Shown: in pieces, positions 1 to 64,000 of the stretch
Numbering within the stretch: position 1 is the first letter of the stretch
Layout of the letters: every line of letters begins with the position of its first letter
The notes under the pieces: model-generated
Database searches by the model: none
Told to the model about the DNA's origin: nothing
Seen by the model: only the letters and a program-made list of their open reading frames with translations
Translations under genes and position numbers: made by a program
NCBI GenBank assembly: GCA_035457005.1
Contig: DATICB010000001.1
Span: forward strand, 3,246 to 67,245
Source of the DNA: Patescibacteria group bacterium
GTDB taxonomy: Bacteria; Patescibacteriota; Microgenomatia; Levybacterales; UBA12049
Direction of reading: 5' to 3'
DNA length: 64,000 nucleotides

Positions 1-1
1 A

Positions 2-679
2 CTTACTTTTTTTGAAGTGGATAAGAGAAATGTGTCATATCAAAGAAATTTTGGTGCAAAAAAAGGAAAAGGCCAATATTTTGTGTTTCTTGATGCAGAC
101 ACCAGAATTCCGAAAGATTTTACCTATCAATTGCAGCATGCATGCTTCCAGAGAAAGTTTCAGCTTGTTTTGCCAACCATTGCGTGGGACGACAAAAGTA
201 GAAAAGGAAAAATCCTTATGTCTATTGTGAAATCCTTTATTCGCGCATCACAAGTGTACGGGAGGCCACTCGCAACAGGCGGCAATTTTGCAATAGAGAG
301 ACATTTATTTGAAAAGATTGGCGGATTTAATGAAAAAGTATTTATTTCTGAAGACCATGACATAATCAGGCGTGCATACGAAGCAGGAGTTAAGGCAAAA
401 ATAGTCAAAAATGTGAAAGCCATGTTGTCGCTTCGACGATCGGAAGTCGAGGGTGATATGATGCTTATTTACAAACATGTTGTCGGATTTTTGGCATACA
501 CAGTTGCACCCAGTGAAAAAGCGTTGCAGAAAAAATTATTTGAATACGAAATGGGAGGCCAACGATATTTGGAAAAAGGACCTAGAAAAAGTGGTTCAAA
601 GAAAAATATTGAGTATTTGCGACAGCTTCTTCAGTTAAGTAGTATTTTGGTGATTCTTCGGTATTTCCAACGCTTCTAG
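2..679 (+). CDS. glycosyltransferase family 2 protein, C-terminal part (5' end lies outside the window)
   Basis: The reading frame is open to the window edge. GAKKGKGQYFVFLDADTRIP resembles the GT2 DxD region, and the C-terminal part looks like a GT2 fold. Confidence 0.55.
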   Translation, partial: LTFFEVDKRNVSYQRNFGAKKGKGQYFVFLDADTRIPKDFTYQLQHACFQRKFQLVLPTIAWDDKSRKGKILMSIVKSFIRASQVYGRPLATGGNFAIERHLFEKIGGFNEKVFISEDHDIIRRAYEAGVKAKIVKNVKAMLSLRRSEVEGDMMLIYKHVVGFLAYTVAPSEKALQKKLFEYEMGGQRYLEKGPRKSGSKKNIEYLRQLLQLSSILVILRYFQRF

Positions 680-723
680 GCGTAAGCTTCGAATTTTGAT
701 ACAATATGCATGCTTGCAATAAA

Positions 724-810
724 TTGCAGCATTAGGCATGCTTGCTGCATAAGAATCGGCCTCCGCCGATGCTACTGTAAGAATGCCTAACGGCAAAGCA
801 GTAAGTAAGT
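724..810 (+). promoter_or_regulatory. putative promoter plus structured region upstream of tRNA-Cys
   Basis: TTGATA-18-TAAATT. Nested inverted repeats: TTAGGCAT...ATGCCTAA encloses ATCGGC-CTCC-GCCGAT. Confidence 0.25.
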
Positions 811-886
811 GGCACGATGGTGAAGTGGTTAACACAGCTGTTTGCAAAACAGCCATGCGCCGGTCCGAATCCGACTCGTGCCTCCA
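811..886 (+). tRNA. tRNA-Cys(GCA)
   Basis: 7-bp acceptor stem GGCACGA/TCGTGCC. Anticodon stem GCTGT/ACAGC with loop TTGCAAA. U73 discriminator, typical of tRNA-Cys. CCA is encoded. One C-A mismatch in the T stem. Confidence 0.8.
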
Positions 887-913
887 AATGTCATCCTGAA
901 CATAGCGAAGGAT
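887..913. repeat. hairpin-unit repeat, variant R3 (GTCATCCTGAacatAGCGAAGGATC)
   Basis: Directly abuts the tRNA-Cys 3' end. Same unit as 19400-19426, 34743-34770 (reverse complement) and 40575-40600. Confidence 0.6.
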
Positions 914-959
914 CTAATCAAAATCAATAGATTCTTCGTTCTTCATTGAAGAACTCAGA

Positions 960-1442
960 ATGACAAGCAGTGGAACTATTTTTATGGAAGGAAGATCACC
1001 AGAAATTTTGTCTCAGAAAACAGAAGCAACAGATCAGGGATTTAGTGAAAAAAGGGCTGCAAGAATTACCGAGGGAAAACAAGCAGATAATTCACAATTA
1101 TCCAAAAGAAAACATTTGCCCGAACCCAAACAAAAGCCTGTCAGGACAAGTAGAACCGATAACGGGCAAGTAAAGCCACTCAAAAGGGCTGCACGAGTAG
1201 AGCCGTCTCTTAAAGAAAAACTTCTTGCTGCCTATAGTGATAATGCAAAGGCAATAGGAGAGATGGCTACAAGCCTTACTGTTCTGTCAACATCTTCAGT
1301 TGAGGCAGCAGCAGAATTGATGACGGCAATGCGGACAAAACAAAAACTGCAGGAGCAGCTTCTTAATGCGTTGGAGGCAGAAAGTAAAGGTGAGTTGACA
1401 GAAGACACTCTTCCCAAAGAGCTACAAGATTTGATAAAATAG
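960..1442 (+). CDS. hypothetical protein (charged, low complexity)
   Basis: 160-aa ORF with no recognisable motif. Confidence 0.35.
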   Translation: MTSSGTIFMEGRSPEILSQKTEATDQGFSEKRAARITEGKQADNSQLSKRKHLPEPKQKPVRTSRTDNGQVKPLKRAARVEPSLKEKLLAAYSDNAKAIGEMATSLTVLSTSSVEAAAELMTAMRTKQKLQEQLLNALEAESKGELTEDTLPKELQDLIK

Positions 1443-1515
1443 GGTTTAGCAGTGCTTAGGGCATAGGGCAAAGAAAAAAATCTTAGCTCTTCGCGCTAAG
1501 CTCTTTGCATCAAAA

Positions 1516-1562
1516 GGGTAGCTAGTTCAGCGGCAGAACGGTCGCCTGAGGCGACAGGTGCA
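1516..1562 (+). pseudogene. 5' portion of tRNA-like gene X (acceptor 5' strand, D arm, 15-nt anticodon arm, variable region)
   Basis: GGGTAGC TA GTTC AGCGGCA GAAC G GTCGC CTGAG GCGAC AGGTG. The anticodon arm is 2 nt shorter than canonical (5-nt loop). The segment AGCGGnAGAACGGTCGCCTGAGGCGACAGGTGCA is repeated at 1886-1919. Confidence 0.55.
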
Positions 1563-1578
1563 ATAATATATAAACAGT

Positions 1579-1821
1579 ATGTTCTCTGTTTATGTATTGA
1601 AAAGCTTAGCAAACGGTAGGTTATACACAGGTTCTACAAATAATGTAGAAAGACGACTAAGAGAACATAATGCAGGACAAACAAAATATACACGATCAAC
1701 AAGGCCATTCGTGTTAATCTACCAAGAGGTCTATGACACAAAGGTAGAAGCAATTAGAAGAGAAAGATTTTTAAAAACAGGAAAAGGAAGGGAATTATTA
1801 AAACAGATTTTGGGCATTTAG
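1579..1821 (+). CDS. GIY-YIG nuclease family protein (YhbQ/UPF0213-like, 80 aa)
   Basis: VYVLKS..GRLYTGST.NVERRLREHN is a GIY-YIG core. The stop codon overlaps the first bases of tRNA-Ile. Confidence 0.75.
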   Translation: MFSVYVLKSLANGRLYTGSTNNVERRLREHNAGQTKYTRSTRPFVLIYQEVYDTKVEAIRRERFLKTGKGRELLKQILGI

Positions 1822-1886
1822 TTCAGCGGTAGAACGCTTCTCTGATAAAGAAGAGGTGGATGGTCCGACTCCATCAGTGCCCACCA
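1812..1886 (+). tRNA. tRNA-Ile(GAT)
   Basis: Acceptor GGGCATT/AGTGCCC (one G-U pair). D arm GTTC AGCGGTA GAAC. Anticodon stem CTTCT/AGAAG with loop CTGATAA. T arm GATGG TCCGACT CCATC. CCA encoded. Confidence 0.8.
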
Positions 1887-1942
1887 GCGGTAGAACGGTC
1901 GCCTGAGGCGACAGGTGCATGGTCCGACTCCATGGCTACCCA
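1886..1942 (+). pseudogene. 3' portion of tRNA-like gene X (D loop through acceptor 3' strand)
   Basis: AGCGGTAGAAC G GTCGC CTGAG GCGAC AGGTG CATGG TCCGACT CCATG GCTACCC A. The acceptor 3' strand pairs perfectly with GGGTAGC at 1516. No CCA encoded. Confidence 0.55.
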
Positions 1943-1950
1943 CAGGAAAA

Positions 1951-2190
1951 TTATAGTGATCCACTGCGAGAAATTCGCCTATCACAACCTTTACACTTAC
2001 GACTTCCTCCACGGGTAATGCCACCAGGAGTATCTAATCTATTAAGTTCACATGGTGCCTGTGAGTCACCTGACCCTGTTGCTGGATCGACAACAACACG
2101 ATCATAAATTCCTGTTTTTGGATTTCTTGTTGTGGTTGCTAGTCCTTGTTCTGGTGGCAATCCTCTTATTGGACAATCTGGTGTGGACAT
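1951..2190 (-). CDS. small Cys4 Pro/Gly-rich protein, paralog 1 of 3
   Basis: Shares ..DCPI.., S.D.SAPC and a C-terminal CxxC(D/R)R with the two neighbours. GC-richer than surrounding sequence. Confidence 0.55.
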   Translation of the reverse strand: MSTPDCPIRGLPPEQGLATTTRNPKTGIYDRVVVDPATGSGDSQAPCELNRLDTPGGITRGGSRKCKGCDRRISRSGSL

Positions 2191-2218
2191 AAAATAAGTA
2201 ACTTTAAAAATAAAAAAA

Positions 2219-2464
2219 TCAATTCCTTGGTCTTACTGATCTTCTGCATGCAGCACACTGTGGTGGTGTAGGTCCACCTCTTTGCATTTGCTCTATTGCG
2301 CAAGGTGCGCTTGGGTCTGGAGATGCATGTGGTGGTCTTGGTCCAAGAGTTGCTCGTTGTCCTCCTGCAGTCACGTCAAGTGTTCTATTATCTCCTGCTT
2401 GTGGTGCTGGACATTCGCTATAAGACATAGAAGGTATTATATGGTGGTAATTGAAAATTGGCAA
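2219..2464 (-). CDS. small Cys4 Pro/Gly-rich protein, paralog 2 of 3 (start may be the internal Met, MSYSEC)
   Basis: SPDPSAPC ... QCAACRRSVRPRN, paralogous to the neighbours. Confidence 0.5.
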   Translation of the reverse strand: MPIFNYHHIIPSMSYSECPAPQAGDNRTLDVTAGGQRATLGPRPPHASPDPSAPCAIEQMQRGGPTPPQCAACRRSVRPRN

Positions 2465-2476
2465 GAGGGAATTATG

Positions 2477-2728
2477 TTAGTTGGTATCAATTGGCATAGT
2501 TGTTGTCGTAATTTCTCTGTGGCAGCGACGACATGACGAAGATCTTGTTCCTGTGGGAGTATCTGCAGCTGGAATAGGAATCTCTGTTGCTCTGCAAGGA
2601 GCAGATAGATCTGGACTGCCAGATGGAGAAGTCCAACGAACTCTTGTTCGTTTTTGTGGTCCAACAATGTCTAATTGCCTTACGCCTAGTCTCTCAATCT
2701 GATCTATCCCACAGTCCTGTCTTGGCAT
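2477..2728 (-). CDS. small Cys4 Pro/Gly-rich protein, paralog 3 of 3
   Basis: MPRQDCGI ... SPDLSAPC ... SCRRCHRE, paralogous to the neighbours. Confidence 0.55.
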   Translation of the reverse strand: MPRQDCGIDQIERLGVRQLDIVGPQKRTRVRWTSPSGSPDLSAPCRATEIPIPAADTPTGTRSSSCRRCHREITTTTMPIDTN

Positions 2729-2735
2729 AGTGATT

Positions 2736-3098
2736 TTATTTTACTTCGTTAAATTTCCCATCCAAGAGGATGTAAAAAAGGTCAACTTTTAAATGTGGAT
2801 ATTTTGCCAAAATAGTTTTTTTGGCTTTTAGTAAATCTTCTGCATGGCGCTCAGGTGTAGATTCTGCACCATATGCACCACAATTTTCATGATGCATCAG
2901 GACAACTTGTTTAATGTCATGAAGTTTAACACAAAGATCTATTTGCTTCATGACTGTGTCAAGCTCTTTTGACCCGCCTGCATAGCCGACATAATCAAAT
3001 GTTTTGTCACCAAAATTGTCATCCAACCATTTTCTAATAAATTTTTGAAATCTAAAGTCAATGCAGCTAACGACCAATGCATCACATGTGTGTGCCAT
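2736..3098 (-). CDS. short beta-carbonic-anhydrase-like protein (120 aa)
   Basis: CxDxR (VVSCIDFRF) and HxxC (MHHENCGA) motifs with beta-CA-like spacing, but the protein is much shorter than a canonical beta-CA. Confidence 0.4.
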   Translation of the reverse strand: MAHTCDALVVSCIDFRFQKFIRKWLDDNFGDKTFDYVGYAGGSKELDTVMKQIDLCVKLHDIKQVVLMHHENCGAYGAESTPERHAEDLLKAKKTILAKYPHLKVDLFYILLDGKFNEVK

Positions 3099-3202
3099 AG
3101 GGAATTATTATACGCCTGATTTTTTTGTTTGACAAGAATTTTGTCAGGATTTGGTTTTGTACATTTCAAGCACTTGACAGGAAAACGTGAGAGTATGGTA
3201 GT

Positions 3203-3511
3203 ATGATGATACTCATGCAGGGGAGTCTCCACACAAGTACCAAAGAATGTCTACAAAAAGATTTCCAAACTGTTGCCCGTCAAGTTGCTCGTAAACGGAA
3301 AAGACCTGTATCTTATTTAGCTTTTGCAAAGCGTACCACACATGGGTACGCTTTTTTTGAATCTATCCAGGAAGAGGTATGGGACATGCTTCATAAAATT
3401 GCAAAAACAGTACACAGTCTTCATCCGGAATATGAATTTTCATTGGTTGCTGATGTCTGTTCGGATATGGCAAACAGCATTGATTTTTCTCCAATATCAT
3501 CAGAAATATAG
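3203..3511 (+). CDS. hypothetical protein
   Basis: 102-aa ORF preceded by TTGACA-17-TAGTAT; no recognisable motif. Confidence 0.25.
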   Translation: MMILMQGSLHTSTKECLQKDFQTVARQVARKRKRPVSYLAFAKRTTHGYAFFESIQEEVWDMLHKIAKTVHSLHPEYEFSLVADVCSDMANSIDFSPISSEI

Positions 3512-3529
3512 TCTTGCTATAATACTTCC

Positions 3530-4279
3530 ATGTTGGTCAAGGCATATAAAACAAGAAAAGTTGTGTCAGGAGACGACTTGTTTACTATTCTGAAAGAAAG
3601 TCTGCCGAAAGAATTGCCAGAAAAATCCATAGTGGCAATTTCATCGAAAATTATTGCACTGTGCGAAAGTAGGATTGCTAATCCTCAGGATATGGGCAGA
3701 GACGAATTAGCAGAAAAAGAAGCAGAGTATTATTTGCCTCGAGAAACAAATCCTTTTGGCGTTATGGTAACAATAAAAAATAATGTCATGGTTGCATCGG
3801 CAGGAATTGATCAATCGAATGCACATGGCATGTATGTTTTGTGGCCAGAAAATGTGCAGGCTTCTGCCAATAGCATCCGTCAGCAGATAGCAAAGAGCAA
3901 AGGGCTAAGAGATATAGGAGTGATTGTGACAGATAGTAGATTGTCGCCACTTCGATGGGGAGTAACTGGTGTTTGTTTGTCGCATAGCGGTTTTGAGGCA
4001 ATAAGAAGCTATATTGGCAAGCCCGATGTGTTTGGTAGACTACTTCAAGTAGAAACAGTCAATGATGCAGACAGCATTGCTGCGGCAGCAGTAAGTGTGA
4101 TGGGGGAAGGGTCCGAGCAAACACCACTCGCGATTGTTTCGGACATTCCTTATATTGTTTTTACCGACAAAAATCCAACTCCCAAAGAATCACTCGTCAG
4201 CATGATTGATATGAATCATGAGGTGTTTACGCCTCTTCTTACCGCAGCCCCTTGGAAAAAAGGAAAGGGAGGAAGATAA
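3530..4279 (+). CDS. CofE-like gamma-glutamyl ligase family protein (F420-0:gamma-glutamyl ligase homolog)
   Basis: ISSKIIALCESR, SAGIDQSN, GVIVTDSRLSPLRWG..G.CLSHSG and AAAAVSVMGEG match CofE signature blocks. Confidence 0.7.
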   Translation: MLVKAYKTRKVVSGDDLFTILKESLPKELPEKSIVAISSKIIALCESRIANPQDMGRDELAEKEAEYYLPRETNPFGVMVTIKNNVMVASAGIDQSNAHGMYVLWPENVQASANSIRQQIAKSKGLRDIGVIVTDSRLSPLRWGVTGVCLSHSGFEAIRSYIGKPDVFGRLLQVETVNDADSIAAAAVSVMGEGSEQTPLAIVSDIPYIVFTDKNPTPKESLVSMIDMNHEVFTPLLTAAPWKKGKGGR

Positions 4280-4288
4280 TCCTTTATT

Positions 4289-4894
4289 TTACTGGGCGGA
4301 GGGTGTGCCAACTGTGGGCGTTGTGGATGGTGTTATGGTTATTGTATAGTCTGTTGTTTTTTTCAAAACTGATTCTATAATTCTATCTGCAGTCACCGCT
4401 GTTTTGGGTAAAAAGCTTATGGTTGTTGTTCCGGAAAATGTTGGGCTAACAGTATAGAAAAGGAGTGCAACAGTGCCTGTTCCTTTTTTGCCGGGCAAAT
4501 CAATTTGCTCAGTGAGTGCGTAAGAAATTCTGCCGCCAATTGTATCGATTGTATTAATCAAAGGACTCGGCTGCTGAAAAAAATCGCCGGGAGTAATAGT
4601 GACATTGGTCAGTGCTTGCGGGTCGTAGGCAAACTCGAGTTGTACTGAGTTGACGACATTGTCACCAGTGTCTATATGGACAGCAAGCGTTTGTTGGGTA
4701 AGTTGGGACGAGCTAGACGCATTTGCTGGGGTAATAGTAAGAGTGGTATGTGCATTAACCGATACTGGGGTTGGTGTTGGTTGTTGCGCTGGTGTTTGTT
4801 TTTTCTGATAAGGCGTTGAGACAAGTGCAAGATACAAAAGACCACAGGTGAGAAGAAAGAGAAAAAGAATTAACGCGAGCGTTTTTTTACTCAT
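4289..4894 (-). CDS. signal-anchored cohesin-like domain protein
   Basis: N-terminal TM segment. VQLEFAYDPQALTNV resembles the cohesin YDP..L motif. Paralogous to 62321-63328. Confidence 0.55.
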   Translation of the reverse strand: MSKKTLALILFLFLLTCGLLYLALVSTPYQKKQTPAQQPTPTPVSVNAHTTLTITPANASSSSQLTQQTLAVHIDTGDNVVNSVQLEFAYDPQALTNVTITPGDFFQQPSPLINTIDTIGGRISYALTEQIDLPGKKGTGTVALLFYTVSPTFSGTTTISFLPKTAVTADRIIESVLKKTTDYTITITPSTTPTVGTPSAQ

Positions 4895-4942
4895 AGCTGA
4901 TCTTTCTAGACTACACTAGTTTGTCTTTTTTGACAAGCAAAA

Positions 4943-7243
4943 TTAGTCTCCCGTGCATTTATTATTTGTTTGACCGCATGCGGTTACCAAGCTTCTCACC
5001 CATAAATTATAATTGAATGACCACTCATCGCCGGTTGTTCCTCCGTCTGGATAATCAAAGAAGTTCATAACATCGCCACAGGTAAATGTAATCGTCTGAT
5101 TTCCTGACACCATAGATTGTGGTGTTGTTGGATTTTGATTGCGACACGTTCGCAAAATATTGTAATCAAGTCCATTAATAACGTCATCTTGTCCCAAATT
5201 GCCTGTCCTGCCATCGACAATATCTCCCGGCAGAGGATAGACAGTAACGGTATTGGCAACACCAGAAGTAAGGGATATTTTTTCACCTTTACTACTGCTT
5301 TTACGTGCAAAGGCTTTGAGGAATTGAGGCACGCCAATATACACACGAAATTCTTTGGCAGTGGTGTAGGGAAGGACGCCAACATTAATAGGACTACTCA
5401 CAAACAGTCCAGTTGAGGAGTTATACGTGAGCGTTGTAGTTGTCCTGGTAGACGCATTGCCGCTTTGGTCAAAAATAACCACTCCTACATTGTTGCGGGT
5501 CTGATGGGCTGGATTTTTATTCTCAAAGTCCCCTGTCCCAATTCCTGGTAATTTGACATTTAGGGTAACTGTTGTTGTTTTACAAACAGTTGTTGGGATG
5601 TAGGTAGTTGGGCTGCTGTATGGACCGGTACAGGTATTGGTTTGTACTTTGTACGCTGCACCAAAGTTTTTTGCATTACTGTCATAACAACTTGTTCCCA
5701 AACTTCTGCTTGCTTTTAAGGATGAAGAAACAGTAAAAGCAGTACTTGTTGAGGAAGTGTTGCACTCATTGTATTCATCTTTCCCACTGACATCTCTGTG
5801 GAACCACCAATCAAGAATGTATTTGGTTGCACCACTTTTTGCCTTCACATTTGCCTTCACCCCAGCAAGTGTTGTCCCCGAGCAAACAGGGGAGAGGACA
5901 AGATCTGATTGTGCCGGCTTATCAGTACAGACATTAGGAGTATTTGATGTAAGCTGTTGTTGTTTTGGGTCGGCTTTGGTTGGGTCGTAGGGAGCACAGC
6001 AGGTATAATTTGATCCTTTAGCACATTTATAGGTAGGGTCTGCCTTTGTCCCTGCTTGGCAGGATGTTTGACACGCATCTGCGGTCTTGTATACTGTCTC
6101 ACAAGATGGCGCTGGAGCTGGTGTTGAGGTGGGAGCTTTGAGAGTTGGGTTTTGGGAGGCCACATAGCAACATTTTATATTCACACCGACACTTGCCATA
6201 CAGCCACTACTATTAGTGATTTCATGTGAACCACTCACCCCTAAATCTTGTTGAACCATCGTGCTACAGGGAATGGGTTGTATATTTGGACAGGTACCTG
6301 CTATTTGTGTAGCTATGTTAAATGGATCGAAGTATGGAGAACAAAAATTGACCATTACTGGGGACCATTGGTGAGAATAGGCACTTCCAGTAAATACGGC
6401 AGGGTAGTAACAGATGCCTTTCTCTGTTGCGCCATTTACAGTTCCACTACAAGAGTTTGCACCAGATGGAAGAGGCGCAGCTGTTGGGGTAGGGGTGATG
6501 GTAGGCTTGCCAGGGATACAACATTTTGCCACTGGAGTTCCTGGCAACGAGGTACTACAGGCACTTTCATTCACCGAAGATTCTGCTGCACCACTTGTGT
6601 TAGTCAAAGCGTCACATGAGGGGAGTGCTGTAGAATTGTTTGCTTTTGTTGCTACGTTTTTAGGGTTATTTGTATAGGTAGAGCCATAATTATTATGATA
6701 ATAACAAAGTCCATTATTTGTTGGTCCACAAGATTTTGCTGCATAAACTGTCCCATCAGACCCAGTTACTGGTACAGATTTTGGAGTAGGAGCGGCTTTG
6801 GGAGCAGTGTAGCCACATTTCCCATCTTGGTAATGACAGTTTGCTTTTGTTGTATAGGTACTGCATGTATTGCCACTAACATCACATATTTGCTGTCCTA
6901 CACATTGGCTATACTGCGTGTAATTATGGCAGTCTCTTTTTGCAAGGCAGCAAATATTACCAGATTTAGTAGGACATTCAGTGGTTTTAGCAGTGTAAAT
7001 ATCTGCACAATTCTCTGCAGATGTACAGAACGCTCCAGTTGCAACAGTTGAACATGTAACGGTGGTTGTACTTCCACCACCACCTTCAACCATGGCATGT
7101 TGTTGGGTGTTGGTTTGTTGGGGCAAGACTTGGACAGTCACAATAGTCCCGACAATCAAAATAAGGACAAGAAGGACTCCAAGGGTTCGGGAGTGAGTGG
7201 GAGAAAAAAGAAAGTTTTTTAGCTGTTGTAATTTTTCTTTCAT
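4943..7243 (-). CDS. large secreted Cys/Thr/Asn-rich protein (766 aa) with a C-terminal dockerin-like segment
   Basis: N-terminal TM anchor and about 60 Cys. C-terminal DDVINGLDYNIL resembles a dockerin Ca-binding repeat. Confidence 0.55.
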   Translation of the reverse strand: MKEKLQQLKNFLFSPTHSRTLGVLLVLILIVGTIVTVQVLPQQTNTQQHAMVEGGGGSTTTVTCSTVATGAFCTSAENCADIYTAKTTECPTKSGNICCLAKRDCHNYTQYSQCVGQQICDVSGNTCSTYTTKANCHYQDGKCGYTAPKAAPTPKSVPVTGSDGTVYAAKSCGPTNNGLCYYHNNYGSTYTNNPKNVATKANNSTALPSCDALTNTSGAAESSVNESACSTSLPGTPVAKCCIPGKPTITPTPTAAPLPSGANSCSGTVNGATEKGICYYPAVFTGSAYSHQWSPVMVNFCSPYFDPFNIATQIAGTCPNIQPIPCSTMVQQDLGVSGSHEITNSSGCMASVGVNIKCCYVASQNPTLKAPTSTPAPAPSCETVYKTADACQTSCQAGTKADPTYKCAKGSNYTCCAPYDPTKADPKQQQLTSNTPNVCTDKPAQSDLVLSPVCSGTTLAGVKANVKAKSGATKYILDWWFHRDVSGKDEYNECNTSSTSTAFTVSSSLKASRSLGTSCYDSNAKNFGAAYKVQTNTCTGPYSSPTTYIPTTVCKTTTVTLNVKLPGIGTGDFENKNPAHQTRNNVGVVIFDQSGNASTRTTTTLTYNSSTGLFVSSPINVGVLPYTTAKEFRVYIGVPQFLKAFARKSSSKGEKISLTSGVANTVTVYPLPGDIVDGRTGNLGQDDVINGLDYNILRTCRNQNPTTPQSMVSGNQTITFTCGDVMNFFDYPDGGTTGDEWSFNYNLWVRSLVTACGQTNNKCTGD

Positions 7244-7251
7244 CGCTATTC

Positions 7252-7330
7252 GTCATTGCGAGAAGTTCTTTTTAAGAACGACGCGGCAATCTCATACCAA
7301 AAAAGATTGCTTCACTACGTTCGCAATGAC
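7252..7330. repeat. R1 palindromic hairpin-pair element, intergenic copy
   Basis: Termini GTCATTGCGAG ... CGCAATGAC with inner GCAATC/GATTGC. Confidence 0.7.
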
Positions 7331-7503
7331 GTAGGACACGCCTTCATTTAGCATAAGAAAGTTTTCAGGGTATAGCAAGAGGCATTTGCAGTACTGTTGT
7401 CCTTGATTTCCCTCGCCCTTGCGGGAGAGGATAGGGTGAGGGGAAAGTAGTAGGGATGAGGTTATATTGACACCCAAGAGCGTCTCAGTGCTATACTGAG
7501 GGT

Positions 7504-7845
7504 ATGCAAAAGAATAAGGTGACGCCAGTTACATTGGATGCAATAGAACAGCTTTTGGAACGAAAGCTGCAAGAAGGATTGCAAGAGCAGAATAAAGAAC
7601 TCCGGAAAGTTATTCAAGAAGAAATAGAATTTTCTGAAGCAAGAACGGATATAAAGCTGGTGAAAATGGAGCAGAGAATTGATGACAACGCAAAGAAGTA
7701 TAGAGATGATGTGTTAACCAGAATGGACGAAACAATGGGAGAGCTGGAAACGATTCGTCAAGAACAACTTCTCACAGGAAATCAGGTAACAGCTCATGAA
7801 GAGAGAATTGCCAAATTGGAAAAGCTTCAAGGCGTTACCTCATAA
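7504..7845 (+). CDS. hypothetical coiled-coil protein
   Basis: 113-aa ORF rich in E/K/Q with heptad-like pattern. Confidence 0.4.
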   Translation: MQKNKVTPVTLDAIEQLLERKLQEGLQEQNKELRKVIQEEIEFSEARTDIKLVKMEQRIDDNAKKYRDDVLTRMDETMGELETIRQEQLLTGNQVTAHEERIAKLEKLQGVTS

Positions 7846-7911
7846 GAACTGCATAAGATGGATCTACTTTGTCATCTTTTAAAAAACAAAAGTTAATGTT
7901 AGACTTTCTCT

Positions 7912-8481
7912 GTGATTCTTTCTGACAGAGACATTAAAAAAGCCCTTCAAGAAAAAAGAATTGTCATTACCCCAAAGCCTGATTTAGCAATACAGCTGGG
8001 GAGTTGTTCGGTTGATCTGCGTTTGGGCAATGCGTTTCGCGTATTTGATCATTCGCGTTTTCCTTTTATTGATCCGTCGAAAAAAGATTTTAGTAACGAA
8101 ATAACCAAAGAAGTTGTTGTAAAAGATGGGACAAATTTTATTATGCAGCCAGGGGATTTTGTTTTGGCAGTATGTCTTGAGAATGTAAAAATTCCAGCAG
8201 ATTTAATGGGGCGGTTGGAGGGACGTTCATCCCTTGGCCGTTTGGGATTGGTTGTCCATTCAACAGCATCTACTTTTGATGCCGGGTGGGATGGGAAGCC
8301 TGTTTTGGAATTGGGGAATTTGGGAAGAATGGCAATTTCTCTGACTCCTGGCATGCGTATTTGTGCCATGACATTTGAGCAGCTGAGTAGTCCTGCAGAG
8401 ACGCCCTACACGAATAAAAAATTTGCAAAATATAAATTTCAACAAAAGCCGGAAGAAAGCAAAATCCACGAGGAAAGATAA
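7912..8481 (+). CDS. dcd: dCTP deaminase
   Basis: GTG start. MILSDRDIKKAL..VDLRLGN..GRSSLGRLGL matches Dcd along its length. Confidence 0.8.
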   Translation: MILSDRDIKKALQEKRIVITPKPDLAIQLGSCSVDLRLGNAFRVFDHSRFPFIDPSKKDFSNEITKEVVVKDGTNFIMQPGDFVLAVCLENVKIPADLMGRLEGRSSLGRLGLVVHSTASTFDAGWDGKPVLELGNLGRMAISLTPGMRICAMTFEQLSSPAETPYTNKKFAKYKFQQKPEESKIHEER

Positions 8482-8482
8482 G

Positions 8483-9022
8483 ATGATTTTAGGACCGAAA
8501 AAATTATTAGAATTAGTGAGTTCAGCTAAATTGGTAGAGGGTTTGTCAGAGCGTGAGCTTACCAATCCCGAAGGTGCAGGATTTGATTTGCGACTAGGAG
8601 AGGTGTACACAATTTCTGGCGATGCATTTTTGGGCGAAACTCACAGAAAAACAGCAGACATAGAGTTAGTTCAAAGTTATGATGCAAAAGAACCTCGTTC
8701 TGTCGTTATTAAGCCAGGAGACTTTGTATTAGTTAAGACAATAGAATCAGTGAATATGCCAAACAATCTGACGGCATCTATTACTCCTCGTTCAACAACG
8801 TATCGTTCAGGTTTGATGCTTCGTACAGGCAATGTGCCACCGGGCTACTGTGGAGGACTTACATTTGGTCTAAAAAATGAAGGACCAATTGAGGTAACAA
8901 TAGAAATGGGTGCTCGGTTTGTCCACATCCAATTTAGCGAAGTTTTGGGGGAGGGGAATATGTATCGTGGTCAGTGGCAGGGAGGAAGAGTTACTGCAAC
9001 AAAAAAAGAAAAACAAGTGTAA
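8483..9022 (+). CDS. dCTP deaminase/dUTPase superfamily protein (second tandem copy)
   Basis: FDLRLGEVY ... SITPRSTTYRSGLML resembles the Dcd/Dut fold. The start was taken at the internal Met, MILGPKK. Confidence 0.6.
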   Translation: MILGPKKLLELVSSAKLVEGLSERELTNPEGAGFDLRLGEVYTISGDAFLGETHRKTADIELVQSYDAKEPRSVVIKPGDFVLVKTIESVNMPNNLTASITPRSTTYRSGLMLRTGNVPPGYCGGLTFGLKNEGPIEVTIEMGARFVHIQFSEVLGEGNMYRGQWQGGRVTATKKEKQV

Positions 9023-9366
9023 TGAAATTTACTAAAAAAAATCTTTCAGAAATTCCACTTGAAGAAGCGCATGCGGGAAGCGGTTCTCGACAAATGCTTT
9101 TTACTCCTGGTTCTGCCAAAAGTACTAAATGGGAAGCAGTTACAAAAGGATTTTTGCCAGCAAGATCGCAATTTGATTGGCATGATCACAAGGATACGGA
9201 TGAAATGTTTATTGTTCTACGCGGAACGGGAAAGTTTTATTGTGAAGATACAGAAGTAGACTATAAAGCAGGGGATGTCATTTTAGTCAGAGCAAATACA
9301 AAGCACAAAATTCTGAACGATGGGAAAGAAACAACAGAAGGATTTTTTATTAGAATTAAGGTATAA
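9022..9366 (+). CDS. cupin domain protein
   Basis: WHDHKDTDEMFIVLRGTGKFY..AGDVILV is a cupin two-motif pattern. The start overlaps the previous stop (TAATG). Confidence 0.55.
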   Translation: MKFTKKNLSEIPLEEAHAGSGSRQMLFTPGSAKSTKWEAVTKGFLPARSQFDWHDHKDTDEMFIVLRGTGKFYCEDTEVDYKAGDVILVRANTKHKILNDGKETTEGFFIRIKV

Positions 9367-9420
9367 ATTCTCTTTGTGGTGTCTTGTCAAAAAATATATT
9401 TCGTGTTACTTTAAATCACA

Positions 9421-10472
9421 TGCCAACCTCTCAAAAACACGCTGAATATCAATATTTAGATCTTCTGAAAGAAGCACTCAAAGACGGGATTATTAAAATA
9501 GACCGAGGGACAGATATAAAACTTCATAGTTTGTTTGGTCGACAGACACGCTACGATTTATCGCAAGGATTTCCACTGCTCACAACAAAAAAAGTGTACT
9601 GGAAGGGAGTCATTCACGAGTTGTATTGGTTTATGTCAGGGCAAACAAATATTAAATATTTAGTTGATAATAACGTGCATATTTGGGACGACTATCCGTA
9701 CAAAATATATAAGACAAAAATGAGTCAGCATCATTCTGTCATTGCGAGCGAAGCGAAGCAATCTAATAAAAATAAGATTGCCGTGTCGTCTTCGACTCCT
9801 CGCAATGACATTATTTTAACAAAAGAAGAATTTATAGAAAAAATAAAGACAAATAATACGTTTGCCAAAAAATGGGGAAATCTGCCAAGAATTTATGGAG
9901 AAATGTGGCGCAAATGGCCTACCAAGACAGGCCGAACAATAGATCAGCTTGCATGGGTTTTACAGGAAATGAAAGAAGATCCTGATGCAAAAAACCTTAT
10001 TGTCACCTCGTGGAATCCAGAATATATGTATACCATGGCGACTTACGAAGACGCGAATAGGTTTCCAATTTGCCACAACATGTATCAAATCAGCAATCGC
10101 AATGGCTATTTGGACTTACAGCTGTATCAGCGCAGTGCAGATTTATTTTTAGGAGTGCCATTTAATATTGCGTCTTATGCGCTTTTGACTATGATTCTGG
10201 CAAAAATTGCAGGACTCAAGCCTGGTGTTTTTACCCATACATTTGGCGATGTGCATGTGTATGACGATCATGTCGCGGCAGTAAAAGAGCAATTAAAGAG
10301 AAAACCAAGACCATTCCCGAAAATTAAGTTTACTCATGATTTTAAAACGCTCGATGCGTTTCGACCAGAATACGTTGAATTAGTCAATTATGATCCATAC
10401 CCAACTATTAAAGCAGAATTGACTGTTGCAGGTGGACTTTTTGATAAAAAAACAGGGAAGATGGCAGGGTAA
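9421..10472 (+). CDS. thyA: thymidylate synthase ThyA with a ~50-aa small-domain insertion that contains an R1 repeat
   Basis: QYLDLL, IHELYWF, YGEMWRKW, LQLYQRSADLFLGVPFNIASYALL. An in-frame TTG at 9384 is also possible as the start. Confidence 0.85.
9738..9809. repeat. R1 element in frame inside thyA
   Basis: GTCATTGCGAGCGAAGCGAAGCAATC...GATTGCCGTGTCG...CTCGCAATGAC, translated VIASEAKQSNKNKIAVSSSTPRND. Confidence 0.75.
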
Positions 10473-10483
10473 AGATAAGATCT

Positions 10484-10759
10484 TTAGTGACCCCTTCTAA
10501 AAGCATGTACATACGCTCCTGCTGCTGCAGCAAGATCACGCATTGCTTGTGCATCTCTTTGTTGTGTATTTCTAGCATTGAATCCTACGCCCCTTTGACT
10601 TCCGATTGCACGACTAACATGCGTTCGGACGTGATGTCTTGTTGCTGCGTCTCCATGTCGACGCGAGCTGTCTAGCAATGGTGCTGCTGCTTCCCATCCC
10701 GCTCTGTTGCGGTCTATTAGCTGTTGCATTCCTTGCTCTAGTCTTTGTTGAATTGTCAT
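10484..10759 (-). CDS. hypothetical Arg/Ala-rich protein (GC-rich ORF)
   Basis: 91-aa ORF; coding strand uncertain because a + strand ORF overlaps it. Confidence 0.25.
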   Translation of the reverse strand: MTIQQRLEQGMQQLIDRNRAGWEAAAPLLDSSRRHGDAATRHHVRTHVSRAIGSQRGVGFNARNTQQRDAQAMRDLAAAAGAYVHAFRRGH

Positions 10760-10823
10760 TATGTCTATAGTATATACCTTGTGTCAAGAGATGCTTGACA
10801 AAAATTGGACAAAATATTTCTCC

Positions 10824-10852
10824 TTGACATTACTGTGCGTAAACTCTATAGT
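10824..10852 (+). promoter_or_regulatory. sigma70-like promoter (TTGACA-17-TATAGT), probably leaderless
   Basis: The GTG start at 10861 lies 8 nt after the -10 box. Confidence 0.4.
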
Positions 10853-10860
10853 TTTTTCTT

Positions 10861-11085
10861 GTGTCAGACAGACGATTACCAATTTTTAGAGCATCTCAAG
10901 GACAGTGTGAAAATTTAGAAGCAAACGGGCATTGTGGATTAAGGCGACCAGTTCCTGGTTCTCAATTTTTGGGCACTCCACGTTACGATGGCCCTTTCCC
11001 AATGGATCCAGGTACAGGAGATTGCAATTTTAGAAATGAACCAGCATTTCAGCGACTTTGCCGTAAGTACAAACGAAATAATTAG
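10861..11085 (+). CDS. small Cys4 Pro/Gly-rich protein (possible distant member of the 1951-2728 family)
   Basis: 74 aa with 4 Cys. DPGTGDC is comparable to DPATGSGD..APC; basic C-terminus. Confidence 0.35.
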   Translation: MSDRRLPIFRASQGQCENLEANGHCGLRRPVPGSQFLGTPRYDGPFPMDPGTGDCNFRNEPAFQRLCRKYKRNN

Positions 11086-11354
11086 GCTTAAGAAAAATTA
11101 GCGCCTTTTTGCAGGTGATGGTGTTGGTTGGTTTTCTTGTGGCGTTTGTCCACTCTGACGACCAAGATCTCTCATCTGATCCGCTGTTGTTGCAGCTTTT
11201 TCTCTTCGAGCACCACGTCTTTTTTGACGCCAAAACTCTAAAACAGCGGCAATTACGTTTGGTTGGGAAGTTTGTCTTTGCTTTTCCATAATGGCTGCAT
11301 TGTAGATCCATCATGTTTATTTGTCAAATACAGAAATGTGATATAACTAAAACA

Positions 11355-11963
11355 ATGAAAATTTCAGCAATTGCAATTATTTCTAAAAATCGGGGATTGG
11401 GATTTGAGAATCATCTTCTTTTCCATATTCCTGGTGAGCTCCCACGATTAAAAGCAATTACCATGGGCCATCCAGTTGTTATGGGAAGAAAAACGCATGA
11501 GTCAATTGGGAGAATTTTGCCAGGAAGACTCAACATTGTTATTACCAGAAAAGGTGGAGAGGATGTGCCGGGTTTGCTTATTTTTGTTGACAGTTTGGAA
11601 AAAGCATTGGAGATTGCAAAAGAGAGTGAGGGAAAAAAAGTCAAAAAGTCTTCTTCGAGCAAGCAAAGCGAGTCGAGAAGTGAGTTGTCGACAAGCTCGA
11701 ACAAGAATAAGATTGCCGCGTCGGTCGCCAAAGGCGAACCTCCTCGCAATGACAACGAAGGCGAAATCTTTATCTTAGGTGGGGGACAAATTTTTGCAGA
11801 AAGCCTGTCAATAACAGATCGTTTGTATTTGACAATTGTTGATACAGAAGTACCAGCAGATACTTTTTTTCCAGACTACGAAAAAGAATTTACAAAAGTT
11901 ATTACTGAGGAGAAGAAAACAGATTGGGAATACCCCTACACATTTCTTACTTTAGAAAAATAA
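11355..11963 (+). CDS. folA: dihydrofolate reductase with a ~45-aa insertion built from R2 plus an R1 half
   Basis: ISAIAIISKNRGLG..LPRLKAITMGHPVVMGRKTHESIG, IFILGGGQIF. Confidence 0.85.
   Translation: MKISAIAIISKNRGLGFENHLLFHIPGELPRLKAITMGHPVVMGRKTHESIGRILPGRLNIVITRKGGEDVPGLLIFVDSLEKALEIAKESEGKKVKKSSSSKQSESRSELSTSSNKNKIAASVAKGEPPRNDNEGEIFILGGGQIFAESLSITDRLYLTIVDTEVPADTFFPDYEKEFTKVITEEKKTDWEYPYTFLTLEK
11651..11686. repeat. R2 element (CTTCTTCGAGCAAGC.AAGCGAGTCGAGAAG) in frame in folA
   Basis: Also present in recR at 38804-38836; translated SSSSKQSESRSE. Confidence 0.6.
11705..11752. repeat. R1 3' half-element in frame in folA
   Basis: AATAAGATTGCCGCGTCG...CCTCGCAATGAC, translated NKNKIAASVAKGEPPRND. 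Confidence 0.65.
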
Positions 11964-11967
11964 ACAC

Positions 11968-12981
11968 CTACTGTCTTTTCGACCGCCTGAGTCTTTCACT
12001 CATTGTTTTGGGCATGTTGCCAATGTATTCCTGCAAAAGTCCAAGATGCAACTTGCCTGCAGCTAAAATGTGTGCCTTCTGAAACGCTTTCTGCTGATTT
12101 GTTTGTGTCCAGTTCTGTGAAGTTAGCTCATCTGGGTTTTGTGTCATGTATTGGATAACTTCCATTTCTTGAAATGTCTCGACTTTTATGCCTCCCGCTG
12201 TCTTGGCAAGTGGCGGGTAGGTTTTGGCTGCCTCCAATTGATACTGCGCAAATCCTTCTGGCGTTGCTAAATAGGCAAGTTTTTCTGGATCGAGGAGCAC
12301 CACCATTTGTCGCACAGAGTATGCATCTCTGGATGTGTCACGCCTACTACTGTTGTGAATATAGGTTGCCATTTCAATAATGTAGGGAACAGACGGCCAA
12401 TTATTTTCTTGTGCCATTCGTGCAAGTGATGCAAATCGCTCTTGTACTGTTTCCATTTCCCGTCCTGCATGGACTCTCTCTGGTTTGCCAACTCTTTGAA
12501 AAACAATTTGGCCATCTTGAATGGTTGGTATTGCATTGACCTCGTCAAGGCCAACAATTGGATTGACTCTCCACCAATGGTGTTCTTTAAATCTTTCACG
12601 AATTGGGTGAGACCGTCTTTCGTTTCGTTGTATCTGTGCGGCAGAGAGCGCCTTGGACTTTGCATCCAGAAAAGGACTACCAGTATGCTGCTCCTCACCA
12701 ACCAATCGTCGAAGAGAAAGAGCGGGAAAATTTCTGCGAAAATCTTCTTCGCGAATACCATTATCACTAGCAATACCTGCAACATGGAGTCCAATCCCCA
12801 GTGAAAATTTTGTTTTCTTGGGCATATGGCGGACTGATTCTTGGATGAGTTCTTGCCTGGTTGCATCAAGAAGAGTGGTAAAGAGGATCGGGGCTTTTTC
12901 TGTGCGTGGTGAAATTGCAGTTTCGCTGCTTGGTAAGTGAGGATACGGTGGAGGGGTTGTCCCTGCTTCGATCCTTTTCAT
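11968..12981 (-). CDS. hypothetical protein (337 aa) at the distal end of the purine-salvage block
   Basis: Long ORF with no recognised motif. Confidence 0.5.
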   Translation of the reverse strand: MKRIEAGTTPPPYPHLPSSETAISPRTEKAPILFTTLLDATRQELIQESVRHMPKKTKFSLGIGLHVAGIASDNGIREEDFRRNFPALSLRRLVGEEQHTGSPFLDAKSKALSAAQIQRNERRSHPIRERFKEHHWWRVNPIVGLDEVNAIPTIQDGQIVFQRVGKPERVHAGREMETVQERFASLARMAQENNWPSVPYIIEMATYIHNSSRRDTSRDAYSVRQMVVLLDPEKLAYLATPEGFAQYQLEAAKTYPPLAKTAGGIKVETFQEMEVIQYMTQNPDELTSQNWTQTNQQKAFQKAHILAAGKLHLGLLQEYIGNMPKTMSERLRRSKRQ

Positions 12982-13116
12982 ATCACGTCAAAAAAATAGG
13001 TGTCATATATTTGTGCTGACGAAAAGGAGAGAAAATAGCGGAGAATTTTTGGAGTTCCATGACTTATTTTATTTGAAAGAGAGAATTCCTGTCAATAAGA
13101 TAATTTACTATGGGTA

Positions 13117-14175
13117 TTATTTTGATTGTTGGCTGAGTGATGTAGCAAGTTTAATGACCGCTGGAATAAGATAGCGCTCAGCAATTTTGCCACCAGACAA
13201 CACTTCTTCTGCATTTGTTGGATTGGGACTTGCGACATTATTTCGCCTGAGACTTTCTTTTGTTGGAAATTCAGGACGAGAAATAATATTGGTTGCAGCA
13301 GTAAGCCCAATCCAGGGAATTTTTCTGTCAAAACCGTTACTATCTGTAGATGGATCATTGTAATGCTGCATGACCATTGCCTCTGTGGCAAAGGACATGC
13401 CAAAAAGTTGCACCATGTCGGGATTTTGTTGAGAAAGCGCTGGATACATGCCATTTGCAATATCGCCTCTGCCCTCGTAGAGCGGCGCATTGATTGCCAT
13501 CGTATAGATGCCAAGATGCAGATTGTTGGCGGGAATTGTGTCTTCGAGTAGTGCAAATAGGTGCGGATCTGCAGTGTCTGCTTTTCCGGGGAATCGTTGT
13601 CCAAGTCTATCATCATTTGGTCCAATCAGTGGATTGACGCCGTTTTGATTGACATAGTCAACATCCACCACAACATCGCCAACATGAACATTGCCATTAT
13701 CCAATGCGCCTGCTGCATTGGTTGTGACGAGCCAGTTAATTCCCAAGCCTTTGGCAACGCGAAGGGGAGCGGTGATCATCTTTAATTGTTGCGGAGAATA
13801 ATCGGTATCGTACATATGGGCCCTTCCGGTCATAATGCCAACTTCCTGACCACCAATATCGGCAATCACCAACTCTTTTCCATGTCCTGGCGCTGTCGGG
13901 ACAAACCAATGGGGGATTTGCTCCATGGGGATTTTGTCGTGAATGGTTATGTCTGGTGAATCTGCAAGTCCTGCTAACCCTGACCCACACACAATCCAAC
14001 CATCGAGTGTTTTTCTGCCAATTTTTTCTTGCAAACGATTTTCCAGAAACGTTTTGCTTTCGACCAATTGCTCATAATATCTCTGTTGCTCGGCTCTGCC
14101 AATTTCCTGCTGAAGCCCTACGTTAAAACGCTCGCGTGCAATAGTTTTGGCTCTTGATGTTTTTCTTTCGCTCAT
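13117..14175 (-). CDS. purine nucleoside phosphorylase / MTAP family protein
   Basis: GSGLAGL, GRAHMYD, LVTTNAAGAL are PNP/MTAP family-1 motifs. Confidence 0.7.
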   Translation of the reverse strand: MSERKTSRAKTIARERFNVGLQQEIGRAEQQRYYEQLVESKTFLENRLQEKIGRKTLDGWIVCGSGLAGLADSPDITIHDKIPMEQIPHWFVPTAPGHGKELVIADIGGQEVGIMTGRAHMYDTDYSPQQLKMITAPLRVAKGLGINWLVTTNAAGALDNGNVHVGDVVVDVDYVNQNGVNPLIGPNDDRLGQRFPGKADTADPHLFALLEDTIPANNLHLGIYTMAINAPLYEGRGDIANGMYPALSQQNPDMVQLFGMSFATEAMVMQHYNDPSTDSNGFDRKIPWIGLTAATNIISRPEFPTKESLRRNNVASPNPTNAEEVLSGGKIAERYLIPAVIKLATSLSQQSK

Positions 14176-14723
14176 ATAGTTGACCAGTCTACTATACCAA
14201 GTTGTCTTAATTTTTTCTTTGCTTCTTGTAATCCGAATTTTTCTATAAATGCTGCTTTTGTTTCTCTTAATTCATATGGCAAGATGATCCACCCATTTAA
14301 TTGTTCCTCATAAAAATGAGGAACATATTTTGTCCGTGGTTTTATGTACAAAGAGGCAGTGATAAACGACATTACGTTTGATTCTTTGAGATACGCAGTT
14401 GCACGGAGAAATGTTGCGCCGGAATCAGCTAATTCGTCAACTAAAAGGATTTTTTCATTGGTAAATTTCTTAGAAAGCAGGTGCGTAATTACCGGAGTTT
14501 TTTGTTGGTCAAAATTTTTATATGACTCAATAGTAATAAAGGAAATTCTTGCGTCAAGGATGTCTGAAAGAATTCGACTTAAAACAATACCTCCTCTGGC
14601 AATCGCAATGATTTCATCTATTCTTCCATATTCATCGCGAATTTTTTTTGCAAGAGAAATTGCATCTTTTTCATATCTTTGCCAAGAAATAGGAATAAAT
14701 TTTTTTGTAGCTTTTTTATTCAT
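14172..14723 (-). CDS. purine phosphoribosyltransferase
   Basis: ILLVDELADSGATF is a PRPP-binding motif. Confidence 0.7.
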   Translation of the reverse strand: MNKKATKKFIPISWQRYEKDAISLAKKIRDEYGRIDEIIAIARGGIVLSRILSDILDARISFITIESYKNFDQQKTPVITHLLSKKFTNEKILLVDELADSGATFLRATAYLKESNVMSFITASLYIKPRTKYVPHFYEEQLNGWIILPYELRETKAAFIEKFGLQEAKKKLRQLGIVDWSTI

Positions 14724-14976
14724 TAGCTATTTGTAAATGAAAATTCCCAAAAGGGATACGTACTAATCCGTCCCAGGGCGTTATTACTGCTCCATCAATA
14801 TCTGCCGATCCATGTGTTTGACGAACCGATGGGTTGTTGGTAATTGTTTTGCTGTGTTTTCCTCGCCGAAGCGTTACAGTCGTTGGGCGATGCGCATCGT
14901 GAAGCACATGTTCCCTTGTTGCAGGAATACCGTTGATTGTTGTACCAGGAGGAATATCGTGAATTCTCGTTGTCAT
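14716..14976 (-). CDS. hypothetical protein (86 aa from the internal Met, MTTRIHD)
   Basis: Fills the gap exactly between the LOG stop and the PRT start, with short overlaps, so it is probably part of the operon. Confidence 0.4.
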   Translation of the reverse strand: MTTRIHDIPPGTTINGIPATREHVLHDAHRPTTVTLRRGKHSKTITNNPSVRQTHGSADIDGAVITPWDGLVRIPFGNFHLQIANE

Positions 14977-15842
14977 CTCCTTCGTGTATGTTGGCCAATT
15001 GTCTTGTCCCAATATTCATATCCTTGCCGAATTATCCCTACTATCTCGGGGACTGTTGCTGCATAGCGCACTTGCAGATCATCAAACCGTATCAATGGGT
15101 CTACTCCTTGTTTAATACGTTCTTCATACATCATTTTGTGAAAATCTTCAATGGTTTTTTTCCAAAAAGGATGAACAATAATAGGATATTCTGGTTCTAG
15201 ATGATGTGATTGCTTTAGCTGCATAACCATAATCAATTCAAGTGCTGTGCCAATACCACCAGGACCAAAGTATGCTGCATGGGACATATCAATCATTTCC
15301 TGAATTCTTGTTGTGTATTCAGTGTGCTCGTGGTAACTGTCGAGGTTAGGATCTGCTGCTTCTTCGTAGGGAAGCCTAATGCTAACGCCCAAAGTTCTTG
15401 AATTAATATTGCCTGGTAGCGCATCCTCTCGAGCACGTCGTGCGCCAAGTGCTGCGGCACCCATAATACCCGGTCCTGCGCCATTGATAATATCAACACC
15501 AAGTTCTTTTACTAATTCATGAGTGAGTTCTGTGGTAAATTGGTATTCCGGTGAATTCGGATTAATGCGTGCGCTTCCTGAAACCATGACTCGATAGTGT
15601 GTTGCAAGCTCATGGTGAAGAAGCTCTCTCCGTGCGCTGTTATATTCTCTACCTTTTTGCAGCACGCGTTCTCTTGCGCGCCTCCCATCGCCACGATGGA
15701 GACGTATAATACCCTGTGCTGCTTGGCTTTGTAGCTGGTCTAGCACCTCTGTTCTTGTTGATGTATACTTTTTTGCTTCATCAATTTCTGTCTCTGGAAT
15801 TCGGTGAGATCTGTGGAAAAGACCCTCTCTTATTTTTGTCAT
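14973..15842 (-). CDS. LOG family protein (nucleotide 5'-monophosphate nucleosidase / Rossmann TIGR00730-like)
   Basis: GAGPGIMGA and GPGGIGTALEL motifs. Confidence 0.7.
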   Translation of the reverse strand: MTKIREGLFHRSHRIPETEIDEAKKYTSTRTEVLDQLQSQAAQGIIRLHRGDGRRARERVLQKGREYNSARRELLHHELATHYRVMVSGSARINPNSPEYQFTTELTHELVKELGVDIINGAGPGIMGAAALGARRAREDALPGNINSRTLGVSIRLPYEEAADPNLDSYHEHTEYTTRIQEMIDMSHAAYFGPGGIGTALELIMVMQLKQSHHLEPEYPIIVHPFWKKTIEDFHKMMYEERIKQGVDPLIRFDDLQVRYAATVPEIVGIIRQGYEYWDKTIGQHTRRR

Positions 15843-15943
15843 GGTGTGTATTGTAAAAAAATAGAGGTAAGGTGTCTGTTCTGAGCAGAACGAGAAGATA
15901 GTTCTGAAAAGAACGCAGGAATTGTTCTACAGAGAACACATTC

Positions 15944-16585
15944 TTAAAGAAGCACGATCCTCTTAGGAGATATGATAATTTTTTTCTCCTTTTGCAGTAT
16001 ATGTAAAACTTCAGTCACCCGGGGTCGAGTTGCGCCAACAATTTGAGCAATCGTTTCGTGAGAAAAAAGCAGGATATTATTTTCTGAAAGCCGGGAAAGA
16101 AATTGCAGGATGTGATATGTCCTGTCGTAAAGATTATTGCCAAGACGAAGGCCTTGCAAGTGATTAAATTCCCTTAGTTTGGCAAGAATAATTTCATACA
16201 TATTCTTCCAAAGCTGTGGATTGTCTTGCAGTAGGGAGAGCATATCTTTTTTGTAAAGTATCAGCATATGCGAAAGATGCAATGTTTCAATAGTTGCGCT
16301 TGCTGGTTTTCTATCCAAATCCATAATACCCAGATAATTATCTTTTCTTTCATATGCCAGGAAAATTTCGTTACCTTTTTCCGTAGTCTTATATATTTTA
16401 ACTGTTCCATTGAGAATAAGGAAAATCTTGTCATTTATTTCATCTTCATGGATCAGATGATACCCTGCATGAAAGGCTTGTATTCTTGCTTTTTGAGCTA
16501 ATTTTTGCAGTTTTTCCTTATCGAGGCCGCGAAAAAGAAAGGAGGATTGAAGAATTGCGAGAATATCCTGATTGTCACTCTCCAT
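15944..16585 (-). CDS. Crp/Fnr family transcriptional regulator
   Basis: cNMP-binding-like N-terminus and a C-terminal HTH (TIAQIVGATRPRVTEVL). Confidence 0.7.
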   Translation of the reverse strand: MESDNQDILAILQSSFLFRGLDKEKLQKLAQKARIQAFHAGYHLIHEDEINDKIFLILNGTVKIYKTTEKGNEIFLAYERKDNYLGIMDLDRKPASATIETLHLSHMLILYKKDMLSLLQDNPQLWKNMYEIILAKLREFNHLQGLRLGNNLYDRTYHILQFLSRLSENNILLFSHETIAQIVGATRPRVTEVLHILQKEKKIIISPKRIVLL

Positions 16586-16681
16586 AATAAATTATATAAC
16601 CTGTAGTATAAGTTGTCAAGCGCTATTTATTCTGTTCCGCAGGGAACTGAAAAAGGTTTGTCAATAAAGTAAGCTGTTGCT

Positions 16682-16981
16682 GTGTCAAACATTACAGAAA
16701 CACCTGAATTTAGGGAAAACAGACAATTCGTCAGAGATATGATCCCCATTTTTAGAGGGAGTATGGAACGAGGAGAAATGACGTGGGAAGAAGTTGTCGC
16801 TGCTACAAAAGGACTCCGCAGGCAATTTCAATTTAATCGGAATGGCCAGGCAGAACGAGTCAGGCCAGTAGAGCCGATGGTTCCTTCAATTGAAACGATC
16901 CGTGCGTACGAAGCAGCAAGGAACAGACAAGAGTGGGATGAAGTACATCGACAAATAGCAAGACGACGAAGACATTGGTAA
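16682..16981 (+). CDS. hypothetical protein
   Basis: GTG start, 99 aa, Arg-rich C-terminus. Confidence 0.35.
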   Translation: MSNITETPEFRENRQFVRDMIPIFRGSMERGEMTWEEVVAATKGLRRQFQFNRNGQAERVRPVEPMVPSIETIRAYEAARNRQEWDEVHRQIARRRRHW

Positions 16982-17041
16982 TTTTTACCCATCTCGCCTC
17001 TTTACAATTTTCACAGTTTCAGTACAATACCTACTGGTATT

Positions 17042-19390
17042 ATGTATCAACGATTTGGAGAGAGTGCACTGCCGAGAGTGATTAATCATATTGTTTCTCC
17101 TGTTAAAATTCCACCAACGCTCCTTTTTGCGACACGAAATCAAAATAAACTGCGTGAATACCAAAGAATATTAAAAAAGCCTGTGGAAGGAATTGATTTA
17201 AAGGTGCCAGAAATTCAGGACAGCGATCCGCTCAAAGTTCTTTCTGAAAAAGCAAAAACAGCCTATGCAATTCATGGAGGACCAATTTTTGTTGAGGACA
17301 CAAGTTTTACGCTTCCAGAGTTGGACAACATGATTGGGCCGTATGCAGACAACGAAACAAGCTCGCGTGCCAAGCTTGCAGCAATTTGTCGCATGTTTGA
17401 CACAACGCATAAAAGGGAAGCGATTGTTGTAGTTGGTATTGCGCTTTTTGACGGACGCGAAGTGTATATGTGGGTAGGAAAAGTGTCTGGCACTGTTGCT
17501 GCCTCGCCGTTAGGCAGTAATGGATTTGGATTTGATGCAATTTTTATTCCAAAAGGAGCGAAAAAAACATTTGCCCAAATGACGGATAGTGAAAAAGATA
17601 GTTATAGTCCTCGAAAAAGTGCGCTTTTGGATTTAGTAAAAAACCCTCCAAGCTTAGCTGAGCCTATTTTCCAACTGCAAGAGCCGTCAGTATTTCAAAC
17701 AAATAGAATCAGAAAAGAAGAAATAGCAAAAAGAAACGCATTACAATTTGCCTTTAGCATGGAATCTTTGGAAAAAGCCCGTTCAGCAGGTTTAGCTCGA
17801 GCAACAAAACCAAATGTCAAATTGGAAGTAAGTACTTATGCGCCATTTACTGAGGTATTGCACTACAATGGCGCAGTAAGGGAATATACTGTTGATCCAA
17901 AATCTGCATCAATGGGACTTGTTCTTCTCACAGAAGTAGATTTAAAAACAGTGCCTGATAAAGGGAAAAAACGAGCTATAAGACTTGCAGTCAGTGACAC
18001 TGGCAATCCTCTTTTGTATCAAATGGGGCCAAAGGCGATGGAAATTGTCTTGGCTGCACGAGCAGCTGAGTATTTAGATATGCACTCAGCAGATATGCAC
18101 CAACACGTACGCGATTTGTTGTCTGGAAAAATACAGCATGTATCGCGAAGCAGTACCAGATCTTCTGTTTTGGAAGAAGTGTTGGGAATGTTTGTCAAAA
18201 CAGATGAGAAAGGCGTGCATAAAATTATTCATGGAGCAAGTACAGCAATTGCAACAAAAGAATTAGGATACAAAAGATTATCGAGCGGAGGTATTTTAAG
18301 CAGAAAACAAGCTGCAAAAGGACTTTTGATGAGAGGACCAGATGGCGTGGTTTCGAGTTTGTATTCATACGGCGGTATGCCGCCAACAACAGGGAGTCGC
18401 GACAGTATTGTGACAGCAGCAATGTCTTTTATGCGGGCATGGATTCCAAGAAACGGCGTGTTTGCAGGAAATTTTGCAAGACAACTCCAGCTTTTTAAAC
18501 AAGCAAAAAAAGCAATTATCGGCTTTGGTTTGCCAAAAGACATTGAAAAGCAGGTAATTTCCCAAATCGGGATTGCAGTTGGCTGTGACAATCCTGTTAG
18601 TATCGCCAGAGATGTGAAGAAATTTGCTCTGCTTGGCGGACATGCTGCAAGAATTTATACAACCAATCCAGATATACGAATTATTGAAACAGCAAAAGCA
18701 ATTCGAAAAGCAACGGGCCCGAATTTTCTTTTGTGTGTTGGGCCGGTGACTGATTACGAGCAGGCTGTTCGTCTAAAAAAAGAAGCACAGGTACACATGT
18801 TTTTAGTAGGTCATGGTGGAGGAGAAAATTGTACGTCCCTTACTGCAGGCGGTGCAGCAAATTCAATAGAACTTCTGTATCAACTCTACCTAGATCCACT
18901 GTTTAATGACTGCATTATTGGTTTGGAAGGTGGGACTGGGACAACCATTGGTGCGCTGCTACCACTTTTGGATGTTATTTCTTTGAATAAACGTGGTATC
19001 GGCGGATTCGAAAGCACACAGGGATTGTATGCATTAAAAGCGCGCAACGGCAAAGAAGAGCCAGTTATTCCGTATCATGGATCAGCCAGTGCTGCAACGC
19101 AGTTGATTGAAGCATACATGAGCCCAGAGATTGCAAAAAAAAGATTGGGGCCAGATGGTATTGTGCGGGCAGTTGAGGGAAAAGTAAATTACATTGTGCT
19201 CAATGACGCAGTGAGGAGTAATGTAAGCGCAATCCGGGAAAATAGAGCCATTGCAGGACTAGCGTTAGCTGATCAGCAGTCTTTGTCTATATATCAACTG
19301 CGCGAAAGAGTGAAAAAGTTAGGACATAATCATGTGGGTATTTCTGCTGCATCAAGTGTTGTCGCTAACGAACACAGGAGTGGGGTATAA
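17042..19390 (+). CDS. fusion protein: N-terminal non-canonical purine NTP pyrophosphatase (RdgB/Ham1 ITPase) and C-terminal IMPDH/GMP-reductase-like TIM-barrel domain
   Basis: ATRNQNKLREY, FVEDTSF and GFGFDAIFIPKGAKKTFAQM..SPRKSA are Ham1 motifs. VGPVTDYEQAVRL...VGHGGGENCTSLTAGG...GLEGGTGTTIGALL resembles the IMPDH catalytic-Cys loop and phosphate-binding region. Confidence 0.6.
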   Translation: MYQRFGESALPRVINHIVSPVKIPPTLLFATRNQNKLREYQRILKKPVEGIDLKVPEIQDSDPLKVLSEKAKTAYAIHGGPIFVEDTSFTLPELDNMIGPYADNETSSRAKLAAICRMFDTTHKREAIVVVGIALFDGREVYMWVGKVSGTVAASPLGSNGFGFDAIFIPKGAKKTFAQMTDSEKDSYSPRKSALLDLVKNPPSLAEPIFQLQEPSVFQTNRIRKEEIAKRNALQFAFSMESLEKARSAGLARATKPNVKLEVSTYAPFTEVLHYNGAVREYTVDPKSASMGLVLLTEVDLKTVPDKGKKRAIRLAVSDTGNPLLYQMGPKAMEIVLAARAAEYLDMHSADMHQHVRDLLSGKIQHVSRSSTRSSVLEEVLGMFVKTDEKGVHKIIHGASTAIATKELGYKRLSSGGILSRKQAAKGLLMRGPDGVVSSLYSYGGMPPTTGSRDSIVTAAMSFMRAWIPRNGVFAGNFARQLQLFKQAKKAIIGFGLPKDIEKQVISQIGIAVGCDNPVSIARDVKKFALLGGHAARIYTTNPDIRIIETAKAIRKATGPNFLLCVGPVTDYEQAVRLKKEAQVHMFLVGHGGGENCTSLTAGGAANSIELLYQLYLDPLFNDCIIGLEGGTGTTIGALLPLLDVISLNKRGIGGFESTQGLYALKARNGKEEPVIPYHGSASAATQLIEAYMSPEIAKKRLGPDGIVRAVEGKVNYIVLNDAVRSNVSAIRENRAIAGLALADQQSLSIYQLRERVKKLGHNHVGISAASSVVANEHRSGV

Positions 19391-19399
19391 AGTTGTTGA

Positions 19400-19426
19400 T
19401 GTCGTCCTGAGCAAAGCGAAAGGATC
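19400..19426. repeat. R3 hairpin-unit repeat (GTCGTCCTGAGCAAAGCGAAAGGATC)
   Basis: Intergenic, upstream of glyA. Confidence 0.55.
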
Positions 19427-19780
19427 TTATTCTTTACATTTTCTTGTACTTTTGCACCGGCAAAAGATACCAAAACTCTTTGTCAATCTTTTTGGTTCTT
19501 TCATAACCGAAAGAACCAAAGGTTTTCGTCGCAATCTTGTTTTGTGCTTTCGCCATTTACTCGTTCTTCGGGGGATTTCACCCCTTCCGACAATTTGTCG
19601 GAATCCCCCTGAATCGCTCACTCATTGCTCATGCACAAAACTGCAAGGCGACAAAGAAAGACCATTTTTCATGCAGTCACTGCGAACTGCCGATTGAAAT
19701 AATTTGTGTTTTCTTTTGTTCTATTTTGTTGTGGAAATTGCTACTTGTTTCACTTTTCAAACTCTTCTATAGTGAGTCTC

Positions 19781-21106
19781 ATGAGTGCGCTTAAAAAGAC
19801 AGACTCGCAGATTTACGAGCTTATTAAGGACGAGGAAAAAAGACAAAAAGATGTTTTGGAAATGATTCCCTCGGAAAATTATACATCTCGAGCTGTTATG
19901 GAAACATTAGGATCTGTACTTACCAATAAATATTCAGAAGGATATCCACGCAAAAGATATTATCAAGGCAATGAAGTCATAGATAGTGTCGAAGAGATTG
20001 CTCAAGAACGCGCCAAAAAATTATTTGGCGTACCATATGTTAATGTCCAGCCCTATTCTGGCAGTCCTGCGAATGCAGCAATCTATATGTCTATTCTTAA
20101 GCCTGGACAAAAACTGATGGGACTAGCCCTGGCTCATGGAGGACACATTACCCATGGGCTGGAAGTCGTTGGATTTTCTGGAACATTCTATAAAACAGCT
20201 CATTACACAGTCAATAAAAAAACTCGACAATTGGATTATGACGAAGTAGAAAGGCAGGTTTTGGCAGAAAAGCCAGATCTTCTTATTTGTGGATTTACCG
20301 CATATTCACGAATTATTGATTGGGCAAGATTTCGAAAAATTGCCGATAAAGTTGGATGTTTTCTTATGGCAGACATGAGTCATATTACTGGCTTGGTTAT
20401 TGGCGGGGTGCATCCTTCTCCTGTTCCCTATACTGATGTTGTTATGACAACAACACATAAGACACTCAGGGGTCCGCGGGGTGCGATGATTATGATTACG
20501 GACAGAGGCATTAAGAAAGATGCTGAATGGCCAAGACGACTCAACACTGCTGTTTTCCCAGGTCTTCAGGGTGGCCCACACGATAATCAGACTGCAGCAA
20601 TAGCAGTTGCTCTCAAAGAAGCGGCAACTCCTGCATTTAAAAAATATGCAGAGCAAATTGTTAAAAATGCCCGGGCTCTTGCAGATGGACTGATGGCAAG
20701 AGGGTACGAGGTAGTGTCTGGCGGAACGGACAATCATTTGGTTTTGGTAGATTTACAAAATAAGAAAATGAGTGGGAAAATCGCAGCAGAGGCACTTGAG
20801 GCAGCGGGAATTATTTTGAATTATAATTTGGTGCCATATGACCCAATGCCGCCAATGTACACGTCTGGTATTCGCATGGGAACACCCGCATTGACTACAC
20901 GAGGATTAAAAGAAATTCAAATGGAAAAAATTGCTGATTGGATGGATAGAGCACTTCGTGAAGTGAATGGATTTGTTTTGTCAGACAATAAAGATGAACG
21001 GACAGAGCAAATGAAAAAGTATCGATTGGCAATTGCAGAAAATAAAAATTTGGCAAAAATTGCGCAAGAAATTAAACAGTTTATTACCAAATATCCAGTG
21101 CCATAA
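19781..21106 (+). CDS. glyA: serine hydroxymethyltransferase
   Basis: EMIPSENYTS, TTTHKTLRGPRGAMI and other SHMT signatures. Confidence 0.9.
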   Translation: MSALKKTDSQIYELIKDEEKRQKDVLEMIPSENYTSRAVMETLGSVLTNKYSEGYPRKRYYQGNEVIDSVEEIAQERAKKLFGVPYVNVQPYSGSPANAAIYMSILKPGQKLMGLALAHGGHITHGLEVVGFSGTFYKTAHYTVNKKTRQLDYDEVERQVLAEKPDLLICGFTAYSRIIDWARFRKIADKVGCFLMADMSHITGLVIGGVHPSPVPYTDVVMTTTHKTLRGPRGAMIMITDRGIKKDAEWPRRLNTAVFPGLQGGPHDNQTAAIAVALKEAATPAFKKYAEQIVKNARALADGLMARGYEVVSGGTDNHLVLVDLQNKKMSGKIAAEALEAAGIILNYNLVPYDPMPPMYTSGIRMGTPALTTRGLKEIQMEKIADWMDRALREVNGFVLSDNKDERTEQMKKYRLAIAENKNLAKIAQEIKQFITKYPVP

Positions 21107-21345
21107 AAACTCTTCTTGACGGGTTTAGAAAAATTCATGTATAGTATTTTCCATGAGATGGAGACCAAATGGAACACATAGAGTAAGAAGAGGAATTGCT
21201 GAACCAAATGTTCATGCTGGGCCCGTTGAGACTCGAGCAATTTTGGGAAGACCCACCTCAAAGAGAAAGAAACATCAGCAAAGAGTGGAGAAAAGTCGCG
21301 CACATGATCCCGAACAGGGTGGAAGACGAGAAGAAGAGTAGAACT

Positions 21346-22386
21346 CTATTTATATGGAGTTGCATGCTCCCAGCCACCCAGAAACCACTCTTGAAGTAGC
21401 CTACGATACTGCGGATTTTTGGAAAGCAGCACTACTTCTGCATCTCCACCAACAACCATGTCATCAACAAAATTCGAAGAGCCAGTGAGTGCCAAATCAT
21501 CAATAAGCAGCGTCTTGGCATGGGTAAAATGTTTGGAGTTGGTGTATTCACGCACATCTATTCCTGCATTAATAAATGGTCTTGTCCAGTGATTGGGAAA
21601 ATATCGAAATCGAAAATCGTTAGACGTTTTATAATCAGGAATAAGAAGGCGAACATCAAGATTGGGGTTTTGTTTTTTGGCCAGAATAAGCGCATCTTTA
21701 ACACGGTGTGAATCAAGATACGATGTTTCCATCCAAATTCTTTCTTTTGCATTGCCTATTTCTTTGATAACACGGTCAATAATAGTATCTGTTTTTTTGC
21801 TGTCGAATAGCATTTCTGTACCATCTTTTGCATCAAGGACATAATGCGAAGATCCATTATTTGTACCTTCCCATGTTTTTTGAAAATCCGCAGCAAGCAC
21901 TTCTACTGGCTGTCCAGTGGTGCGCATTATATAATCCCGCCACTTGAGAAATCTTCCTGACACATTGCTACCACCAATATAGCCAACTTCTTGGTTTGTC
22001 CCGGCATCTATAGCAACAATTTTTTTATGGTCTCGTCTTAAGGGATTAAGACTGTCTTTTTTCTGACGCGCGTGTTTGACTTCTATTTTCAGCCCTTCTT
22101 TTTGTAACTTAGTGAGTCTGCGAAATTCGCGTCTGGACGCAAATGGAGCATGAATATTGCCAATATGATCAACAACAATTCGCACGTGCACATTTCGTCT
22201 TGCTGCTTCTTCGATTTCTCTAAAAATGGGTTGTGTTGTTTTGTCGGACTCAAAAACAAAAAATGCAAGATCAACACTTTTTTCTGCTTTTCCAATATCT
22301 GCTGCTAACTGGGAATAAAACACTGGTTGTGATTCAAGTAGTCTAAAAGGTGCTCGTGGTTGTTTTGTGGGAAGCCGATCTGCCAT
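21346..22386 (-). CDS. phospholipase D family protein (cardiolipin-synthase-like, two HKD motifs)
   Basis: HKKIVAIDAGTNQEVGYIGGSN and HAKTLLIDDLALTGSSNF. Confidence 0.7.
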   Translation of the reverse strand: MADRLPTKQPRAPFRLLESQPVFYSQLAADIGKAEKSVDLAFFVFESDKTTQPIFREIEEAARRNVHVRIVVDHIGNIHAPFASRREFRRLTKLQKEGLKIEVKHARQKKDSLNPLRRDHKKIVAIDAGTNQEVGYIGGSNVSGRFLKWRDYIMRTTGQPVEVLAADFQKTWEGTNNGSSHYVLDAKDGTEMLFDSKKTDTIIDRVIKEIGNAKERIWMETSYLDSHRVKDALILAKKQNPNLDVRLLIPDYKTSNDFRFRYFPNHWTRPFINAGIDVREYTNSKHFTHAKTLLIDDLALTGSSNFVDDMVVGGDAEVVLLSKNPQYRRLLQEWFLGGWEHATPYK

Positions 22387-22491
22387 AGCTAACCCAGCAG
22401 TATAGAGTATTTTCTAAAAAATTCAATGTGGATGGGTGTTGCATAACTTTGTGCTTGTCAATTGTAAATAAATACTGTAAAATATCTCCTT

Positions 22492-22686
22492 ATGGCAGAA
22501 CAAAAGTTCGGAGACGATTATACAGGTAGCCCACAGCATTGGGATGATTATGGTGTGGAACCATCCACTCCAGAACCTGCTCGCCCTGCACCAACACCAA
22601 GACGATTGACTCCAAAACAACAACAAGAAGCTAGGAGAGCAGCAACAAGTCTTCCACCGCCTAGATCTACAGGAAAACAGAAATAA
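22492..22686 (+). CDS. hypothetical small Pro-rich protein
   Basis: ORF only. Confidence 0.25.
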   Translation: MAEQKFGDDYTGSPQHWDDYGVEPSTPEPARPAPTPRRLTPKQQQEARRAATSLPPPRSTGKQK

Positions 22687-22745
22687 ATCTTCAAACGAAT
22701 TAAAAAAGTCGTATAAAGATAAGAAATAATGTTTTCACATTCTTC

Positions 22746-22958
22746 TTGACGAAAAAGTTATTCAATGGCTATAATCGCTCCATGACAAAAGGACAGGCTA
22801 GGACAGGAAATGGAAGGCGCTACAGGAGGCCACATGGTAAACCCAAGGAAGAGCTAGACGAAGAGGGAAATGTAATTAAAAGAGGAAGGTTCCGTAGTGG
22901 GCGTATCGACCTTAAGCAAGAAAGGCAGTGGGAGCGGAATCCAGAACAAGAAGAGTAA
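22746..22958 (+). CDS. hypothetical small basic protein
   Basis: ORF only. Confidence 0.25.
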   Translation: MTKKLFNGYNRSMTKGQARTGNGRRYRRPHGKPKEELDEEGNVIKRGRFRSGRIDLKQERQWERNPEQEE

Positions 22959-23098
22959 GGTTCTTGTTTTTCTCTAACGAGCCTGGTATAATACTTCTAT
23001 CCCTTCGTCGCTAAAGCTATGGAAGGGCAAGCAAACATATCTAGCAACATAATCCTTGAAACTTCAAGCTAGATAGGTGAACAAAGGATTATCATTGT

Positions 23099-23962
23099 AT
23101 GAAATCAATTACACTCGAAGAACTTCTTGAAGCCGGTTGTCATTTTGGCCACCAGGTTACCAGACAAAACCCAAAAGCGCGGGAATTTGTTTTTGAACAA
23201 AGAGACAATATTCAAATTATTGATCTTGGGAAAACAAAAGAAGGTTTGGAAGAAGCAGCATCTTTTCTTTTGAAAACAGCACAAACTCCTGAAAGTACTC
23301 TTCTTGTTGTGGGTACAAAAAGACAGGCAATTCCCCTGATCGAAGAAACTCTTGCAGGACTTCCGGAAGAAGTAAGAAAAAGCATGTTTACTGTTACCAA
23401 AAGGTGGATGGGTGGAACACTGACCAATACAGTAGCAATTTCTCAAAACTATGAAAGATTAAAAGAAATCAAAGAAAAATTGCATAGCGATGAGTGGAAA
23501 CAAAAATACACCAAACGAGAATTGGTTCTTTTTGAAAAAGAAATGCAAAAATTAGAAGCATATTATGGCGGCATTGTGGATATGAAAAAAATGCCAGCAG
23601 CACTTTTTGTTATTGATACACACACAGAAGATTTGGCGGTAAAAGAAGCAAACAGAATGGGAATTCCTGTTGTGGGTATTGTTGACACGAATGCAGATCC
23701 AGATTTAATTGATTACGTTATTCCAGCCAATGATGATGCAGTTGGAAGTCTTAAGCTTCTTATTGGCTATATTTTTAGTGCATGGGTAGAGGGAAAAACA
23801 GGAGTAAGTGCAAAATCAGAAGGCTTAAATCCCAAATCTCAAGAAACAAAAGAGAAAAAAGAGGAAAAGGAAAGTTCTACAGAGCAGAATTTAGAGAAAA
23901 AAGAGAAATCTGCTAAAAAAGCAAAATCCTCCTCTGGAGGAAAAAAAGAAAAGAAAGGATAA
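23099..23962 (+). CDS. rpsB: 30S ribosomal protein S2 with a K/E-rich C-terminal tail
   Basis: GCHFGHQVTRQNPK, IIDLGKT, FVIDTHTEDLAVKEANRMGIPVVGIVDTN. Confidence 0.9.
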   Translation: MKSITLEELLEAGCHFGHQVTRQNPKAREFVFEQRDNIQIIDLGKTKEGLEEAASFLLKTAQTPESTLLVVGTKRQAIPLIEETLAGLPEEVRKSMFTVTKRWMGGTLTNTVAISQNYERLKEIKEKLHSDEWKQKYTKRELVLFEKEMQKLEAYYGGIVDMKKMPAALFVIDTHTEDLAVKEANRMGIPVVGIVDTNADPDLIDYVIPANDDAVGSLKLLIGYIFSAWVEGKTGVSAKSEGLNPKSQETKEKKEEKESSTEQNLEKKEKSAKKAKSSSGGKKEKKG

Positions 23963-23965
23963 AAT

Positions 23966-24047
23966 AAATTAACCTAATTATCTAATTGACCTAATTAACC
24001 TAAATATTTTTAGAAATTAGAAATTAGAAATTAGAAATTTTCAGGTT
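23966..24047. repeat. AT-rich intergenic element: (A)ACCTAATT x3 followed by TTAGAAA x4, ending TTTCAGG
   Basis: A near-identical architecture recurs at 41056-41179 upstream of nadE. Confidence 0.6.
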
Positions 24048-24500
24048 ATGGTACTTGATTTAACACTTCTTAAAAAACTTCGCGAAGAAACAGGCATTTC
24101 TATTTCTCAATGTCGACAAGCTTTGGAAGACGCAAATGGTGACTACGAGAAAGCATTAAAAGTCTTAAAAGAGCAAGCAGAAAAAACAGCAGCAAAAAAA
24201 GCAGACCGCGAGACAGGACAGGGAATTGTTGAGACCTATGTTCATGGTGGTGGCAAAATTGGCGTTATGGTAATGCTTTTGTGTGAAACAGATTTTGTTG
24301 CTAAAACAGATGAATTTAAGCATTTAGCCCACGAAATTGCTATGCAAATTGCAGCAATGGATCCAAAAGATGTAGAGGATTTGCTCAAACAAGAATTTAT
24401 TAAAGATCCATCAATGACGATTGAAAAAATGGTAAAAGAAGCAATTCACAAAACAGGAGAAAATATTGTCGTTAAGAAATTTGACAGATTTGCTATATAA
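24048..24500 (+). CDS. tsf: elongation factor Ts (short form)
   Basis: LLKKLREETGISISQCRQALED ... TDFVAKTDEF. Confidence 0.85.
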   Translation: MVLDLTLLKKLREETGISISQCRQALEDANGDYEKALKVLKEQAEKTAAKKADRETGQGIVETYVHGGGKIGVMVMLLCETDFVAKTDEFKHLAHEIAMQIAAMDPKDVEDLLKQEFIKDPSMTIEKMVKEAIHKTGENIVVKKFDRFAI

Positions 24501-24507
24501 TATATTT

Positions 24508-25059
24508 ATGGATCCTATCCCACAAGAAGCCTCTTCACAAATGCAGAAAGTTTTGGAACTTCTCAAACATGATTTAGCAACGATTCGTACGGGTCGCGCA
24601 GTACCTAGTCTTGTTGAAAATATTGTTATTAATGCGTATGCAGGGTCGGCAAAATTAAAAGTTATTGAGCTAGCAACAGTTGCTGCAACAGATACGCAAA
24701 CACTTGTCATTACACCGTTTGATCATGCGACAATTCATGAAATAGAAAAAGGTATTCAAGAAGCAAATATAGGAGTAAGTCCGGTGATTGATAGTACGCT
24801 TATTCGTATTACCTTGCCACCATTATCGACAGAAAGACGACAAGAGTTGATTCATTTAATGCGTCAAAAATTGGAAAACGGCAAAATTCTTCTTCGACAA
24901 TCTCGACAAGATGCAATGAATAATTTGAAGAAAAATGCCAGTCTTTCAGAAGATGAATTACGAAGATTGGAAAAAGAAGTGCAAGCAGTAACCGATAAAT
25001 TTATGGCATCTGTTGAAACATTGGGCAAACAAAAAGAAGAAGAACTCCTACAGATATAA
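24508..25059 (+). CDS. frr: ribosome recycling factor
   Basis: LKHDLATIRTGRA, ITPFDHATI, PPLSTERRQELIHL. Confidence 0.85.
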   Translation: MDPIPQEASSQMQKVLELLKHDLATIRTGRAVPSLVENIVINAYAGSAKLKVIELATVAATDTQTLVITPFDHATIHEIEKGIQEANIGVSPVIDSTLIRITLPPLSTERRQELIHLMRQKLENGKILLRQSRQDAMNNLKKNASLSEDELRRLEKEVQAVTDKFMASVETLGKQKEEELLQI

Positions 25060-25092
25060 AGCTTAGAGCAAAGAGCATGGGGCACAGAGTAC

Positions 25093-25443
25093 ATGTTTAG
25101 ATTTGAAACATTAACTATTTGGCAAGATGCTCGTGAATTCTCCAAAGATATTTATTTTCTCACTAAAAAATTTCCAAAAGGTGAAATGTTTAGTTTAACA
25201 AATCAACTTCGCAGAGCTGTAAATTCTATTGGAGCAAATATTGCCGAGGGCTCTGCAAGTTCTAGTTCAAAAGATTTTGCGCACTATCTTGATATTTCAG
25301 TAAAATCACTTTACGAAACAATTGCTCATTTGCAAATAGCTGAAGATCAAAAATATATTTGTTCAAAAGATAAAGAAGTACTTTATGAAAAAGCAGATAT
25401 TCTTGCACGAAAAATCAGATCTTTTCGAAAAACTTTACTCTAG
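25093..25443 (+). CDS. four-helix-bundle protein (23S rRNA intervening-sequence protein family, TIGR02436)
   Basis: FETLTIWQDAREFSKDIYFLTKKFPKGEMFSLTNQLRRAVNSIGANIAEG. Confidence 0.75.
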   Translation: MFRFETLTIWQDAREFSKDIYFLTKKFPKGEMFSLTNQLRRAVNSIGANIAEGSASSSSKDFAHYLDISVKSLYETIAHLQIAEDQKYICSKDKEVLYEKADILARKIRSFRKTLL

Positions 25444-25484
25444 TAGTTATTTCAATTAGAATATAAAATATTGCTCAGAGCTCT

Positions 25485-26624
25485 ATGCTCTCTGCACAAT
25501 GCTCTATGCTCCTGACTATTATTTCTTTTCTTCTTGTCCTCACGGTTTTGGTTTTGGTACATGAGCTGGGACATTTTCTTACTGCAAAATTTTTTGGTGT
25601 AAAAGTAGAAGAATTTGGATTTGGATTTCCTCCAAGAGCATGGGGCAAAAAAATTGGTGAAACTATCTATTCACTGAATTGGTTGCCAATTGGTGGGTTT
25701 GTAAAATTATATGGAGAAGACGAAGCTGGTGGGGGAAGTATAAAAATCTCAAACCCCAAATTGCAAATCTCACAAAAAGATGCGAAGCGGGCATTTTTTG
25801 CACAACCTGTTTGGAAACGGTTTGTTATTGTATTTGCTGGCGTTTTTATGAATTTTGCGCTTGCAACTGTTTTGTTAACGTACTTGGTTGGTGCACAGGG
25901 AATACCAGCTGCAGGAAAGGATGTTGTTGTTGCAGAGGTTGTGCACAATACACCTGCTGAAAAAGCAGGACTTAGGCAAGGGGATATCGTGTTGCAGGTA
26001 GATAATCAGAAATTAGCATCACCAGATCAACTTATTTCCTACACCAAAACACATCAAGGCAAACAGATTAGTTTGGTTGTTAAAACAAAAGACAATAACG
26101 TCAAAACAATTTTCGTGACACCTCGTGTGCATTATCCAGCAAATCAAGGAGCAATGGGTATTGCGGTTGGCAGCAATGTTGTCGTAAGACGTTTTGCTTG
26201 GTACCTCTGGCCATATGTTGGGCTGAGAGAAGCATTATCGCAATCATGGCTTATTCTTGCGGGATTAGGACAACTCTTGGCGCAATTATTCACAAAAGGA
26301 CAGATTCCACAAGGACTGGCAGGACCCGTTGGTATAGCGCAAATTACTGGACAATTTGTGCAGATGGGTGCAAATGCAACGCTTTCTCTTGTTGCGCTTC
26401 TCTCTTTAAATTTAGCAATTCTTAATGTATTGCCAATTCCCGCACTTGATGGAGGAAGACTTTTCTTTATTGTGTATGAGGCAATTTTTAGACGGAAAAT
26501 TTCGCCAAAATACGAAGGGTACGCGCATGCTATTGGTATGGCATTTCTCTTAGCACTCATTGCATTAATTACATTACACGATATTATCCGCATAGCAACA
26601 GGAGGATCAATTCTTCCTAAATAA
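25485..26624 (+). CDS. rseP: RIP metalloprotease RseP (M50 site-2 protease with PDZ)
   Basis: HELGHF, PDZ-like middle region, LNVLPIPALDGG. Confidence 0.85.
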   Translation: MLSAQCSMLLTIISFLLVLTVLVLVHELGHFLTAKFFGVKVEEFGFGFPPRAWGKKIGETIYSLNWLPIGGFVKLYGEDEAGGGSIKISNPKLQISQKDAKRAFFAQPVWKRFVIVFAGVFMNFALATVLLTYLVGAQGIPAAGKDVVVAEVVHNTPAEKAGLRQGDIVLQVDNQKLASPDQLISYTKTHQGKQISLVVKTKDNNVKTIFVTPRVHYPANQGAMGIAVGSNVVVRRFAWYLWPYVGLREALSQSWLILAGLGQLLAQLFTKGQIPQGLAGPVGIAQITGQFVQMGANATLSLVALLSLNLAILNVLPIPALDGGRLFFIVYEAIFRRKISPKYEGYAHAIGMAFLLALIALITLHDIIRIATGGSILPK

Positions 26625-26651
26625 AACCTGTGGAGTGAGAAAACAGTATAT

Positions 26652-27350
26652 ATGAAAATTCTTCAAATTTCAGATTTCCATAACGCAGTGGAAAAAGCAA
26701 AGGATATTTTGTACGAAAAAGTGGATAGAAAAACAGTTTTGTTTCTCTCAGGTGGCGCAACACCAAAAAGTTTGTATACACAACTTGCAAATGAAAAAAT
26801 TATCCACCCTGCTGCTGTTGGATTAATAGACGAAAGATATGGGAAAAAATTTCACGAAAAAAGTAATGAGCTGATGATAAAAGAGACGGGATTTTTACAT
26901 TATTTGTCATCTGCCACTATTCCTTTTTACCCGATCTTGAATAAAAATTTTTCCCGAGAAAAAACAGCAAAGGCGTACGATAAAACAACACGCGATTTAT
27001 TTTTTCATTTCCCAAAAAGTGTTGCGATAATGGGAGTTGGGGCAGATGGTCATACATCAAGTATTATTCCCAATAGAAAAGATTTTATTGACCCAATGTT
27101 TGCAGAAGGAAAAAAACAATTATTTGTTGGGGAACTTAATGACACAAAATCAGACTATAAAGAAAGAATTGGCATGACATTTGCAGGGTTATCACTTATT
27201 GATTATTTTATTGTTTTGCTTTTTGGTAAGGAGAAGAAAAAAGCATTACAGAAAATGTTCGACGAGGGGTCTTTGGAAGAAATACCTGCACGTTTTTTTA
27301 CCCAGCAAGCTTCAAATAATACTATTATTATTACCGATCAAGAGATTTAG
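26652..27350 (+). CDS. pgl: 6-phosphogluconolactonase
   Basis: LSGGATPKSLY, MGVGADGHTSSIIPN. Confidence 0.75.
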   Translation: MKILQISDFHNAVEKAKDILYEKVDRKTVLFLSGGATPKSLYTQLANEKIIHPAAVGLIDERYGKKFHEKSNELMIKETGFLHYLSSATIPFYPILNKNFSREKTAKAYDKTTRDLFFHFPKSVAIMGVGADGHTSSIIPNRKDFIDPMFAEGKKQLFVGELNDTKSDYKERIGMTFAGLSLIDYFIVLLFGKEKKKALQKMFDEGSLEEIPARFFTQQASNNTIIITDQEI

Positions 27351-27397
27351 CGAAGAAAAGTTCTTGTTTCTCTGCAAAGATGCAGTAGAATATCATT

Positions 27398-28828
27398 ATG
27401 GATTCGCCGTTTATTTTTATTCTTTTTGGAGCAACAGGGGATCTAGCAAAAAATAAATTAATTCCTTCACTGTTTACATTATTTAAGAAAAAAAAGTTGC
27501 CGGAAAATTTTTACATATTTGGTTTTGGGAGACGTGAAATAACAGACACAGACTTCGCTGCATTTTTTCCAGAATTTGCTCTCGATTCTTTATGGACTGA
27601 TTTTGCCAAGCATTTGCAATATCAACAAGGATTTTTTGATGAAGCAAATGGTTACATGCAACTTGTTGAAAAATTACAAAAAATAGACAAACAAATGGGC
27701 GCATGTGTCACTCGCATTTTTTACTTAGCAACACCGCCAAATAATTATGATGCTATTTTAGATAACTTAGTCAGTTCTAGGCTTTCAGAAGGATGTGGGC
27801 AAGGCAGTAGTAAATGGACGCGAATTGCCATTGAAAAACCGTTTGGAAAAGATTTACAAACAGCAAAAGCATTGGATGAAAAATTAGCAAAAAATTTTGA
27901 AGAAAGACAGATCTTTCGAGTCGACCATTATTTGGGAAAAGAGACATTGCAAAACTTACTTGTTTTCCGTTTTGCTAATGGTATTTTTGATCCTATCTGG
28001 AATAAAGAATATATTGATCATGTACAAATTACCTGGAATGAGAAAAAAGGAATAGGGACGCGGGGAAAGTTTTTCGATGGCGTCGGCATGCTTCGGGACG
28101 TTGGACAAAATCATCTTATGCAACTTATTGCTGCTGTTGCAATGGAAATGCCGCGAAGTTTTTCTAGAGAAGGTGTCCGAGATGCCAGGTCACAAGCAAT
28201 AAAAAATATTAGCTGTATCGAGCCAGACGAAGTTGCATCGCGAGTTGTGAGAGGACAATACAAGGGGTATCTTGATGAAAAGAATGTTGCATCAAATTCT
28301 TCAACCGAAACATTTGTTGCAATGAAATTTTTTGTTAATTCAGAAAGATTTGCTCATATACCGTTTTATGTGAGAGCAGGAAAAGCGATGGGAGACAATA
28401 GTGTGCAAATTCATATTGTTTTTAAACAAACGTGCCACATTCTCTTTAAAGAAATTGGTTGTCCAGAAGAGGGAAATGTGTTGACTATTCGCATACAGCC
28501 AAATGAAGGAATTTCACTTAAAATTATTGCGAAAACACCAAGTACGCACTTGTCGTTGCAACCGGTAGATATGCATTTTACCTACAATGAGTCATTCGGA
28601 ACAAAAGGGTCTGATGCATACGAAAAAATTCTTACAGATATTATGACAGGAGATCAAATGCTATTTAATCGGTCAGACGAATTAGAGGCATCATGGACAT
28701 TTATTGAAAAAATTATCAAAGGATGGGAAAAATCAGGCGAGAAAATTACGTCATACGCGGTTGGTTCTGCTCGTCCTGATGCAGCAGATGCACTGATCGA
28801 AAAAGACGGAAGAAAATGGATAGAGTAA
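27398..28828 (+). CDS. zwf: glucose-6-phosphate 1-dehydrogenase
   Basis: LFGATGDLAKNKLIPSLF, RVDHYLGKE. Confidence 0.9.
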   Translation: MDSPFIFILFGATGDLAKNKLIPSLFTLFKKKKLPENFYIFGFGRREITDTDFAAFFPEFALDSLWTDFAKHLQYQQGFFDEANGYMQLVEKLQKIDKQMGACVTRIFYLATPPNNYDAILDNLVSSRLSEGCGQGSSKWTRIAIEKPFGKDLQTAKALDEKLAKNFEERQIFRVDHYLGKETLQNLLVFRFANGIFDPIWNKEYIDHVQITWNEKKGIGTRGKFFDGVGMLRDVGQNHLMQLIAAVAMEMPRSFSREGVRDARSQAIKNISCIEPDEVASRVVRGQYKGYLDEKNVASNSSTETFVAMKFFVNSERFAHIPFYVRAGKAMGDNSVQIHIVFKQTCHILFKEIGCPEEGNVLTIRIQPNEGISLKIIAKTPSTHLSLQPVDMHFTYNESFGTKGSDAYEKILTDIMTGDQMLFNRSDELEASWTFIEKIIKGWEKSGEKITSYAVGSARPDAADALIEKDGRKWIE

Positions 28829-28839
28829 TTTCGTAATCT

Positions 28840-28868
28840 TGATTTTTGTAAGACAAATAGCTACTATA
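28840..28868 (+). promoter_or_regulatory. putative promoter TTGATT-17-TACTAT
   Basis: The -10 box lies about 7 nt before the leader-peptide ATG at 28874. Confidence 0.3.
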
Positions 28869-28873
28869 AAATT

Positions 28874-28987
28874 ATGAATGATCGCGTTTTAGTTACTAAT
28901 AATTATTCGCCCAACAAAACCTCCTAGATTTTTGCTGGGAGATTTTGCGTACTCATGTTGTAGACCTCCCAGCACGGGAGGTTTTTT
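28874..28987 (+). promoter_or_regulatory. attenuator-like leader: 17-codon ORF (MNDRVLVTNNYSPNKTS) overlapping three mutually exclusive hairpins and ending in a terminator
   Basis: Hairpin 1 is CCTCC..GGGAG. Hairpin 2 is CTGGGAG(28935-41)..CTCCCAG(28966-72). Hairpin 3, the terminator, is CCTCCC-AGCAC-GGGAGG followed by TTTTTT (28965-28987). Confidence 0.45.
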
Positions 28988-29020
28988 AGTGGGATACCAT
29001 GTAGTTTTGTGTTTACATGT

Positions 29021-29093
29021 GTCACGGTTGGATAGCTCTTTGAGCATTCAACGTGACCCTGTTAGATGCGAAGCTATCTAACAGGGGAGGTGA
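29021..29093 (+). promoter_or_regulatory. conserved bipartite 5' leader (hairpin A, hairpin B, GGGGAGGTG SD), copy 1
   Basis: A is GTCACG-GTTGGATAG..CATTCAA-CGTGAC. B is CTGTTAGAT-GCGAAGC-TATCTAACAG. Then GGGGAGGTGAAAAAATATG. Confidence 0.55.
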
Positions 29094-29099
29094 AAAAAT

Positions 29100-29423
29100 A
29101 TGAATCCAATTATTTGTACAATTTGTCAAAAAACAAATCATTTACCGGAAAAACAAGTTATTGTTATGGCAAATTTTGCACAGAAGTATCAAGCAGAAAG
29201 AGCGTTATTTGATATTCAAAAATCACACATTGCTATTGTCTGGCAGAGAATTTTTGTCCGGTCAGATTTTATAACACTTATTTTGTCATTGCATGGCATA
29301 AAAGATATTGTTCATCTGCAAAGTCTTTACATTGAAAGTATGTGTCAAAATAATAATGCATTAACAATTGATGTTGTTTCGCAAAAAGTACATCAAGAAA
29401 AATTATTGTCTGCTTTGAGCTAG
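29100..29423 (+). CDS. hypothetical protein (107 aa)
   Basis: ORF with a strong SD. Confidence 0.45.
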   Translation: MNPIICTICQKTNHLPEKQVIVMANFAQKYQAERALFDIQKSHIAIVWQRIFVRSDFITLILSLHGIKDIVHLQSLYIESMCQNNNALTIDVVSQKVHQEKLLSALS

Positions 29424-29469
29424 TTTTATCTCTTGTTTTAGAGAAAAAAAGTGTGTAGTTTTAATAAAT

Positions 29470-30444
29470 ATGCTAATTGGTTTTCTCGGACTTGGGAAAA
29501 TGGGTGGCCGAATGGTGAGTAAATTATTGCAAGGCGGACACGATGTTGTGGCGTGGAATAGGTCGATAGACGTTTCAGAAGAATTTGTCAAACAATATGC
29601 TTTGAGCAAAGCGACCAGCCTGCCGGCGCGGCAGGGAAGTTCCCACATTCGTTCGAATAATATCTCCCTTGTTAAAAATATTTCTGATTTTGTTTTATTA
29701 AAAAATAAACCTCATGTTTTTTGGTCAATGGTTCAATATGGAGAACCGACCAAACAGGTTCTTTTGCAACTTCTTACTACTGCAGAAAAAGGTGATGTGG
29801 TTATTGATGGGGCAAATTCTTTTTACTTGGATACACAAAAACAGTACGAAGCATTTACTAAAAAAGGGATTCACTTTTTGGGAATTGGTGTAAGCGGGGG
29901 AATTCTGGCACCAGTCAATGGATTTCCTCTCATGGCAGGGGGATCAGAGACAGGATATAAAAAAATCCAACCAATTCTTGATACACTCAGTAAACCACAT
30001 GGAGGTCATGCGTATTTTGGGAAAGGCGGAGTTGGACATTTTATTAAAATGGTTCACAACGGCGTGGAGTACGGGATGATGCAAGCAATTGGTGAGGGAT
30101 TTGGTGTTTTGGAAAAGGGACCGTATTTGTTGGATTTGGAAAAAGTTGCAGATCTTTGGACAAAAGAGACAATTGTTTCTGGGTTCCTCATGGATTGCGC
30201 AAGAGATGCATTGGTAAAAGATCCACAACTTGCCAAGACGGCAGGATTTATAGAAGAAAATGGGGAAGCAAAATGGACAATTGCATTGGCAAAAAAGCTA
30301 CGGGTTCCAATTGAGATTATTGAAGCTTCATTACAATTTAGACAAAAATCACAAAAAAGTTTGATTATCCAAAAGTCATTTGCTGCAAAAATGGTTGCCG
30401 CCCTCAGACACGAATTTGGTGGACATAAGACAAAGGAGAAATAA
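29470..30444 (+). CDS. gnd: 6-phosphogluconate dehydrogenase (decarboxylating), short form, with an insertion after the Rossmann fold
   Basis: GFLGLGKMGGRM, HFIKMVHNGVEYGMMQAIGEG. Confidence 0.75.
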   Translation: MLIGFLGLGKMGGRMVSKLLQGGHDVVAWNRSIDVSEEFVKQYALSKATSLPARQGSSHIRSNNISLVKNISDFVLLKNKPHVFWSMVQYGEPTKQVLLQLLTTAEKGDVVIDGANSFYLDTQKQYEAFTKKGIHFLGIGVSGGILAPVNGFPLMAGGSETGYKKIQPILDTLSKPHGGHAYFGKGGVGHFIKMVHNGVEYGMMQAIGEGFGVLEKGPYLLDLEKVADLWTKETIVSGFLMDCARDALVKDPQLAKTAGFIEENGEAKWTIALAKKLRVPIEIIEASLQFRQKSQKSLIIQKSFAAKMVAALRHEFGGHKTKEK

Positions 30445-30636
30445 ATGGCCAACAAACCTAAGGAGTATGGTGTTGCACCCGATTCTCCACGAACGCAGGA
30501 TAGTGTTACTAGAAGAATAGGAGAATTAGGTGATGCAACACGGCGGAGAGGTTTGGACATTTATTCCTTTTTAAGACTCCGTCGATTGGGGCAAAAAATT
30601 GATAATGGTGATTACCATGAGGACAGATTTCATTGA
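30445..30636 (+). CDS. hypothetical small protein
   Basis: ORF only. Confidence 0.25.
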   Translation: MANKPKEYGVAPDSPRTQDSVTRRIGELGDATRRRGLDIYSFLRLRRLGQKIDNGDYHEDRFH

Positions 30637-30660
30637 CAAAAAACGTTTTATGTATATAAT
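30633..30660 (+). promoter_or_regulatory. consensus sigma70-like promoter TTGACA-16-TATAAT driving the T-box leader
   Basis: Exact consensus hexamers. Confidence 0.5.
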
Positions 30661-30852
30661 AACTGTAACGCGTTGTGGGTATCCCGCCCAATTTGTTCTT
30701 GGAAAGAGAACACGCTGACTGCGATGAGCAGATCCGAGCCACTCTCGTAAAAAGTGAAAGGTGAGTTCGAAAGAATTTACGAAGCAAGGTGGTACCACGA
30801 TTTACCTCGTCCTTGTTAAGCAGATTTCTGTTTAATGAAGACGAGTTTTTTA
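30661..30852 (+). ncRNA. T-box leader (tRNA-sensing riboswitch) upstream of proS
   Basis: AAGGTGGTACCACG at 30786-30799 matches the T-box AGGGTGGNACCGCG core. Terminator CTCGTC...GACGAG TTTTTT at 30806-30851. AGAGA and a candidate CCG specifier lie upstream. Confidence 0.65.
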
Positions 30853-30877
30853 TTGTAAAATTTGATACGATTACATT

Positions 30878-32590
30878 ATGAAATATTCACAGTTACCATT
30901 TAAGACAACAAAAACAATTGCAAAAGATTTGCAGTCAAAAAATTCACGTCTTCTTACTCAGGCTGGCTACATTCATAAGGAAATTGCAGGGGTATACACG
31001 TTTTTGCCTCTTGGACTGCGAGTTTTGAATAAAATAGAAGCGATTATTCGTGAGGAGATGGATACGATTTCTGCAGAGCTTTTTATGCCTTCATTGGCAC
31101 CAATTGCTCACTGGGAAAAAACAAAACGATTCCACAGTGTTGATGTGCTCATGAAGACAACACCTGCAAATGAAAAAGCCAGACTAAAAAACGATACAGA
31201 ATATGTCCTGAGCCCAACACACGAAGATATGGTCACACCGCTTGTGCAAGAATTTGTCCATTCATACAAAGATTTACCAGTTGCGGTGTATCAAATTCAA
31301 ACAAAATTTAGAAACGAGCCTCGTGCAAAATCAGGACTACTGAGGTGTCGTGAATTTCGTATGAAAGATTTGTATTCATTCCACATGAACGAAGAGGATT
31401 TAAAAAGATACTACGAAATTGTAAAAGAAGTATATTTTCGAGTTTTTGAAAAATTAGGTCTTAAGCATGGACTATTTCTTACCTTAGCATCTGGTGGTGA
31501 TTTTACGAAAGATTACTCGCATGAGTTTCAGGTTGTCTGTGATGCTGGGGAGGATATTATTTTCCATGTAAAAAGCAAAAATCTTACCTTTAATCGCGAG
31601 GTTGCGCCAAGTATGGCGCCAACTATGGATCAGCACGATGAGGAAGAAAAACCACTTGCCGAAATAGAAGGTGTTGGCATGATTGGAGTAGAAGAGGTGG
31701 CAAAACACATAGGAATTACTGTTGAGCAAACAACAAAAACACTTCTTTTTGAAGATGAAAATCACCATATTATCGCGGCAACAGTCAGGGGTGGATATGA
31801 CGTGAACGAGGAGAAATTGCAAAAAATTGCAGGAGTCGGCTCGCTTACTTTGGCTTCTGCAGAAACAGTAAAGAAAGTTACTGGTGCAGAAGTTGGGTAT
31901 GCGGGACTTCTGAATTTACCAAAAGACGTAAAAATATTTATGGATGAATCACTGAAAGGAAGACGTAATTTTGAAATGGGAGCAAACAAAACAGGGTTTC
32001 ATTCAATGAATGTTAATTTTGGAAGAGATTTACCAGAACCAGAGACATTTTACGATCTTAAGACTGCCAAAGAAGGCGACAAATATCCTGAAACAGGTGA
32101 AGTATATGAAGTGTATAAAGCAGCAGAAGTTGGTAATATTTTTCCACTCAATGTAAAATTTTCCGAAAGCTTTGGGTTTACCTACATAGATGAAAAAGGT
32201 CAAAAAATGCCAATTTATATGGGAAGTTACGGTATTGGCCCATCCCGAGTTATGGGAGTAATTGTTGAGAAGTTTGCCGACGAAAAAGGGCTTATTTGGC
32301 CTCATAATATTGCACCGTATACGGTTCATCTCATCTCCCTTAACGCACATGATAAGGCAGGCATGTTGTACAAAACGTTGGAGCAAGAAGGAGTCGAGAT
32401 ATTTTATGATGACCGCGGTAATGCGTCTGCTGGAGAAAAATTTGCAGATGCAGACCTTATGGGTATGCCGGTTCGTTTAGTTATTAGTGGCAAAACAGGA
32501 GACAGTGTTGAATGGAAAGAGCGGGGTAAAGAAAATAGTGAGTTGATAAGTGTTGAAGAAGTAATTACCCGTTTAAAAAGAGCTCATTGA
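30878..32590 (+). CDS. proS: prolyl-tRNA synthetase
   Basis: Class II aaRS motifs FRNEPRAK..REFRMKDLYSF and a C-terminal anticodon-binding region. Confidence 0.85.
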   Translation: MKYSQLPFKTTKTIAKDLQSKNSRLLTQAGYIHKEIAGVYTFLPLGLRVLNKIEAIIREEMDTISAELFMPSLAPIAHWEKTKRFHSVDVLMKTTPANEKARLKNDTEYVLSPTHEDMVTPLVQEFVHSYKDLPVAVYQIQTKFRNEPRAKSGLLRCREFRMKDLYSFHMNEEDLKRYYEIVKEVYFRVFEKLGLKHGLFLTLASGGDFTKDYSHEFQVVCDAGEDIIFHVKSKNLTFNREVAPSMAPTMDQHDEEEKPLAEIEGVGMIGVEEVAKHIGITVEQTTKTLLFEDENHHIIAATVRGGYDVNEEKLQKIAGVGSLTLASAETVKKVTGAEVGYAGLLNLPKDVKIFMDESLKGRRNFEMGANKTGFHSMNVNFGRDLPEPETFYDLKTAKEGDKYPETGEVYEVYKAAEVGNIFPLNVKFSESFGFTYIDEKGQKMPIYMGSYGIGPSRVMGVIVEKFADEKGLIWPHNIAPYTVHLISLNAHDKAGMLYKTLEQEGVEIFYDDRGNASAGEKFADADLMGMPVRLVISGKTGDSVEWKERGKENSELISVEEVITRLKRAH

Positions 32591-33303
32591 GAAAGAAATG
32601 GGAGAGAATACCCAAAGAATTTTACCCAAAACACTGCATAGACTACTAAAAAAGCAAAAGCACCAAAAATAAGAATCAGCGGAGAAAATCCTTTCCCTTT
32701 TACTTTTGCAGCTGCAACAGGACTTCCGCCATTACCTATTTTTATTGTTTCTGTTTCATGAGGAACAATATGCGGCATGCTCATTGTTGCACTCATAGAA
32801 TCCATAGGAGAAGCATTTGTTGGCGTTGGAGTTGTAGGTGTTGCTGTTTGCGCATCATCTGTTGTTGGCGTCATAGGTGATGGAGGAGTCGGCTCAGAAG
32901 CAGGTATTGGATTACCAGGGAGTGTTATGGGCGTGTCCATAGAGGGACTTGTGGGAGGTGTAGATGGCGGCGTTGGCATTACTGGTGTTACGGGGTTGTC
33001 TGCCGGCATTTCTGGTGCAGATGGCATTGTTGGACTTTGCATAGGGTCTGCCGGTGTTGGGGAAGGCATAGTAGGCGATGGTACTGGCGTCGGTTCTGCT
33101 GGTGAAATAGGCGGTGTCTGAGAAGCAGGGTCCTGCGTTGGTGTTGTCGGTGATGGTGAGGTAGGTGTTTGAGAAGGTGTTGCGGAAAGATTTGTCCCCA
33201 TAACACGGTCGTAGACTTCTTGTAATTTGGGGTCTAGTGGTTGATTGCTGTTTTGTTTGGGATCCATGTATACATAATCTCGAATCTTATACTCGTTTGT
33301 CAA
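32584..33303 (-). CDS. Pro/Thr/Ser-rich protein with a C-terminal TM anchor
   Basis: Low-complexity PT-rich ORF with a C-terminal hydrophobic helix. Confidence 0.5.
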   Translation of the reverse strand: MTNEYKIRDYVYMDPKQNSNQPLDPKLQEVYDRVMGTNLSATPSQTPTSPSPTTPTQDPASQTPPISPAEPTPVPSPTMPSPTPADPMQSPTMPSAPEMPADNPVTPVMPTPPSTPPTSPSMDTPITLPGNPIPASEPTPPSPMTPTTDDAQTATPTTPTPTNASPMDSMSATMSMPHIVPHETETIKIGNGGSPVAAAKVKGKGFSPLILIFGAFAFLVVYAVFWVKFFGYSLPFLSQ

Positions 33304-33368
33304 GTTTCAACTTGTTTACCTTTTAATCCAGAGCGCATAAGACTTGGGCTATTTGCTATAATTGCATT

Positions 33369-34286
33369 ATGCACGTTATTATTACCCACGCATCTCCTGA
33401 CTGGGACGCAATTGGTTCTGTTTGGATTTTAAAGCGATTTTTGCCAGGATGGGAGAATGCAAAAGTGGAATTTGTCCCGGCAGGTAATCGGAGCCCACGC
33501 GTTTTACGAAAAGAAAAAGAAGCAGATACACAAGTCGTCGTAGAATCTGATGACACAAAAATAATTCACGTCGATACTGGGCTTACTCCTTTAGATCATC
33601 ATCAAATTTATGATACCAATGTCTGTTCAACAAGTAGATGTTGGGACTATGTTGCCCGCGAAAATCCCAATCTTCATGCAACAACATCGGACACAAAAAG
33701 AGACGATAAAATTGTTGCGATGGAGCGAATCGTTAGCTACATTGTTGCGCTGGATCATTTTCAGGAAATTTTTTGGCCAGACGCTGGATCTGACATTCAC
33801 GAGTTTAGTCTCTATGGCATTTTAGAGGGAATGAAGGGACTTCATCCTGACGATGATGACTATTTTGTGAGTTGGGGAATGGATATTTTGGATGCAATGC
33901 TCAAACGATTTGAGAGCAGAGTTTGGGCAGAAAAAGAAATTGCAAAAGGGAAAGAATTTAGTACGAAGTGGGGAAAGGCAATTGCGATTGAGACAATCAA
34001 TGATAGTGTGATTAAGCTTGCGCAAAAAATGGGATATGTTGTGGTTGTCAGACGTGATCCGCGAAAAGGATATGTGCGAATTAAAGCAGTTCCATTTAAA
34101 GAAGGGGTGACTCCAAATGTTAATTTAAGCCTTGTGCATAATCAGCTCGAAAAAATGGATCCAGAGGCAACGTGGTTTCTTCATGTCTCCAATAAAATGC
34201 TTCTTAATGGCACGCCAAAAAACCCAAAAATGGTACCAACAAAACTTTCTTTAGAGCAGATTGTTTCGGTTTTGGAAAAGATATAA
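33369..34286 (+). CDS. DHH family phosphoesterase (NrnA-like)
   Basis: ITHASPDWDAIGS and LTPLDHHQ motifs. Confidence 0.65.
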   Translation: MHVIITHASPDWDAIGSVWILKRFLPGWENAKVEFVPAGNRSPRVLRKEKEADTQVVVESDDTKIIHVDTGLTPLDHHQIYDTNVCSTSRCWDYVARENPNLHATTSDTKRDDKIVAMERIVSYIVALDHFQEIFWPDAGSDIHEFSLYGILEGMKGLHPDDDDYFVSWGMDILDAMLKRFESRVWAEKEIAKGKEFSTKWGKAIAIETINDSVIKLAQKMGYVVVVRRDPRKGYVRIKAVPFKEGVTPNVNLSLVHNQLEKMDPEATWFLHVSNKMLLNGTPKNPKMVPTKLSLEQIVSVLEKI

Positions 34287-34288
34287 GT

Positions 34289-34363
34289 GTCATCGCGAGT
34301 TTGCCTGCTGGCAACGTGGCGATCTTTAAAAGATTGCTTCGTCACTACGTTCCTCGCAATGAC
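34289..34363. repeat. R1 element, intergenic copy filling the gap between DHH and HIT
   Basis: GTCATCGCGAG...GATTGCTTCGTCACTACGTTCCTCGCAATGAC. Confidence 0.7.
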
Positions 34364-34370
34364 AAAATCT

Positions 34371-34694
34371 ATGGATAGCTGTATTTTCTGCAAAATTGCG
34401 AGTCATATTGAACCCAAAAGCTTTACTTACGAAGACGAAGACATTATGGTTTTTCCAGACACGCATCCTGTTAAGCCTGTTCATCTTCTTATTGTTCCTA
34501 AAAAGCACTATAAAGATTTCATAGAGCTTAGTGACGCTGTTTTGTGGAATAAGATTCGGGAAGTTGCCCAGAAACTTGTTGGTCAGTTTGATCTAGCAGA
34601 TAAAGGCTTTCGCATCTCAATTAATGGCGGTGGGGCACAAAAAATTGACCATTTGCATGTTCACCTCATGGGACCAATGGGAAAGATGGTATAA
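34371..34694 (+). CDS. HIT family protein
   Basis: HLHVHLMG histidine triad. The start was taken at MDSC, downstream of the repeat. Confidence 0.75.
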   Translation: MDSCIFCKIASHIEPKSFTYEDEDIMVFPDTHPVKPVHLLIVPKKHYKDFIELSDAVLWNKIREVAQKLVGQFDLADKGFRISINGGGAQKIDHLHVHLMGPMGKMV

Positions 34695-34742
34695 GGAAAA
34701 GTGTTGTGGAATTTGTTTTACATAGCTTTTTTAGCGAGACAG

Positions 34743-34770
34743 GATCCTTCGTTTCACTCAGGATGACATG
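34743..34770. repeat. R3 hairpin-unit repeat, reverse orientation
   Basis: CAGGATCCTTCGTTTCACTCAGGATGAC. Confidence 0.55.
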
Positions 34771-34794
34771 AATTTGTTTATAATTATACAAAAT

Positions 34795-34826
34795 CATGTC
34801 ACTTTTCCACATTTTTGTGATATAAT
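34795..34826 (+). promoter_or_regulatory. extended -10 promoter (TGaTATAAT)
   Basis: TGATATAAT at 34818-34826, upstream of the rpsU leader. Confidence 0.35.
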
Positions 34827-34848
34827 TAACCACGCTACATAACAAAGG

Positions 34849-34925
34849 GCCACAGTTAGATAGGCTGAGGCCATCTAGCGTGGTTCCATTGGATGCTCCA
34901 AGGAGCTATGCAATAGGAGGAGGTG
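34849..34925 (+). promoter_or_regulatory. conserved bipartite 5' leader, copy 2 (upstream of rpsU)
   Basis: A is GCCAC-AGTTAGATAG..CATCTAGC-GTGG. B-like is TTGGATGC..AGCTATGCAATAGG. Then AGGAGGAGGTG. Confidence 0.5.
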
Positions 34926-34937
34926 TTTATTTAATTT

Positions 34938-35138
34938 ATGGTAATTGTCGTAAAACAACCAGGTGATTCGGATGATGCAGTCATTCGAAAATTTACAAAA
35001 AAAGTAATGGATGCAGGTATCGTTCAGCAAGCAAAGCGTTTGCAATTTTACCTAAAGCCTTCAGCCGCACGTGCACAAAAAAAGCAAGATAATAGAAAAG
35101 CACGACTCCTGAAAAAGTCCATCAAAGCAACAATATAA
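34938..35138 (+). CDS. rpsU: 30S ribosomal protein S21
   Basis: 66 aa; RKFTKKV..AGIV..KR..FY.KPS..R..K S21 pattern. Confidence 0.75.
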   Translation: MVIVVKQPGDSDDAVIRKFTKKVMDAGIVQQAKRLQFYLKPSAARAQKKQDNRKARLLKKSIKATI

Positions 35139-35524
35139 TGAATGATGTAAGCGTTTTGTTATTTGTCGAAAGCAGATACAAAGTTAACCGCCGTCGCATA
35201 CGAAGAGCTGTTGAAAAAGTGTTGTATGATCAGCATGTTGCAGGCCCCGTAGAGGTAAGTATTGCGATTATTGGCGACCGCAAAATGCGCGAATTATCCA
35301 AAAAATACAAAGGCGAGGATAAAACGCGAAACATTCTGAGTTTTTCTTTGGCAGAGGGGAGTCCAACAGTATTGCCAACAGATAAACTCCGCCTTGGCGA
35401 TATTGTTATTTCGTATCCATATCTTATTAAAGAAGCAGCGCAATTTGATGAATTGGTCGACGATCGCATGGACATGCTTGTTAGCCATGGTATGTTGCAT
35501 CTTTTGGGCGTTCACCACGAATAG
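35138..35524 (+). CDS. ybeY: endoribonuclease YbeY
   Basis: HGMLHLLGVHHE metal-binding motif. Confidence 0.8.
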   Translation: MNDVSVLLFVESRYKVNRRRIRRAVEKVLYDQHVAGPVEVSIAIIGDRKMRELSKKYKGEDKTRNILSFSLAEGSPTVLPTDKLRLGDIVISYPYLIKEAAQFDELVDDRMDMLVSHGMLHLLGVHHE

Positions 35525-35584
35525 AAAAGACAGAGTTTGTTCCATTTCCAATTGTGTGCTTTTGTAGTATTCTAGGAAAGCTTT

Positions 35585-37072
35585 ATGGTCTTCTATAGAA
35601 AATATCGATCACAAACAATCGCAGAGCTCGACAGCCCCAAATTACGCGAAACTCTCTATGCTGTTTTATCTCAGAAAGAGATCCCTCACGCATTTCTTTT
35701 TACCGGACCAAAAGGTTTGGGCAAGACATCAACCGCTCGCATTATTGCGAAAGTGCTTAATTGTACCGCGACAAAACGCGACGGCATTGAGCCGTGTAAT
35801 ACATGCGACCAGTGTGTGTCGATTACCAATGGGAATAACATTGACGTGTTGGAAATTGATGGTGCATCCAATCGTGGCATTGATGAAATACGCGATTTAC
35901 GGGAAAAAGTTAATTTAGCACCGTCGAGTGCAAAAAAGAAAGTGTACATTATTGACGAAGTTCACATGCTCACAACCGAGGCATTTAATGCGCTGTTAAA
36001 AACAATTGAAGAGCCACCAAGTCATGTTGTTTTTATTTTCGCCACAACAGAGCCGCAAAAAGTGCCAGCAACTATTATTTCTCGCTGTTTTCATGTACGT
36101 TTGGCAAAAGCAACGAAAGAAGAGCTTGTTCATGCGCTCAACCGAATTGTAAAAGGTGAAAAATTGAGTATTGAGCCAGGCGTTTTGGACGCAATTGCGG
36201 AAATGGGTGATGGTGGATATCGTGATGCAACAAAGATTTTGGAAGAATTGGTCGCACTTTCTCAAGGCAAAAAAATAACACAAGAATTATTTGAATCTCT
36301 ATTTAAAACAGCACATATAACATCGTTTGTTCAAAAATTTCTGCAGCATGTTGCAAAAAAAAATGCGAAAGAAGCATTGGCTGTTTTGCAGGCTTTATCG
36401 GACGAAGGGACTGATGTTAAATTATTTTTATATCAAGTGTTGGTTGCGTTACATGAGGAATTTTTGCAGTTGGCAAGTAAGGCTGATTCAGATTCATTCT
36501 TTTCACTGACCGATTTGCAGCTCTTGCTGCCTCTTTTGGAAGATGCGTATCAAGAAACAAAATATGCCGTTATTGCAAGCTTGCCATTAGAATTGGTAGT
36601 TGTGCAGTATTGCTCATCGTCCGTTGTTCCTGGAGACCAAGCGACTCCAGAATCTCAAGAAAAATCTTTAAGCCAGGATGATAATAGTAAAAAGTCAGGT
36701 TTGACTATGCAGGACATGCTTAAAAAAGAGCAAATAATAAAGGTAAATCAGGTGCTGCATCCTGTGAAGCCTGAAGAAAAAAAGAAAGCTGAGAGCACTC
36801 ATGTCCAGGAAAATTTACCAAAAGACGTAAAAGACGCAAGTGTTCTTATGGAAAATCTTATTTATAAAGTAAAACCATACAATCATTCTGTTGCGGGAGT
36901 CTTGCGAGGATGTGCTATTGCATCTAGGACTGATGAATCAATTGTTTTTGCAACCGCATACGCATTTCATAAAGAAAAATTGGAAGAGCAAAAAATTAAA
37001 GAAATTCTCCAGCAAGTTGTTCGCGAGGTAACTGGTAAAAATTTGAAGGTAATGGTAGAATTGAAAAAATAG
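35585..37072 (+). CDS. dnaX: DNA polymerase III subunit gamma/tau
   Basis: FLFTGPKGLGKTSTARIIAK, CNTCDQC Zn module, IIDEVHML. Confidence 0.85.
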   Translation: MVFYRKYRSQTIAELDSPKLRETLYAVLSQKEIPHAFLFTGPKGLGKTSTARIIAKVLNCTATKRDGIEPCNTCDQCVSITNGNNIDVLEIDGASNRGIDEIRDLREKVNLAPSSAKKKVYIIDEVHMLTTEAFNALLKTIEEPPSHVVFIFATTEPQKVPATIISRCFHVRLAKATKEELVHALNRIVKGEKLSIEPGVLDAIAEMGDGGYRDATKILEELVALSQGKKITQELFESLFKTAHITSFVQKFLQHVAKKNAKEALAVLQALSDEGTDVKLFLYQVLVALHEEFLQLASKADSDSFFSLTDLQLLLPLLEDAYQETKYAVIASLPLELVVVQYCSSSVVPGDQATPESQEKSLSQDDNSKKSGLTMQDMLKKEQIIKVNQVLHPVKPEEKKKAESTHVQENLPKDVKDASVLMENLIYKVKPYNHSVAGVLRGCAIASRTDESIVFATAYAFHKEKLEEQKIKEILQQVVREVTGKNLKVMVELKK

Positions 37073-37089
37073 CAATGCATTTAGTGATT

Positions 37090-37161
37090 GCTACAGTTAG
37101 ATAGTCCTTTGGACATCTAGCGTAGCCCCGTTAGATGCAAAGCTATCTAACGGGGGAGGTG
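37090..37161 (+). promoter_or_regulatory. conserved bipartite 5' leader, copy 3 (upstream of ybaB)
   Basis: A is GCTAC-AGTTAGATAG..CATCTAGC-GTAGC. B is CCGTTAGAT-GCAAAGC-TATCTAACGG. Then GGGGGAGGTGAA. Confidence 0.55.
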
Positions 37162-37172
37162 AATTACTGATT

Positions 37173-37457
37173 ATGTTTAATCCATTTCAACAATTAGGAG
37201 ATTTAAAGAAAATGCGCGACCAGGCAATGCAAATTCAAAAAGCGCTGCAAGCCGAGCAAATTACTGTAGAAAAATCAGGTGTTACTGTTGTTATGACAGG
37301 AGATCAGAAAGTTGTTTCTATTTCGAGTAACGGAAGATCGGACAATGACATTAAAGATTGTCTAAATGAAGCAATTAAAAAATCTCAAGAAATAGCAGCA
37401 AAAAAATTAGCACAAATGGGTGGCGGTTTGGGTGGGCTTATGGGAGGAGGCAATTAA
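37173..37457 (+). CDS. ybaB: nucleoid-associated protein YbaB/EbfC
   Basis: Length and pattern (central beta region, Gly-rich tail) fit YbaB; position between dnaX and recR. Confidence 0.7.
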   Translation: MFNPFQQLGDLKKMRDQAMQIQKALQAEQITVEKSGVTVVMTGDQKVVSISSNGRSDNDIKDCLNEAIKKSQEIAAKKLAQMGGGLGGLMGGGN

Positions 37458-37463
37458 GCGAAA

Positions 37464-38399
37464 ATGAAGATTTTTTCAGGAAGTGCAAGTCGAGCGTTGA
37501 CAGAGGAAGTAGTGAAAGTCATGAATATTCCACTGTCTTTAATTGATGTGCATGTTTTCCCAGATGGAGAAAGGCGAATCCGCATTCACGACAAAGTGGT
37601 TGGGAAATCAACAGCTGTTATTCAGACAGCATCAACTCCAGTAGACACCAACTACATGGAGCTTTTTTTTATTGTTGATGCACTCAAGCGGTCTGGTGCA
37701 GAATTTGTGACTGCAGTCATTCCATATTTTGGGTATCAGAGACAAGATCACGTTTTTCGCGATGGAGAGGCTGTTTCTTTGGAAGTCGTTATTCACATTT
37801 TAGAAAGTTTAAAAGTAGATAGAATGGTGAGTTTGGACATGCATTCTAGTCGAATTCCTGATTTATTTAGTATTCCTGTTGGGCATTTATCTGCATTACC
37901 TCTTTTTGCCGAAGAAATTAGAAAACATAAATGGAATAATACCGACACTGTTTTAGTATCTCCAGACACAGGAGGCATTGGCAGAATTAAAAAATTATCA
38001 ACACTTCTAGAGGACATGCCGTATGCTGTTTTGGAAAAAGTTAGAGATTTATCATCTGGTGCAATCTCTATTGCAGATATCGAAGAAGGGTCCTTGCGTG
38101 GGAAAAAACGTGCAATTTTGGTTGATGACATGATTTCCTCTGGTGGAACGATTATTATGGGCGCGTCTTTGTTGGCAGCACAGGGAATAGAGGAGATTTA
38201 CGTTTTTGCGACACATCCTGTTTTTTCACATGACGCGCCGGACAGGCTGCAAAATTCTGCAATTAAAAAAGTGTATGTAACCGACACAGTTGCTGTTGCG
38301 CAAGATAAGCAATTTTCTAAATTAGAAGTATTGTCTGTAGGTACGTTGATTGCAAACGAACTCAAACATCCAACCGCATCTAACGATCCATTGTTGTAA
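37464..38399 (+). CDS. prs: ribose-phosphate pyrophosphokinase
   Basis: FSGSAS, FPDGE, VSPDTGGIGR, ILVDDMISSGGT. Confidence 0.85.
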   Translation: MKIFSGSASRALTEEVVKVMNIPLSLIDVHVFPDGERRIRIHDKVVGKSTAVIQTASTPVDTNYMELFFIVDALKRSGAEFVTAVIPYFGYQRQDHVFRDGEAVSLEVVIHILESLKVDRMVSLDMHSSRIPDLFSIPVGHLSALPLFAEEIRKHKWNNTDTVLVSPDTGGIGRIKKLSTLLEDMPYAVLEKVRDLSSGAISIADIEEGSLRGKKRAILVDDMISSGGTIIMGASLLAAQGIEEIYVFATHPVFSHDAPDRLQNSAIKKVYVTDTVAVAQDKQFSKLEVLSVGTLIANELKHPTASNDPLL

Positions 38400-38405
38400 T
38401 AGCCT

Positions 38406-39077
38406 ATGAAAATTCCACGAGCAGTACAAAATCTTATTGAGTCGTTTGAAAAACTGCCTGGCGTTGGGCCAAAGTCTGCTCAGCGGCTTACGTTTTATTT
38501 ACTGCATGTCCCACAAGGCGAATTGGATACCTTTGCAAAAAGCCTAACAGAGCTAAAAACAGGCACCAAATTGTGCTCTATTTGCATGTCAATTGACGAA
38601 ACAGACCCATGCTCAATTTGCTCGGATGGCCTTCGGGATCACGCAACAATTTGTGTTGTCGAGCAGCCTTTGGATGTCTTGGCTTTGGAAAAATCAGGAA
38701 CCTATAAAGGAATCTATCACGTGCTACACGGGAGAATTGATCCACTCAATAATTTGGGGCCAGATGAGATTTATGTGGGGAAGTTATTCGACAGGATAAA
38801 AAATTCTTCTTCGAGCAAGCCTAGCGAATCGAGAAGTCTTGAGGAAAGTTCTCGACTTCGCTCGAACGAGAACACTCATATTAAAGAAATAATTCTAGCT
38901 ACCAATCCTACCATGGAAGGCGAGGCAACAGCAATGTATATTACCAAACAATTAAAAGCATTAGGTTTTGCTGGTGCTATAACAAGAATTGGAAGAGGTT
39001 TGCCGGTTGGTGCGGATTTGGAATATGCAGACGAAATTACTTTGCAGCGCGCTATGGAAGGCAGAAGCGAAGTATAA
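38406..39077 (+). CDS. recR: recombination protein RecR with an in-frame R2-derived insertion
   Basis: LPGVGPKSAQRL, C-x2-C...C-x2-C zinc finger, Toprim region. Confidence 0.85.
   Translation: MKIPRAVQNLIESFEKLPGVGPKSAQRLTFYLLHVPQGELDTFAKSLTELKTGTKLCSICMSIDETDPCSICSDGLRDHATICVVEQPLDVLALEKSGTYKGIYHVLHGRIDPLNNLGPDEIYVGKLFDRIKNSSSSKPSESRSLEESSRLRSNENTHIKEIILATNPTMEGEATAMYITKQLKALGFAGAITRIGRGLPVGADLEYADEITLQRAMEGRSEV
38804..38875. repeat. R2 element plus palindromic extension, in frame in recR
   Basis: TTCTTCTTCGAGCAAGCCTAGCGAATCGAGAAG..., translated NSSSSKPSESRSLEESSRLRS. Confidence 0.6.
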
Positions 39078-39138
39078 CTGCTCAAAATTTTCCTCCGTAA
39101 AAAGCATAATGCTAATTTTCAGATTAACTTGATCTACT

Positions 39139-39525
39139 TTGGAGTATTTTGTTCTATTGATAGAAAAACAATTTTTTCGTAACATGCTTGTTATGAGTCT
39201 ATTTGGTGGACAACAAGATCCAAATGCAAAAAGAAGAGCACAGCGAAGAGCTGGAGTAAAAGCTGCTTTAGAAGCAGAGCGCTCGCGAGTAAGAGCAGCT
39301 GATGAATTAGCAACGCAGCATGCTGATGAAGCACAAAGAAATCTTTGGGCAGGTCTTATGCTGGAAGGTGTACGTGCTGGCATACCAGTAGGAAGACAGC
39401 AACAAGAAGAAATTACAGCAGCAGAAAGAAGAGGTGCGGAAGGGACATTGGGTGCAATGGAAAGAATGAGAGTTGGTAGTAATGGTAACGGGCAAAATGG
39501 ACAAAATGGACATCACGAGCGTTAA
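39139..39525 (+). CDS. hypothetical Arg/Gln/Glu-rich protein ending in a NGQNG tail
   Basis: GC-richer ORF, compositionally similar to 39739-40224. Confidence 0.4.
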   Translation: MEYFVLLIEKQFFRNMLVMSLFGGQQDPNAKRRAQRRAGVKAALEAERSRVRAADELATQHADEAQRNLWAGLMLEGVRAGIPVGRQQQEEITAAERRGAEGTLGAMERMRVGSNGNGQNGQNGHHER

Positions 39526-39551
39526 TTGTACAATGGTGTATTTTTTCAATT

Positions 39552-39572
39552 CTCCCGTAAGGGAGTTTTTTA
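39552..39572 (+). terminator. rho-independent terminator CTCCC-GTAA-GGGAG plus T-run
   Basis: Perfect 5-bp GC-rich stem followed by 6 T. Confidence 0.6.
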
Positions 39573-39738
39573 TTGGTTTTACTCTTTTGGGTAAAAGACA
39601 TATTACCGGTCTAACATATTTTATTCTTTATTTTATAGAGATGTTCTTTTGTATGGAAAAACGGAAAATTTACTAGGCCGAAATAACTTCTTTATAGGAC
39701 TATTTTAAGTATTGACAAAATAGGTAAGATAGATTAAA

Positions 39739-40224
39739 ATGTGTTTTACTATGAGCGAAACATTTGGTCAAAATGGAAGATCCTCAGTAAGAGTTGTTGC
39801 ATCCGGACTACCACGTCAGAGTCATGATATAGTGGTTACGCCTTCAACAATAGGAATTTCAGAAGAAACTGCAGAAGTATTACGACAACAGGGCGAACAA
39901 AGATTAGCCGATCGATTAGCAGAGCAGAGGAGACAAGAAGAAGTAGAGAGGCAGCATGCAGAAGAAATAAAAGGACTACAAGCACAGGTAGCAGATCTTC
40001 AGAGATGGCCAGATGCGCATGCACTAGCACGACAAATGGAAGCAAACAGCGGCGCGCGTCAAACTGATCCAACTGATTCTATTTCCACCTGGCATTTAGA
40101 ACACGATAAAGGTCTAGAGACTGCAAGAGAGCATGGTCTGAGAAGAGTACCCAGTGCTGATGCAACAAAAGGCAATGGAAATGGAGATGGTAATGGGAGA
40201 AGAAGATGGTTGAGAAGAAAATAA
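39739..40224 (+). CDS. hypothetical Arg/Gln/Glu-rich protein ending in a NGNGDGNG tail
   Basis: Similar composition, tail and terminator to 39139-39525. Confidence 0.4.
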   Translation: MCFTMSETFGQNGRSSVRVVASGLPRQSHDIVVTPSTIGISEETAEVLRQQGEQRLADRLAEQRRQEEVERQHAEEIKGLQAQVADLQRWPDAHALARQMEANSGARQTDPTDSISTWHLEHDKGLETAREHGLRRVPSADATKGNGNGDGNGRRRWLRRK

Positions 40225-40250
40225 AACATAAATTGTTGAGATCGATAATG

Positions 40251-40272
40251 CTCCCAATAGGGAGTTTTTTTA
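40251..40272 (+). terminator. rho-independent terminator CTCCC-AATA-GGGAG plus T-run
   Basis: Same architecture as the terminator at 39552-39572. Confidence 0.6.
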
Positions 40273-40377
40273 TGGCTCTGCAAAGCAGAATATTAGAACA
40301 CGCTTTGGTAAAAGATAATTCTTAATATGTTTCGCATGATTCTGGACAAGGCAGAATGACAAAGGTACAATACTTCA

Positions 40378-41055
40378 ATGAGAATCGGTGTGTTTGGCGG
40401 CAGATTTGATCCAATTCACAATGGTCACTTGGCTGTTGCGAAAGAAGTTTTGAAAATGGGTAAAGCAGACGAAGTGTGGTTAAGTATAGAAAATCAGCAC
40501 CAGTGGCGGCCAATTATTGCAGCAGCTAATGATAGAAAAAAAATGGCAGAATTGGCAATAGATTCAATTACAGATGTCATCCTGAGCAATGCGAAGGATA
40601 TATATTCTTCGGCTATGTCTCAGAATGACAAAAATAAGATTGCCGTGTCGCCTGAGGCTCCTCGCAATGACATCCAAAATAATTTTAAAGTAGATATGAC
40701 GCCGGTTGAGCTGGGTGGGACAACAGAAACAATACAAGTCGTTAGGCAGTTGCGAAAAAAATATCCAGAGCATGAATTTATTTTCATTGTTGGGTCGGAT
40801 CAATTGCCAACATTTCATAAATGGTCACACTGGGAAGATTTAAAAAAAGAAGTGCAATTTTTAATTGTTACCAGAAAGGGCTCGCCTTTGGATAATATTC
40901 CTAAAAATGCTTCTGTTATTACCGATCCAACATACGAACCACTCGATGACAGCGCGACGCGAATACGGGAATTTCTGCATGTTGGTACATCTATCTCTGG
41001 CCTTGTCCCAAAAGCAGTGGAGGAGTATATTAAAGAGCACAAGCTGTACCAGTGA
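40378..41055 (+). CDS. nadD: nicotinate-nucleotide adenylyltransferase with an in-frame R3 unit and R1 half-element insertion
   Basis: GVFGGRFDPIHNGHL. Confidence 0.85.
   Translation: MRIGVFGGRFDPIHNGHLAVAKEVLKMGKADEVWLSIENQHQWRPIIAAANDRKKMAELAIDSITDVILSNAKDIYSSAMSQNDKNKIAVSPEAPRNDIQNNFKVDMTPVELGGTTETIQVVRQLRKKYPEHEFIFIVGSDQLPTFHKWSHWEDLKKEVQFLIVTRKGSPLDNIPKNASVITDPTYEPLDDSATRIREFLHVGTSISGLVPKAVEEYIKEHKLYQ
40575..40671. repeat. R3 unit (40575-40600) plus R1 3' half (40631-40671), in frame in nadD
   Basis: GTCATCCTGAGCAATGCGAAGGAT ... AAAATAAGATTGCCGTGTCG...CTCGCAATGAC, translated VILSNAKDI...DKNKIAVSPEAPRND. Confidence 0.7.
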
Positions 41056-41179
41056 AATTAACCTAATTCACCTAATTAACCTAATTTCTAAATAAGCACC
41101 AATAAATCAAATTTTAGAAATTGGAACTCAGGAATTATTTAGGTCAATTAGAAATTAGAATAATTAGAAATTTTAGGAT
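41056..41179. repeat. AT-rich intergenic element (ACCTAATT repeats ... TTAGAAATT repeats ... TTTTAGG), second copy
   Basis: Shares ordered blocks with the element at 23966-24047. Confidence 0.6.
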
Positions 41180-42007
41180 ATGTTTGACTTAGATTACACA
41201 AAAAAAGCACAAGAAATTCAGGATTGGATTGCCACAACAGTGCGTAGTGCAGGATTTGAAAAAGTTATTTTGGCAGTGTCTGGTGGTGTGGACAGCGCTG
41301 TATCGCTTAGTCTAGCAGTAAAGGCATTGGGAAAAGAAAATGTGTACGCAGTACTTTTGCCATATGGAACATTAAGTTCGGCTTCACTTGAACATGGAAA
41401 ATTGGTTGTTGAGTCTGCTGGTCTTCCAAAAGATCATGTGTTTGTCCGCGATATCCAATCAGGAGTTGATAAGCTATGGTCTGTCATTGCGAACGAAGCG
41501 AAGCAATCTGATACAAATGACGAGATTGCCGCGTCGCAAGCTCCTCGCAATGACACTTCAATTCGCCGAGGCAATATGATGGCAAGAGTGCGCATGATAT
41601 ATTTATTTGATTTGGCAAAAAGCTTGGGGGCGTTAGTTGTTGGAACAGAAAATAAAAGTGAGCATTATTTGGGCTATTTTACGCGTTTTGGAGACGAAGC
41701 ATCGGACATAGAACCAATTCGATCGTTATACAAAACACAAGTGTGGGAAATGGCAAAAAGCTTGGGAGTTCCGAAAGAAATTATCGAGAAAAAACCTTCT
41801 GCAGGGCTTTGGGAAAATCAATCAGATGAAGGAGAATTTGGTTTTTCTTATACAGATGCAGACAAAGTGTTGTATTTTTCTTTTGAAGAAAAAAAATCTC
41901 AAGAAGAAATAATTGCCTTAGGGTTTGATAAAAAATTAGTAGAAAATGTCTTGGGCTTTGCTCGCAAAAATGATTTTAAACACCACGTTCCATACATTTT
42001 TGAATAA
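41180..42007 (+). CDS. nadE: NH3-dependent NAD+ synthetase with an in-frame R1 insertion
   Basis: VILAVSGGVDSAV, RRGNMMARVRM. Confidence 0.85.
   Translation: MFDLDYTKKAQEIQDWIATTVRSAGFEKVILAVSGGVDSAVSLSLAVKALGKENVYAVLLPYGTLSSASLEHGKLVVESAGLPKDHVFVRDIQSGVDKLWSVIANEAKQSDTNDEIAASQAPRNDTSIRRGNMMARVRMIYLFDLAKSLGALVVGTENKSEHYLGYFTRFGDEASDIEPIRSLYKTQVWEMAKSLGVPKEIIEKKPSAGLWENQSDEGEFGFSYTDADKVLYFSFEEKKSQEEIIALGFDKKLVENVLGFARKNDFKHHVPYIFE
41483..41553. repeat. R1 element in frame in nadE
   Basis: GTCATTGCGAACGAAGCGAAGCAATC...GATTGCCGCGTCGCAAGCTCCTCGCAATGAC, translated VIANEAKQSDTNDEIAASQAPRND. Confidence 0.75.
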
Positions 42008-42008
42008 T

Positions 42009-42165
42009 GTCATTGCGAGGAGCGTAGTGACGAGGCAATCTTATAAAATACTTTTGTATATATCTTCAAACAAAATAATTTCTAGAGAACACAAATTCAG
42101 TATAAGATTGCCACGCTTCGCTCGCAATGACAACATAATTTTAGGCAATCCATTGCAATGACAGA
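42009..42165. repeat. R1 element, expanded intergenic copy, plus a terminal fragment
   Basis: GTCATTGCGAGGAGCGTAGTGACGAGGCAATC ... GATTGCCACGCTTCGCTCGCAATGAC, then GGCAATCCATTGCAATGAC. Confidence 0.7.
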
Positions 42166-42193
42166 GTAGTTTTTTTGTGCTAGACTGGGAAGC

Positions 42194-42784
42194 ATGAGTG
42201 ATGGAGCTTCTGGAAATGCATTTGGCGATGCGTTGGAGTCAATGGCTACCAACACCAAAAAAGCAATTGGTGGAACATTAGCCGATTTTACTAAGTCTGC
42301 AACAAATCAGGTAAAAGGAAATAGTAGTGTTTCAGGAAGCTTTACTCCAGGTGCATCGCAGCAGTCACAAAATCCTGCACCAGAGGCAGGCAAGCAAGCT
42401 TTGCAAGGCGGAGATTTATTTAGTCCAGACATGATGCCCAAACCCCAAATCTCAAATTCCAAATCACAAGGATCTATTCCTCAACCTCTGACGGTAGCTG
42501 GACAACAATTAGCACAAAACCCTGATGCAAAATCGCCGGAAGAGGCAAAACATATTCAAGAGATAGAAGCAGAACTCCGAAGTATGCATCAAGCATACTA
42601 TCAGGATTTTGCAGCAAAAGCAGAAGGACGGGATAGGAAAACCCAAATAGAAGTGCAAGAAAAAGCTCAAGACGATAGAGCACAACAAATGGAAGACTTG
42701 CAGAAAAAAGAAGAGAAAAAACAAGAAGATAGGTCTGTTTTTCAAGCAAAACGCGCAGCAGAAATTAAGGGAGGAATGGGATAA
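42194..42784 (+). CDS. hypothetical Gln/Glu-rich protein
   Basis: ORF only. Confidence 0.4.
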   Translation: MSDGASGNAFGDALESMATNTKKAIGGTLADFTKSATNQVKGNSSVSGSFTPGASQQSQNPAPEAGKQALQGGDLFSPDMMPKPQISNSKSQGSIPQPLTVAGQQLAQNPDAKSPEEAKHIQEIEAELRSMHQAYYQDFAAKAEGRDRKTQIEVQEKAQDDRAQQMEDLQKKEEKKQEDRSVFQAKRAAEIKGGMG

Positions 42785-42901
42785 TCCTTATCATTCCTGA
42801 CCTGATCAGGCGCCGCTACAGAGTAGCTAGTACTCTGAGGGGTAAGTCTATATAAATAAGGAACTAGATCCCGCATCAAGTGCGGGATGACATGCTATAT
42901 T

Positions 42902-44287
42902 ATGAAAATTTATAATACACTGAGCCGTTCAATCGAAGAATTTATTCCACAAAATCCACCGCAGGTGAGTATGTATTCCTGCGGACCAACAGTCTATGAC
43001 TATCAGCATATTGGTCACATGAGACGATATGTTGGTGACGATGTCCTGATTCGTGTTTTGCAATCCAATGGTTATACAGTGCATCATGTGATGAATATTA
43101 CAGATGTTGGACACTTGGTAAGTGACTCTGACACCGGCGAGGACAAAATGGAGAAGGGTTCGAAGAAATTTGGGAAATCAGTGTGGGAAGTGGCAAAAAT
43201 GTTTGAAAATCAATTTAAAGATTCTTGCCGTTTACTTAATATTGTTTTACCTCATGGAGACAATTTGATGCATGCAACAGATTATATTAAAGAGCAAATC
43301 GAATTAGTAGAAACTCTGGAAGAAAAAGGCTACACATACAAATTAGAGGATGGAATTTATTTTGATACCTCTAAATTTCCAGATTATTTTAAGCTGTCCC
43401 GTCAAAACCCGGAGGAATTAAAAAAAGGAGCACGGGTGGAATTTATTGAAGGAAAGAAGAATGCAGCGGATTTTGCATTGTGGAAATTTTCTCCAAAAGG
43501 AGAAAAACGGCAAATGGAATGGGATAGTCCATGGGGAATTGGCTTTCCTGGATGGCACATAGAATGTAGCGCAATGTCTATGAAAGCACTGGGTCGGACA
43601 CTAGATATTCATACAGGTGGCATTGATCACATTGCGATTCATCACACGAATGAAATTGCACAGAGTGAGTGTGCGACAGGTGTTCAGTTTGTACGTTATT
43701 GGGTGCACCATAATTTTTTGGTTGTAAATGGAACAAAAATGAGCAAATCATTGGGGAATTTTTATACGGTTGAAGACGTAAAAGCAAAAGGATACGACCC
43801 ATTAAGTCTTCGCTACTTATATTTGCAAACCCATTATCGACAGGAAATGAATTTTACGTGGGAAGCACTGGAAGGAGCACAAAAAGCATATAAAAAATTA
43901 GTTGAAGAAATTGCTTCTTGGGATGCGCCTGCAGTTGGCTGTGCAGAATACGAAGAAAGATTCATGACGGCAGTCAATGATGACATGAATATGTCAAAAG
44001 CGCTGAGTATTGTGTGGGAATTGGTAAAATCCGACTATCCAACATCGGCAAAAGCAGAAAGCATGAAGCGTTTTGATGAAATTTTAGGTTTACAACTATT
44101 CGAGAAGGCAAAAGAGAAAGAAAAGGCAGTGGAAGTTCCTGAAGAAGTACAAAAATTACTTGCCGAAAGAGAAACATTTCGAAAATCAGAAGACTGGGTA
44201 GCATCGGATGAGTTACGCAAAAAAATAGAAAGTTTGGGTTTTGCTGTTGCAGATAGCAAAGAGGGTTCAAAAGTTGTAAGAAAATAA
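42902..44287 (+). CDS. cysS: cysteinyl-tRNA synthetase
   Basis: CGPTVYDYQHIGHMR (HIGH), KMSKSLGN (KMSKS). Confidence 0.9.
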   Translation: MKIYNTLSRSIEEFIPQNPPQVSMYSCGPTVYDYQHIGHMRRYVGDDVLIRVLQSNGYTVHHVMNITDVGHLVSDSDTGEDKMEKGSKKFGKSVWEVAKMFENQFKDSCRLLNIVLPHGDNLMHATDYIKEQIELVETLEEKGYTYKLEDGIYFDTSKFPDYFKLSRQNPEELKKGARVEFIEGKKNAADFALWKFSPKGEKRQMEWDSPWGIGFPGWHIECSAMSMKALGRTLDIHTGGIDHIAIHHTNEIAQSECATGVQFVRYWVHHNFLVVNGTKMSKSLGNFYTVEDVKAKGYDPLSLRYLYLQTHYRQEMNFTWEALEGAQKAYKKLVEEIASWDAPAVGCAEYEERFMTAVNDDMNMSKALSIVWELVKSDYPTSAKAESMKRFDEILGLQLFEKAKEKEKAVEVPEEVQKLLAERETFRKSEDWVASDELRKKIESLGFAVADSKEGSKVVRK

Positions 44288-44381
44288 TTGTATTTTGTCT
44301 GATTTTCGTCAAGTACTATCCAAATATATTCTCCATACTACTTTTATTCGGTTTGTTTTTCTTTAAAAGAAAGGAGGTACT

Positions 44382-44567
44382 ATGATTGGGGAGACCGATG
44401 AAGAAATTGTGGCAAGAACACCTACAGTAAGTTTTGTCACCAGACTTTTGCAAAGAAGGTTGCAAAAAATGGAAGCGGGAAAAATTGTGGAGAATGGATC
44501 AGGCTCAGATGGTTCTGTAAAAGCAGCAGGAAGTCAAGACAGGCCGGGAAAAAGAAGACAAGCATAA
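44382..44567 (+). CDS. hypothetical small protein
   Basis: Strong SD AAAGGAGGT 7 nt upstream of the ATG. Confidence 0.4.
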   Translation: MIGETDEEIVARTPTVSFVTRLLQRRLQKMEAGKIVENGSGSDGSVKAAGSQDRPGKRRQA

Positions 44568-44621
44568 GCCAGATGGTCTCAGTGATTTCACATTCTTATT
44601 TATTTCTGCAATAATGAGAAG

Positions 44622-44963
44622 GTGGATAATTCACAATTTGTCTGTCCTGTGTGCGGGAGTATAACTGCTCCAGATGATGTCTTTTGCAGTCACTGCGGGA
44701 CAAAATTAAATAGAGTTGTTGCAATTGGTTGGGTGAGACAGATCTGGATTTACTTTGTCAGCTTTTTTCTGCCGCCATTTGGGCTTATTTGGACATGGAA
44801 ATATCTTCGTTCGGACAAACCACCTCTTAAAAGAATTGGGTGGATTTCGCTTCTTCTTACTGTTGTTTCAATTATTCTCACCGCTTGGGTGACTGTTGGA
44901 TTTTTTCAGGGAGTATCGAGTCAAATTAATTCTGTAAGTAATTATTCTAATTTGGGATTATAA
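44622..44963 (+). CDS. zinc-ribbon membrane protein
   Basis: CPVCG..x14..CSHCG followed by two predicted TM helices. Confidence 0.5.
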   Translation: MDNSQFVCPVCGSITAPDDVFCSHCGTKLNRVVAIGWVRQIWIYFVSFFLPPFGLIWTWKYLRSDKPPLKRIGWISLLLTVVSIILTAWVTVGFFQGVSSQINSVSNYSNLGL

Positions 44964-44966
44964 AAG

Positions 44967-45203
44967 TTAATTTCTTCGTCCTCGACACTGTCCTCTTTGA
45001 GCCACTGCAATCACACTAGTTGCAATTTGTTCGGTGGTTGGAGTGCTGCCATCCCTTGGTTGTGCTCGAATAACGCCTTCTGTATAGCAATTTCGTGAAA
45101 GACCTCTAACACAGACAGAACCAACACAGGCACCAAATGTTGTTGGTGTTGTTGTGTCATCACTCCAGATTGTTGCTGGACCCTCCTGCGTTGCGTATGC
45201 CAT
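44967..45203 (-). CDS. small Cys4 protein with Arg-rich tail (possible distant member of the 1951-2728 family)
   Basis: 78 aa, GC-richer, ends QCRGRRN. Confidence 0.3.
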   Translation of the reverse strand: MAYATQEGPATIWSDDTTTPTTFGACVGSVCVRGLSRNCYTEGVIRAQPRDGSTPTTEQIATSVIAVAQRGQCRGRRN

Positions 45204-45303
45204 TGAAGCATTATATAAGAGTCCTATATTTATTTCAATACATATTGTATTTGCATTGCAGTTTTGACTTGACCTGGTTTTCTTTTCATGAAATAGTTAT
45301 GGT

Positions 45304-45744
45304 ATGGTCAAGCTGCCGAAATCTCTGACAAGAGTTACTTCATTTTCCAAGCTTGTTGCGCTTTTTGTTATTTTGGGATTTTTGCTCGGCGCATTTTATG
45401 CAGGAATTCTTTTCCAGAAAAATTACGGCTCTTTGTCGTTAGGATTAGCTCCAACACCAACGCCTTTTGCATCCGATGAAAATGCATGCACATCAGACAG
45501 TGATTGTGTGTTGGCAGATTTGTCTTCGCAAGGACTTTGCTGTCCCAATACCAAGTGTGCTGATTTTTCTCAAGAATCAGTGAGAGCAGTGAGTAGCGCG
45601 TGGCTCACCAATCACACCTTTAATCAGTGCAAGGGAAGAATGTGTCCGATGATTATGGTAATATGTACAAGAAATATTACCGAAGAAAATAAACACTACA
45701 ATGCGAAATGTATTTCTCATGTTTGTACTAAAGTGCGAAGTTAG
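45304..45744 (+). CDS. signal-anchored Cys-rich secreted protein
   Basis: N-terminal TM segment and about 12 Cys in the ectodomain. Confidence 0.45.
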   Translation: MVKLPKSLTRVTSFSKLVALFVILGFLLGAFYAGILFQKNYGSLSLGLAPTPTPFASDENACTSDSDCVLADLSSQGLCCPNTKCADFSQESVRAVSSAWLTNHTFNQCKGRMCPMIMVICTRNITEENKHYNAKCISHVCTKVRS

Positions 45745-45791
45745 AAAAGCCTTGTAATTCTTTTTGACATAGCATCACCAGATGCCTATAA

Positions 45792-46610
45792 TTGCTCCTT
45801 GTGGAACATATTACCGTTGCTTGTACTTCTGATTGGCATGTGGGGAGCCCCAATATAAAAGGGGATTTTCCCTCAGAGGAAGAATTAAGGGAGTCTTTGA
45901 GGAGAGCCCTTGAGGAAAATGTGGATGCCTATATCCTTGCTGGCGATATAGTACATAGGGGTTCGAGCAAAGCCGCAAATTATGCGGTGGAGATTATTAA
46001 GCCATTTATAGAACAGGGACTTACCGTGATTGCCATCAATGGAAATCATGACCTTGATCGTGGTACTGATACGTCTGTAGTAAGTACTATTTTTAGTGCA
46101 AATGGGATTACCATGCTGGAGGGAGAATCCTATCTACTGCAAAGCAAAGACGAAAAGCGATCACTGACGATTATTGGTGTCAGTGCGGAAACAGGACAGA
46201 AGAATAATCAGTGGTGGCAACACCCTGAGGGAAAAGAAAAAGGGTGGGAGGCTGCGCTTGCAGCAGCAACCCCGCATGTTGCAGATTTACAAAGAGAACT
46301 GGAGCAGTCGCAAACAGAACAGGTGCTGTTAGTAACGCATAGGGGGATTATTGCAGAGACAGTTGGCACTGCAGCACGAAGAGGTGAAAAATTTTCTCCC
46401 CAGGTGGCTCAATTTGCGCCAATCATTAATGAATTTGCAAGGCGCGGTAAGGAAATTACCGTGGTGCATGGGCACGATCACACAACAGGGAGTGAATGGG
46501 AAGGATTCCCAGAGGGGACAACAGAAGCAGGGGTTTTGGTGTACAATGTAGCAGCCCCTGTCAGAAGGCGCTTGGGGCGTTCTCTTGAAAAGCGGCTAGT
46601 TTTCCCATGA
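45792..46610 (+). CDS. metallophosphoesterase (calcineurin-like)
   Basis: DWHVG, ILAGDIVHRG, GNHD. Confidence 0.7.
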   Translation: MLLVEHITVACTSDWHVGSPNIKGDFPSEEELRESLRRALEENVDAYILAGDIVHRGSSKAANYAVEIIKPFIEQGLTVIAINGNHDLDRGTDTSVVSTIFSANGITMLEGESYLLQSKDEKRSLTIIGVSAETGQKNNQWWQHPEGKEKGWEAALAAATPHVADLQRELEQSQTEQVLLVTHRGIIAETVGTAARRGEKFSPQVAQFAPIINEFARRGKEITVVHGHDHTTGSEWEGFPEGTTEAGVLVYNVAAPVRRRLGRSLEKRLVFP

Positions 46611-46624
46611 GCGAGGAGATAAAT

Positions 46625-46912
46625 CTATTGTAGCCCCACGCAATCAATTTTTGGAAAAGCACCTCTTATATACCCCCAAAATGTATCGGACGTTTTGCTA
46701 GAAAATTTGCCATATTTTCCGCCCTCTGACTGACTGCAGAGCATATTTTCGTACCGCCTAATTATTTTTAATACGTCTTCGCCCAATTCATTTAAGTGAG
46801 TCTGAAATTTTTTTGCATCCAAAGCATATTGATCGTGAACAATTTTAAATGCGTCAAACAAATCTTTATGATTTTCCATCATGTCGTGAAAGTATTGCTG
46901 TGATTTTGTCAT
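46625..46912 (-). CDS. hypothetical protein
   Basis: ORF only. Confidence 0.35.
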   Translation of the reverse strand: MTKSQQYFHDMMENHKDLFDAFKIVHDQYALDAKKFQTHLNELGEDVLKIIRRYENMLCSQSEGGKYGKFSSKTSDTFWGYIRGAFPKIDCVGLQ

Positions 46913-46977
46913 AGTGTATGTTTGTTATGAAAATAAAGTATAGCAACGAAAGAGTGAGTCGATCAAGGGGGTGAAAA

Positions 46978-47355
46978 TTAACTAAATTGTGCAGCAAATT
47001 GGTCTGCTTCGTTTTCTTGTCGTTGAATTGCTTGTTTGGTCTGTTTGACAAAAATATTATTTTTATGTTTTAAAATAACATGGCCAATTTCGTGTGCAAT
47101 AGACCAATGAATTTGTTCTTCATCCTGATTGAGGAGATCGTCACTTAAAAAAATAAGATGTTGGTCAAGCAAGTCGTTACCTGTAAAAACAAATCCCCAT
47201 GCATCTTCCATAGAGCCGACAAACCAAACATATTTTGTAATATATTTTTGCATCTCATCGGGGAGGCGGGAAGTGACTATGCAGACTTCTTCTTTTAGTC
47301 TTTTGGTGCCAACCAATCTTCCACCAAACGCTTTGCGGATTTCCAGTGGTGTCAT
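46978..47355 (-). CDS. ImmA/IrrE-family Zn metallopeptidase-like protein (DUF955-like)
   Basis: HEIGHVILKH HExxH motif in the ImmA-like context WSIAHEIGHVIL. Confidence 0.5.
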   Translation of the reverse strand: MTPLEIRKAFGGRLVGTKRLKEEVCIVTSRLPDEMQKYITKYVWFVGSMEDAWGFVFTGNDLLDQHLIFLSDDLLNQDEEQIHWSIAHEIGHVILKHKNNIFVKQTKQAIQRQENEADQFAAQFS

Positions 47356-47389
47356 GGATAAATTATATCATGGAAATTTTTGATACCTC

Positions 47390-47998
47390 TTGACAGAAGT
47401 AAAAAAGTGTGTGCATGATAGACATGGTATGCTTCATAAAATCATTAAAAAGGTTGGTCCGGAGCTTCATATTTTTTTGAATGCAACAGTTCTTCTTTTT
47501 TGCATAGTCTTGGTGTTAGCAGTTGTTGTTCTTATTTTTAAACATGAAAAATTAAAAGCAGCAATGTATTATTTTGCCAACCAAGCAGCAATTGCGTCTA
47601 AGCAGCGATATATTGGCGCAGATGCAACAGAAGATGCGCAAATGTTGGCAACAACTTTGGCAAATGTTCCAGCAGGGAAAGTCTTGTTTGATGACAAAGA
47701 AAATTTACAACGTGTTGTTTCTCTTTTATCCAGACAAACAGGACGCGACATTGTCGTAATGGATACACATCAGACCATTTTGGCAGATAGCATCGCCGCT
47801 AATGTAGGAAAGACATATGCTTTTGGCAATGGCGTTGATGCAGCAACCATAAAAGATGGACAACCAAGAAGATTTATGGAAGAGAGTGCAGACTATCCAG
47901 GTGGTGTGGATGAAGTTGTTGTCGCAGTAAAAGATAGCGCGGGAAAAATTGTTGGAGCAGTAATCATGTCTACATCTCATATCTTCAACGATAACTAA
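47390..47998 (+). CDS. signal-anchored hypothetical protein
   Basis: Single N-terminal TM helix followed by a soluble domain. Confidence 0.45.
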   Translation: MTEVKKCVHDRHGMLHKIIKKVGPELHIFLNATVLLFCIVLVLAVVVLIFKHEKLKAAMYYFANQAAIASKQRYIGADATEDAQMLATTLANVPAGKVLFDDKENLQRVVSLLSRQTGRDIVVMDTHQTILADSIAANVGKTYAFGNGVDAATIKDGQPRRFMEESADYPGGVDEVVVAVKDSAGKIVGAVIMSTSHIFNDN

Positions 47999-48001
47999 GC
48001 A

Positions 48002-48625
48002 ATGAACAATAAATGGTTGTGGGCTATTGTTGGTATTTTAATCCTTTTTCTTGTTGGTGCATTTGCATATTATAAATTAGCCCTCAAATCTTCAGCGCCA
48101 ACCACAGTAGGAGAAAAACCCACTAGCGTTGTTGCTTCTATTCAGGATGCTCTTGCTAAAAATATGTCTTTGCAATGTCAATTTAGCTCAGATGATGGAA
48201 TTGCAACAGTGGCATACATAAAATCAGGCTCTATTAGAGCAAACACGAGTGTTGGTACAGCAAACGAAACAAACATGATTATGAAAGATAAAAAAATCTA
48301 TTTCTGGAAAACAAATGAAAAAACAGGAACACTTATGGCACTACCGAGTATTACCCTAACGCCTGTTCCACAAACAACAAAAGCAACAAGTTCATCTGAG
48401 CAGTCAAGTGATAGTTCGAATGTGCTTTCGATGTTAGAAAAATTTAAAGATGCGTGTAAAGTTGCTAGCATTGCAGATTCACTTTTTGTCCCACCAGCAA
48501 GTGTTACATTCCGTGACATGTCTGACATGATGAAACAAACAATGCCATCTGGAGCACCGACGGGAATGAGCCAACAAGATATTCAAAAAATGATGCAGCA
48601 ATATGCTACCCCCACAGGATACTAA
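48002..48625 (+). CDS. signal-anchored hypothetical protein
   Basis: Single N-terminal TM helix followed by a soluble domain. Confidence 0.45.
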   Translation: MNNKWLWAIVGILILFLVGAFAYYKLALKSSAPTTVGEKPTSVVASIQDALAKNMSLQCQFSSDDGIATVAYIKSGSIRANTSVGTANETNMIMKDKKIYFWKTNEKTGTLMALPSITLTPVPQTTKATSSSEQSSDSSNVLSMLEKFKDACKVASIADSLFVPPASVTFRDMSDMMKQTMPSGAPTGMSQQDIQKMMQQYATPTGY

Positions 48626-48679
48626 TCCACAGATTGTTGGTGTGTTCTCAAGTTTTACTGAGTAGGTTATAATGGATAT

Positions 48680-49255
48680 ATGCAGGTAGAAAAAATAAAA
48701 CGCGGTATTAAAAAATTTGCAAGAGTACGACTGCAAAAAATTCACCTAGATTGGATTGTTGGTATTTTATCTATCCCTGTATTAATAACTGCAATTGTTA
48801 TTAATTGGAGCAATCTTTCAGCCAAACATACAACAACAGTGCCAGCGACTCCATCGCCTCAGGTGATTATTGTTCCGCAAAATAATACAGGGGTTGTTCC
48901 AACATCTTCAACATGCATCAAAAGTGTTGGTCCAATTACAATTTCCTCGCCAACAGAAGGAGAGATTGTGAGCGATAATCCAGTTTGTATAACCATTGAT
49001 TACTCTGATCCTACATATTGTTCGGTAGTGTGGTCGTATCGCATTAATGGTGGTTCGTGGTCTGATTTTAATAATACCAGCCCCTGCTTATATAACTTGC
49101 CAAGTGGACAGGTAAGCGTTAATCTTCGGGTCAACAGCACTGTTTCATCCGATCAAAAATCTCTGACTCGAACCTTTACCTATACCGGATCAAATACTAT
49201 AACTACCACAGTGACACCAACACCAACAAATTCGGCTACATCTTCTGCGCACTAA
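48680..49255 (+). CDS. signal-anchored hypothetical protein (Thr/Ser-rich C-terminus)
   Basis: Single N-terminal TM helix. Confidence 0.45.
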   Translation: MQVEKIKRGIKKFARVRLQKIHLDWIVGILSIPVLITAIVINWSNLSAKHTTTVPATPSPQVIIVPQNNTGVVPTSSTCIKSVGPITISSPTEGEIVSDNPVCITIDYSDPTYCSVVWSYRINGGSWSDFNNTSPCLYNLPSGQVSVNLRVNSTVSSDQKSLTRTFTYTGSNTITTTVTPTPTNSATSSAH

Positions 49256-49326
49256 CATTGTTCTTTTAGCCTCGGAAAAATGTATTAACTTGAGATTCAA
49301 GATTGCCAGTGCTATACTATCAGCCT

Positions 49327-49698
49327 ATGGATGAAGAAGGCGGAGACAAAAGTAAATTAATTATCGGCATTGTTGTCGCAGTGATTATTCTTATTATTGG
49401 TTTTTTTGTTGTCAGAGGATTTTTAAGTAAAAAACCAACATCGCAAAAAACAGAGTCACTTCCATTTGTAGGAAAGACATCACCAACACCATCTGTTTTA
49501 CCAACACCTCTTCCAACAAAGGAGCAAACAACAAGTTCGTCAGGGTCTACAATATACAACACAACCAATGGTTCAACTTATTATTACTATCAATCACAAT
49601 CCAGCTCACAGTCAGATCAATCACAAAATCAAAATAGTGACTCGCAGTCTCAGTCACAAACGCTTCCTAACGGCATGACACAAAATCAAAATCAATAA
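49327..49698 (+). CDS. signal-anchored Ser/Gln-rich protein
   Basis: TM helix followed by low-complexity SQ repeats. Confidence 0.4.
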   Translation: MDEEGGDKSKLIIGIVVAVIILIIGFFVVRGFLSKKPTSQKTESLPFVGKTSPTPSVLPTPLPTKEQTTSSSGSTIYNTTNGSTYYYYQSQSSSQSDQSQNQNSDSQSQSQTLPNGMTQNQNQ

Positions 49699-49765
49699 AA
49701 TACCTCTTGGTATATAGTTTTCTTATTTTTCATCTTGACGTCATTTTTTTACCTTATTATGATAA

Positions 49766-50215
49766 TTGCATATGAAAAAAATTATCATTGGAGTTGTTGC
49801 GCTTGGTCTTATTGGCGCAGCAGCTTTTTTTCTTCGAAGACACTCAGACGATGAGACAATTCTTGGAGTACCAACACCAACGTTGGGTTTAACGCATGCC
49901 ACTCCAACGCCATCTTCCGCATCAGCTACATATAAAGATGGTGCGTATACAGGAGAAACAGTAGAAACAGATAGGGGATACGGACCAGTCCAAATTAAAG
50001 CAGTTATTAGTGGCGGAAAAATAACGGACATTATTTTCTTGCAGATGCCAAATTTACCTGGTCATACGACAGAAGTAACAGCATTTTCACAGCCCCTTCT
50101 TAAAGAAGAAGCAATTACTGCACAGAATGCTTCTATAGATACAGTGAGTGGCGCAACGCAAACAACAGAAGCATTTGAAAAATCATTAGCATCTGCGTTG
50201 GCGCTCGCAAAATAA
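49766..50215 (+). CDS. FMN-binding domain protein (NqrC/RnfG-like FMN_bind), signal-anchored
   Basis: YKDGAYTGETVETDRGYGPVQIKAVISGGKITDI...IDTVSGATQTTEAF; the T in SGAT is the usual flavinylation site. Confidence 0.65.
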   Translation: MHMKKIIIGVVALGLIGAAAFFLRRHSDDETILGVPTPTLGLTHATPTPSSASATYKDGAYTGETVETDRGYGPVQIKAVISGGKITDIIFLQMPNLPGHTTEVTAFSQPLLKEEAITAQNASIDTVSGATQTTEAFEKSLASALALAK

Positions 50216-50221
50216 CTCCCT

Positions 50222-50971
50222 ATGCGTCAAACAAAACTTCTTATGGGAATGCCCATAACAATTGAAATTGTCGACGACACTGTTTCAGAAAAAGATATTA
50301 AATCAATTTTTACTTTTTTTCAAGAAATAGATAATCGCTTTAGTACCTATAAAAAAAACAGTGAAATTTCAAAATTTAATAGGGGAGAGATTTCAGAAAA
50401 AAAATTGTCAAAAGACATGAAAAAAATATTTGCACTTTCTGAAAAAACAAAAAAAGAAACAAATGGATTTTTTAATATACAAAAGTCAGACAGGACAGTT
50501 GATCCATCGGGTTTGGTAAAGGGATGGGCAATTTGGAAAGCATCAGTGTTAGTTGGAAAAAAAGGTTTTCAAAATTTTTATATTAATGCAGGAGGGGATG
50601 TGCAAGTTGTTGGGTTAAATAAAGAAAAAAACCCATGGAAAATTGGTATAAAAAATCCATTCAATGAAAATGAAGTTATCAAAGTTGTTGGTCTAATCAA
50701 CAAAGGTATTGCTACGAGCGGAACCTATATTCGCGGCCAACACGTGTATGACCCTCATAATCCAAATTCAATACTTCAAGAAATCGTTAGCATGACTGTT
50801 ATCGGAAAGAATGTCTACGAAGCAGACCGTTTTGCAACTGCTGCACTTGCGATGCAAAGAAATGGAATTTATTTTCTTGAGAGACAGAAAGGTCTTGAAG
50901 GATATATGATAGATAAGAAAGGAATTGCGACATACACATTGGGATTTGAAAAATATGTTTCGTCTTCTTGA
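50222..50971 (+). CDS. ApbE-family FAD:protein FMN transferase (short form)
   Basis: GGDVQVVG, IATSGTYIRGQHVYDPHNP match ApbE signature blocks. Confidence 0.6.
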   Translation: MRQTKLLMGMPITIEIVDDTVSEKDIKSIFTFFQEIDNRFSTYKKNSEISKFNRGEISEKKLSKDMKKIFALSEKTKKETNGFFNIQKSDRTVDPSGLVKGWAIWKASVLVGKKGFQNFYINAGGDVQVVGLNKEKNPWKIGIKNPFNENEVIKVVGLINKGIATSGTYIRGQHVYDPHNPNSILQEIVSMTVIGKNVYEADRFATAALAMQRNGIYFLERQKGLEGYMIDKKGIATYTLGFEKYVSSS

Positions 50972-52472
50972 CAGCTTTTTGGACAGTATTACCATGTACC
51001 GACTAACACTGTATGTGTTAATTGGATTAGTAAGTGGGGCAGTGGTCTTTTCTTTTTTTGGCATTCTTTCTTATTCACCAACAGGAATTTTGATCACTTG
51101 TTTGGTTCTTATTGGTAGCATGTGGATTGCGAATAAGCTTTTTGCATTTTTTTTGAAAGTGCCAACAAATGTTGAGTCTGTTTATATTTCTGCACTTATT
51201 CTTTCGCTTATTCTTTCGCCGGCTAAATCAACCCAAGAAATGCTTTTAATTATCGTAATAGGTTTTCTTGCTGTCTTATCAAAATTTCTTCTTTCAATAA
51301 GAAAAAAACATATTTTTAACCCAGCTGCAATTGCTCTAGTTATCAGTGGATTTTTTTTGCATTACTATGCAAGTTGGTGGATTGGCACTGCAATCATGCT
51401 GCCTTTGGTAATAATTGGTGGATTTTTGATTGTAAAAAAATTGCAAAAAACAATACTTGTTGTATATTTCCTTTTAGGTGTTTGTGCTGTAACAGCAATG
51501 TTCGCTCAGATTAGTGGTATCTCAATTGCTAGTAGTTTGTACTCGCTTTTTTTTGATAGTGCAATTGTTTTTTTTGCAACAATTATGCTCACAGAGCCGC
51601 TGACTGCACCACCAACAAAAAAATTACAAATAATGTATGGCGCACTCGTTGTCTTTCTTATTGATCCACATGCTCATGTGGGCAGTATCTATTCAACACC
51701 AGAATTGACTTTGGCTGTTGCTAATATTTTTTCCTATATTGTGAGTCCAAAGCAAAAACTTATTCTCAAACTGAAAGAAAAAATACACATTGGCATGGAC
51801 CAAATTGATTTTGTTTTTACCTCTCCAGAAAAAATAATATTTACGCCAGGACAATATATGGAATGGACATTGCAACATCCTCATACAGATAGCCGCGGGA
51901 ATAGGCGGTATTTTTCACTTGCGTCGTCTCCAACTGAAGACACGATTCGATTAGGTGTTAAGTTTTATTCACGTGGCAGTAGTTATAAAAAAGCACTTCA
52001 CGCATTTTCTGATCACGAGATAATTGTCGCTGGGTCACTTGCAGGGGATTTTACATTACCAAAAGATACAAAGAAAAAATTAGTTTTTATTGCTGGGGGG
52101 ATTGGCATAACACCTTTTCGGAGTATGACAAAATACCTTATTGATAGAGGAGAAAAGCGGGATATTGTTTTACTTTATTCCAATAAAATAGAATCGGAAA
52201 TTATGTACGAAGACATTTTTGCAATGGGACGTTCGATTGGGGTTACAGCTGTGTATACCTTGACCGATATAGACAATTTACCACCGCATTGGAAAGGAGA
52301 GACAGGTAGAATAAGTACAGACATGATTAAAAATAAAATTCCGGATTTTAAAAATAGGGAATTTTATCTTTCCGGACCGCACGATATGGTGACACGATTT
52401 GAGGAAACTTTACAGCAAATGGGGATTCATCAGTCACAAATTAAAAAAGATTTCTTCCCTGGATTTGTCTAA
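50955..52472 (+). CDS. membrane oxidoreductase: polytopic N-terminal domain plus C-terminal ferredoxin-NADP-reductase-like FAD/NAD(P)-binding domain
   Basis: About 6 TM helices. RRYFSLASSP is the FAD RxYS motif; GGIGITPFRSM is the NAD(P)-binding motif. Start uncertain (in-frame ATGs at 50925, 50955, 50994). Confidence 0.6.
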   Translation: MFRLLDSFLDSITMYRLTLYVLIGLVSGAVVFSFFGILSYSPTGILITCLVLIGSMWIANKLFAFFLKVPTNVESVYISALILSLILSPAKSTQEMLLIIVIGFLAVLSKFLLSIRKKHIFNPAAIALVISGFFLHYYASWWIGTAIMLPLVIIGGFLIVKKLQKTILVVYFLLGVCAVTAMFAQISGISIASSLYSLFFDSAIVFFATIMLTEPLTAPPTKKLQIMYGALVVFLIDPHAHVGSIYSTPELTLAVANIFSYIVSPKQKLILKLKEKIHIGMDQIDFVFTSPEKIIFTPGQYMEWTLQHPHTDSRGNRRYFSLASSPTEDTIRLGVKFYSRGSSYKKALHAFSDHEIIVAGSLAGDFTLPKDTKKKLVFIAGGIGITPFRSMTKYLIDRGEKRDIVLLYSNKIESEIMYEDIFAMGRSIGVTAVYTLTDIDNLPPHWKGETGRISTDMIKNKIPDFKNREFYLSGPHDMVTRFEETLQQMGIHQSQIKKDFFPGFV

Positions 52473-52528
52473 GGCATTTGATTTTCTCTGTCAAAACGCT
52501 ATGCTACAAAGGGGAGGTGAATTTTTAA

Positions 52529-52723
52529 TTGAGAGAATACACATTTATTTGCCCACTAGAAGGATGCGGTACGGTTTTGTCTATCCATGCAGATAATGCA
52601 GATCAGGGGCAAACACTGCTGACTGTAGAGGCAGAAAAGCATTTACGAGAAGTGCATCCAGATATTCACAAAACGCACGAAGAAGTTGCTTTGGATATTA
52701 AGTCACACATGCAGGAGAAATAA
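52529..52723 (+). CDS. DUF1059-like small metal-binding protein
   Basis: TTG start. MREYTFICPLEGCG..EAEKHLREVHP resembles DUF1059. Preceded by GGGGAGGTGAA. Confidence 0.45.
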   Translation: MREYTFICPLEGCGTVLSIHADNADQGQTLLTVEAEKHLREVHPDIHKTHEEVALDIKSHMQEK

Positions 52724-53140
52724 CTACTGTTTCTTCAGTTCAAGATTAAACGGTGCATCAATAGGTTTTGCATTTATATCAAGCATTTTTACCGCAGCTA
52801 CGTTAATAATTTGATAATAAGATGTCATTGATCCACTTTTTAATTGCAAAACCTGCATATGGTTTTTTTCCATTTGCTGCCATGTACCCTTTTCGGTAAA
52901 AGGTGCGCCGCGATCAATATATAAAGACTGTAATGTATAGGTATGATTGCCATTAAGTGTGAGTGTTGTTTTAATTCCCGCACAGTCTGCGCAGGGAAGT
53001 GTCCCCGAATAAACAGTGACCGAAGTGTATTGAAGGTAAAATCCAAATGCAAAAATCACAAGAAGAGCAGCTACTACATAGAAAAATCGTACAAAATGAA
53101 AAAACTTGAATTTCCTTATATGTTTTGATTGGCTGGACAT
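52724..53140 (-). CDS. NlpE N-terminal-domain-like protein
   Basis: YSGTLPCADCAGI motif after an N-terminal TM segment. Confidence 0.55.
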   Translation of the reverse strand: MSSQSKHIRKFKFFHFVRFFYVVAALLVIFAFGFYLQYTSVTVYSGTLPCADCAGIKTTLTLNGNHTYTLQSLYIDRGAPFTEKGTWQQMEKNHMQVLQLKSGSMTSYYQIINVAAVKMLDINAKPIDAPFNLELKKQ

Positions 53141-53305
53141 ATATTCATCAAATCACAGATAAAAGATGAATGTAAAGTCCCAAGATGTCTTTGGGACTTG
53201 CTGCCAAGGAAAGTATTTGGCTTGGCGAAAAAGAAAAAGCAGTCAAATAGCTCATAGGAATTTATTAGTTGTTTCTTTTTTGTAAATATTGATACAATCA
53301 AATCA

Positions 53306-54490
53306 ATGCTTAAAGAAAATCGGAACTTACTTATTATTGCCCTCATTGCTCTTGTTAATATGCTAGGGTATGGCATAGTTATTCCGATTTTGTATGCATA
53401 CTCCAAACATTTCGGATTGTCTGATTTTCAAAATGGCCTTCTTTTCGCCTCATTTTCTATTTGTCAATTCATTGCAACACCCATTATTGGAAGAATGTCG
53501 GATAAATATGGAAGACGTCCGTTGCTTTTAATCTCCATTACCGGGACGGCAGTTTCTTTTCTTCTTATGGCATTTGCACAAAATAGCCTTTGGCTTTTTG
53601 CGGCAAGAATGCTTGATGGGATAACTGCGGGGAATATTCCTGTTGCATTTGCGGTAATTTCTGATTCAACAGAAGTGAAAGACAGGCCTCGTGCGTTTGG
53701 CATTGTCGGTGCTGCATTTTCTTTTGGGTTTGTCTTCGGGCCTGCCATATCGGCTCTTACTCTTGGACTTGGTAGCAGTGTTCCGTTTCTTTTTGCTGCG
53801 GCAGTAACGATTATTGCAATTGTACTCACCGCATTATATTTACCAGAAACAAATAAACATCGTGGGGAAGTGTCACGCAAAAATTTGTTTGACTTTTCGC
53901 ACTTATGGCATGCGCTTTTTGATCCAAATATCGGGTCAACCTTTGTTATTTCCCTTATCTACTTCTTGGCTTTTTCCTGCGCAATTATTTACGGATTCCA
54001 GCCGTTTACCATGCATGTCTTGCATGTAAGCGCACAACAAAATGCTATCCTTTTTACTTTGTTTGGTGTCGTGGGTCTTATTTCCCAGACATTCCTGGTG
54101 CAGAGATTTGCAAAAATGTTTGGTCAGAAAAAAGCGTTCGCTATTAGTTTTTTATTGACAGCAATTGTTTTTTTCGTTATGTATTTAGCAAAAACACTGT
54201 ACTTTTTCGTTGGCGTTTCGCTTATCTTAGGCTTTGTTAACAGTGTTGCCCAGACACTGATTCCTTCAATTTTATCGCAGGAAGCAGACGCAAAGTCCCA
54301 AGGATCGATCATGGGATTAAATAGCTCGTATCAAAGCATTGGAATGATTATTGGCCCAATTCTCGGCGGTTTTGTTGCAACGATTGCTGTTCCATTGCCA
54401 TTTTTAATAGGAAGCATTCTCGCCATGATTTGTTTCTTCTTGGCCGTAAGAATTATTACCCACAAAGAAGCAAAAGAAACAGCTTTCTAA
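53306..54490 (+). CDS. MFS transporter
   Basis: 12 TM helices; GRMSDKYGRRPLLL MFS motif A. Confidence 0.8.
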   Translation: MLKENRNLLIIALIALVNMLGYGIVIPILYAYSKHFGLSDFQNGLLFASFSICQFIATPIIGRMSDKYGRRPLLLISITGTAVSFLLMAFAQNSLWLFAARMLDGITAGNIPVAFAVISDSTEVKDRPRAFGIVGAAFSFGFVFGPAISALTLGLGSSVPFLFAAAVTIIAIVLTALYLPETNKHRGEVSRKNLFDFSHLWHALFDPNIGSTFVISLIYFLAFSCAIIYGFQPFTMHVLHVSAQQNAILFTLFGVVGLISQTFLVQRFAKMFGQKKAFAISFLLTAIVFFVMYLAKTLYFFVGVSLILGFVNSVAQTLIPSILSQEADAKSQGSIMGLNSSYQSIGMIIGPILGGFVATIAVPLPFLIGSILAMICFFLAVRIITHKEAKETAF

Positions 54491-54915
54491 GGTCTATCGT
54501 CTGGAGCAATAACGACTACATTATCTGTTCTGTCTGGGGTTACAATCAATGTTCCACTTGGACCATCTCTTCCTCGTAAATCTGGACGCGGTGTCTGTCG
54601 TGGGCCATTGGTTTGGGCAAACGCATTCAAAAGTTGATGAACGCCATGAGGAACATTAATTTCAACAATTCTTCTGCCTGATCTTGTTGGGCGAGTTGGA
54701 AAAGGCTCTTCACCAGCTCTTTCCATGTTGCCAATTCGCGAGTCAACTTCTGTTTGGCCTACACCAAAGAGGCGACGGAATGCACCAACCGACATTCTTC
54801 CTCCAATGGGCCAGCTTTGTCTTCTTGCACCCCGTGATCCGTCGGGATTTCTGCCATATTCAATGACCACATGCACATAATAACACAGGATAGTCTCTGT
54901 TCTAAATATAATCAT
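54487..54915 (-). CDS. hypothetical Arg/Pro-rich protein (GC-rich ORF)
   Basis: ORF only. Confidence 0.25.
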   Translation of the reverse strand: MIIFRTETILCYYVHVVIEYGRNPDGSRGARRQSWPIGGRMSVGAFRRLFGVGQTEVDSRIGNMERAGEEPFPTRPTRSGRRIVEINVPHGVHQLLNAFAQTNGPRQTPRPDLRGRDGPSGTLIVTPDRTDNVVVIAPDDRP

Positions 54916-54925
54916 TAGGAGTTTA

Positions 54926-55657
54926 GTGCTGACAGCAAAGAGAATAACACTAGCAGGAGAAATTTGTTATACTTTTTATATGGTCGAAGATAAAGAAGAG
55001 AAAAAAATATCTGGAGAGTTGGGGAGTCTGATTAGTCAGGATAGAGTCTTAAGTTTTTCAGATGCTGTTTTTGCATTTGCTGCAACACTTCTTGTTTTAA
55101 AAATAGACTTACCCCAAATTGTACGGTCGCAAATTAGCACACAATTTTTTGCTGCTTTTGTCACACTTTGGCCGCAATATTTGGCAAACATTATTAGTTT
55201 TTTGGTTATTGGGTATTATTGGCTTAATCATCATGCCATTTTTGGAATGGTTAAAAAATATAACACAACTCTTGTTTGGTTAAATTTACTCTTTCTTATT
55301 TTTCTCTCTTTCTTGCCGTTTCCGGTTGATTTATATGGTGATTTTCTTACAACACCAATTGTTGTTGTTTTTTACAGCGCAAGTTTGGCAGTTGTTGGAC
55401 TCCTTCTATTTCTTATTTGGTGGTATGCAAGCAGAAATCATAATTTAATTAATGAAAAAATGTCTACACATGAAATAACATATTACAGTGCTCGAATGCT
55501 TTTAGCACCAATTATCTTTACGTTTTCTATTCCGCTTGTGTATATTCATCCAGCACTCACGCAAGTATCGTGGGTATTTATTTTAATTGGTATTGTTGCG
55601 TTGAATAGAATTTTTAAGAGAAAAAAACTTTCCGAAGTGGAGAAAGTCTCCTTGTAA
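54926..55657 (+). CDS. DUF1211 / TMEM175-like membrane protein (putative K+ channel family)
   Basis: RVLSFSDAVFAFAATLLVL signature helix. Confidence 0.6.
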   Translation: MLTAKRITLAGEICYTFYMVEDKEEKKISGELGSLISQDRVLSFSDAVFAFAATLLVLKIDLPQIVRSQISTQFFAAFVTLWPQYLANIISFLVIGYYWLNHHAIFGMVKKYNTTLVWLNLLFLIFLSFLPFPVDLYGDFLTTPIVVVFYSASLAVVGLLLFLIWWYASRNHNLINEKMSTHEITYYSARMLLAPIIFTFSIPLVYIHPALTQVSWVFILIGIVALNRIFKRKKLSEVEKVSL

Positions 55658-55658
55658 T

Positions 55659-56516
55659 ATGGTAGCTAGTGCTCTTTTTCTTTCCCTTTTTGCAACAATT
55701 TGTTTTGGAGCAGCAACGTTTCTTTCCTCAAAAAGTGCAAAAGACATGGGAAGTTTGCAAACACTCTTTTTCTTTCAACTTCTTGGGCTTCCCGCTGATT
55801 TATTGTTGCTGCCATTTGCACCACGTACTGTTCACATTGATTTACTACCGATTATTCTTGTCGGTTTGTATATGACAGTAAGTATGCTCGTGTGGTTTTA
55901 TGCACTGAAAGTTGGCAACGTATCTATTGTCTCTCCTGCAACAGAATCGTATTCGCTTTTGAGTGTTTTACTGGGAATTTTTTTCCTTCATGAATCAGTA
56001 GGAATACTAAAAGGGATTGGAATTATTTTGATATTTGTTGGCGTTTTGTGTATCGGGCTTAATTTTTCATCACTTAAAAAAAGCAAAAGAGTGGAGTTTT
56101 ATACGGGCATACCGCTTGCTTTCTTGTATGCAATACTTTTGGCAGTGTTTTATCTTTTTACAACATTTCTTGCCAGAACAGACGGGTGGTTTGTAACTGC
56201 ATTTGGACTTCGTGTTGTTATTATTATTGGATCTTTTGTTTTGCTTATCCTTCAGGGGAAAAGTTTTAAACAAATTTTTTCACATGTTCCATGGGCATGG
56301 ATAGGTGCTGCTGGATTTTTAGATGGACTGGGATTTTCTATTTTTACTTTAGCACTCACTTTTTCTCAGGTATCTTATGTTGCTGTTATTGCATCAACAC
56401 AATCACTTGTAACAGTATTTCTTGCTTATTTCTTTTATAAAGAACGACTAAAATTGTATCAAATAGTTGGTCTCGTTGGTGTAATCGTGGGGCTTATCTT
56501 CTTGCAGCTGCATTAA
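55659..56516 (+). CDS. EamA/DMT family transporter
   Basis: 10 TM helices, two EamA-like repeats. Confidence 0.65.
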   Translation: MVASALFLSLFATICFGAATFLSSKSAKDMGSLQTLFFFQLLGLPADLLLLPFAPRTVHIDLLPIILVGLYMTVSMLVWFYALKVGNVSIVSPATESYSLLSVLLGIFFLHESVGILKGIGIILIFVGVLCIGLNFSSLKKSKRVEFYTGIPLAFLYAILLAVFYLFTTFLARTDGWFVTAFGLRVVIIIGSFVLLILQGKSFKQIFSHVPWAWIGAAGFLDGLGFSIFTLALTFSQVSYVAVIASTQSLVTVFLAYFFYKERLKLYQIVGLVGVIVGLIFLQLH

Positions 56517-56941
56517 TTGCAGGTGCCATTGTAAAGTTTGCTGTCATCGCAAATTTTTCCGTTGGGGAGGGTGCATGTGGCATTTTTTATTGCAAACGTT
56601 TTGCCGCCAAGCCACGCACAATACTTTTGTTCAATGTTATCAAAGCCGGTTGTCTTGACTCCACCAACAGGGCAGTCGCCCCGGAAAAGCGCCCATTCTT
56701 CACATTGCATGTTGTCGCCAAAATCACAAAGACCATACTCATTGCCGTTGGGAAGTTTTTTAATAGAAAGTGTCCCGCCAACTTGAGAGCAATTAACTGA
56801 TGCTGGATTTGCAAGTGTTGTTGTTGGAGTTGGCACTACACGGGAAATGGTTGGAGCATAGACTGTGTGCCAAGTGACGAGCAAAAATCCCATGACTACA
56901 ATACCAGCAAGAAAGACAATAACAATAATTACTTTAGTCAT
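56513..56941 (-). CDS. DUF333 domain protein, membrane-anchored
   Basis: NPASVNCSQVGG...GLCDF..CEEWALFRGDCP repeated-Cys pattern. Confidence 0.5.
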   Translation of the reverse strand: MTKVIIVIVFLAGIVVMGFLLVTWHTVYAPTISRVVPTPTTTLANPASVNCSQVGGTLSIKKLPNGNEYGLCDFGDNMQCEEWALFRGDCPVGGVKTTGFDNIEQKYCAWLGGKTFAIKNATCTLPNGKICDDSKLYNGTCN

Positions 56942-56946
56942 ATTTT

Positions 56947-57465
56947 TTACCAGGCACTACTGGCAAAGACAGTGACATCTATTTTACAGGGACAAGAAAA
57001 TTGAAGAGGCTCATTTGAATTACTGCTTGAAGGTTGGGTTTTGTATGAAAAAAGGAGGAGTTGTTTTTTACCATCGTTGTCTTTAAGATACCCCCAGCTC
57101 GATGCTCCTGGTCCATCTGCTTCTAAATTGGTATCTGGTAAAAATTTACTGGTTGCTAAGCTATTTACATCTTCAAAATGTCCAAGCATTGGCTTGTCAC
57201 TCGTTATCTGTGCATGGATACTGAGTCCTGAAAGTGTGCCATAAAAAGTTGTTTGCGTATCTTTTGCAGGATGAGACCATGGTGCAGATGGGTACCAAAC
57301 AGCAGCGTCGACAAGTAAATTATATTCATATGTGTTGGTAAGAGGAGAGGGGAAAGGCACTGTGTGATTTAGGAAAAGTTTGTATCCTGCAAGCAAAACA
57401 ATAACAAGAAAGCATATAAAAAGAGAAAGTAAAAAATTGGAGAAATAAAATTTCTGTTTTGCCAT
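56947..57465 (-). CDS. signal-anchored hypothetical protein
   Basis: N-terminal TM helix. Confidence 0.45.
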   Translation of the reverse strand: MAKQKFYFSNFLLSLFICFLVIVLLAGYKLFLNHTVPFPSPLTNTYEYNLLVDAAVWYPSAPWSHPAKDTQTTFYGTLSGLSIHAQITSDKPMLGHFEDVNSLATSKFLPDTNLEADGPGASSWGYLKDNDGKKQLLLFSYKTQPSSSNSNEPLQFSCPCKIDVTVFASSAW

Positions 57466-57543
57466 ATATATAGTATGAAATAGTTTGCGGTTTGTTGCAA
57501 GGTATATCTTGATTCATGTCCACAAACGTGAAATAGTTAAGGA

Positions 57544-58128
57544 ATGAGGTGGTATTTTGTCTTCTTCGGTCTTGTAAATTTTATTGCACTTTTTGTTGCA
57601 TTTATTTTATCCCTCAATGTCATTGCTGACTACTTTAGCTATTTTACTGTACTGAGCAATATTCTGGTTACGGGAATTTTTCTGACTATTGGACTATTTG
57701 GATTTAAAAAAATGAAAAAGAGTAGATTTATCTCTATCTTTTATGGCGCGTCTGTTTTATATATGGGCATAACTGGCATTGTCTATTGGACTATTTTGCA
57801 CGGAGGCAAGCAGCTAACAACCGATGTTGAATGGATTACGTTGGTGTTGCATGGACTTATGCCAATTGCTGTTGTTGTAGGATGGATACTAATTTCCAAA
57901 CACTACACGTGGAAGCATATTTTGTCCTGGCTTTTATTCCCATTTTTCTTTGTTATCTATACGCTGATTCGTGGATTTTTTGTCCACTGGTATCCATACC
58001 CATTTCTTAATCCTTCACTTGTTGGATACGAAGGGGTTGTTATCTGGACTTTTGGTATCCTGACAGGAAGTTTTTTTGTAGGACTTTTTCTTTTACTTCT
58101 TGGAAAAGTTTCATGGAAGCACTTGTAA
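57544..58128 (+). CDS. polytopic membrane protein, hypothetical
   Basis: 6 predicted TM helices. Confidence 0.5.
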   Translation: MRWYFVFFGLVNFIALFVAFILSLNVIADYFSYFTVLSNILVTGIFLTIGLFGFKKMKKSRFISIFYGASVLYMGITGIVYWTILHGGKQLTTDVEWITLVLHGLMPIAVVVGWILISKHYTWKHILSWLLFPFFFVIYTLIRGFFVHWYPYPFLNPSLVGYEGVVIWTFGILTGSFFVGLFLLLLGKVSWKHL

Positions 58129-58366
58129 AATAATTTTTCTCATCTTTTGAATACGTGTACTTTTTTACCCGCAGTTGTATACTGAAGATATTGTATCTGT
58201 ACTGTTTGGAAAAATACAAAAATAAACAGAGAAAACAAAACATTAAAAAACGGCTTCAGAATGAGTTGAATGTGTATGACGTAAATAAATTTATCAATTG
58301 GTGCTTTACTTGTTGTGGTGGATAGTAATAAAAGAGCGATATGTATTTTTGTTACAATAATATGAA

Positions 58367-59869
58367 ATGAATAAATATTTTTTTTCAATAAAAATTGTAA
58401 CATTTTTTTTACTTTTTGTAAGTTTGGTCTCAAGCGGATGGGAACCTTTTTTCTTGCATGGCCCACACTTGGTGAAAGTGTATGCTACAGCCCCACTTCC
58501 TGCATATCGTGCGACTGGTGCGTTTACTGCCGGAACAGGCGCCATAACACCCCCTTTTCCCGCAGGTATGCAGGCAGATGACGTATGCTTGCTTGCTGCC
58601 AGTTCAGAAAATCAAGCAATTACACTTTCCAGTGCTCAAGGTTTTGCAGAGGTTCCGACATGGTCTCCCCAAAGTGCAGGTACCGCCGCGACCGATCCAG
58701 GATCACGTTTGGCTCTTTTTTGGAAACGAACCGTTGGTGGAGATACTGCGCCAACGGTTGCAGATTCGGGAAATAATACAGAAGGAGTGATTCATTGTTT
58801 TTCTGGGGTAGTGAACACAGGGAATCCATGGGATACAGGTGCAGGTGGCAATGATAGTGCTGCTAATGATACAACAGGTACTATCCCGGGCGCTACGACC
58901 ACAACAGACAACGATTTAGTGGTCTTGGTTATATCAACAAGTAACAATCTAACTGCATCAACAAATTGTTCTGGCTGGGCGAATGCAAATTTGGCCGCCA
59001 TTACAGAAAGACAGGATAATAGCAATACCGTAGGTCTTGGTGGTGGGTCTTGCATGGCAACGGGAACAAAAGCTACAGCGGGTTCGTACACAACAACTAC
59101 GGTAACTATGTCGGCAACAACATTCAAGGGCGCAATATCCTTGGCTCTTAAGCCACCACAGCTGTCAACCGTTACGACACAAGCTGCGTCAAGCATAAAG
59201 GACACAACAGCAATAGCAAATGGCACTATTACGGCAACAGGTGGAGGAAATGCTGACGAGGAAGGCTTTGTCTATGACGCGACGTCACACAGTTTGCCAG
59301 GAAACGTTGCTCCAGGGTCTTCTGGGTATGCTAGCTCGGCACAAAACATAGGGAGCTTTGGTGCCGGTGCGTTTACGACAAGCTTGACTGGATTGAGTGG
59401 CGCAACGACTTATTTCGGCAGAGCTTATGCGCACAACTCAGCGGGATATAGCTACGGTGGGGAGGTCAGCTTTACAACCGGTATAATTTCTGTTTCGGTT
59501 TCAGACGGAGTTATAGCATATGGACTTATTGCGCAAAACGTATCGAAAGACACCACTGCAAGCGGATTAAATGACACGCAAACAGCAACCAACAATGGGA
59601 ATATTGCAGAAGACTTTAATATTAAGGGACAAGACAGCTCTTGTCCATGGACACTTGCTTCAAGTACAGCTACGGACCAATATAAGCATGAATTTTCGAT
59701 AAATAGTGGAAGTAATTGGACTGCGCTTACAACAAATTATCAGTCTTTAGCAAGTAACATTGCATCGAATGGGACACAAACATTTGACTTACGTCTGACA
59801 ACCCCAACAGGGACAAGCTGTTTTACACAACAATCAGTAGATGTAACTATTCAAGCAGTCGCTCATTAA
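58367..59869 (+). CDS. secreted Thr/Gly/Ala-rich surface protein; C-terminal ~130-aa domain paralogous to 60532-61029
   Basis: Signal peptide. The C-terminus ISVSVSDG...TQTFDL..TQQSVDVTIQAVAH is about 60% identical to the downstream protein. Confidence 0.6.
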   Translation: MNKYFFSIKIVTFFLLFVSLVSSGWEPFFLHGPHLVKVYATAPLPAYRATGAFTAGTGAITPPFPAGMQADDVCLLAASSENQAITLSSAQGFAEVPTWSPQSAGTAATDPGSRLALFWKRTVGGDTAPTVADSGNNTEGVIHCFSGVVNTGNPWDTGAGGNDSAANDTTGTIPGATTTTDNDLVVLVISTSNNLTASTNCSGWANANLAAITERQDNSNTVGLGGGSCMATGTKATAGSYTTTTVTMSATTFKGAISLALKPPQLSTVTTQAASSIKDTTAIANGTITATGGGNADEEGFVYDATSHSLPGNVAPGSSGYASSAQNIGSFGAGAFTTSLTGLSGATTYFGRAYAHNSAGYSYGGEVSFTTGIISVSVSDGVIAYGLIAQNVSKDTTASGLNDTQTATNNGNIAEDFNIKGQDSSCPWTLASSTATDQYKHEFSINSGSNWTALTTNYQSLASNIASNGTQTFDLRLTTPTGTSCFTQQSVDVTIQAVAH

Positions 59870-59875
59870 AAAAAG

Positions 59876-60499
59876 ATGGCAAAAAATTTTCTTCAAACAT
59901 TTTTTATAGAAAACGGTACAAAGGAAATTGTTGCAAAAGGCGAGATGATAATCCGCATTGAAAAATCTCCACAGAGCATTTTTTTTATTGAAAAAGGACA
60001 TGTGGGGGCATATATTGGTCAAGAAAATCAACTGCAAGCAATTTATCGAAAAGGGGATATGTTTCCTTTCTCTCACCATGTTATGTATTCCAGTGTCTAC
60101 TATGCAATGACGGAGACGATTTTGCGCATACTGCCATCAAAGCGCCTATATAATCTTGTCGAAAAAGATAATCGGATAGCGCGGGATTTGGTACACGTAT
60201 TAATTGAAAGAGCCGATCTTTTGAAAGACCGGCTTACTATTGTCACTACACGTACAACATATTTTCGTGTTATTCAATGGATTTTATTTGCAGGTATGCA
60301 CTTTGGAAAACAAAAAAGAAAAGTTTTGGAAATATCTCTTATTGCTACACAACAGGAATTGGCAAATGCACTTGCAACAACACGCGAGACAATTAACAGA
60401 ATATTTTCCAAACTCGAAAAAAAGGGTCTTATCCGCACAGACCAGGAAGTATTGCGAATTCCATCAATAAAAAATTTACAAAAAGAAATTTCCTCTTGA
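59876..60499 (+). CDS. Crp/Fnr family transcriptional regulator
   Basis: cNMP-binding-like domain plus HTH (LANALATTRETINRIFSKL). Confidence 0.65.
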   Translation: MAKNFLQTFFIENGTKEIVAKGEMIIRIEKSPQSIFFIEKGHVGAYIGQENQLQAIYRKGDMFPFSHHVMYSSVYYAMTETILRILPSKRLYNLVEKDNRIARDLVHVLIERADLLKDRLTIVTTRTTYFRVIQWILFAGMHFGKQKRKVLEISLIATQQELANALATTRETINRIFSKLEKKGLIRTDQEVLRIPSIKNLQKEISS

Positions 60500-60531
60500 C
60501 AAGACATGTGATATATATCACTATAAATTAT

Positions 60532-61029
60532 ATGAGATTTCTTTTCATTGTTTTTTCTATTGTCGTTGTGTCGCTATTTGGTTTTGTCTCTTTTGCGCAA
60601 GCAGCAACAACGGCATCGGTTGCAGCAACAGTTACTGTTCAAAATATTTCCGTGAGTGTTTCGGATGGATCGGTAACATATGGTACATTAGGGGTTAATT
60701 CATCTGCTGGAACAAATGGATCAGACACTCAAACAGCAACCAACAATGGTAATGTTGCAGAAGACTTAAATATTAAAGGACAAAATAGCGCAACATGGAC
60801 ACTCGCAAATTCTGCAGCATCAGATGCCTACGTCCATCAGTTTTGTGTTGCAACCTGCGGGTCAGCACCAACAAATTACACAAAACTAACAACTGCATAC
60901 CAAGCACTTGCGACGAATATCGCATCCAATGGAACACAAACATTTGATTTATATATTACGACTCCAACATCGTCCTCGAGCTTTACGCAACAATCTGTTG
61001 ACGTAACTGTGCAAGCAGTTATACACTAA
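60532..61029 (+). CDS. small secreted surface protein (SCPU/WxL-like beta-domain; paralog of the 58367 C-terminal domain)
   Basis: Signal peptide. Shared ISVSVSDG, TQTATNNGN.AED.NIKGQ, WTLA, TQTFDL, TQQSVDVT.QAV.H. Confidence 0.55.
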   Translation: MRFLFIVFSIVVVSLFGFVSFAQAATTASVAATVTVQNISVSVSDGSVTYGTLGVNSSAGTNGSDTQTATNNGNVAEDLNIKGQNSATWTLANSAASDAYVHQFCVATCGSAPTNYTKLTTAYQALATNIASNGTQTFDLYITTPTSSSSFTQQSVDVTVQAVIH

Positions 61030-61071
61030 ATCCCTTGCGATAGGATTTGCAATCCTGTATGATCTAGCCAA

Positions 61072-61686
61072 ATGAAGAAATTCCTCTTTTTATTATTATC
61101 TCTTGCACTTTTTCTTCCCGCGTCAGCATTTGCACGAATTGGCGTCGGCGTTGGTATTGGAAAAATTGTTGTTAATCAACAGTTGCGTCCAGGAATTATT
61201 TATGACTTACCTCCACTAACCGTTATTAACACAGGAGACACAACAACAAATTATCAAGTTGCAGTAACATTTAATCAAAGACAGGCGCAAAAATTTCCAA
61301 AAGCAGATTGGTTTATTTTTTCACCAGATAAATTTCAGCTAGCTCCCGGAAAAGTACAGCGAGTCGATGTAAAAGTAAATTTGCCGCTTATGATGGAGCC
61401 AGGGGATTATTTTGCATATTTAGAAGCACATCCTTTGGCTGTTGATAAAAATGGTGCAACAACAATTAATATTGCTGCTGCTGCAAAATTATACTTTACT
61501 GTTGTTCCGGCAAATATTTTCCAGGCAATGTATTACAAAACAAGCTCGTTTTGGGAACTTTACCAACCATGGACAACTGTTGTTGCAATCCTTTTTGTCT
61601 TTGTTGTTGTCGGGGTGTTACTAAAGAAATATGTTCATATTGAAATCAATATGAAACAAAAATCAACACCACCGCGCAATGAATGA
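61072..61686 (+). CDS. surface protein with N-terminal signal peptide and C-terminal TM anchor (DUF916-like topology)
   Basis: Signal peptide, beta-rich ectodomain, C-terminal hydrophobic helix then KKY. Confidence 0.5.
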   Translation: MKKFLFLLLSLALFLPASAFARIGVGVGIGKIVVNQQLRPGIIYDLPPLTVINTGDTTTNYQVAVTFNQRQAQKFPKADWFIFSPDKFQLAPGKVQRVDVKVNLPLMMEPGDYFAYLEAHPLAVDKNGATTINIAAAAKLYFTVVPANIFQAMYYKTSSFWELYQPWTTVVAILFVFVVVGVLLKKYVHIEINMKQKSTPPRNE

Positions 61687-62324
61687 AATATCTAGCAATT
61701 CTTTTTTCCGTGGCAGGATTATTATTAGTGCATAGACTTGTGTATGCATCGACTTCGTCATCGATTAACGCTACTATTAAATTAAGCGTCTGTGGTAATT
61801 TGGTCGCAGAAGGTGGGGAAGACTGTGATAATTCCGATTTAAAAGGAAAAAGTTGTACAGATTTAGGATATGGTGGAGGGAATTTGTCTTGTGATATAAG
61901 TTGCAGTTATAACACGAGTGGCTGCATTGCAGCAACACCTACGCCAACACCGACTCCCACGCCAACCCCAAGTGTTACACCTACACCAACGCCAGGTGCA
62001 CAAACAAGTTCAACAAGTGACGTTACGACAACGCCAACCAATGCACCAACAAATACGATAGTCTTTCCAACAATTCGTGCAAATGTGCAATCATTTTTCC
62101 CCAAGGCGCTGCAAGCGTTTGTTGGAGACAATGGTACAATAGCAGTAGTACAGCTCCATGCCGTATTGACACAATGGGTCAGTGGGTGGAAGAATTTTAT
62201 TCAGACCCAGCAAGACAGTCCGCAAAAAGGTGCTGCGATTGCAGCATCATCATGTGATGTTAATCAGGATGGGATTTGTGACATTTTGGATTTGTCGGTA
62301 TTACTATTTCACGTAACACAATGA
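61683..62324 (+). CDS. secreted Cys-rich protein with PT linker and C-terminal dockerin-like motif
   Basis: CDVNQDGICDILDLSVLL matches the dockerin DxNxDGxxDxxDxxxL pattern; (TP)n linker. Confidence 0.55.
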   Translation: MKYLAILFSVAGLLLVHRLVYASTSSSINATIKLSVCGNLVAEGGEDCDNSDLKGKSCTDLGYGGGNLSCDISCSYNTSGCIAATPTPTPTPTPTPSVTPTPTPGAQTSSTSDVTTTPTNAPTNTIVFPTIRANVQSFFPKALQAFVGDNGTIAVVQLHAVLTQWVSGWKNFIQTQQDSPQKGAAIAASSCDVNQDGICDILDLSVLLFHVTQ

Positions 62325-63328
62325 ATATATTAATATCCAGAACGCAAATTATTTTATATATTGCAATTTTTGCCGTTTCGTCATGGATTTTAATTCATGT
62401 CCTTAGTCTTCTTGGCGTTTTCTTAGCTCTGGCGTATCCTATTTGGTGGTTTTTTGCACCAAGACAAACAGTATGTCTTTTTTGTAGATCACGGGCAAAT
62501 GGTCAGATATGTCCACTGTGTCATCGAGTTATTTCCAAAACAGACAGTATGTCTCCCAAAACATTCTTCTCCGCACTTTTTAATGGTGGCATACTTTTTG
62601 CATTTTCTCTTGTGAGTATTGCGATTGTTGTTGTAGAAAGTCAATTTCTACATTTCTTAGGATTTCCACCAGCAAAAGCATCTGTCTCTTTTACTATTCC
62701 AACAGCAAATACGTATCGATTAGGTGAAATATTTCCTATGAAGTTGGCAATAAGCGGTGTAGATGTTCCAGTGAACACAGTCCAGGCAGATATTGCATAT
62801 GATCCACAAAAACTAGAAATTGTGAATATCTCAACAGAAAATTCTTTCGCAACCATTTTTATCCAAAAAGAAATTAATAATACTGTTGGATATGCACGAC
62901 TTACCGGTGGTCTTCCTAATCCCGGATTTTCGGGGAAAGATGGACTGTTTGGAACAGTGTACTTTAAAAGTAAACAGCCTGGCGTAACAGATGTGCGGTT
63001 TTTGCCAACAACTATGGTTTTGGCAAATGATGGGAAGGGAAGTGATGTCTTGAAAAATTTTGGGACTATTTCATACTTGGTCTTGCCAGAAAAAATATCT
63101 GATGCAGAGCAAGCGCAAGAAAATGGAAAAAATAACGTGCTTGGCGCAAGCACTAGTGGAACACAAATGATTTTCTACACAGACGAAGATGTTTTGGGAA
63201 GTAAAACAGCCGCGAAAGACAGTCTGCAGGTCAATTCATCCAAGCAATCCACTCCGGGATTTTTTGACGTTTTAGGATATGTGGACGGATTTATTGTTTC
63301 GGTTTGGCAAAAAGTACTGCATGTGTGA
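62321..63328 (+). CDS. membrane protein with Zn-ribbon-like CxxC pairs and a cohesin-like domain
   Basis: VQADIAYDPQKLEIV cohesin YDP..L motif; paralogous to 4289-4894. Confidence 0.55.
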   Translation: MNILISRTQIILYIAIFAVSSWILIHVLSLLGVFLALAYPIWWFFAPRQTVCLFCRSRANGQICPLCHRVISKTDSMSPKTFFSALFNGGILFAFSLVSIAIVVVESQFLHFLGFPPAKASVSFTIPTANTYRLGEIFPMKLAISGVDVPVNTVQADIAYDPQKLEIVNISTENSFATIFIQKEINNTVGYARLTGGLPNPGFSGKDGLFGTVYFKSKQPGVTDVRFLPTTMVLANDGKGSDVLKNFGTISYLVLPEKISDAEQAQENGKNNVLGASTSGTQMIFYTDEDVLGSKTAAKDSLQVNSSKQSTPGFFDVLGYVDGFIVSVWQKVLHV

Positions 63329-63391
63329 TAGACCTAGTTTTATTTTTTATTTCCTAATCTCACTAGTTATTTGTAATGAGAAAAGCGAGAG

Positions 63392-63817
63392 TTATGCTTT
63401 TGGTTGTCTTGGAGCAGGTTGGAGCATGCCGACATGATTGCCTTCAGTGTCGACAAAACTAACATATTTGCCAATTCCGGGAATATCATCAACTGTTCCA
63501 GGTCCTTTTGATCCACCTAATATTTTTCCGCGTGCTTCTTCTACCTTTTTTATGGAAGCATCGATATTGTCCACAGAAATTACTAAATGAGGGACGTCAA
63601 ATCCTTCTTTGTCTTGAAAATCAAAAAATCCTCCATTAATGGTTCCGGGGGTTTTGACCATATTATTTTCATCAACCTCGGAAGTTCCGGCGAGTAAATA
63701 ATTGGACATATCCTGACCAAGCATGCTCATTTTCCAGTCAAATGCTTTGGAATAAAAATCCGAGACTCTTTTTTTATCTTTTGCAGGCATTTCGAAATGT
63801 ACAACAGGGTCTGACAT
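63392..63817 (-). CDS. VOC (glyoxalase/bleomycin-resistance) family protein
   Basis: Two beta-alpha-beta-beta-beta modules; HFEMPAKD, GGFFDFQD, HLVISVDNID. Confidence 0.6.
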   Translation of the reverse strand: MSDPVVHFEMPAKDKKRVSDFYSKAFDWKMSMLGQDMSNYLLAGTSEVDENNMVKTPGTINGGFFDFQDKEGFDVPHLVISVDNIDASIKKVEEARGKILGGSKGPGTVDDIPGIGKYVSFVDTEGNHVGMLQPAPRQPKA

Positions 63818-64000
63818 GATTTAGTTATAGATTGTTTGTCATAAATAGTCAATCGCTTTCTTTCCTTACTTTATTTTCAGTAACTACTTTACGAATTTTT
63901 ACAATTAGTGCTATCATACATGTATGAAGGCCGTACAAATTAATTCTTATGGCAAGCCGGATGTTATTAAAGTAAACAACGTAGACGTCCCAAAGCTTAC

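Follow-up and report, generated by a model that had tools for sequence, protein, structure and literature searches.

We describe a set of short palindromic repeats, R1, R2 and R3, in a 64,000-nt stretch of DNA from a Patescibacteria group bacterium of the candidate phyla radiation (the whole stretch is called the window below). They probably constitute a superfamily of small, non-autonomous, REP/MITE-like selfish hairpin doublets, whose insertions into coding sequence survive where they preserve the frame and fall in loops. The genome is compact, and the elements occupy tight intergenic gaps as well as in-frame positions in surface loops of ThyA, FolA, RecR, NadD and NadE.

Hairpin units and their copies in the window

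The unit of these repeats is a hairpin of 26–45 nt. Its parts are a YGTC head, an outer stem of 5 bp (ATTGC/GCAAT for R1, ATCCT/AGGAT for R2), an internal loop rich in purines (GAG/GAA) and a variable inner stem-loop. An element consists of two units joined tail to tail by a short spacer; units are also found singly, in composites of three and in arrays. Elements are typically 64–92 bp long (60–100 bp for doublets) and those in the window span 54–123 bp, with terminal inverted repeats of 11–12 nt and no gene of their own. The terminus GTCATTGCGAG, allowing up to one mismatch, gave 12 matches on the two strands of the window against 0.88 expected, and none of 100 shuffled windows reached 12. 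An earlier reading, made from the sequence only, had proposed seven R1 sites. All seven are bounded by GTCATTGCGAG termini, this 11-nt sequence forming the boundary of elements of 72–123 bp at 7/7 sites; five sites stand as given, whereas the ends 11752 and 41553 were each 1 base short (11753 and 41554).

Three full R1 elements, with no strand assigned, are the intergenic, MITE-like non-coding copies that had been claimed. The first (7252–7330; 79 bp, a length not divisible by 3) has divergent ORFs on either side (4943–7243 on the minus strand and 7504–7845 on the plus strand). The second (34289–34363; 75 bp) begins 2 nt past the stop of ORF 33369–34286 and ends 7 nt ahead of the ATG of the HIT gene. 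It lies inside a GTG-started ORF, but was classed as intergenic because the HIT domain starts at the ATG at 34371; its left unit carries the compensatory variant ATCGC..GCGAT. The third (42009–42131; 123 bp) starts 1 nt past the nadE stop and contains a long AT-rich spacer. R2, with the termini GTCATCCTGAG and CTCAGAATGAC, differs from R1 in the outer stem, the change being fully compensated. A full intergenic R2 element (890–964, no strand assigned) is located just past tRNA-Cys, and its right terminus provides the ATG of ORF 960–1442. Single R2 units are present as GTCGTCCTGAGCAAAGCGAAAGGATC on the plus strand (19401–19426, from the repeat search), 10 nt past the stop of a Ham1-fusion ORF, and, read on the minus strand, as GTCATCCTGAGTGAAACGAAGGATCC (34742–34767), downstream of the HIT gene. 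Altogether, 11 repeat loci were found in the window, five in genes and six intergenic, which is an intergenic excess given that intergenic DNA makes up only about 12% of the sequence.

The hairpins are maintained through compensatory changes. Across an alignment of 67 units, pairing holds in 85.4% of cells compared with 77.0% in shuffles (0/500 reached the observed value), and cells with a double change number 51 against 10.3 expected; when the units were slid as a control, only 19–51% paired. Position 6 of the terminus and its partner form T-A in 269 cases, C-G in 29 and other combinations in about 20. The hairpin tip carries GCGNAGC or GCGNNAGC in 339 of 587 units (58%), the former as GCGAAGC (178), GCGCAGC (78), GCGTAGC (35) or GCGGAGC (21). 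PMC13037366 describes both motifs as very stable, nuclease-resistant mini-hairpin DNA and mentions them at promoters and at priming sites of phages and plasmids, those of phage G4 and ssiA among them.

Copies inside housekeeping genes

Translation of R1 in thyA, folA, nadD and nadE gives VIAxEAKQS...IAxS...PRND, and the claim that R1 is in frame and stop-free in these genes was borne out, with the gene identities supplied by Pfam. All window features in this section are on the plus strand. In thyA (L. casei-type thymidylate synthase; 9423–10472; Pfam PF00303 Thymidylat_synt, 3e-91; PDB 1lca, 5e-82), a full R1 element of 72 bp (9738–9809) encodes VIASEAKQSNKNKIAVSSSTPRND, and in nadE (NH3-dependent NAD synthetase; 41180–42007; Pfam PF02540 NAD_synthase, 8e-68; PDB 2e18, 8e-52) another of 72 bp (41483–41554) encodes VIANEAKQSDTNDEIAASQAPRND. 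The copies in folA and nadD, formerly taken for R1 half-copies, are really composites in which the R1 right half follows a full element of another repeat family. In folA (dihydrofolate reductase; 11313–11963; Pfam DHFR_1, 2.5e-43), this is a full palindromic R3 element (11646–11705; KSSSSKQSESRSELSTSSNK), identified from sequence and predicted fold, followed by the R1 right half-unit (11706–11753; ..KIAASVAKGEPPRND), and the folA translation holds NKNKIAASVAKGEPPRND. In nadD (nicotinate-nucleotide adenylyltransferase-like; 40378–41055; Pfam PF01467 CTP_transf_like, 9e-22), it is a full R2 element of 54 bp (40576–40629; VILSNAKDIYSSAMSQND) followed by the R1 right half-unit (40631–40671; KNKIAVSPEAPRND), and the nadD translation holds DKNKIAVSPEAPRND. 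The repeat search in the window showed R3 to be common to folA and recR. The recR gene (38406–39077; Pfam RecR_HhH, RecR_ZnF, Toprim_4 and RecR_C) carries R3 in frame at about 38805–38876 (ends approximate; SSSSKPSESRSLEESSRLRSNENT), and its Toprim match spreads 106 residues over 76 profile positions. The four host genes listed earlier were all confirmed, but recR had been missed as a fifth. In related loci, UvrA, GuaA and CysS (twice) also have such in-frame insertions.

Every coding insertion in the window has a length divisible by 3 and contains no stop in the host frame. The VIAxEAKQS frame is not, as had been thought, the only one free of TGA: two frames are open per orientation, since the thyA and nadE copies also lack stops in frame +1 (SLRAKRSNL...LLAM) and in two frames of the reverse orientation. 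The coding inserts, of 24–37 residues, use one hydrophilic frame out of the four open ones. These properties bear on the possibility that the inserts are intervening sequences excised from the RNA or the protein, as introns or inteins are, which we regard as highly improbable. Patescibacteria are known for introns, many of them in rRNA and tRNA, and the inserts fold into strong hairpins; however, keeping every coding insert stop-free, a multiple of 3 and in one hydrophilic frame of four would be needless if it were removed before translation. Moreover, Rfam gave no match to a ribozyme or intron family, and inserts of this size, with no matching motifs, are far too small for inteins.

The insertions had been placed at variable surface loops, a position that alignments with PDB structures upheld for ThyA, DHFR and NadE. 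L. casei-type thymidylate synthases have a variable region in the small domain, to which the ThyA insertion maps; the insertions in DHFR and NadE are clean gaps between conserved blocks (the alignment with PDB 7rzo breaks at query residues 94/135, giving a 40-residue insertion in DHFR; PDB 2e18 was used for NadE). In the AlphaFold2 model of ThyA, pLDDT is 56–68 for insert residues 106–129 and 89–96 for the flanks; the predicted fold is intact around the insert, which is itself modelled at low confidence.

Orthologous sites, spread and mobility

Comparison of the loci with their orthologues revealed empty sites for the coding insertions of thyA, nadE, nadD and folA. The 24 insert residues are absent from ThyA orthologues of 82–84% identity (P0002–P0005), the R1 residues from NadE orthologues of 63–67% identity (L244, L245 and L247) and the whole 36-residue stretch from a NadD orthologue of 58% identity (L245), and the syntenic folA products of L002 (167 aa) and L003 (185 aa) are shorter than that of the window (216 aa). 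The closest orthologues lack the extra residues, as the sequence-only reading had anticipated, but the repeat family itself is not lineage-specific. Among the orthologous loci compared, no empty/filled pair was near enough for the target to be defined at the nucleotide level. L001 (84% protein identity) has the thyA insertion as well; inspection of the alignment showed 25 of 26 nt of the left unit to be identical while the flanking thyA codons differ at many positions, for which drift alone is an insufficient explanation. In orthologues further removed, these loops are occupied by other families of hairpin repeats (P0037, P0029, P0076, P0057, P0024, L248, L253 and L246), indicating that insertion has recurred, and insertion-bearing ThyAs are scattered over a neighbour-joining tree.

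It might be argued that selection acts on the inserted peptides as protein modules, for instance loops for interaction or localisation, with the DNA palindrome being secondary. The hydrophilic character of the peptide, the single frame used by all coding copies in the window and by most orthologue insertions, and the presence of the thyA insertion in L001 are consistent with this proposal. We nevertheless consider it quite improbable, given that the DNA palindrome and the hairpin pairs are conserved and the peptide is not, that non-coding copies with lengths not multiples of 3 have identical termini, that the closest orthologues work without the insert, that the same loop holds different families with unrelated peptides and that the AlphaFold2 confidence is low over the insert. 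An assembly or binning artefact, with repeats misjoined into genes, is hardly conceivable. The source of the window is probably a metagenome-assembled genome, and repeats are classically prone to misassembly; however, thyA of L001, from an independent assembly (ENA ERZ27237554), has a diverged copy at the corresponding position, independent datasets yield analogous in-frame insertions in ThyA, NadE, CysS, UvrA and GuaA, and the reading frames are unbroken on either side.

Across GTDB genomes, at least 120 stretches spanning about a dozen phyla have the same termini, so the family is not confined to this lineage. Doublet copies 91–100% identical have unrelated flanks in four loci (L047, L062, L040 and L178); the doublet is copied as a unit into unrelated sites. 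Target-site duplications were absent from 268 of 298 elements and at chance level in the remainder; the flanking base is C/T at -1 in 93% and G/A at +1 in 97%, and element lengths are uniform modulo 3 (107/106/85). In 2 Mb around short elements, terminus pairs lie 60–140 bp apart except for five wider ones (about 160–4,900 bp), and the pairs spaced 60–140 bp include no autonomous copy with the same termini. No transposase-like gene was a common neighbour in the element-bearing loci, and neither the window nor 2.6 Mb of element-bearing DNA contained a RAYT homologue; the canonical RAYT genes inspected, from Chloroflexota and cyanobacteria, are flanked by GTAG-type rather than GTCAT-type REPs. 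Exact-sequence and peptide literature searches returned no relevant description of the element and Rfam no matching family, leaving uncontradicted the suggestion that the family is undescribed.

It is unusual for a MITE or REP family to keep an 11-nt terminus across phyla, and this conservation could instead reflect a conserved cellular function. The elements may primarily be nucleic-acid signals kept by the host: 3′-end protector or terminator hairpins, gyrase or nucleoid-protein sites (after proposals for E. coli REP/BIME) or single-strand priming signals, the coding copies being collateral or regulatory, for example in translation pausing. Such terminus conservation would be expected of a host-factor target. 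In addition, copies 34289–34363 and 42009–42131 sit precisely in stop-to-start gaps, those at 19401 and 34742 lie just past stops, the covariation points to selection on hairpin structure, and the core is the mini-hairpin mentioned above for the phage G4 and ssiA priming sites. We think this explanation unlikely, however, because it leaves the copies in five enzymes unexplained and has no Rfam family to match, the window copies have no T-run after their hairpins, copy 7252 sits in a divergent promoter region, and the unrelated-flank copies and tandem arrays resemble selfish spread. A host-signal role is in any case compatible with the elements being mobile.

If R1, R2 and R3 are selfish hairpin doublets, insertion would be essentially indifferent to whether the target is coding, and purifying selection would remove coding insertions except those in tolerant loops that are in frame, stop-free and read as hydrophilic, flexible peptide (the VIAxEAKQS...PRND frame). 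The insert peptides would then be translated but tolerated by-products, as with the Rickettsia palindromic elements. More speculatively still, movement may proceed through single-stranded DNA, with an enzyme acting in trans that recognises hairpin shape and the conserved head; candidates for it would be a transposase of HUH/Y1 type and a host function that is widely conserved.

Comparison with known systems

Self-splicing introns and inteins were rejected as a class, there being no Rfam match and all inserts being stop-free multiples of 3 of 24–37 residues. The attC sites of integrons are imperfect palindromes of 57–141 bp in which the ends are conserved, the centre varies and an inner pair of repeats is present; they are recognised as a folded single strand by shape over sequence. 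As described, they share the imperfect palindrome, conserved ends, inner pair and variable centre with the present elements, but their termini are RYYYAAC/GTTRRRY rather than GTCATTGCGAG/CTCGCAATGAC, and gene cassettes and an integrase context are absent here. The mini-hairpin of PMC13037366 is shared by the units, but is a structural motif rather than a genetic element. Classical MITEs (Correia/NEMIS, ERIC and Coxiella QMITEs; PMC10969869, PMC5896051) are likewise small, with terminal inverted repeats, no transposase gene and occasional in-frame fusions with host ORFs. Unlike them, the present elements make no target-site duplication, and their interior is hypervariable yet structure-preserving, whereas that of a MITE is a decayed transposase remnant.

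The REP/BIME/REPIN-RAYT system (PMC3116915; E. coli rayT) shows the same short imperfect-palindrome unit with a conserved head, and there too units occur singly, as inverted doublets around a spacer, in clusters and in arrays; target-site duplications are absent from both, and recognition of a single-stranded hairpin is plausible in both. However, the head is YGTCAT here and of GTAG type at the 5′ foot of the REP hairpin, REPs are extragenic whereas five of the 11 window loci are intragenic, and REP families are species-specific whereas the present family crosses phyla.

The likeness to Rickettsia palindromic elements (RPEs) noted at the outset was upheld: in both cases, palindromic repeats populate intergenic DNA and lie, unusually often, in frame and stop-free inside unrelated housekeeping genes, encoding peptides where the fold tolerates them, in small-genome, host-dependent bacteria. 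RPEs are about 150 bp and restricted to Rickettsia (Ogata et al. 2000, as summarised in PMC10969869). The present elements are 54–123 bp, consist of two short hairpin units, occur in a Patescibacterium and have termini found across phyla; by size and host genus, they were set apart from families RPE-1 to RPE-10, for which about 100–150 bp and the genus Rickettsia served as criteria. A repeat family lying in frame inside housekeeping enzymes recalls the Rickettsia elements, on a far wider taxonomic scale.

Hairpin elements of the window

With up to one mismatch, the terminus GTCATTGCGAG had 12 matches in the 64-kb window, where 0.88 were expected, and none of 100 shuffles reached 12. The sequence-only reading had thus been right in placing a palindromic repeat at these sites, and its coordinates hold apart from two end positions that were one base short. 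The 12 matches make up five full R1 elements, recognized as terminus pairs at 7252-7330, 9738-9809, 34289-34363, 41483-41554 and 42009-42131, and two R1 right halves, which end at 11753 and 40671. The latter had been described as half copies in folA and nadD; instead, both belong to composites, comprising a full R3 element (11646-11705) with the R1 right half directly after it in folA, and a full R2 element (40576-40629; termini GTCATCCTGAG/CTCAGAATGAC) preceding the R1 right half in nadD. An R3 element also lies in frame in recR (approximately 38805-38876), a host missed beside the four genes correctly named before, and the Toprim domain of RecR exceeds the Pfam profile by about 30 residues. 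R2 is further represented by a full element at 890-964 and by lone units at 19401 and 34742. The G+C content of the window is about 40% and its coding share about 88%; the non-coding 12% or so contains 6 of the 11 repeat loci.

Each unit is a hairpin, running in the order YGTC, ATTGC, GAG, inner stem-loop, GAA, GCAAT and C. Position 6 of the terminus and its partner vary together (T-A in 269 cases, C-G in 29, with few mismatches). Of the cells in 67 distinct units, all the same length, 85.4% were paired, a value that none of 500 shuffles reached (77.0% in shuffles), and both sides had changed in 51 cells where 10.3 were expected; sliding the partner as a control brought pairing down to 19-51%. 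At two inner pairs of the alignment, G-A/A-G are the frequent non-Watson-Crick cells, for which G-C/C-G are substituted in other copies. GCGNAGC or GCGNNAGC is present in 339 of 587 units, and PMC13037366 describes this motif as a DNA mini-hairpin of extraordinary stability that resists nucleases. The architecture of R2 is that of R1, with an outer stem (ATCCT/AGGAT) in which the changes are fully compensated.

In both composites (11646-11753 and 40576-40671), the full element of the other family occupies exactly the place of the R1 left unit, and in the element-bearing locus L047 a three-unit composite is duplicated as a block at 6429 and 8549. Such arrangements suggest that elements insert into or beside existing units, or that units are exchanged. 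The predicted start of ORF 960-1442 is an ATG within the right terminus (..CTCAGAATGAC) of the R2 element at 890-964, which may supply or lengthen the N-terminus of that ORF.

Other repeats were also seen in the window. A 71-nt repeat, 80% identical between 29024-29094 and 37093-37163, lies directly upstream of the small ORFs 29100-29423 and 37173-37457; it contains the hairpin CCCTGTTAGAT-GCGAAGC-TATCTAACAGGG followed by GGAGGTGAA, gave no Rfam match and is possibly a cis-regulatory leader common to both ORFs. At 1528-1562 and 1885-1919 there is a 35-nt repeat (97% identical), the second copy starting at the 3′ end of tRNA-Ile (1812-1886) and the first having no detected tRNA before it. The spacer between nadD and nadE carries an AT-rich inverted repeat (41059-41091/41148-41180; 33-nt arms, 76% complementary) composed of TAACCTAATT-like short repeats. 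In the 782-aa ORF at 17042-19390, residues 27-200 are a Ham1 (ITPase) domain and the long remainder has no annotation; a similar gene of 787 aa is present in the syntenic locus L003.

In-frame insertions in host enzymes

Pfam matches and translations agree with the earlier naming of thyA, folA, nadD and nadE as hosts, whose products are thymidylate synthase, DHFR, a NadD-type cytidylyltransferase and NAD synthetase. The translated inserts read VIASEAKQSNKNKIAVSSSTPRND (thyA), ..KIAASVAKGEPPRND (folA), ..KIAVSPEAPRND (nadD) and VIANEAKQSDTNDEIAASQAPRND (nadE), and conceptual translation gives insert-derived peptides such as SVIASEAKQSNK and IAVSSSTPR. In the coding copies seen, all full R1 elements and the full R2 elements read in frame share one frame and orientation, with four of six frames open. 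The claim that only one frame is open was wrong: two per orientation are open in the thyA and nadE copies, and SLRAKRSNL...LLAM also avoids the TGA. The length of intergenic copies is unconstrained, which, taken together with the one frame shared by coding copies, argues for translation and against removal of the inserts at the RNA level. Other frames are read in some insertions of other families in orthologues (P0029 and P0024 for ThyA, L246 for NadE). Clear in-frame hosts beyond the window are UvrA (L173), GuaA (L165) and CysS (L246, L250).

Comparison with orthologues, which the sequence-only reading had proposed as a check, bore out its expectation. The ThyA of the window, whose best relatives are from Patescibacteria (Daviesbacteria, Saccharimonadales, "Patescibacteria group"), has 349 aa, while most of its best 120 homologues have about 325 aa; the homologues P0002-P0005 (82-84% identical) have nothing at the insertion site, and a codon alignment of thyA shows a gap in the syntenic loci L002 and L003 and, at that position, a diverged copy in L001, an independent ENA assembly (84% identity). 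NadE orthologues at 63-67% identity are without the insert, the NadD of L245 (58% identity) is without the 36-residue stretch, and DHFR is 216 aa in the window compared with 167 and 185 aa in L002 and L003. At the level of these alignments, the host-enzyme insertions are lineage-specific. Their placing in variable loops was likewise supported by solved structures. The DHFR match is split at 2-94/135-198, a clean 40-residue insertion; NadE has 37 residues in place of 16 in the Pyrococcus structure; and in ThyA, an enzyme of the L. casei type, the insert falls in the variable region of the small domain. ThyA modelled with AlphaFold2 keeps its fold (pTM 0.85), with pLDDT of 56-68 for insert residues 106-129 and 89-96 for both flanks.

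Between the window (9738-9763) and L001 (1262-1287), the left units of the thyA elements agree at 25 of 26 positions, and in the same alignment the thyA codons around them differ at many positions; the inner hairpin of the right unit in L001 is decayed. The identity of the left unit amid diverged surroundings hints at DNA-level constraint, or at conversion from other copies.

The same loops also carry other hairpin families, in ThyA in P0037 (VILSGSEGS..SVQND), P0029 (RHAELVSASH..RDDN), P0076, P0057 and P0024, and in NadE in L248/L249 (VILERQNV..SLQND), L253 and L246, with a remnant in L250; the ThyAs P0087/P0091 have half units. On a crude neighbour-joining tree of ThyA calculated with the loop left out, the insertion-bearing proteins are scattered, and two of them, the window ThyA and P0001, have the element-free P0003 and P0007 as their respective sisters, which points to repeated gain or precise loss. 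Flank matching of 294 elements revealed orthologous filled sites and no empty site. After DDYPYK, the ThyA loop has short KSQ/KNQ/ESRIK-type peptides in many element-free orthologues (P0022, P0030, P0056, P0067, P0080, P0111 and others), and these resemble the degraded remains of other repeat families.

Distribution and candidate mobilizers

A typical element is 64-92 bp long, and its length modulo 3 is uniform (107/106/85). No target-site duplication was found at the elements surveyed, and the flanks lengthen the palindrome by one base (Y at -1, R at +1). In L047, L062, L040 and L178, copies that are 91-100% identical, spacer included, have unrelated flanks and lie amid clusters of extra termini; element arrays are also present. 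Among the terminus pairs examined in element-bearing loci, no larger, gene-carrying version was found. The pattern GTCATYGCGAR-N40-70-YTCGCRATGAC was found in at least 120 stretches in IMG/VR and at least 120 in GTDB species genomes, the GTDB matches listed including ones from Proteobacteria (Bradyrhizobium, sphingomonads, Rickettsiales, Gamma-, Beta- and Deltaproteobacteria), Bacteroidota (Pedobacter, Mucilaginibacter, Flavobacterium), Cyanobacteria (Nostoc, Microcoleus), Nitrospirota, Chloroflexota, Planctomycetota, Aminicenantes and Patescibacteria. The element also occurs on plasmids of Novosphingobium, Methylosinus, Methylocystis and Aulosira. An exhaustive search with a 30-aa peptide returned only P0121 (439 aa) and P0122 (198 aa), which are nearly all tandem element arrays read through in a single frame and are spurious ORFs made by the repeat; a 48-aa tandem peptide gave no word-sharing candidate among host proteins.

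No transposase tied to the element, RAYT or other, was found in the element-bearing loci and their neighbours. A small GIY-YIG gene between thyA and folA in L002, considered as an autonomous partner, was rejected: the window has two small ORFs in the corresponding position, neither with a Pfam match, and no gene was found enclosed by the terminus pairs examined. A tblastn search of plasmids with E. coli RayT detected RAYTs in Chloroflexota and cyanobacteria, flanked by GTAG-type REPs. The element-bearing loci themselves yielded no RAYT. When 6,031 ORFs from 240 loci were clustered all against all, the only conserved neighbours to emerge were GTA or phage head-tail genes, a reflection of how IMG/VR chooses contigs; the IMG/VR element contigs (L004-L123) are mostly GTA-like head-tail gene clusters of Alphaproteobacteria. 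True (curated) phage genomes show only a few half-unit matches, which speaks against phage carriage, and a known RNA family was discounted by an Rfam search that was empty at the gathering score and at E ≤ 10.

Proposed account and comparison with known repeats

The elements are most simply explained as selfish REP/MITE-like hairpin doublets that would insert whether or not a site is coding; where genes are densely packed, selection would then spare only those coding copies in tolerant loops that stay in frame, lack stops and give a flexible, hydrophilic peptide. The lack of target duplication, the conserved head and the shape-keeping hairpin suggest that the element may be recognized in single-stranded DNA, by analogy with REP/RAYT or IS200-type systems. 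A broader proposal, which we consider unlikely, is that GTC-headed doublets form one very old or very promiscuous mobile class across Proteobacteria, Bacteroidota, Cyanobacteria, Chloroflexota, Planctomycetota, Nitrospirota, Patescibacteria and others, spreading without a transposase of its own through a conserved host process acting on stable mini-hairpins of single-stranded DNA (e.g., priming, replication restart or repair) and providing a standing source of loop insertions that remodels essential enzymes in gene-dense Patescibacteria.

Provided that the inserts are translated, Patescibacteria would join Rickettsia as the second case, independent of the first and much broader, of selfish palindromes reshaping essential proteins, the proteins affected being thymidylate synthase, DHFR, RecR, NadD, NadE, CysS, UvrA and GuaA. 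Insert peptides inflate the seeming novelty of candidate-phyla proteins, give rise to spurious ORFs such as P0121 and P0122, and misdirect both structure models and searches for homologues. A single loop that has received many independent insertions offers a natural experiment on tolerance to loop insertion, and an 11-nt terminus with a GCGNAGC-based hairpin occurring across phyla with no transposase seen raises the testable question of what moves or maintains it.

In the literature searched (subscription papers and figures being outside its scope), there was nothing relevant in about 8 million papers on the element DNA strings and peptides, and no paper linking MITEs with Patescibacteria. The elements match Rickettsia palindromic elements in function but differ from them in size, taxon and family; they have neither the GTAG head nor the extragenic location of REP/REPIN sequences, nor the target duplication of MITEs. 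Compared with these known kinds, they are unusual in combining cross-phylum conservation with a mini-hairpin core.

Follow-up and report, generated by a model that had tools for sequence, protein, structure and literature searches.

R2 is a family of dispersed palindromic DNA repeats, two copies of which lie in-frame within folA and recR in the window, i.e. the whole 64,000-nt stretch of Patescibacteria DNA analysed here. It has a defined anatomy, is carried in-frame with a biased reading frame, is depleted from ORFs, is present or absent at the same site in closely related strains and occupies loops of its host proteins. We propose that R2 is probably a REP/REPIN- or MITE-like palindromic repeat family of the Patescibacteria (CPR), which is tolerated in-frame and is the counterpart of the Rickettsia palindromic elements (RPEs).

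A degenerate 31-mer has two exact matches in the window, at 11650-11680 in folA and at 38806-38836 in recR, both on the + strand; none is expected by chance and none of 100 shuffled sequences contained a match. The two 31-mers are identical at 28 of 31 positions at the DNA level and are read in a common frame, as SSSSKQSESRS in folA and SSSSKPSESRS in recR. The initial annotation had recognised a repeat family in-frame in these two genes, and the 31-mer matches, the Pfam assignments of the hosts and the single frame agree with this; the sites were given correctly, with positions off by 1-6 nt. The 31-mer is indeed an imperfect inverted repeat (CTTCT-TCGA...TCGA-GAAG), but it is only the left arm of a 59-69 nt two-arm hairpin, and the further palindromic extension described in recR, although present, is the right arm of the same element and not a separate feature. 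An nhmmer profile of the left arm detected no further copy in the window. The features are:

11355..11963 (ORF from 11313), + strand: folA (dihydrofolate reductase, DHFR), host of R2 copy 1; Pfam DHFR_1
11634..11753, + strand: whole DHFR insertion, ~39-42 aa, relative to insert-free orthologues and solved DHFR structures
11649..11707, + strand: R2 copy 1, complete two-arm hairpin, read as SSSSKQSESRSELSTSSNKN; left arm 11650-11680, right arm ~11684-11707
11708..11753 (start approximate), + strand: half copy of the related repeat R1 (right arm, ...AAGATTGCC...CTCCTCGCAATGAC), fused to R2 and read as KIAASVAKGEPPRND
38406..39077, + strand: recR, host of R2 copy 2; Pfam RecR_HhH, RecR_ZnF, Toprim_4, RecR_C
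38804..38872, + strand: R2 copy 2, complete two-arm hairpin, 69 nt, read as SSSSKPSESRSLEESSRLRSNEN
38805..38876, + strand: 72 nt present in the window and absent from the L003 allele, the only indel in 3.5 kb

The R2 unit in the window is a hairpin of 59-69 nt with terminal inverted repeats (consensus TTATTCTTCGAGC...GCTCGAACAATAA; TCTTCTTCGAGC / GCTCGAAC(A/G)AGA in the window copies), and the family as a whole spans 46-100 nt, with terminal inverted repeats of 13 nt that contain one fixed mismatch. The left arm of 31 nt (consensus TATTCTTCGAGCGAGCGNAGCGAGTCGAGAAG) is itself an imperfect palindrome around a GC-GNA-GC mini-hairpin, the right arm is shorter and inverted (GTTCTCGAC..GCTCGAACAATA), and both arms together form a bulged hairpin; the bulges in their stems kept R1 and R2 from being detected by a generic inverted-repeat finder. 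The ends are kept as (T)TATTCTTCGAGC / GCTCGAACAATA(A) and the flanks are not conserved. Among the matches listed, most stem positions are paired in 46-58 of the 58 copies and two mismatches are fixed; the conservation of these mismatches argues for the copying of whole units, a likeness to REPs. Both window copies and the metagenome locus L004 have a compensatory change from A:T to C:G at the ends of the element. The family core fits the GCGNAGC mini-hairpin DNA motif: where the search pattern left the base free, G is found in 74 of 95 and A in 87 of 95 of the matches listed, and N is near-uniform (A35, T25, C19, G16). The GNA rule is lost in both window copies, which have AAA and CTA instead. 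Both also have TCTT / AGAA ends and GAGCAAGC, which few left arms of the metagenome set share (3 and ~5 of 95, among the matches listed), and on this basis the window copies appear to be one genome-specific R2 subfamily. The predicted fold of the consensus and of both window copies comprises an outer stem, a mini-hairpin branch and an inner stem; the DNA fold of copy 1 has z=-2.8, and the RNA folding z-scores of the window copies are unremarkable (-1.4 and -1.9). No Rfam family matches R2 or the other repeats. A role as terminator was considered and is unlikely, as no T-run follows the hairpin on either strand.

The 202-aa folA product, which is 100% identical to P0121, an NCBI protein from a Patescibacteria MAG, is matched by Pfam DHFR_1 in two stretches (E=2.5e-43). 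Aligned to PDB 7rzo, the product shows a break at query residues 94-132, where the chain itself runs on at 98-99; the insertion site is a loop that links a helix to the following strand. AlphaFold2 gives low confidence across the insert only, which is modelled as coil. The insertion is composite, as initially described, with the R1 half copy directly 3' of R2 (~11708-11753); the half copy was recognised from the direct-repeat families D7 and D11 and by comparison with full R1 copies in thyA and nadE. In the dnaX-ybaB-prs-recR cluster, the recR insertion, earlier put at about 25 aa between the Toprim region and the C-terminus, is 72 nt (24 codons) long and falls within the Toprim domain, where it separates a helix from the strand that follows. 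When RecR is aligned to PDB 3vdp, the alignment is interrupted at query residues 136-157 and chain residue 149 stands on either side of the gap; the AlphaFold2 pLDDT is below 50 for residues 136-156, the insert again being coil. In both proteins the structure alignments break exactly at the inserts, in surface loops and with no loss of host residues. Ortholog alignments of DHFR and RecR show both inserts as additions; the same loops hold R2, R1-like or other repeat-derived peptides elsewhere and are empty in the closest relatives, which for DHFR are P0122, P0123 and P0125.

The recR insert is also polymorphic between closely related strains. The same insert is carried by P0001, which is from an independent sample and 98% identical, and is lacking in the L003 strain (~97% identical), in which the BLAST alignment runs at 96.9% with 0 gaps over 3230 nt, jumps by 72 nt and continues at 96.6%. 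The filled/empty junction has at most a 2-nt TC microhomology and allows no clean reconstruction, no target-site duplication is visible at this one filled/empty pair, and no direct repeat was found in the R2 flanks. Therefore, the 72-nt polymorphism may be a deletion in L003 and not an insertion in the window lineage. The terminal positions change together in the manner of an inverted repeat (TC...GA) and not of a direct one, and a target-site duplication of TA or TTA/TAA was rejected on this ground. Symmetric loss of TAA/TTA ends as stop-codon avoidance was likewise rejected, the consensus ends being already open in the frames used.

Outside the window, a metagenome scan found the R2 motif on at least 120 contigs, on both strands and mostly in intergenic positions. 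The 120 unique left arms among the matches listed comprise 57 L-R hairpins, 28 R-L doublets and 35 singlets. Only 16-32% of copies are inside ORFs, compared to an ORF coverage of ~86% of the same loci (p ~3e-41, among the matches listed), and the density is low, with ~1 strong copy per locus of 7 kb and two in the 64 kb of the window. A scan of genome contigs with the left-arm pattern of the window subfamily gave only two chance matches (a Bacteroidetes MAG and Caballeronia), in which the rest of the motif is absent, and a scan of viral contigs gave none. As the pattern used for the genome contigs is subfamily-specific, the taxonomic range of R2 is judged from the metagenome contigs and from the named sources of related proteins. 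The dispersed metagenome copies, along with the inserts absent from the closest orthologs, support the initial interpretation of R2 as a mobile-type repeat.

The neighbourhood of the intergenic copies was examined for a mobilising enzyme. Among 118 ORFs within 150 nt of intergenic R2 copies, Pfam identified no recurrent transposase family, and RAYT (Y1 transposase) is absent from the recurrent families. The top recurrent family is GIY-YIG. At L111/L124 and at L010, a 91-aa GIY-YIG ORF lies between two direct R2 left arms, followed by a right arm, and the GIY-YIG proteins of L111/L124 and L010 are clearly diverged within this same architecture; we regard the presence of a small GIY-YIG gene between R2 arms at these two loci as a lead only. 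As a general rule the association is unsupported, being found at 2 of ~110 independent R2 loci. At L126, a relative of the thyA-folA locus of the window, a GIY-YIG ORF lies between direct right arms of a third palindromic family.

The window itself contains a GIY-YIG ORF (1579-1821), which is flanked by a hairpin-forming 35-nt direct repeat of a tRNA segment.

R2 and the related R1-type families (GCGAGCGAAGCGA core) could be targets or non-autonomous partners of small free-standing GIY-YIG nucleases, although we consider this unlikely. An extruded hairpin or cruciform would be cut, repair from another copy would spread the repeat together with the nuclease gene, and the in-frame copies would be a by-product. 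The between-arms architecture kept by diverged proteins, the L126 arrangement in a third palindromic family, the hairpin-forming repeat around the GIY-YIG ORF of the window and the recurrence of GIY-YIG beside R2, where transposase families do not recur, are consistent with such a partnership, and an adjacency of ~2% is the expectation for a single-copy partner gene. However, only two independent R2 loci, and a single locus from another family, have the arrangement, a large UvrC-like protein accounts for one of the three GIY-YIG matches in the screen, other small GIY-YIG ORFs adjoin tRNAs and not repeats, the loci were chosen for R2 carriage, and the nuclease specificity is only hypothesised. 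Speculatively, and with a probability that we rate as low, a GCGNAGC-based superfamily would comprise R2, R1 and one or more further families, and would be propagated by, or serve as landing pads for, small free-standing Patescibacteria GIY-YIG nucleases. If so, the nuclease and the repeats would form a partnership analogous to RAYT-REPIN with a different class of enzyme, and its side effect would be that essential proteins throughout the radiation acquire disordered loops.

The copies inside genes are strongly constrained. Among the matches listed, 16 of 20 independent in-ORF copies use the hydrophilic frame YSSSERSESRS, which is also the frame of the window copies, a bias (p <= 2.5e-5) that arises though five of the six frames of the minimal element are open. 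No in-ORF copy found, in the window or elsewhere, contains a stop codon, and the length is always a multiple of three. The host proteins belong to diverse Pfam families with unrelated housekeeping functions, and include PriA, TsaD, RecF, TopA, M24 peptidases, GluRS, UvrD, ValRS, DegT, RluD, the CCA enzyme, PheT, MVD, a glycosyltransferase, a Mur-ligase/FolC-like protein and AsnB. Variability in the left arm is highest at three positions, all of which are third-codon positions when read in the preferred frame; this hints at a coding constraint on the left arm but is confounded by the choice of search pattern. Alternatively, the Ser/Glu/Arg-rich peptide itself could be selected, for example as a flexible linker, phosphorylation site or interaction site, the in-gene copies then being functional additions and not tolerated passengers. 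In favour of this are the strong one-frame bias and the coincidence of variable left-arm positions with third codon positions; in addition, the folA copy and the recR copy of L004 differ in seven codons, four of them synonymously (counted by eye), and the recR insert is kept across lineages at ~77% identity at the DNA level. Nevertheless, exaptation of this kind seems to us quite improbable, as the closest relatives have nothing in these loops, the recR insert is missing from a 97%-identical strain, and unrelated repeat peptides fill the same loop in other lineages. Furthermore, the copies are mostly intergenic and in either orientation, the hosts have no functional common ground, the inserts are predicted to be disordered, and avoidance of hydrophobic or Cys-rich readings predicts the frame bias equally well.

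It is very unlikely that the hairpin never reaches the protein, being excised from the mRNA or bypassed by the ribosome, for which the byp elements of Magnusiomyces mitochondria and T4 gene 60 are the comparison cases. A stable hairpin is predicted in the transcript strand, and the unusual intervening sequences known in Patescibacteria rRNA and tRNA genes, as described in PMC13011429, offer a precedent. The in-gene copies, however, are all stop-free and a multiple of three, with 16 of 20 in one frame, a constraint that would be pointless if the segment were not translated; neither the window copies nor the in-ORF metagenome copies disrupt the frame or introduce stops, there is no Rfam match, and R2 is far too small for a self-splicing intron. 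Finally, convergent low-complexity Ser-rich coding, with no repeat-family relationship and the motif at two sites only, had been allowed for in the initial annotation and is refuted, with virtually no probability left to it: although the peptide is compositionally simple and peptide-level searches returned nothing significant (0 matches for the 34-aa recR insert among 1.8 billion representative proteins; none at E<=10 for a 57-aa concatenated consensus peptide), the identity is one of DNA sequence, reaches both arms and the terminal inverted repeats, and recurs in at least 120 metagenome occurrences, mostly outside genes and in both orientations, so that R2 is a dispersed DNA repeat.

We infer that the in-gene copies are translated and near-neutral, and that a tolerated palindromic repeat of this kind would spread as follows. 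R2 copies would be gained or lost at the DNA level, either by transposition in trans or by hairpin-mediated templated repair or slippage, and most of the surviving copies are intergenic. A genic copy would persist only if its length is a multiple of three, if it contains no stop codon, if it is read in the hydrophilic Ser/Glu/Arg frame (YSSSERSESRS...) and if it lies in a tolerant surface loop. The folA and recR copies would most likely be translated as disordered loops without a required function. A loop that already holds one element may attract or tolerate others, which would account for composite inserts such as the R2 and R1 half copy of DHFR, and for the different families found in one loop in different lineages.

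The RPEs (Ogata et al. 2000 and 2002, summarised in PMC10969869) are the closest parallel by features. Like them, R2 is a hairpin-forming, dispersed palindromic repeat of reduced genomes, found in-frame in many unrelated housekeeping genes, with a conserved peptide per family, surface-loop sites compatible with the fold of the host protein and no identified transposase. R2 is shorter (46-100 nt vs ~100-150 bp) and, unlike RPEs, has REP-like arms that also occur as singlets and R-L doublets, is mostly intergenic, is spread over many divergent groundwater lineages and not one genus, and shares its insertion loops with several families. By these features, and with a Patescibacteria MAG as host, R2 is classed as an RPE analogue and not as an RPE; a relationship to RPEs in sequence is not expected.

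In the BIMEs of Proteobacteria, Y and Z REPs lie in opposite orientation, and the long and short arms of R2 are likewise always opposite. As in REPs, REPINs and BIMEs, the unit is an imperfect palindrome in the 20-40 nt range (31 nt in R2), found as singlets and as inverted, hairpin-forming doublets. REPs carry a conserved GTAG or CGTC tetranucleotide at one end, according to PMC3733652; R2 lacks this 5' tag and has the ends TATTC... and ...GAGAAG, no RAYT lies beside any copy screened, and REPs are extragenic by definition, whereas R2 is also in-frame in genes (16-32% in ORFs, and both window copies). Bacterial MITEs with intragenic in-frame copies include ERIC, Correia and QMITE1 (PMC10969869). 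Like these MITEs, R2 is small, has terminal inverted repeats and an AT-rich context at its ends, and occasionally forms translational fusions, but it has no demonstrable target-site duplication (the terminal TA co-vary as an inverted repeat, TC...GA), no known parent insertion sequence and no cognate transposase with the same ends. GCGNAGC mini-hairpin DNA is extraordinarily stable, tolerates GNA loops only, with N free, and has been described at priming sites of phages and plasmids and in vitro (PMC13037366). The R2 left arm and the R1 core have the same GC-GNA-GC arrangement, with G and A conserved and N free; unlike the known cases, the motif is here the core of a dispersed genomic repeat, with a putative role. 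Nematomorpha mitochondrial genes contain coding palindromes, i.e. translation-compatible inverted repeats (PMC6649704), and R2 similarly embeds inverted repeats in translatable coding sequence. The Nematomorpha repeats, however, are long and gene-internal with both arms coding, and R2 is a short dispersed family that is also intergenic.

In-frame selfish repeats in essential genes have so far been treated as a peculiarity of Rickettsia, and a 2024 review only speculates on their presence beyond this genus (PMC10969869). We found no prior description of in-frame palindromic repeats in CPR within an incomplete coverage of the literature, and an earlier report is possible. Our results indicate that the Patescibacteria are another reduced-genome lineage with in-frame repeats, in which several families reuse the DHFR and RecR surface loops and in which filled and empty alleles occur between ~97% identical strains. 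The metagenomic diversity of the Patescibacteria would provide many natural insertion/excision pairs in which to follow the movement of such elements and to map tolerant sites in proteins. Repeats of the R2 type may explain part of the odd length variation and of the 'hypothetical' low-complexity segments in CPR proteins, and annotators and structure predictors should be warned that such segments may be derived from repeats.

The degenerate 31-mer CTTCTTCGAGCAAGCMWAGCGARTCGAGAAG matches the window exactly twice, at 11650-11680 and 38806-38836, both on the plus strand, and matched none of 100 dinucleotide-preserving shuffles even with up to 3 mismatches. By Pfam, the host ORF of the first copy is dihydrofolate reductase (DHFR, folA) and that of the second is RecR, with HhH, zinc finger, Toprim and C-terminal domains, and one common frame is read in both copies, as SSSSKQSESRS in folA and SSSSKPSESRS in recR. 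The initial annotation had claimed that this repeat, R2, lies in frame in the two genes; the two exact matches, the shuffles and the common frame bear this out, and the sites it gave are right, although the positions are off by a few bases. The 31-mer is the left arm of a larger element, as a shorter inverted right arm follows on its 3' side in both genes, and the bracketing TTCGAGC...GCTCGAA was counted twice in the window where 0 were expected. The full extents of the two elements are as follows.

11649-11707, R2 element in folA
38804-38872, R2 element in recR

For both, the predicted fold has an outer stem and an inner stem, with a small hairpin to the side. Neither fuzzy matching nor an nhmmer profile of the left arm found further copies in the 64-kb window. 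The two copies share rare variants (TCTT/AGAA ends and GAGCAAGC) and hence belong to one lineage-specific subfamily. Nine bases identical to the consensus left end of R2, TATTCTTCG (read as YSS), lie at 40603-40611, just upstream of a half copy of R1, the other in-frame repeat family, in the nucleotidyltransferase gene. These may be an R2 remnant, in which case the nucleotidyltransferase insert would be composite too; at this length, chance is also possible.

Repeats of other kinds are present in the window. A 71-nt intergenic repeat at 29024-29094 and 37093-37163 (80% identical; also at 1519-1589 of L003, a contig from another sample) contains a hairpin (CCCTGTTAGATGCGAAGCTATCTAACAGGGG) followed by GGAGGTGAA, and directly precedes the ORFs that start at 29100 and 37173 (ybaB); it has no Rfam match and may be a leader or regulatory motif. 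The 66-nt direct repeat at 59573-59638 and 60724-60789 (89% identical), within ORFs 58367-59869 and 60496-61029, is probably a segment common to paralogous genes. The AT-rich motif CTAATT(G/A/C)ACCTAATTAACCTAA is also found at 23982, 41054 and 41063, downstream of genes.

Metagenome contigs were scanned with a pattern fitted to the three R2 copies then known, and at least 120 contigs matched. This excludes the alternative, raised in the initial annotation, of a motif confined to two sites and explicable by convergent Ser-rich coding. Aligned metagenome copies give the left-arm consensus (T)TATTCTTCGAGCGAGCG-N-AGCGAGTCGAGAAG and the right-arm consensus GTTCTCGAC-(AA or longer)-GCTCGAACAATA(A). 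The loop between the arms is variable, from 0 to more than 60 nt, with other small hairpins inside at times; the flanks of the copies are unrelated, and conservation ends abruptly at the consensus ends. Among the matches listed, 120 unique left arms divide into 57 with a downstream right arm, forming the hairpin, 28 with an upstream abutting right arm and 35 singlets. Pairing of the stems is retained in nearly all of the 58 complete copies listed, with two fixed mismatches. Compensatory A:T to C:G changes at the ends, found in exactly both window copies and the related recR copy of the metagenome locus L004, indicate that the terminal TA positions are part of the inverted repeat and rule out their being a target duplication. 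At core positions left free by the search pattern, left arms among the matches listed carry G in 74 of 95, then any base at near-uniform frequency, then A in 87 of 95. Judged by its sequence, the core is GC-GNA-GC and fits the rule for extraordinarily stable 'mini-hairpin DNA' (PMC13037366), and the 13-nt core GCGAGCGAAGCGA, holding the GCGNAGC mini-hairpin, is common to the R1 and R2 consensus. No Rfam family matches R2. We demonstrate that R2 is a structured, dispersed DNA repeat.

A GC-rich mini-hairpin, different in sequence from copy to copy, is often present in the right-arm bulge, between TTCTCGAC and GCTCGAA (for example at loci L010, L037, L048, L053, L054, L067, L086, L107, L113 and L114), and one such 24-nt hairpin is the sole difference between L113 and L118. 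They are tiny palindromes nested in the arm or else a third stem kept by structural selection. In L042, L075, L102, L007, L095 and L105, the R2 hairpin is itself nested in another palindrome (...TTACGCA-ttt-[R2]-...TGCGTAAG...), and several repeat families are nested one within another, like Russian dolls.

The typical length of Patescibacterial RecR homologs is 200-204 aa. L003 and the window share 96.9% identity across 3230 nt with zero gaps; beyond this exactly 72 nt are absent, at the recR insert site, and identity then resumes at 96.6%, so that the ortholog comparison proposed in the initial annotation yields an allele free of the insert. The related protein P0001, from a third sample and 98% identical, has the same recR insert and the same gene neighbours. 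In L004 (about 77% DNA identity), recR carries a same-subfamily R2 at the same site, nearer to the folA copy of the window than to its recR copy, and in other relatives the site is occupied by peptides that are R1-like (VIARSETTKQS) or come from other repeats. R2 is gained or lost over the time in which strains diverge. No target-site duplication is visible at the single filled/empty junction and microhomology is at most 2 nt, so the L003 allele may have arisen by hairpin-mediated deletion. The initial annotation had placed the insert between Toprim and the C-terminus; it actually lies inside Toprim itself, after a helix and before the strand that follows. Alignment of RecR to 3vdp is broken exactly at the insert (query 136-157), with residue 149 at either side, and residues 136-156 are modelled by AlphaFold2 as coil with pLDDT below 50.

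The DHFR of the window is 100% identical to the NCBI protein P0121, from a Patescibacteria MAG. Its closest orthologs (about 80% identity) lack the insert, in a protein usually of about 160 aa. The related protein P0131 has a consensus-type R2 (YSSSQRSESRSKKQFSTSSNN) at the same loop, which in other homologs holds R1-like or further families. Alignment to 7rzo is broken exactly at the insert (query 94-132, flanked by residues 98-99), no host residues are lost at the inserts of either RecR or DHFR in the alignments to solved structures, and the DHFR AlphaFold2 model (mean pLDDT 86) is of low confidence across the insert only. The folA insert had been described as a composite of R2 and an R1 half copy, and this is what we find: the right half of R1 (AAGATTGCC...CTCGCAATGAC) is directly 3' of R2, which stands in place of R1's left arm and abuts the AT-rich loop of R1. 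Chimaeras of the same kinds occur among the metagenome copies listed: in L057, for example, the left arm is that of R2 and the right arm that of R1, and in L019, L066 and L078 R2 stands beside '...ATGAC' ends. The R1 copies and half copies of the window are the following.

9735-9811, R1 copy or half copy, in frame in thyA
11708-11753, R1 half copy, in frame in folA
40624-40673, R1 copy or half copy, in frame in the nucleotidyltransferase gene
41480-41560, R1 copy or half copy, in frame in the NAD synthase gene

All four (GTCATTGCGAGCGAAGCGAAGCAATC...CTCGCAATGAC) are in housekeeping genes and read SVIASEAKQS...PRND. Across lineages, the RecR and DHFR loops (homolog alignments A1 and A3) hold at least five kinds of repeat-derived peptide, e.g. 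VIARSE(A/T)TKQS, VILNEVKDL...QNDN, HPGEATTSIGS, LPAGRQ, NTKYEILNT and YSSNEVRSSQP, and the residues before the insert are EExRIKN in many DHFR homologs and RIKN in RecR.

Long ORFs cover about 86% of the R2-bearing loci, whereas only 16% (strict criterion) to 32% (lax) of left arms among the matches listed lie within ORFs (p about 3e-41). The window frame, YSSSERSESRS..., is used by 16 of the 20 independent long-ORF copies among the matches listed, although the minimal element is open in five of its six frames; this bias has p <= 2.5e-5 even with a null of 1/3, and the remaining frames give Leu/Phe/Cys-rich strings. The hosts are unrelated housekeeping proteins whose Pfam matches extend across the insert (PriA, a dCTP-deaminase-like protein, TsaD, RecF, topoisomerase I, two M24 peptidases, GluRS, UvrD, ValRS, DegT aminotransferase, RluD, CCA-adding enzyme, PheT, mevalonate-diphosphate decarboxylase, a glycosyltransferase, a Mur-ligase/FolC-like protein and asparagine synthase). 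Location and frame together are the pattern expected of a DNA repeat purged from genes unless harmless. Our results show that R2 is strongly selected against within genes, and that the copies kept there have no stop codon and a length divisible by three, are read in a single hydrophilic frame and occupy surface loops. We propose that the insert would be translated as a disordered loop and carried as a tolerated passenger, and that loops already occupied by one element may be preferred or permissive for more. The constraints on frame and stop codons speak against models of excision or bypass.

As to a partner, no transposase family recurs among the 118 ORFs adjoining the intergenic R2 copies listed. 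In L111/L124 and in L010, two direct R2 left arms enclose a 91-aa GIY-YIG ORF, and a right arm comes next; the architecture is alike in both, and their GIY-YIG proteins have clearly diverged.

L111 1187-1660, GIY-YIG ORF with R2 arms
L010 about 1990-2415, minus strand, GIY-YIG ORF with R2 arms

L126, a relative of the window thyA-folA locus, has at 1600-1995 a GIY-YIG ORF that lies between thyA and folA and is surrounded by a third palindromic family (GTCATCTCGAACGAAGTGAGAGATCTC...CGAAATGAC); the ATG of the ORF falls within the arm end, and a second direct arm copy follows the stop codon. The thyA-folA interval of the window has no GIY-YIG gene and instead two small minus-strand ORFs, 10484-10759 and 11030-11314, neither with a Pfam match. 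Elsewhere in the window, the GIY-YIG ORF 1579-1821 (Pfam PF01541) has on either side a copy of a tRNA segment, as a 35-nt direct repeat (1528-1562 and 1885-1919, 97% identical). This ORF and a complete tRNA-Ile (1812-1886) lie between the halves of an apparent split tRNA (1517-1939), with the acceptor, D arm and anticodon arm at 1517-1562 and the T arm and 3' acceptor at 1920-1939; the block looks like a mobile GIY-YIG cassette integrated in a tRNA gene with partial duplication. The repeat-associated ORFs suggest that genes for small GIY-YIG nucleases are carried by hairpin-forming repeats or act on them. The numbers are small, other GIY-YIG ORFs adjoin tRNAs instead, and one match in the neighbour screen is a UvrC-like protein; the link is a possible lead and not the main explanation for R2.

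In its behaviour, R2 resembles the palindromic elements of Rickettsia. These are dispersed palindromic repeats found in frame in metabolic genes that are unrelated to one another, where each is read as a conserved peptide at a fold-compatible site, and no transposase is known for them (PMC10969869). R2 goes further in three respects: its GNA mini-hairpin core is common to R1, several families have used the same loops, and there may be a link to GIY-YIG. In its build, R2 is nearer to REP/REPIN/BIME, as a 31-nt imperfect palindrome in doublets and singlets whose long and short variants face opposite ways, but it has no GTAG/CGTC tag and is not extragenic, and no RAYT was found beside the copies screened. 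R2 resembles MITEs in size and inverted repeats, but no target duplication is visible at the one filled/empty junction and no parent element was found. We found no description of in-frame palindromic repeats in CPR/Patescibacteria in the literature, as far as our incomplete search coverage extends. The overall reading of R2 in the initial annotation is essentially right and the finding is real: R2 adds a new family, from a new phylum, to a known kind of element, the palindromic repeats tolerated in frame in genes.

Follow-up and report, generated by a model that had tools for sequence, protein, structure and literature searches.

Leader-peptide attenuators such as trpL, hisL, thrL, leuL, pheL, and ilvL carry a short ORF that overlaps segment 1 of a 1:2/2:3/3:4 hairpin switch with an intrinsic terminator. 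A ribosome that stalls near the end of the ORF leads to antitermination, full translation or no translation leads to termination, and repeated codons for the amino acid that the operon makes stand before its biosynthetic genes. An element with this layout lies downstream of zwf in the 64,000-nucleotide stretch of DNA analyzed here (the window), and it belongs to a family in which the same responses to the ribosome are predicted and in which most members place Ser codon runs before serine genes. Unlike the classical attenuators, the family has no sequence or structure match to the Rfam models Trp_leader, His_leader, Thr_leader, or Leu_leader, and its mRNA is predicted to be leaderless, or to have a leader of 1-4 nt, without a Shine-Dalgarno (SD) sequence. 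Classical leaders conserve only their regulatory codons, whereas here the first 13 residues are conserved across many divergent genomes. The 3′ arm of the terminator is also often the SD of the regulated gene, and the hosts are CPR/Patescibacteria.

Leaderless sensing has a precedent in the mycobacterial "Cys ribulon," in which ribosomes stalled on polycysteine leaderless sORFs open the RNA and induce the operon (Canestrari et al., bioRxiv 10.1101/834739). As in that system, a leaderless sORF (predicted here) is the first cistron, and several loci per genome or clade share one sensor with no protein regulator. However, the Cys ribulon is translational, freeing a sequestered RBS, and conserves only its Cys run, while the main read-out here is a terminator/antiterminator, with Ser codons, a 13-residue motif, and SD occlusion added in about half of the family; there is no homology between the two. 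Serine genes can also be controlled by T-box riboswitches, for example serA in Paenibacillus (PMC8002221). These likewise couple transcription of the serine pathway to tRNA-Ser charging through a terminator/antiterminator, as is proposed here, but the T-box is an RNA of ~200 nt that reads uncharged tRNA directly, whereas the proposed reader here is a translating ribosome.

In TnaC, SpeFL, SecM, and ErmCL/ErmBL, as in the present family, the amino acid sequence of a short upstream ORF is conserved beyond its codons. The predicted stall likewise falls where conservation ends, beside a Pro codon, and would remodel the downstream RNA, and the C-rich, G-poor tract of those family members that have no terminator resembles the rut site that TnaC unmasks or masks. 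The conserved chain differs from these arrest peptides in being only 13 residues long, counted from the initiator Met, and arrest is in this case a prediction. To our knowledge, the leader peptide resembles none of these known arrest peptides.

At the Rfam gathering score, neither the window nor 12 related loci yielded a leader-family match, the only hits being tRNAs, and relaxing the search to E<=10 over positions 28700-29600 returned no match, a T-box included. The literature searched on NNYSP, on Patescibacteria leader peptides, and on serine-codon leader attenuation of serA does not describe the element, nor was a leader-peptide attenuator for serine genes found there. By Rfam and this literature, the element represents an undescribed family of the CPR/Patescibacteria lineage, although the type of mechanism is itself known.

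The leader downstream of zwf

The zwf gene (Pfam G6PD_N/G6PD_C) ends in a TAA stop codon at 28826-28828 and is followed on the forward strand by a weak sigma-70-like promoter (28839..28867), in which TTGATT (28839-28844) and TACTAT (28862-28867) are separated by a 17-nt spacer. This promoter matches 8 of 12 consensus positions, which is under the threshold of the promoter scan, and it was therefore not listed. Six nucleotides lie between the end of the -10 box and the ATG at 28874, and transcription is predicted to start at or adjoining A28874. At the homologous position, loci L001 and L131 have TTGACA-17-TATTAT. Among the 44 leaders with a promoter match of at least 9/12, the -10 box ends 6-11 nt 5′ of the ATG in 38, and an SD-like 4-mer precedes the leader ATG in only 1 of 76 leaders; L137 is an SD-led version. 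This spacing would fit a leader mRNA that is leaderless or has a leader of 1-4 nt.

The leader ORF (28874..28927, forward strand) has 17 codons, MNDRVLVTNNYSPNKTS, and a TAG stop at 28925-28927. Codons 1-13 (28874..28912) form the conserved motif M-N-x-R-V-x-x-x-N-N-Y-S-P. Nothing but leader RNA separates this ORF from the gene on the same strand at 29100. Segment 1, the 5′ strand of the anti-antiterminator, is CTCCTAG (28921..28927) and includes Ser17 and the stop codon. Segment 2 (28933..28941, TGCTGGGAG) can pair through its core CTGGGAG (28935-28941) with either segment 1 or segment 3. Segment 3 (28963..28974, GACCTCCCAGCA, with the core CCTCCCAG at 28965-28972) has a double role: 28966-28974 serve as the antiterminator's 3′ strand, and 28963-28970 as the terminator's 5′ arm. 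Segment 4 and its T-run (28976..28987) supply the 3′ arm, GGGAGG at 28976-28981, and the U-tract, T6 at 28982-28987, so that an intrinsic terminator, GACCTCCC-AGCAC-GGGAGGTT plus the T-run, follows the leader ORF and precedes the first structural gene. All segments lie on the forward strand.

The 17-codon ORF, the promoter boxes, the three hairpins, and the T-run had been recognized in the initial annotation of the window, and each was recovered where it had been placed, the hairpins folding far better than shuffled sequences. Hairpin 1:2 (7 bp, CTCCTAG/CTGGGAG, with the stop codon within it) has an energy of -9.8 kcal/mol (z -3.1 against shuffles), the antiterminator 2:3 one of -20.5 kcal/mol (z -5.4), and the terminator 3:4 one of -13.9 kcal/mol (z -5.5), while the entire leader reaches -35.3 kcal/mol (z -4.7). 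None of 200 shuffles equaled the value of hairpin 2:3, of hairpin 3:4, or of the entire leader. The consensus scan reported hairpin 1:2 and missed the 3:4 terminator, which a separate scan and RNAfold both recover. Hairpins 2:3 and 3:4 are mutually exclusive. The minimum-energy fold of the free RNA is a long hairpin in which 2:3 is nested within a 1:4 pairing, rather than 1:2 plus 3:4, and in this fold a stem still precedes the U-tract. Termination on untranslated RNA would therefore need either that nested hairpin or kinetic folding in which 1:2 forms first.

Downstream of the terminator lie a gene for a 107-aa ferredoxin/ACT-like protein (29100-29423, forward strand; examined with an AF2 model and a Foldseek search) and a short 6-phosphogluconate dehydrogenase gene, gnd (29470-30444, forward strand; NCBIfam NF007161 above its cut-off). 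The order of leader, 107-aa gene, and 6-phosphogluconate dehydrogenase gene is common to L129, L130, L131, L002, and L121. The scan of positions 28988-29099 detected no promoter, and both genes (29100..30444) are presumably under the control of the leader. In the window copy, the next gene begins 116 nt past the terminator arm with its own SD, and a stall would free no RBS there. A second leader within this interval, forming two regulatory layers in series, had also been proposed. The repeat concerned (29024-29094) is absent from the near-identical loci L129 and L130, which keep an identical attenuator and the same downstream gene, and it was therefore rejected as part of the switch. A third putative leader copy, at 57150, is a chance match.

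A conserved peptide family and its genes

Homologous small ORFs occur in approximately 100 metagenomic and genomic loci. The family peptide reads M-N-x-R-[VT]-[DN]-[VFI]-[LYT]-N-N-[YF]-S-P, followed by a hypervariable tail that can shrink to 0-2 residues; total length is 14-31 aa, and the variable region begins where the predicted stall window begins. The search pattern forced N2, R4, and N9-P13, and the invariance of these residues therefore rests on L134 (NNYSP) and L137 (NNFSP), which came from a sample taken without peptide bias. Positions 5-8 were free of the pattern and are nevertheless conserved. Looser peptide patterns applied across 144 loci gave a single variant, the NNFSP of L137. 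The underlying codons vary: Arg is encoded by CGA (30), AGA (29), CGT (8), CGC (7), and CGG (2), Leu in the motif by TTA, CTC, TTG, CTA, and CTT, and all four third bases are used at Ser12 and at Pro13. The leader ORF of L130 differs from that of the window solely by a synonymous TCG->TCT change at Ser12. Judged from codon usage, these synonymous exchanges show that the peptide is under selection.

The element is always on the same strand as, and immediately 5′ of, a small set of gene families, and in more than 70 relatives the gap between leader and next gene is mostly 27-120 nt. Approximately 39 of 74 classified leaders are located 5′ of SerB-like HADs, SerB-SerA fusions, or SerA. Others precede a Vut_1 transporter (~16 leaders), FolC, or a ThyA/MtrA-like protein, and a PspA-like phosphatase and a GlcD-like oxidase have one leader each. 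In a sample of SerB homologues drawn independently of the peptide pattern, the leader was present in just 2 of 8 distinct contexts, which indicates that the element is lineage-restricted.

Serine codons are concentrated just past the motif. In the terminator-containing class, Ser makes up 65%, 49%, 56%, and 56% of residues at positions 14-17 and falls to ~0-3% from position 19 onward, against a background of 5.8% in the downstream genes. Ser content also differs by gene class, being highest in leaders of serine genes (29-45%) and low in those of Vut_1 and FolC (11-12%). TCN codons outnumber AGY codons by 107:28 in the tails vs 757:430 in the downstream genes (p = 2.7e-4), and in B. subtilis TCN are the serine codons sensitive to serine starvation (PMC3862929). 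Seryl-tRNA supply is probably the sensed signal. Across the family, tandem Ser codons of putative regulatory function stand in the leaders of serine genes; the window copy has only two isolated Ser codons, Ser12 and Ser17, and an operon of the 107-aa protein and 6-phosphogluconate dehydrogenase.

Ribosome position and the predicted terminator/antiterminator switch

An intrinsic terminator with a competing antiterminator is present in 43 of 76 unique leaders. The four-segment layout is kept while the stems covary between subfamilies, with CCTCC/GGGAG-type stems in the window, L001, L121, and L131 and CCCTGC/GCGGGG-type stems in L002 and L068; the ORF is conserved wherever the hairpins occur. 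In 36 of 42 members, the distance from the ATG to the start of the segment 2 equivalent is 56-67 nt, irrespective of where the stop codon lies, by a crude longest-complement search that mis-picks A/T-rich stretches in a few sequences, the window included. A MAFFT alignment of seven subfamily leaders left the stems out of register and was therefore set aside. The effect of ribosome position was examined instead by folding each of 42 terminator leaders under constraints, with a shuffle control.

Without a ribosome, the terminator is the minimum-energy structure in 74% of these 42 leaders. This proportion falls to 17-29% when nucleotides 1 to 42..57 are masked, which corresponds to an A site at about codons 11-16, and it returns to 97-100% when at least 66 nt are masked and to 100% with the ribosome at the stop codon. 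The dip occurs only with masking to nt 42-57. When the region from nt 52 to segment 3 was shuffled, the terminator formed in 98% of cases vs 17% for the real sequences. In this folding model, the antiterminator of the family is specific and dependent on ribosome position; 11 of the 42 leaders do not switch in it. In the window copy, the predicted ON state (stall at Ser17) and OFF state (ribosome at the stop codon) would differ by only 3 nt of footprint. In 22-25 of 41 leaders, the next start codon follows the 3′ arm of the terminator by 4-12 nt, so that this arm doubles as its SD. In the terminator-less class, the motif is followed by a C-rich, G-poor tract, and no structure switch was detected around the next start codon, whose accessibility averaged 0.55, 0.57, and 0.59 across the three ribosome states.

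Energies, constraint folding, and, most decisively, the comparative data thus support the central proposal of the initial annotation, namely that a leaderless short ORF coupled to mutually exclusive hairpins mediates attenuation. The weak promoter of the window copy, its two isolated Ser codons before genes other than serine genes, and its 3-nt margin between ON and OFF count against this proposal. On balance, we favor a ribosome-mediated transcription attenuator whose sensor is the conserved (near-)leaderless leader peptide and whose most likely signal is charged tRNA-Ser. Transcription would begin at or adjoining the ATG at 28874, and a ribosome would load on the 5′-terminal AUG and translate the peptide. 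With smooth translation, the ribosome would reach the UAG (28925-27), where its footprint would cover segment 1 and the start of segment 2, leaving segment 3 to pair with segment 4 and RNA polymerase to stop within the T-run at ~28987 (OFF). A ribosome that stalls where the conserved motif ends, its A site in codons ~12-17, would instead hide segment 1 and leave segment 2 free; the 2:3 antiterminator would form, segment 4 would have no partner, and transcription would read through into the 107-aa gene and gnd (ON). The codons at which charged tRNA-Ser would be sensed are Ser12 and Ser17 in this copy and Ser12 and Ser14-17 in most relatives, and the 13-residue conserved nascent chain may act as a built-in pause or arrest module. 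Untranslated RNA, such as zwf read-through in which the AUG is internal and has no SD, would fold into 1:2 plus 3:4 or the nested 1:4/2:3 structure and terminate, so that the element would also end the zwf transcript.

Alternative signals and the reach of the family

Plain starvation for Ser codons leaves unexplained both the conservation of residues 2-11 and the occurrence of the motif in the Vut_1 and FolC leaders, which have no Ser run. Both features, together with the presence of the motif in the window copy, would be accounted for if MNxRVxxxNNYSP acted within the exit tunnel as a ligand- or condition-dependent arrest peptide of the kind of TnaC, SpeFL, and the Erm leaders, with a small molecule or the state of a translation factor, rather than tRNA-Ser charging, causing the stall at codon ~13-14 and the hairpins only reading it. 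Conservation over 13 residues is well past what a classical attenuator needs, the tail becomes variable exactly at the predicted stall window, and one motif is joined to several read-outs (terminator/antiterminator, C-rich G-poor spacer without a terminator, SD-led variant). However, a stall means ON in the folding model, which for biosynthetic serA and serB suits the sensing of starvation better than of product; a pure ligand model leaves the accumulation of Ser at positions 14-17, which tracks serine genes, unexplained, and no candidate ligand is known. We therefore regard this alternative as rather unlikely, though it is the strongest of the rivals. A broader version is given somewhat more weight, if still tentatively: M-N-x-R-V-D-V-L-N-N-Y-S-P may truly arrest or pause the ribosome and serve as a "peptide aptamer," in the manner of riboswitch aptamers, which CPR bacteria would have recombined with read-out platforms of at least three kinds to form a protein-free "ribulon." The platforms would be the SD-hiding terminator/antiterminator, a C-rich, G-poor Rho-type tract, and the SD-led version, and the ribulon would cover a queuosine-precursor-type transporter as well as serine and one-carbon metabolism and, in this genome, oxidative pentose-phosphate genes.

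Asparagine had been the amino acid first suspected, from the four Asn codons of the window peptide and the NN pair among them; were asparaginyl-tRNA scarce, stalls at N9, N10, and N14 would let transcription read through. The set shows no variation at N9 and N10, which the search pattern had forced, but the NN pair is common to serine, folate, and transporter leaders alike, none of 76 examined downstream genes is Asn-related, and the residue enriched after the motif is Ser. N9/N10 also fall on, or immediately before, the 5′ edge of the antitermination window: with either in the A site, ~37-40 nt are masked and the terminator still forms in 43-57% of leaders, and in the window copy segment 1 would be left free. 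Asparagine sensing is accordingly very improbable, and the same low standing is given to sensing of tRNA queuosine status, for which the motif offers NAY codons (N2, D/N6, N9, N10, Y11, H14) read by Q34 tRNAs. The Vut_1 proteins behind ~16 leaders match TIGR00697, the queuosine-precursor transporter family, above its cut-off, and 11 of 16 Vut_1 leaders have His14. Yet the majority of leaders precede serine genes, and His14 follows the whole terminator-less class, its SerB leaders included. That class is enriched in NAC (51% vs 28% in downstream genes) rather than the Q-sensitive NAU, an excess that fits its general C-rich, G-poor composition, and the terminator class has no NAU/NAC bias.

An independent small gene, whose 14-31-aa peptide or ~115-nt terminated RNA acts in trans while the terminator merely ends it, would likewise possess its own promoter, a conserved peptide, and a terminator, and attenuator-derived trans-acting peptides and sRNAs exist, for example peTrpL and rnTrpL in Sinorhizobium (PMC6614838, PMC7298713). 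This is improbable in view of the hypervariable tail, which can shrink almost to nothing, the constant strand and position directly before few gene families, the frequent identity of the terminator arm with the next SD, and the specific antiterminator; a trans role would in any case add to the cis role rather than replace it. A mere zwf terminator with a chance ORF is effectively refuted. No second terminator lies between 28828, where zwf stops, and 28987, which obliges zwf transcripts to end at this element, but the ORF is kept as a peptide in ~100 loci, mostly away from zwf and before serB/serA or other genes, with a consensus promoter of their own. In L001 another ORF intervenes between zwf and the leader, and a plain terminator would need neither segments 1 and 2 nor a specific antiterminator.

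The CPR/Patescibacteria account for a large part of bacterial diversity; their genomes are tiny and contain few recognizable regulators, almost all of them are uncultured, and little is known of their metabolic control. An exact look-up of the ten longest leader peptides in a collection of 15 billion proteins found none of them, which implies that annotation misses these sORFs and with them the operon structure. With conservation extending well past the regulatory codons, the peptide is a candidate new arrest or pause peptide, and its 13-aa motif is short enough to be studied directly by toeprinting or cryo-EM with heterologous translation. For CPR bacteria, the attenuator favored here would constitute a concrete cis-regulatory mechanism that operates without a regulator protein and most often guards serine and one-carbon metabolism.

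Anatomy of the proposed attenuator and its neighbourhood

The zwf gene (27398-28828; Pfam G6PD_N and G6PD_C), which like the whole element lies on the forward strand, ends in TAA at 28826-28828 and is followed by a candidate promoter made of TTGATT (28839-44), a 17-nt spacer and TACTAT (28862-67). With only 8/12 consensus matches, this promoter falls under the threshold of the promoter scan. Six nucleotides separate the end of the -10 hexamer from ATG 28874, which opens a leader ORF reading MNDRVLVTNNYSPNKTS up to TAG at 28925-27. Segment 1 (CTCCTAG, 28921-27) includes Ser17 and the stop codon of this ORF, and is followed by segments 2 ((TG)CTGGGAG, 28933-41) and 3 ((GA)CCTCCCAG(CA), 28963-74), defined by sequence complementarity, and by segment 4 (GGGAGG(TT), 28976-83), which runs into T6 (28982-87). 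Re-inspection of the sequence confirmed the coordinates of the ORF and hairpins in the initial annotation exactly. RNAfold assigns -9.8 kcal/mol (z -3.1) to the anti-antiterminator 1:2, -20.5 kcal/mol (z -5.4) to the antiterminator 2:3, and -13.9 kcal/mol (z -5.5) to the intrinsic terminator 3:4, while the entire leader reaches -35.3 kcal/mol (z -4.7), a value equalled by 0/200 shuffles. On folding, the free RNA at equilibrium is a long nested hairpin of 1:4 plus 2:3, not 1:2 plus 3:4. Because zwf transcripts meet no other stop before 28987, the attenuator is also the zwf terminator.

A GTG (28989-91) lies 7 nt 3′ of the terminator arm GGGAGG, at the site of the serB start in many relatives. 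In the window it opens a non-conserved 30-codon ORF (28989-29081), with the start of the real gene another 116 nt downstream. Relatives retain the GTG at this position with ORFs of 6-13 codons and unrelated sequence, and the ORF could be a vestige of a start or serve in coupling.

The "conserved leader copy" at 29024-29094, proposed earlier as a second regulatory layer, is a two-hairpin repeat of ~71 nt that is separate from the attenuator and recurs at 37093-37163 and in L001 (~5900-5975), a homologous zwf locus. It terminates in the SD (GGAGGTGAA) of the following gene, which is the 107-aa gene for the first window copy, a ybaB-like ORF behind dnaX for the second, and a small ORF for the copy in L001. 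From copy to copy, the two stems differ by compensatory changes, and no Rfam match to the repeat was found. Since the near-identical loci L129 and L130 share both attenuator and gene with the window but have no such repeat, it is not a required second layer, and its absence there suggests that it behaves as a movable structured 5′-UTR module.

The 107-aa protein (29100-29423) is lineage-specific, with only nine homologues and a conserved N-terminal CxxC..TNH motif. Its AlphaFold (AF2) model has a ferredoxin-like beta-alpha-beta-beta-alpha-beta fold (pLDDT 81.5). In Foldseek the cap subdomain of FAD-dependent D-lactate dehydrogenases is a weak hit (E 2.5e-4 to 2e-3), and the ACT domains of SerB2, PGDH, and aspartokinase, serine-binding ones among them, score comparably. 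This is suggestive, not diagnostic, of a small-molecule-binding module. Directly after the gnd stop lies a 63-aa ORF (30445-30636) that matches nothing in Pfam or NCBIfam and is a called gene in L129 as well (3917-4108).

Elsewhere in the window, dispersed short repeats (TCTGTCATTGCGAGCGAAGCGAAGCAATC... and AAAAATAAGATTGCCGTGTCG...) occur at 9735-9811, 40624-40673, and 41480-41518, and also at 11643-11681 and 38799-38837; they look like miniature palindromic elements. In L002 (5722-5795), another zwf locus, a related palindromic element separates the attenuator from the 107-aa gene, and in L133 one lies upstream of serB. A 66-nt direct repeat (59573-59638 and 60724-60789; 89% identity, 1151 nt spacing) probably sits within tandem paralogous genes. 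The tRNA cluster at 811-1919 holds Rfam tRNAs at 811-883 and 1812-1883, and the D13/D20 repeat points to additional tRNA-like copies around 1516 and 1885.

Conservation of the leader peptide

The zwf relatives of the window are MAGs of Microgenomates, Levyibacteriota, Shapirobacteria, and "Patescibacteria group". With the ProRS of the window showing 100% identity to a protein from an NCBI "Patescibacteria group bacterium" MAG, this places the host among the CPR bacteria, near the Microgenomates. The same arrangement, which the initial annotation proposed seeking in related genomes, is present at the two closest zwf loci, L001 (peptide MNSRVDIYNNYSPNKAS) and L002 (MNDRVILTNNYSPSASLLL). The stems of the latter (CCCTGC / GCGGGG / CCCCGC / GCGGGG plus T-run) have other sequences than those of the window and keep the four-segment layout. 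The leaders of L129 and L130 are identical to that of the window, except for a synonymous TCG->TCT at Ser12 in L130.

A metagenome scan with the degenerate pattern M-N-x-R-x4-N-N-Y-S-P yielded 104 stretches, ~97 of which encode M-N-x-R-[VT]-[DN]-[VFIP]-[LYT]-N-N-Y-S-P-[SHQN] plus a tail of 0-18 residues. Positions 5-8 are thus conserved though the pattern left them free. Arg4 is encoded by CGA (30), AGA (29), CGT (8), CGC (7), and CGG (2), Leu8 by TTA, CTC, TTG, CTA, and CTT, and Val5 by every GTN codon, while Ser12 and Pro13 occur with all four third bases. This codon usage shows that selection acts on the peptide, not on the RNA. As the pattern forced N2, R4, and N9-P13, SerB-like genes were also sampled independently of the peptide, and 2/8 distinct contexts carried the leader: L134 in canonical form (MNDRVDVLNNYSPSQSSRLRGLC), and L137 as a Tyr11->Phe variant (MNSRVIVTNNFSPSSCSSGIKGSVFVV) with an AAGGAG SD ahead of the ORF and serB-serA-serC downstream. 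None of ten long leader peptides was found in a 15-billion-protein collection, and the literature searched holds no mention of the motif.

Among 75 leaders with enough upstream sequence, 44 match the promoter consensus at 9/12 positions or more, and 38 of these 44 have a -10 hexamer whose end lies 6-11 nt (mode 9) ahead of the ATG. Only 1/76 leaders has an upstream SD-like 4-mer. This spacing and the rarity of an SD across the family suggest mRNAs that are leaderless or carry a 1-4-nt leader, which fits the leaderless start proposed from the window alone.

Predicted read-out in class A and class B leaders

A canonical intrinsic terminator is found in 43/76 unique leaders (class A). The class A stop codon varies in position from nt 51 to nt 93, yet segment 2, the partner of the terminator 5′ arm, begins 56-67 nt from the ATG in 36/42 leaders. 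As a mimic of the ribosome, pairing was forbidden for the first N nt and each of 42 class A leaders was folded. Without a mask, 74% have the terminator as their minimum-energy structure; a mask of 42-57 nt (A site at ~codons 11-16) lowers this to 17-29%, and it is 97-100% with masks of at least 66 nt and 100% with a ribosome at the stop codon. When the region from nt 52 to segment 3 is shuffled and 51 nt are masked, the terminator forms in 98%, compared with 17% in the real sequences. The modelled behaviour follows that of a classical attenuator with its three states, predicted to be OFF when untranslated, ON upon stalling at a defined place, and OFF upon full translation. In the window, constraint folding gives the 2:3 antiterminator with masks up to 60 nt and the terminator with a 63-nt mask; a ribosome stalled with its A site at ~codons 12-17 would cover segment 1 and leave segment 2 free, and one on UAG would mask the first bases of segment 2. 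Furthermore, the next start codon lies 4-12 nt beyond the G-rich terminator 3′ arm in 22-25/41 class A leaders, in which the terminator therefore also occludes the SD. We infer transcription start, translation, stalling, and signal from sequence, conservation, and thermodynamic modelling.

The terminator is absent in the other 33/76 unique leaders (class B), most of which have His14, a tail of 1-4 residues, and a Vut_1 or SerB gene next. Between the sORF and the following ATG lies a spacer of 27-74 nt with no SD and only 9% G, in which folding revealed no structure switch. The 3′ half of the sORF has 33% C and 5% G, and NAC codons are more frequent than in downstream genes (51% vs 28%, p = 1.8e-8). 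This rut-like composition recalls the tnaC/Rho arrangement, and hints that the read-out may depend on Rho or on reinitiation. A pyrimidine-rich, SD-less spacer ahead of Vut_1 or SerB is seen in L025, L027, L035, L064, L099, and others of this class.

Presumed target genes and the likely signal

Downstream genes encode SerB-like HAD-IB phosphatases (~18 leaders), SerB-SerA(-ACT) fusions (~12), other SerB-like HADs (6), SerA (3; NF008759 above cut-off), a PspA-like histidine phosphatase (1), a GlcD-like FAD oxidase (1), FolC (3; TIGR01499), MtrA/ThyA/pterin-binding proteins (2), and Vut_1 transporters (~16; TIGR00697, "queuosine precursor transporter"). The 107-aa protein followed by a short 6PGDH is found in the lineage of the window (the window, L002, L121, and L129-L131). 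In L133, a Levybacteria MAG, a SerB-like gene without leader lies in divergent orientation to a Vut_1 gene, with a RibD_C (DHFR-like) gene after the latter, a second hint at a link of this Vut_1 clade to folate or pterin metabolism.

Class A leaders carry Ser at positions 14-17 in 28/43, 21/43, 24/43, and 24/43 cases, at position 18 in 8/40, and almost never beyond, against a background of 5.8% in downstream genes. These positions coincide with the codons of the antitermination window. At positions 14-20, Ser occupies 45% of positions ahead of SerB-SerA, 42% ahead of 300-aa HADs, 31% for SerB, and 29% for SerA, and is low for Vut_1 (11%) and FolC (12%). Among the Ser codons, TCN is favoured at the expense of AGY (107:28 in leader tails vs 757:430 in downstream genes, p = 2.7e-4); in B. 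subtilis, TCN codons are those sensitive to serine starvation (PMC3862929).

The simplest reading is that a shortage of seryl-tRNA stalls the ribosome at Ser codons and turns the genes ON. Asn sensing, to which the initial annotation had pointed, is unlikely, as the downstream genes have no link to Asn and N9/N10 are placed at the upstream edge of the stall window or ahead of it. Stalling at Ser codons leaves two things unexplained: that residues 2-11 are conserved, and that the motif is shared by leaders without Ser runs, among them that of the window, which has Ser12 and Ser17 only. The conserved chain is therefore treated as a putative built-in pause or arrest module, and the main rival to seryl-tRNA sensing is ligand-dependent arrest by this conserved nascent chain.

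The attenuator has no Rfam match, whether in the window at gathering scores, in the leader region at E<=10, or at related loci. It works on the same principle as trp/his/thr-type attenuators, and has in common with the mycobacterial poly-Cys sORFs the idea of a leaderless-sORF "ribulon" (bioRxiv 10.1101/834739). In its codons, its conserved peptide, its dual terminator/SD read-out, and its phylum it departs from the described families, and is set outside them.
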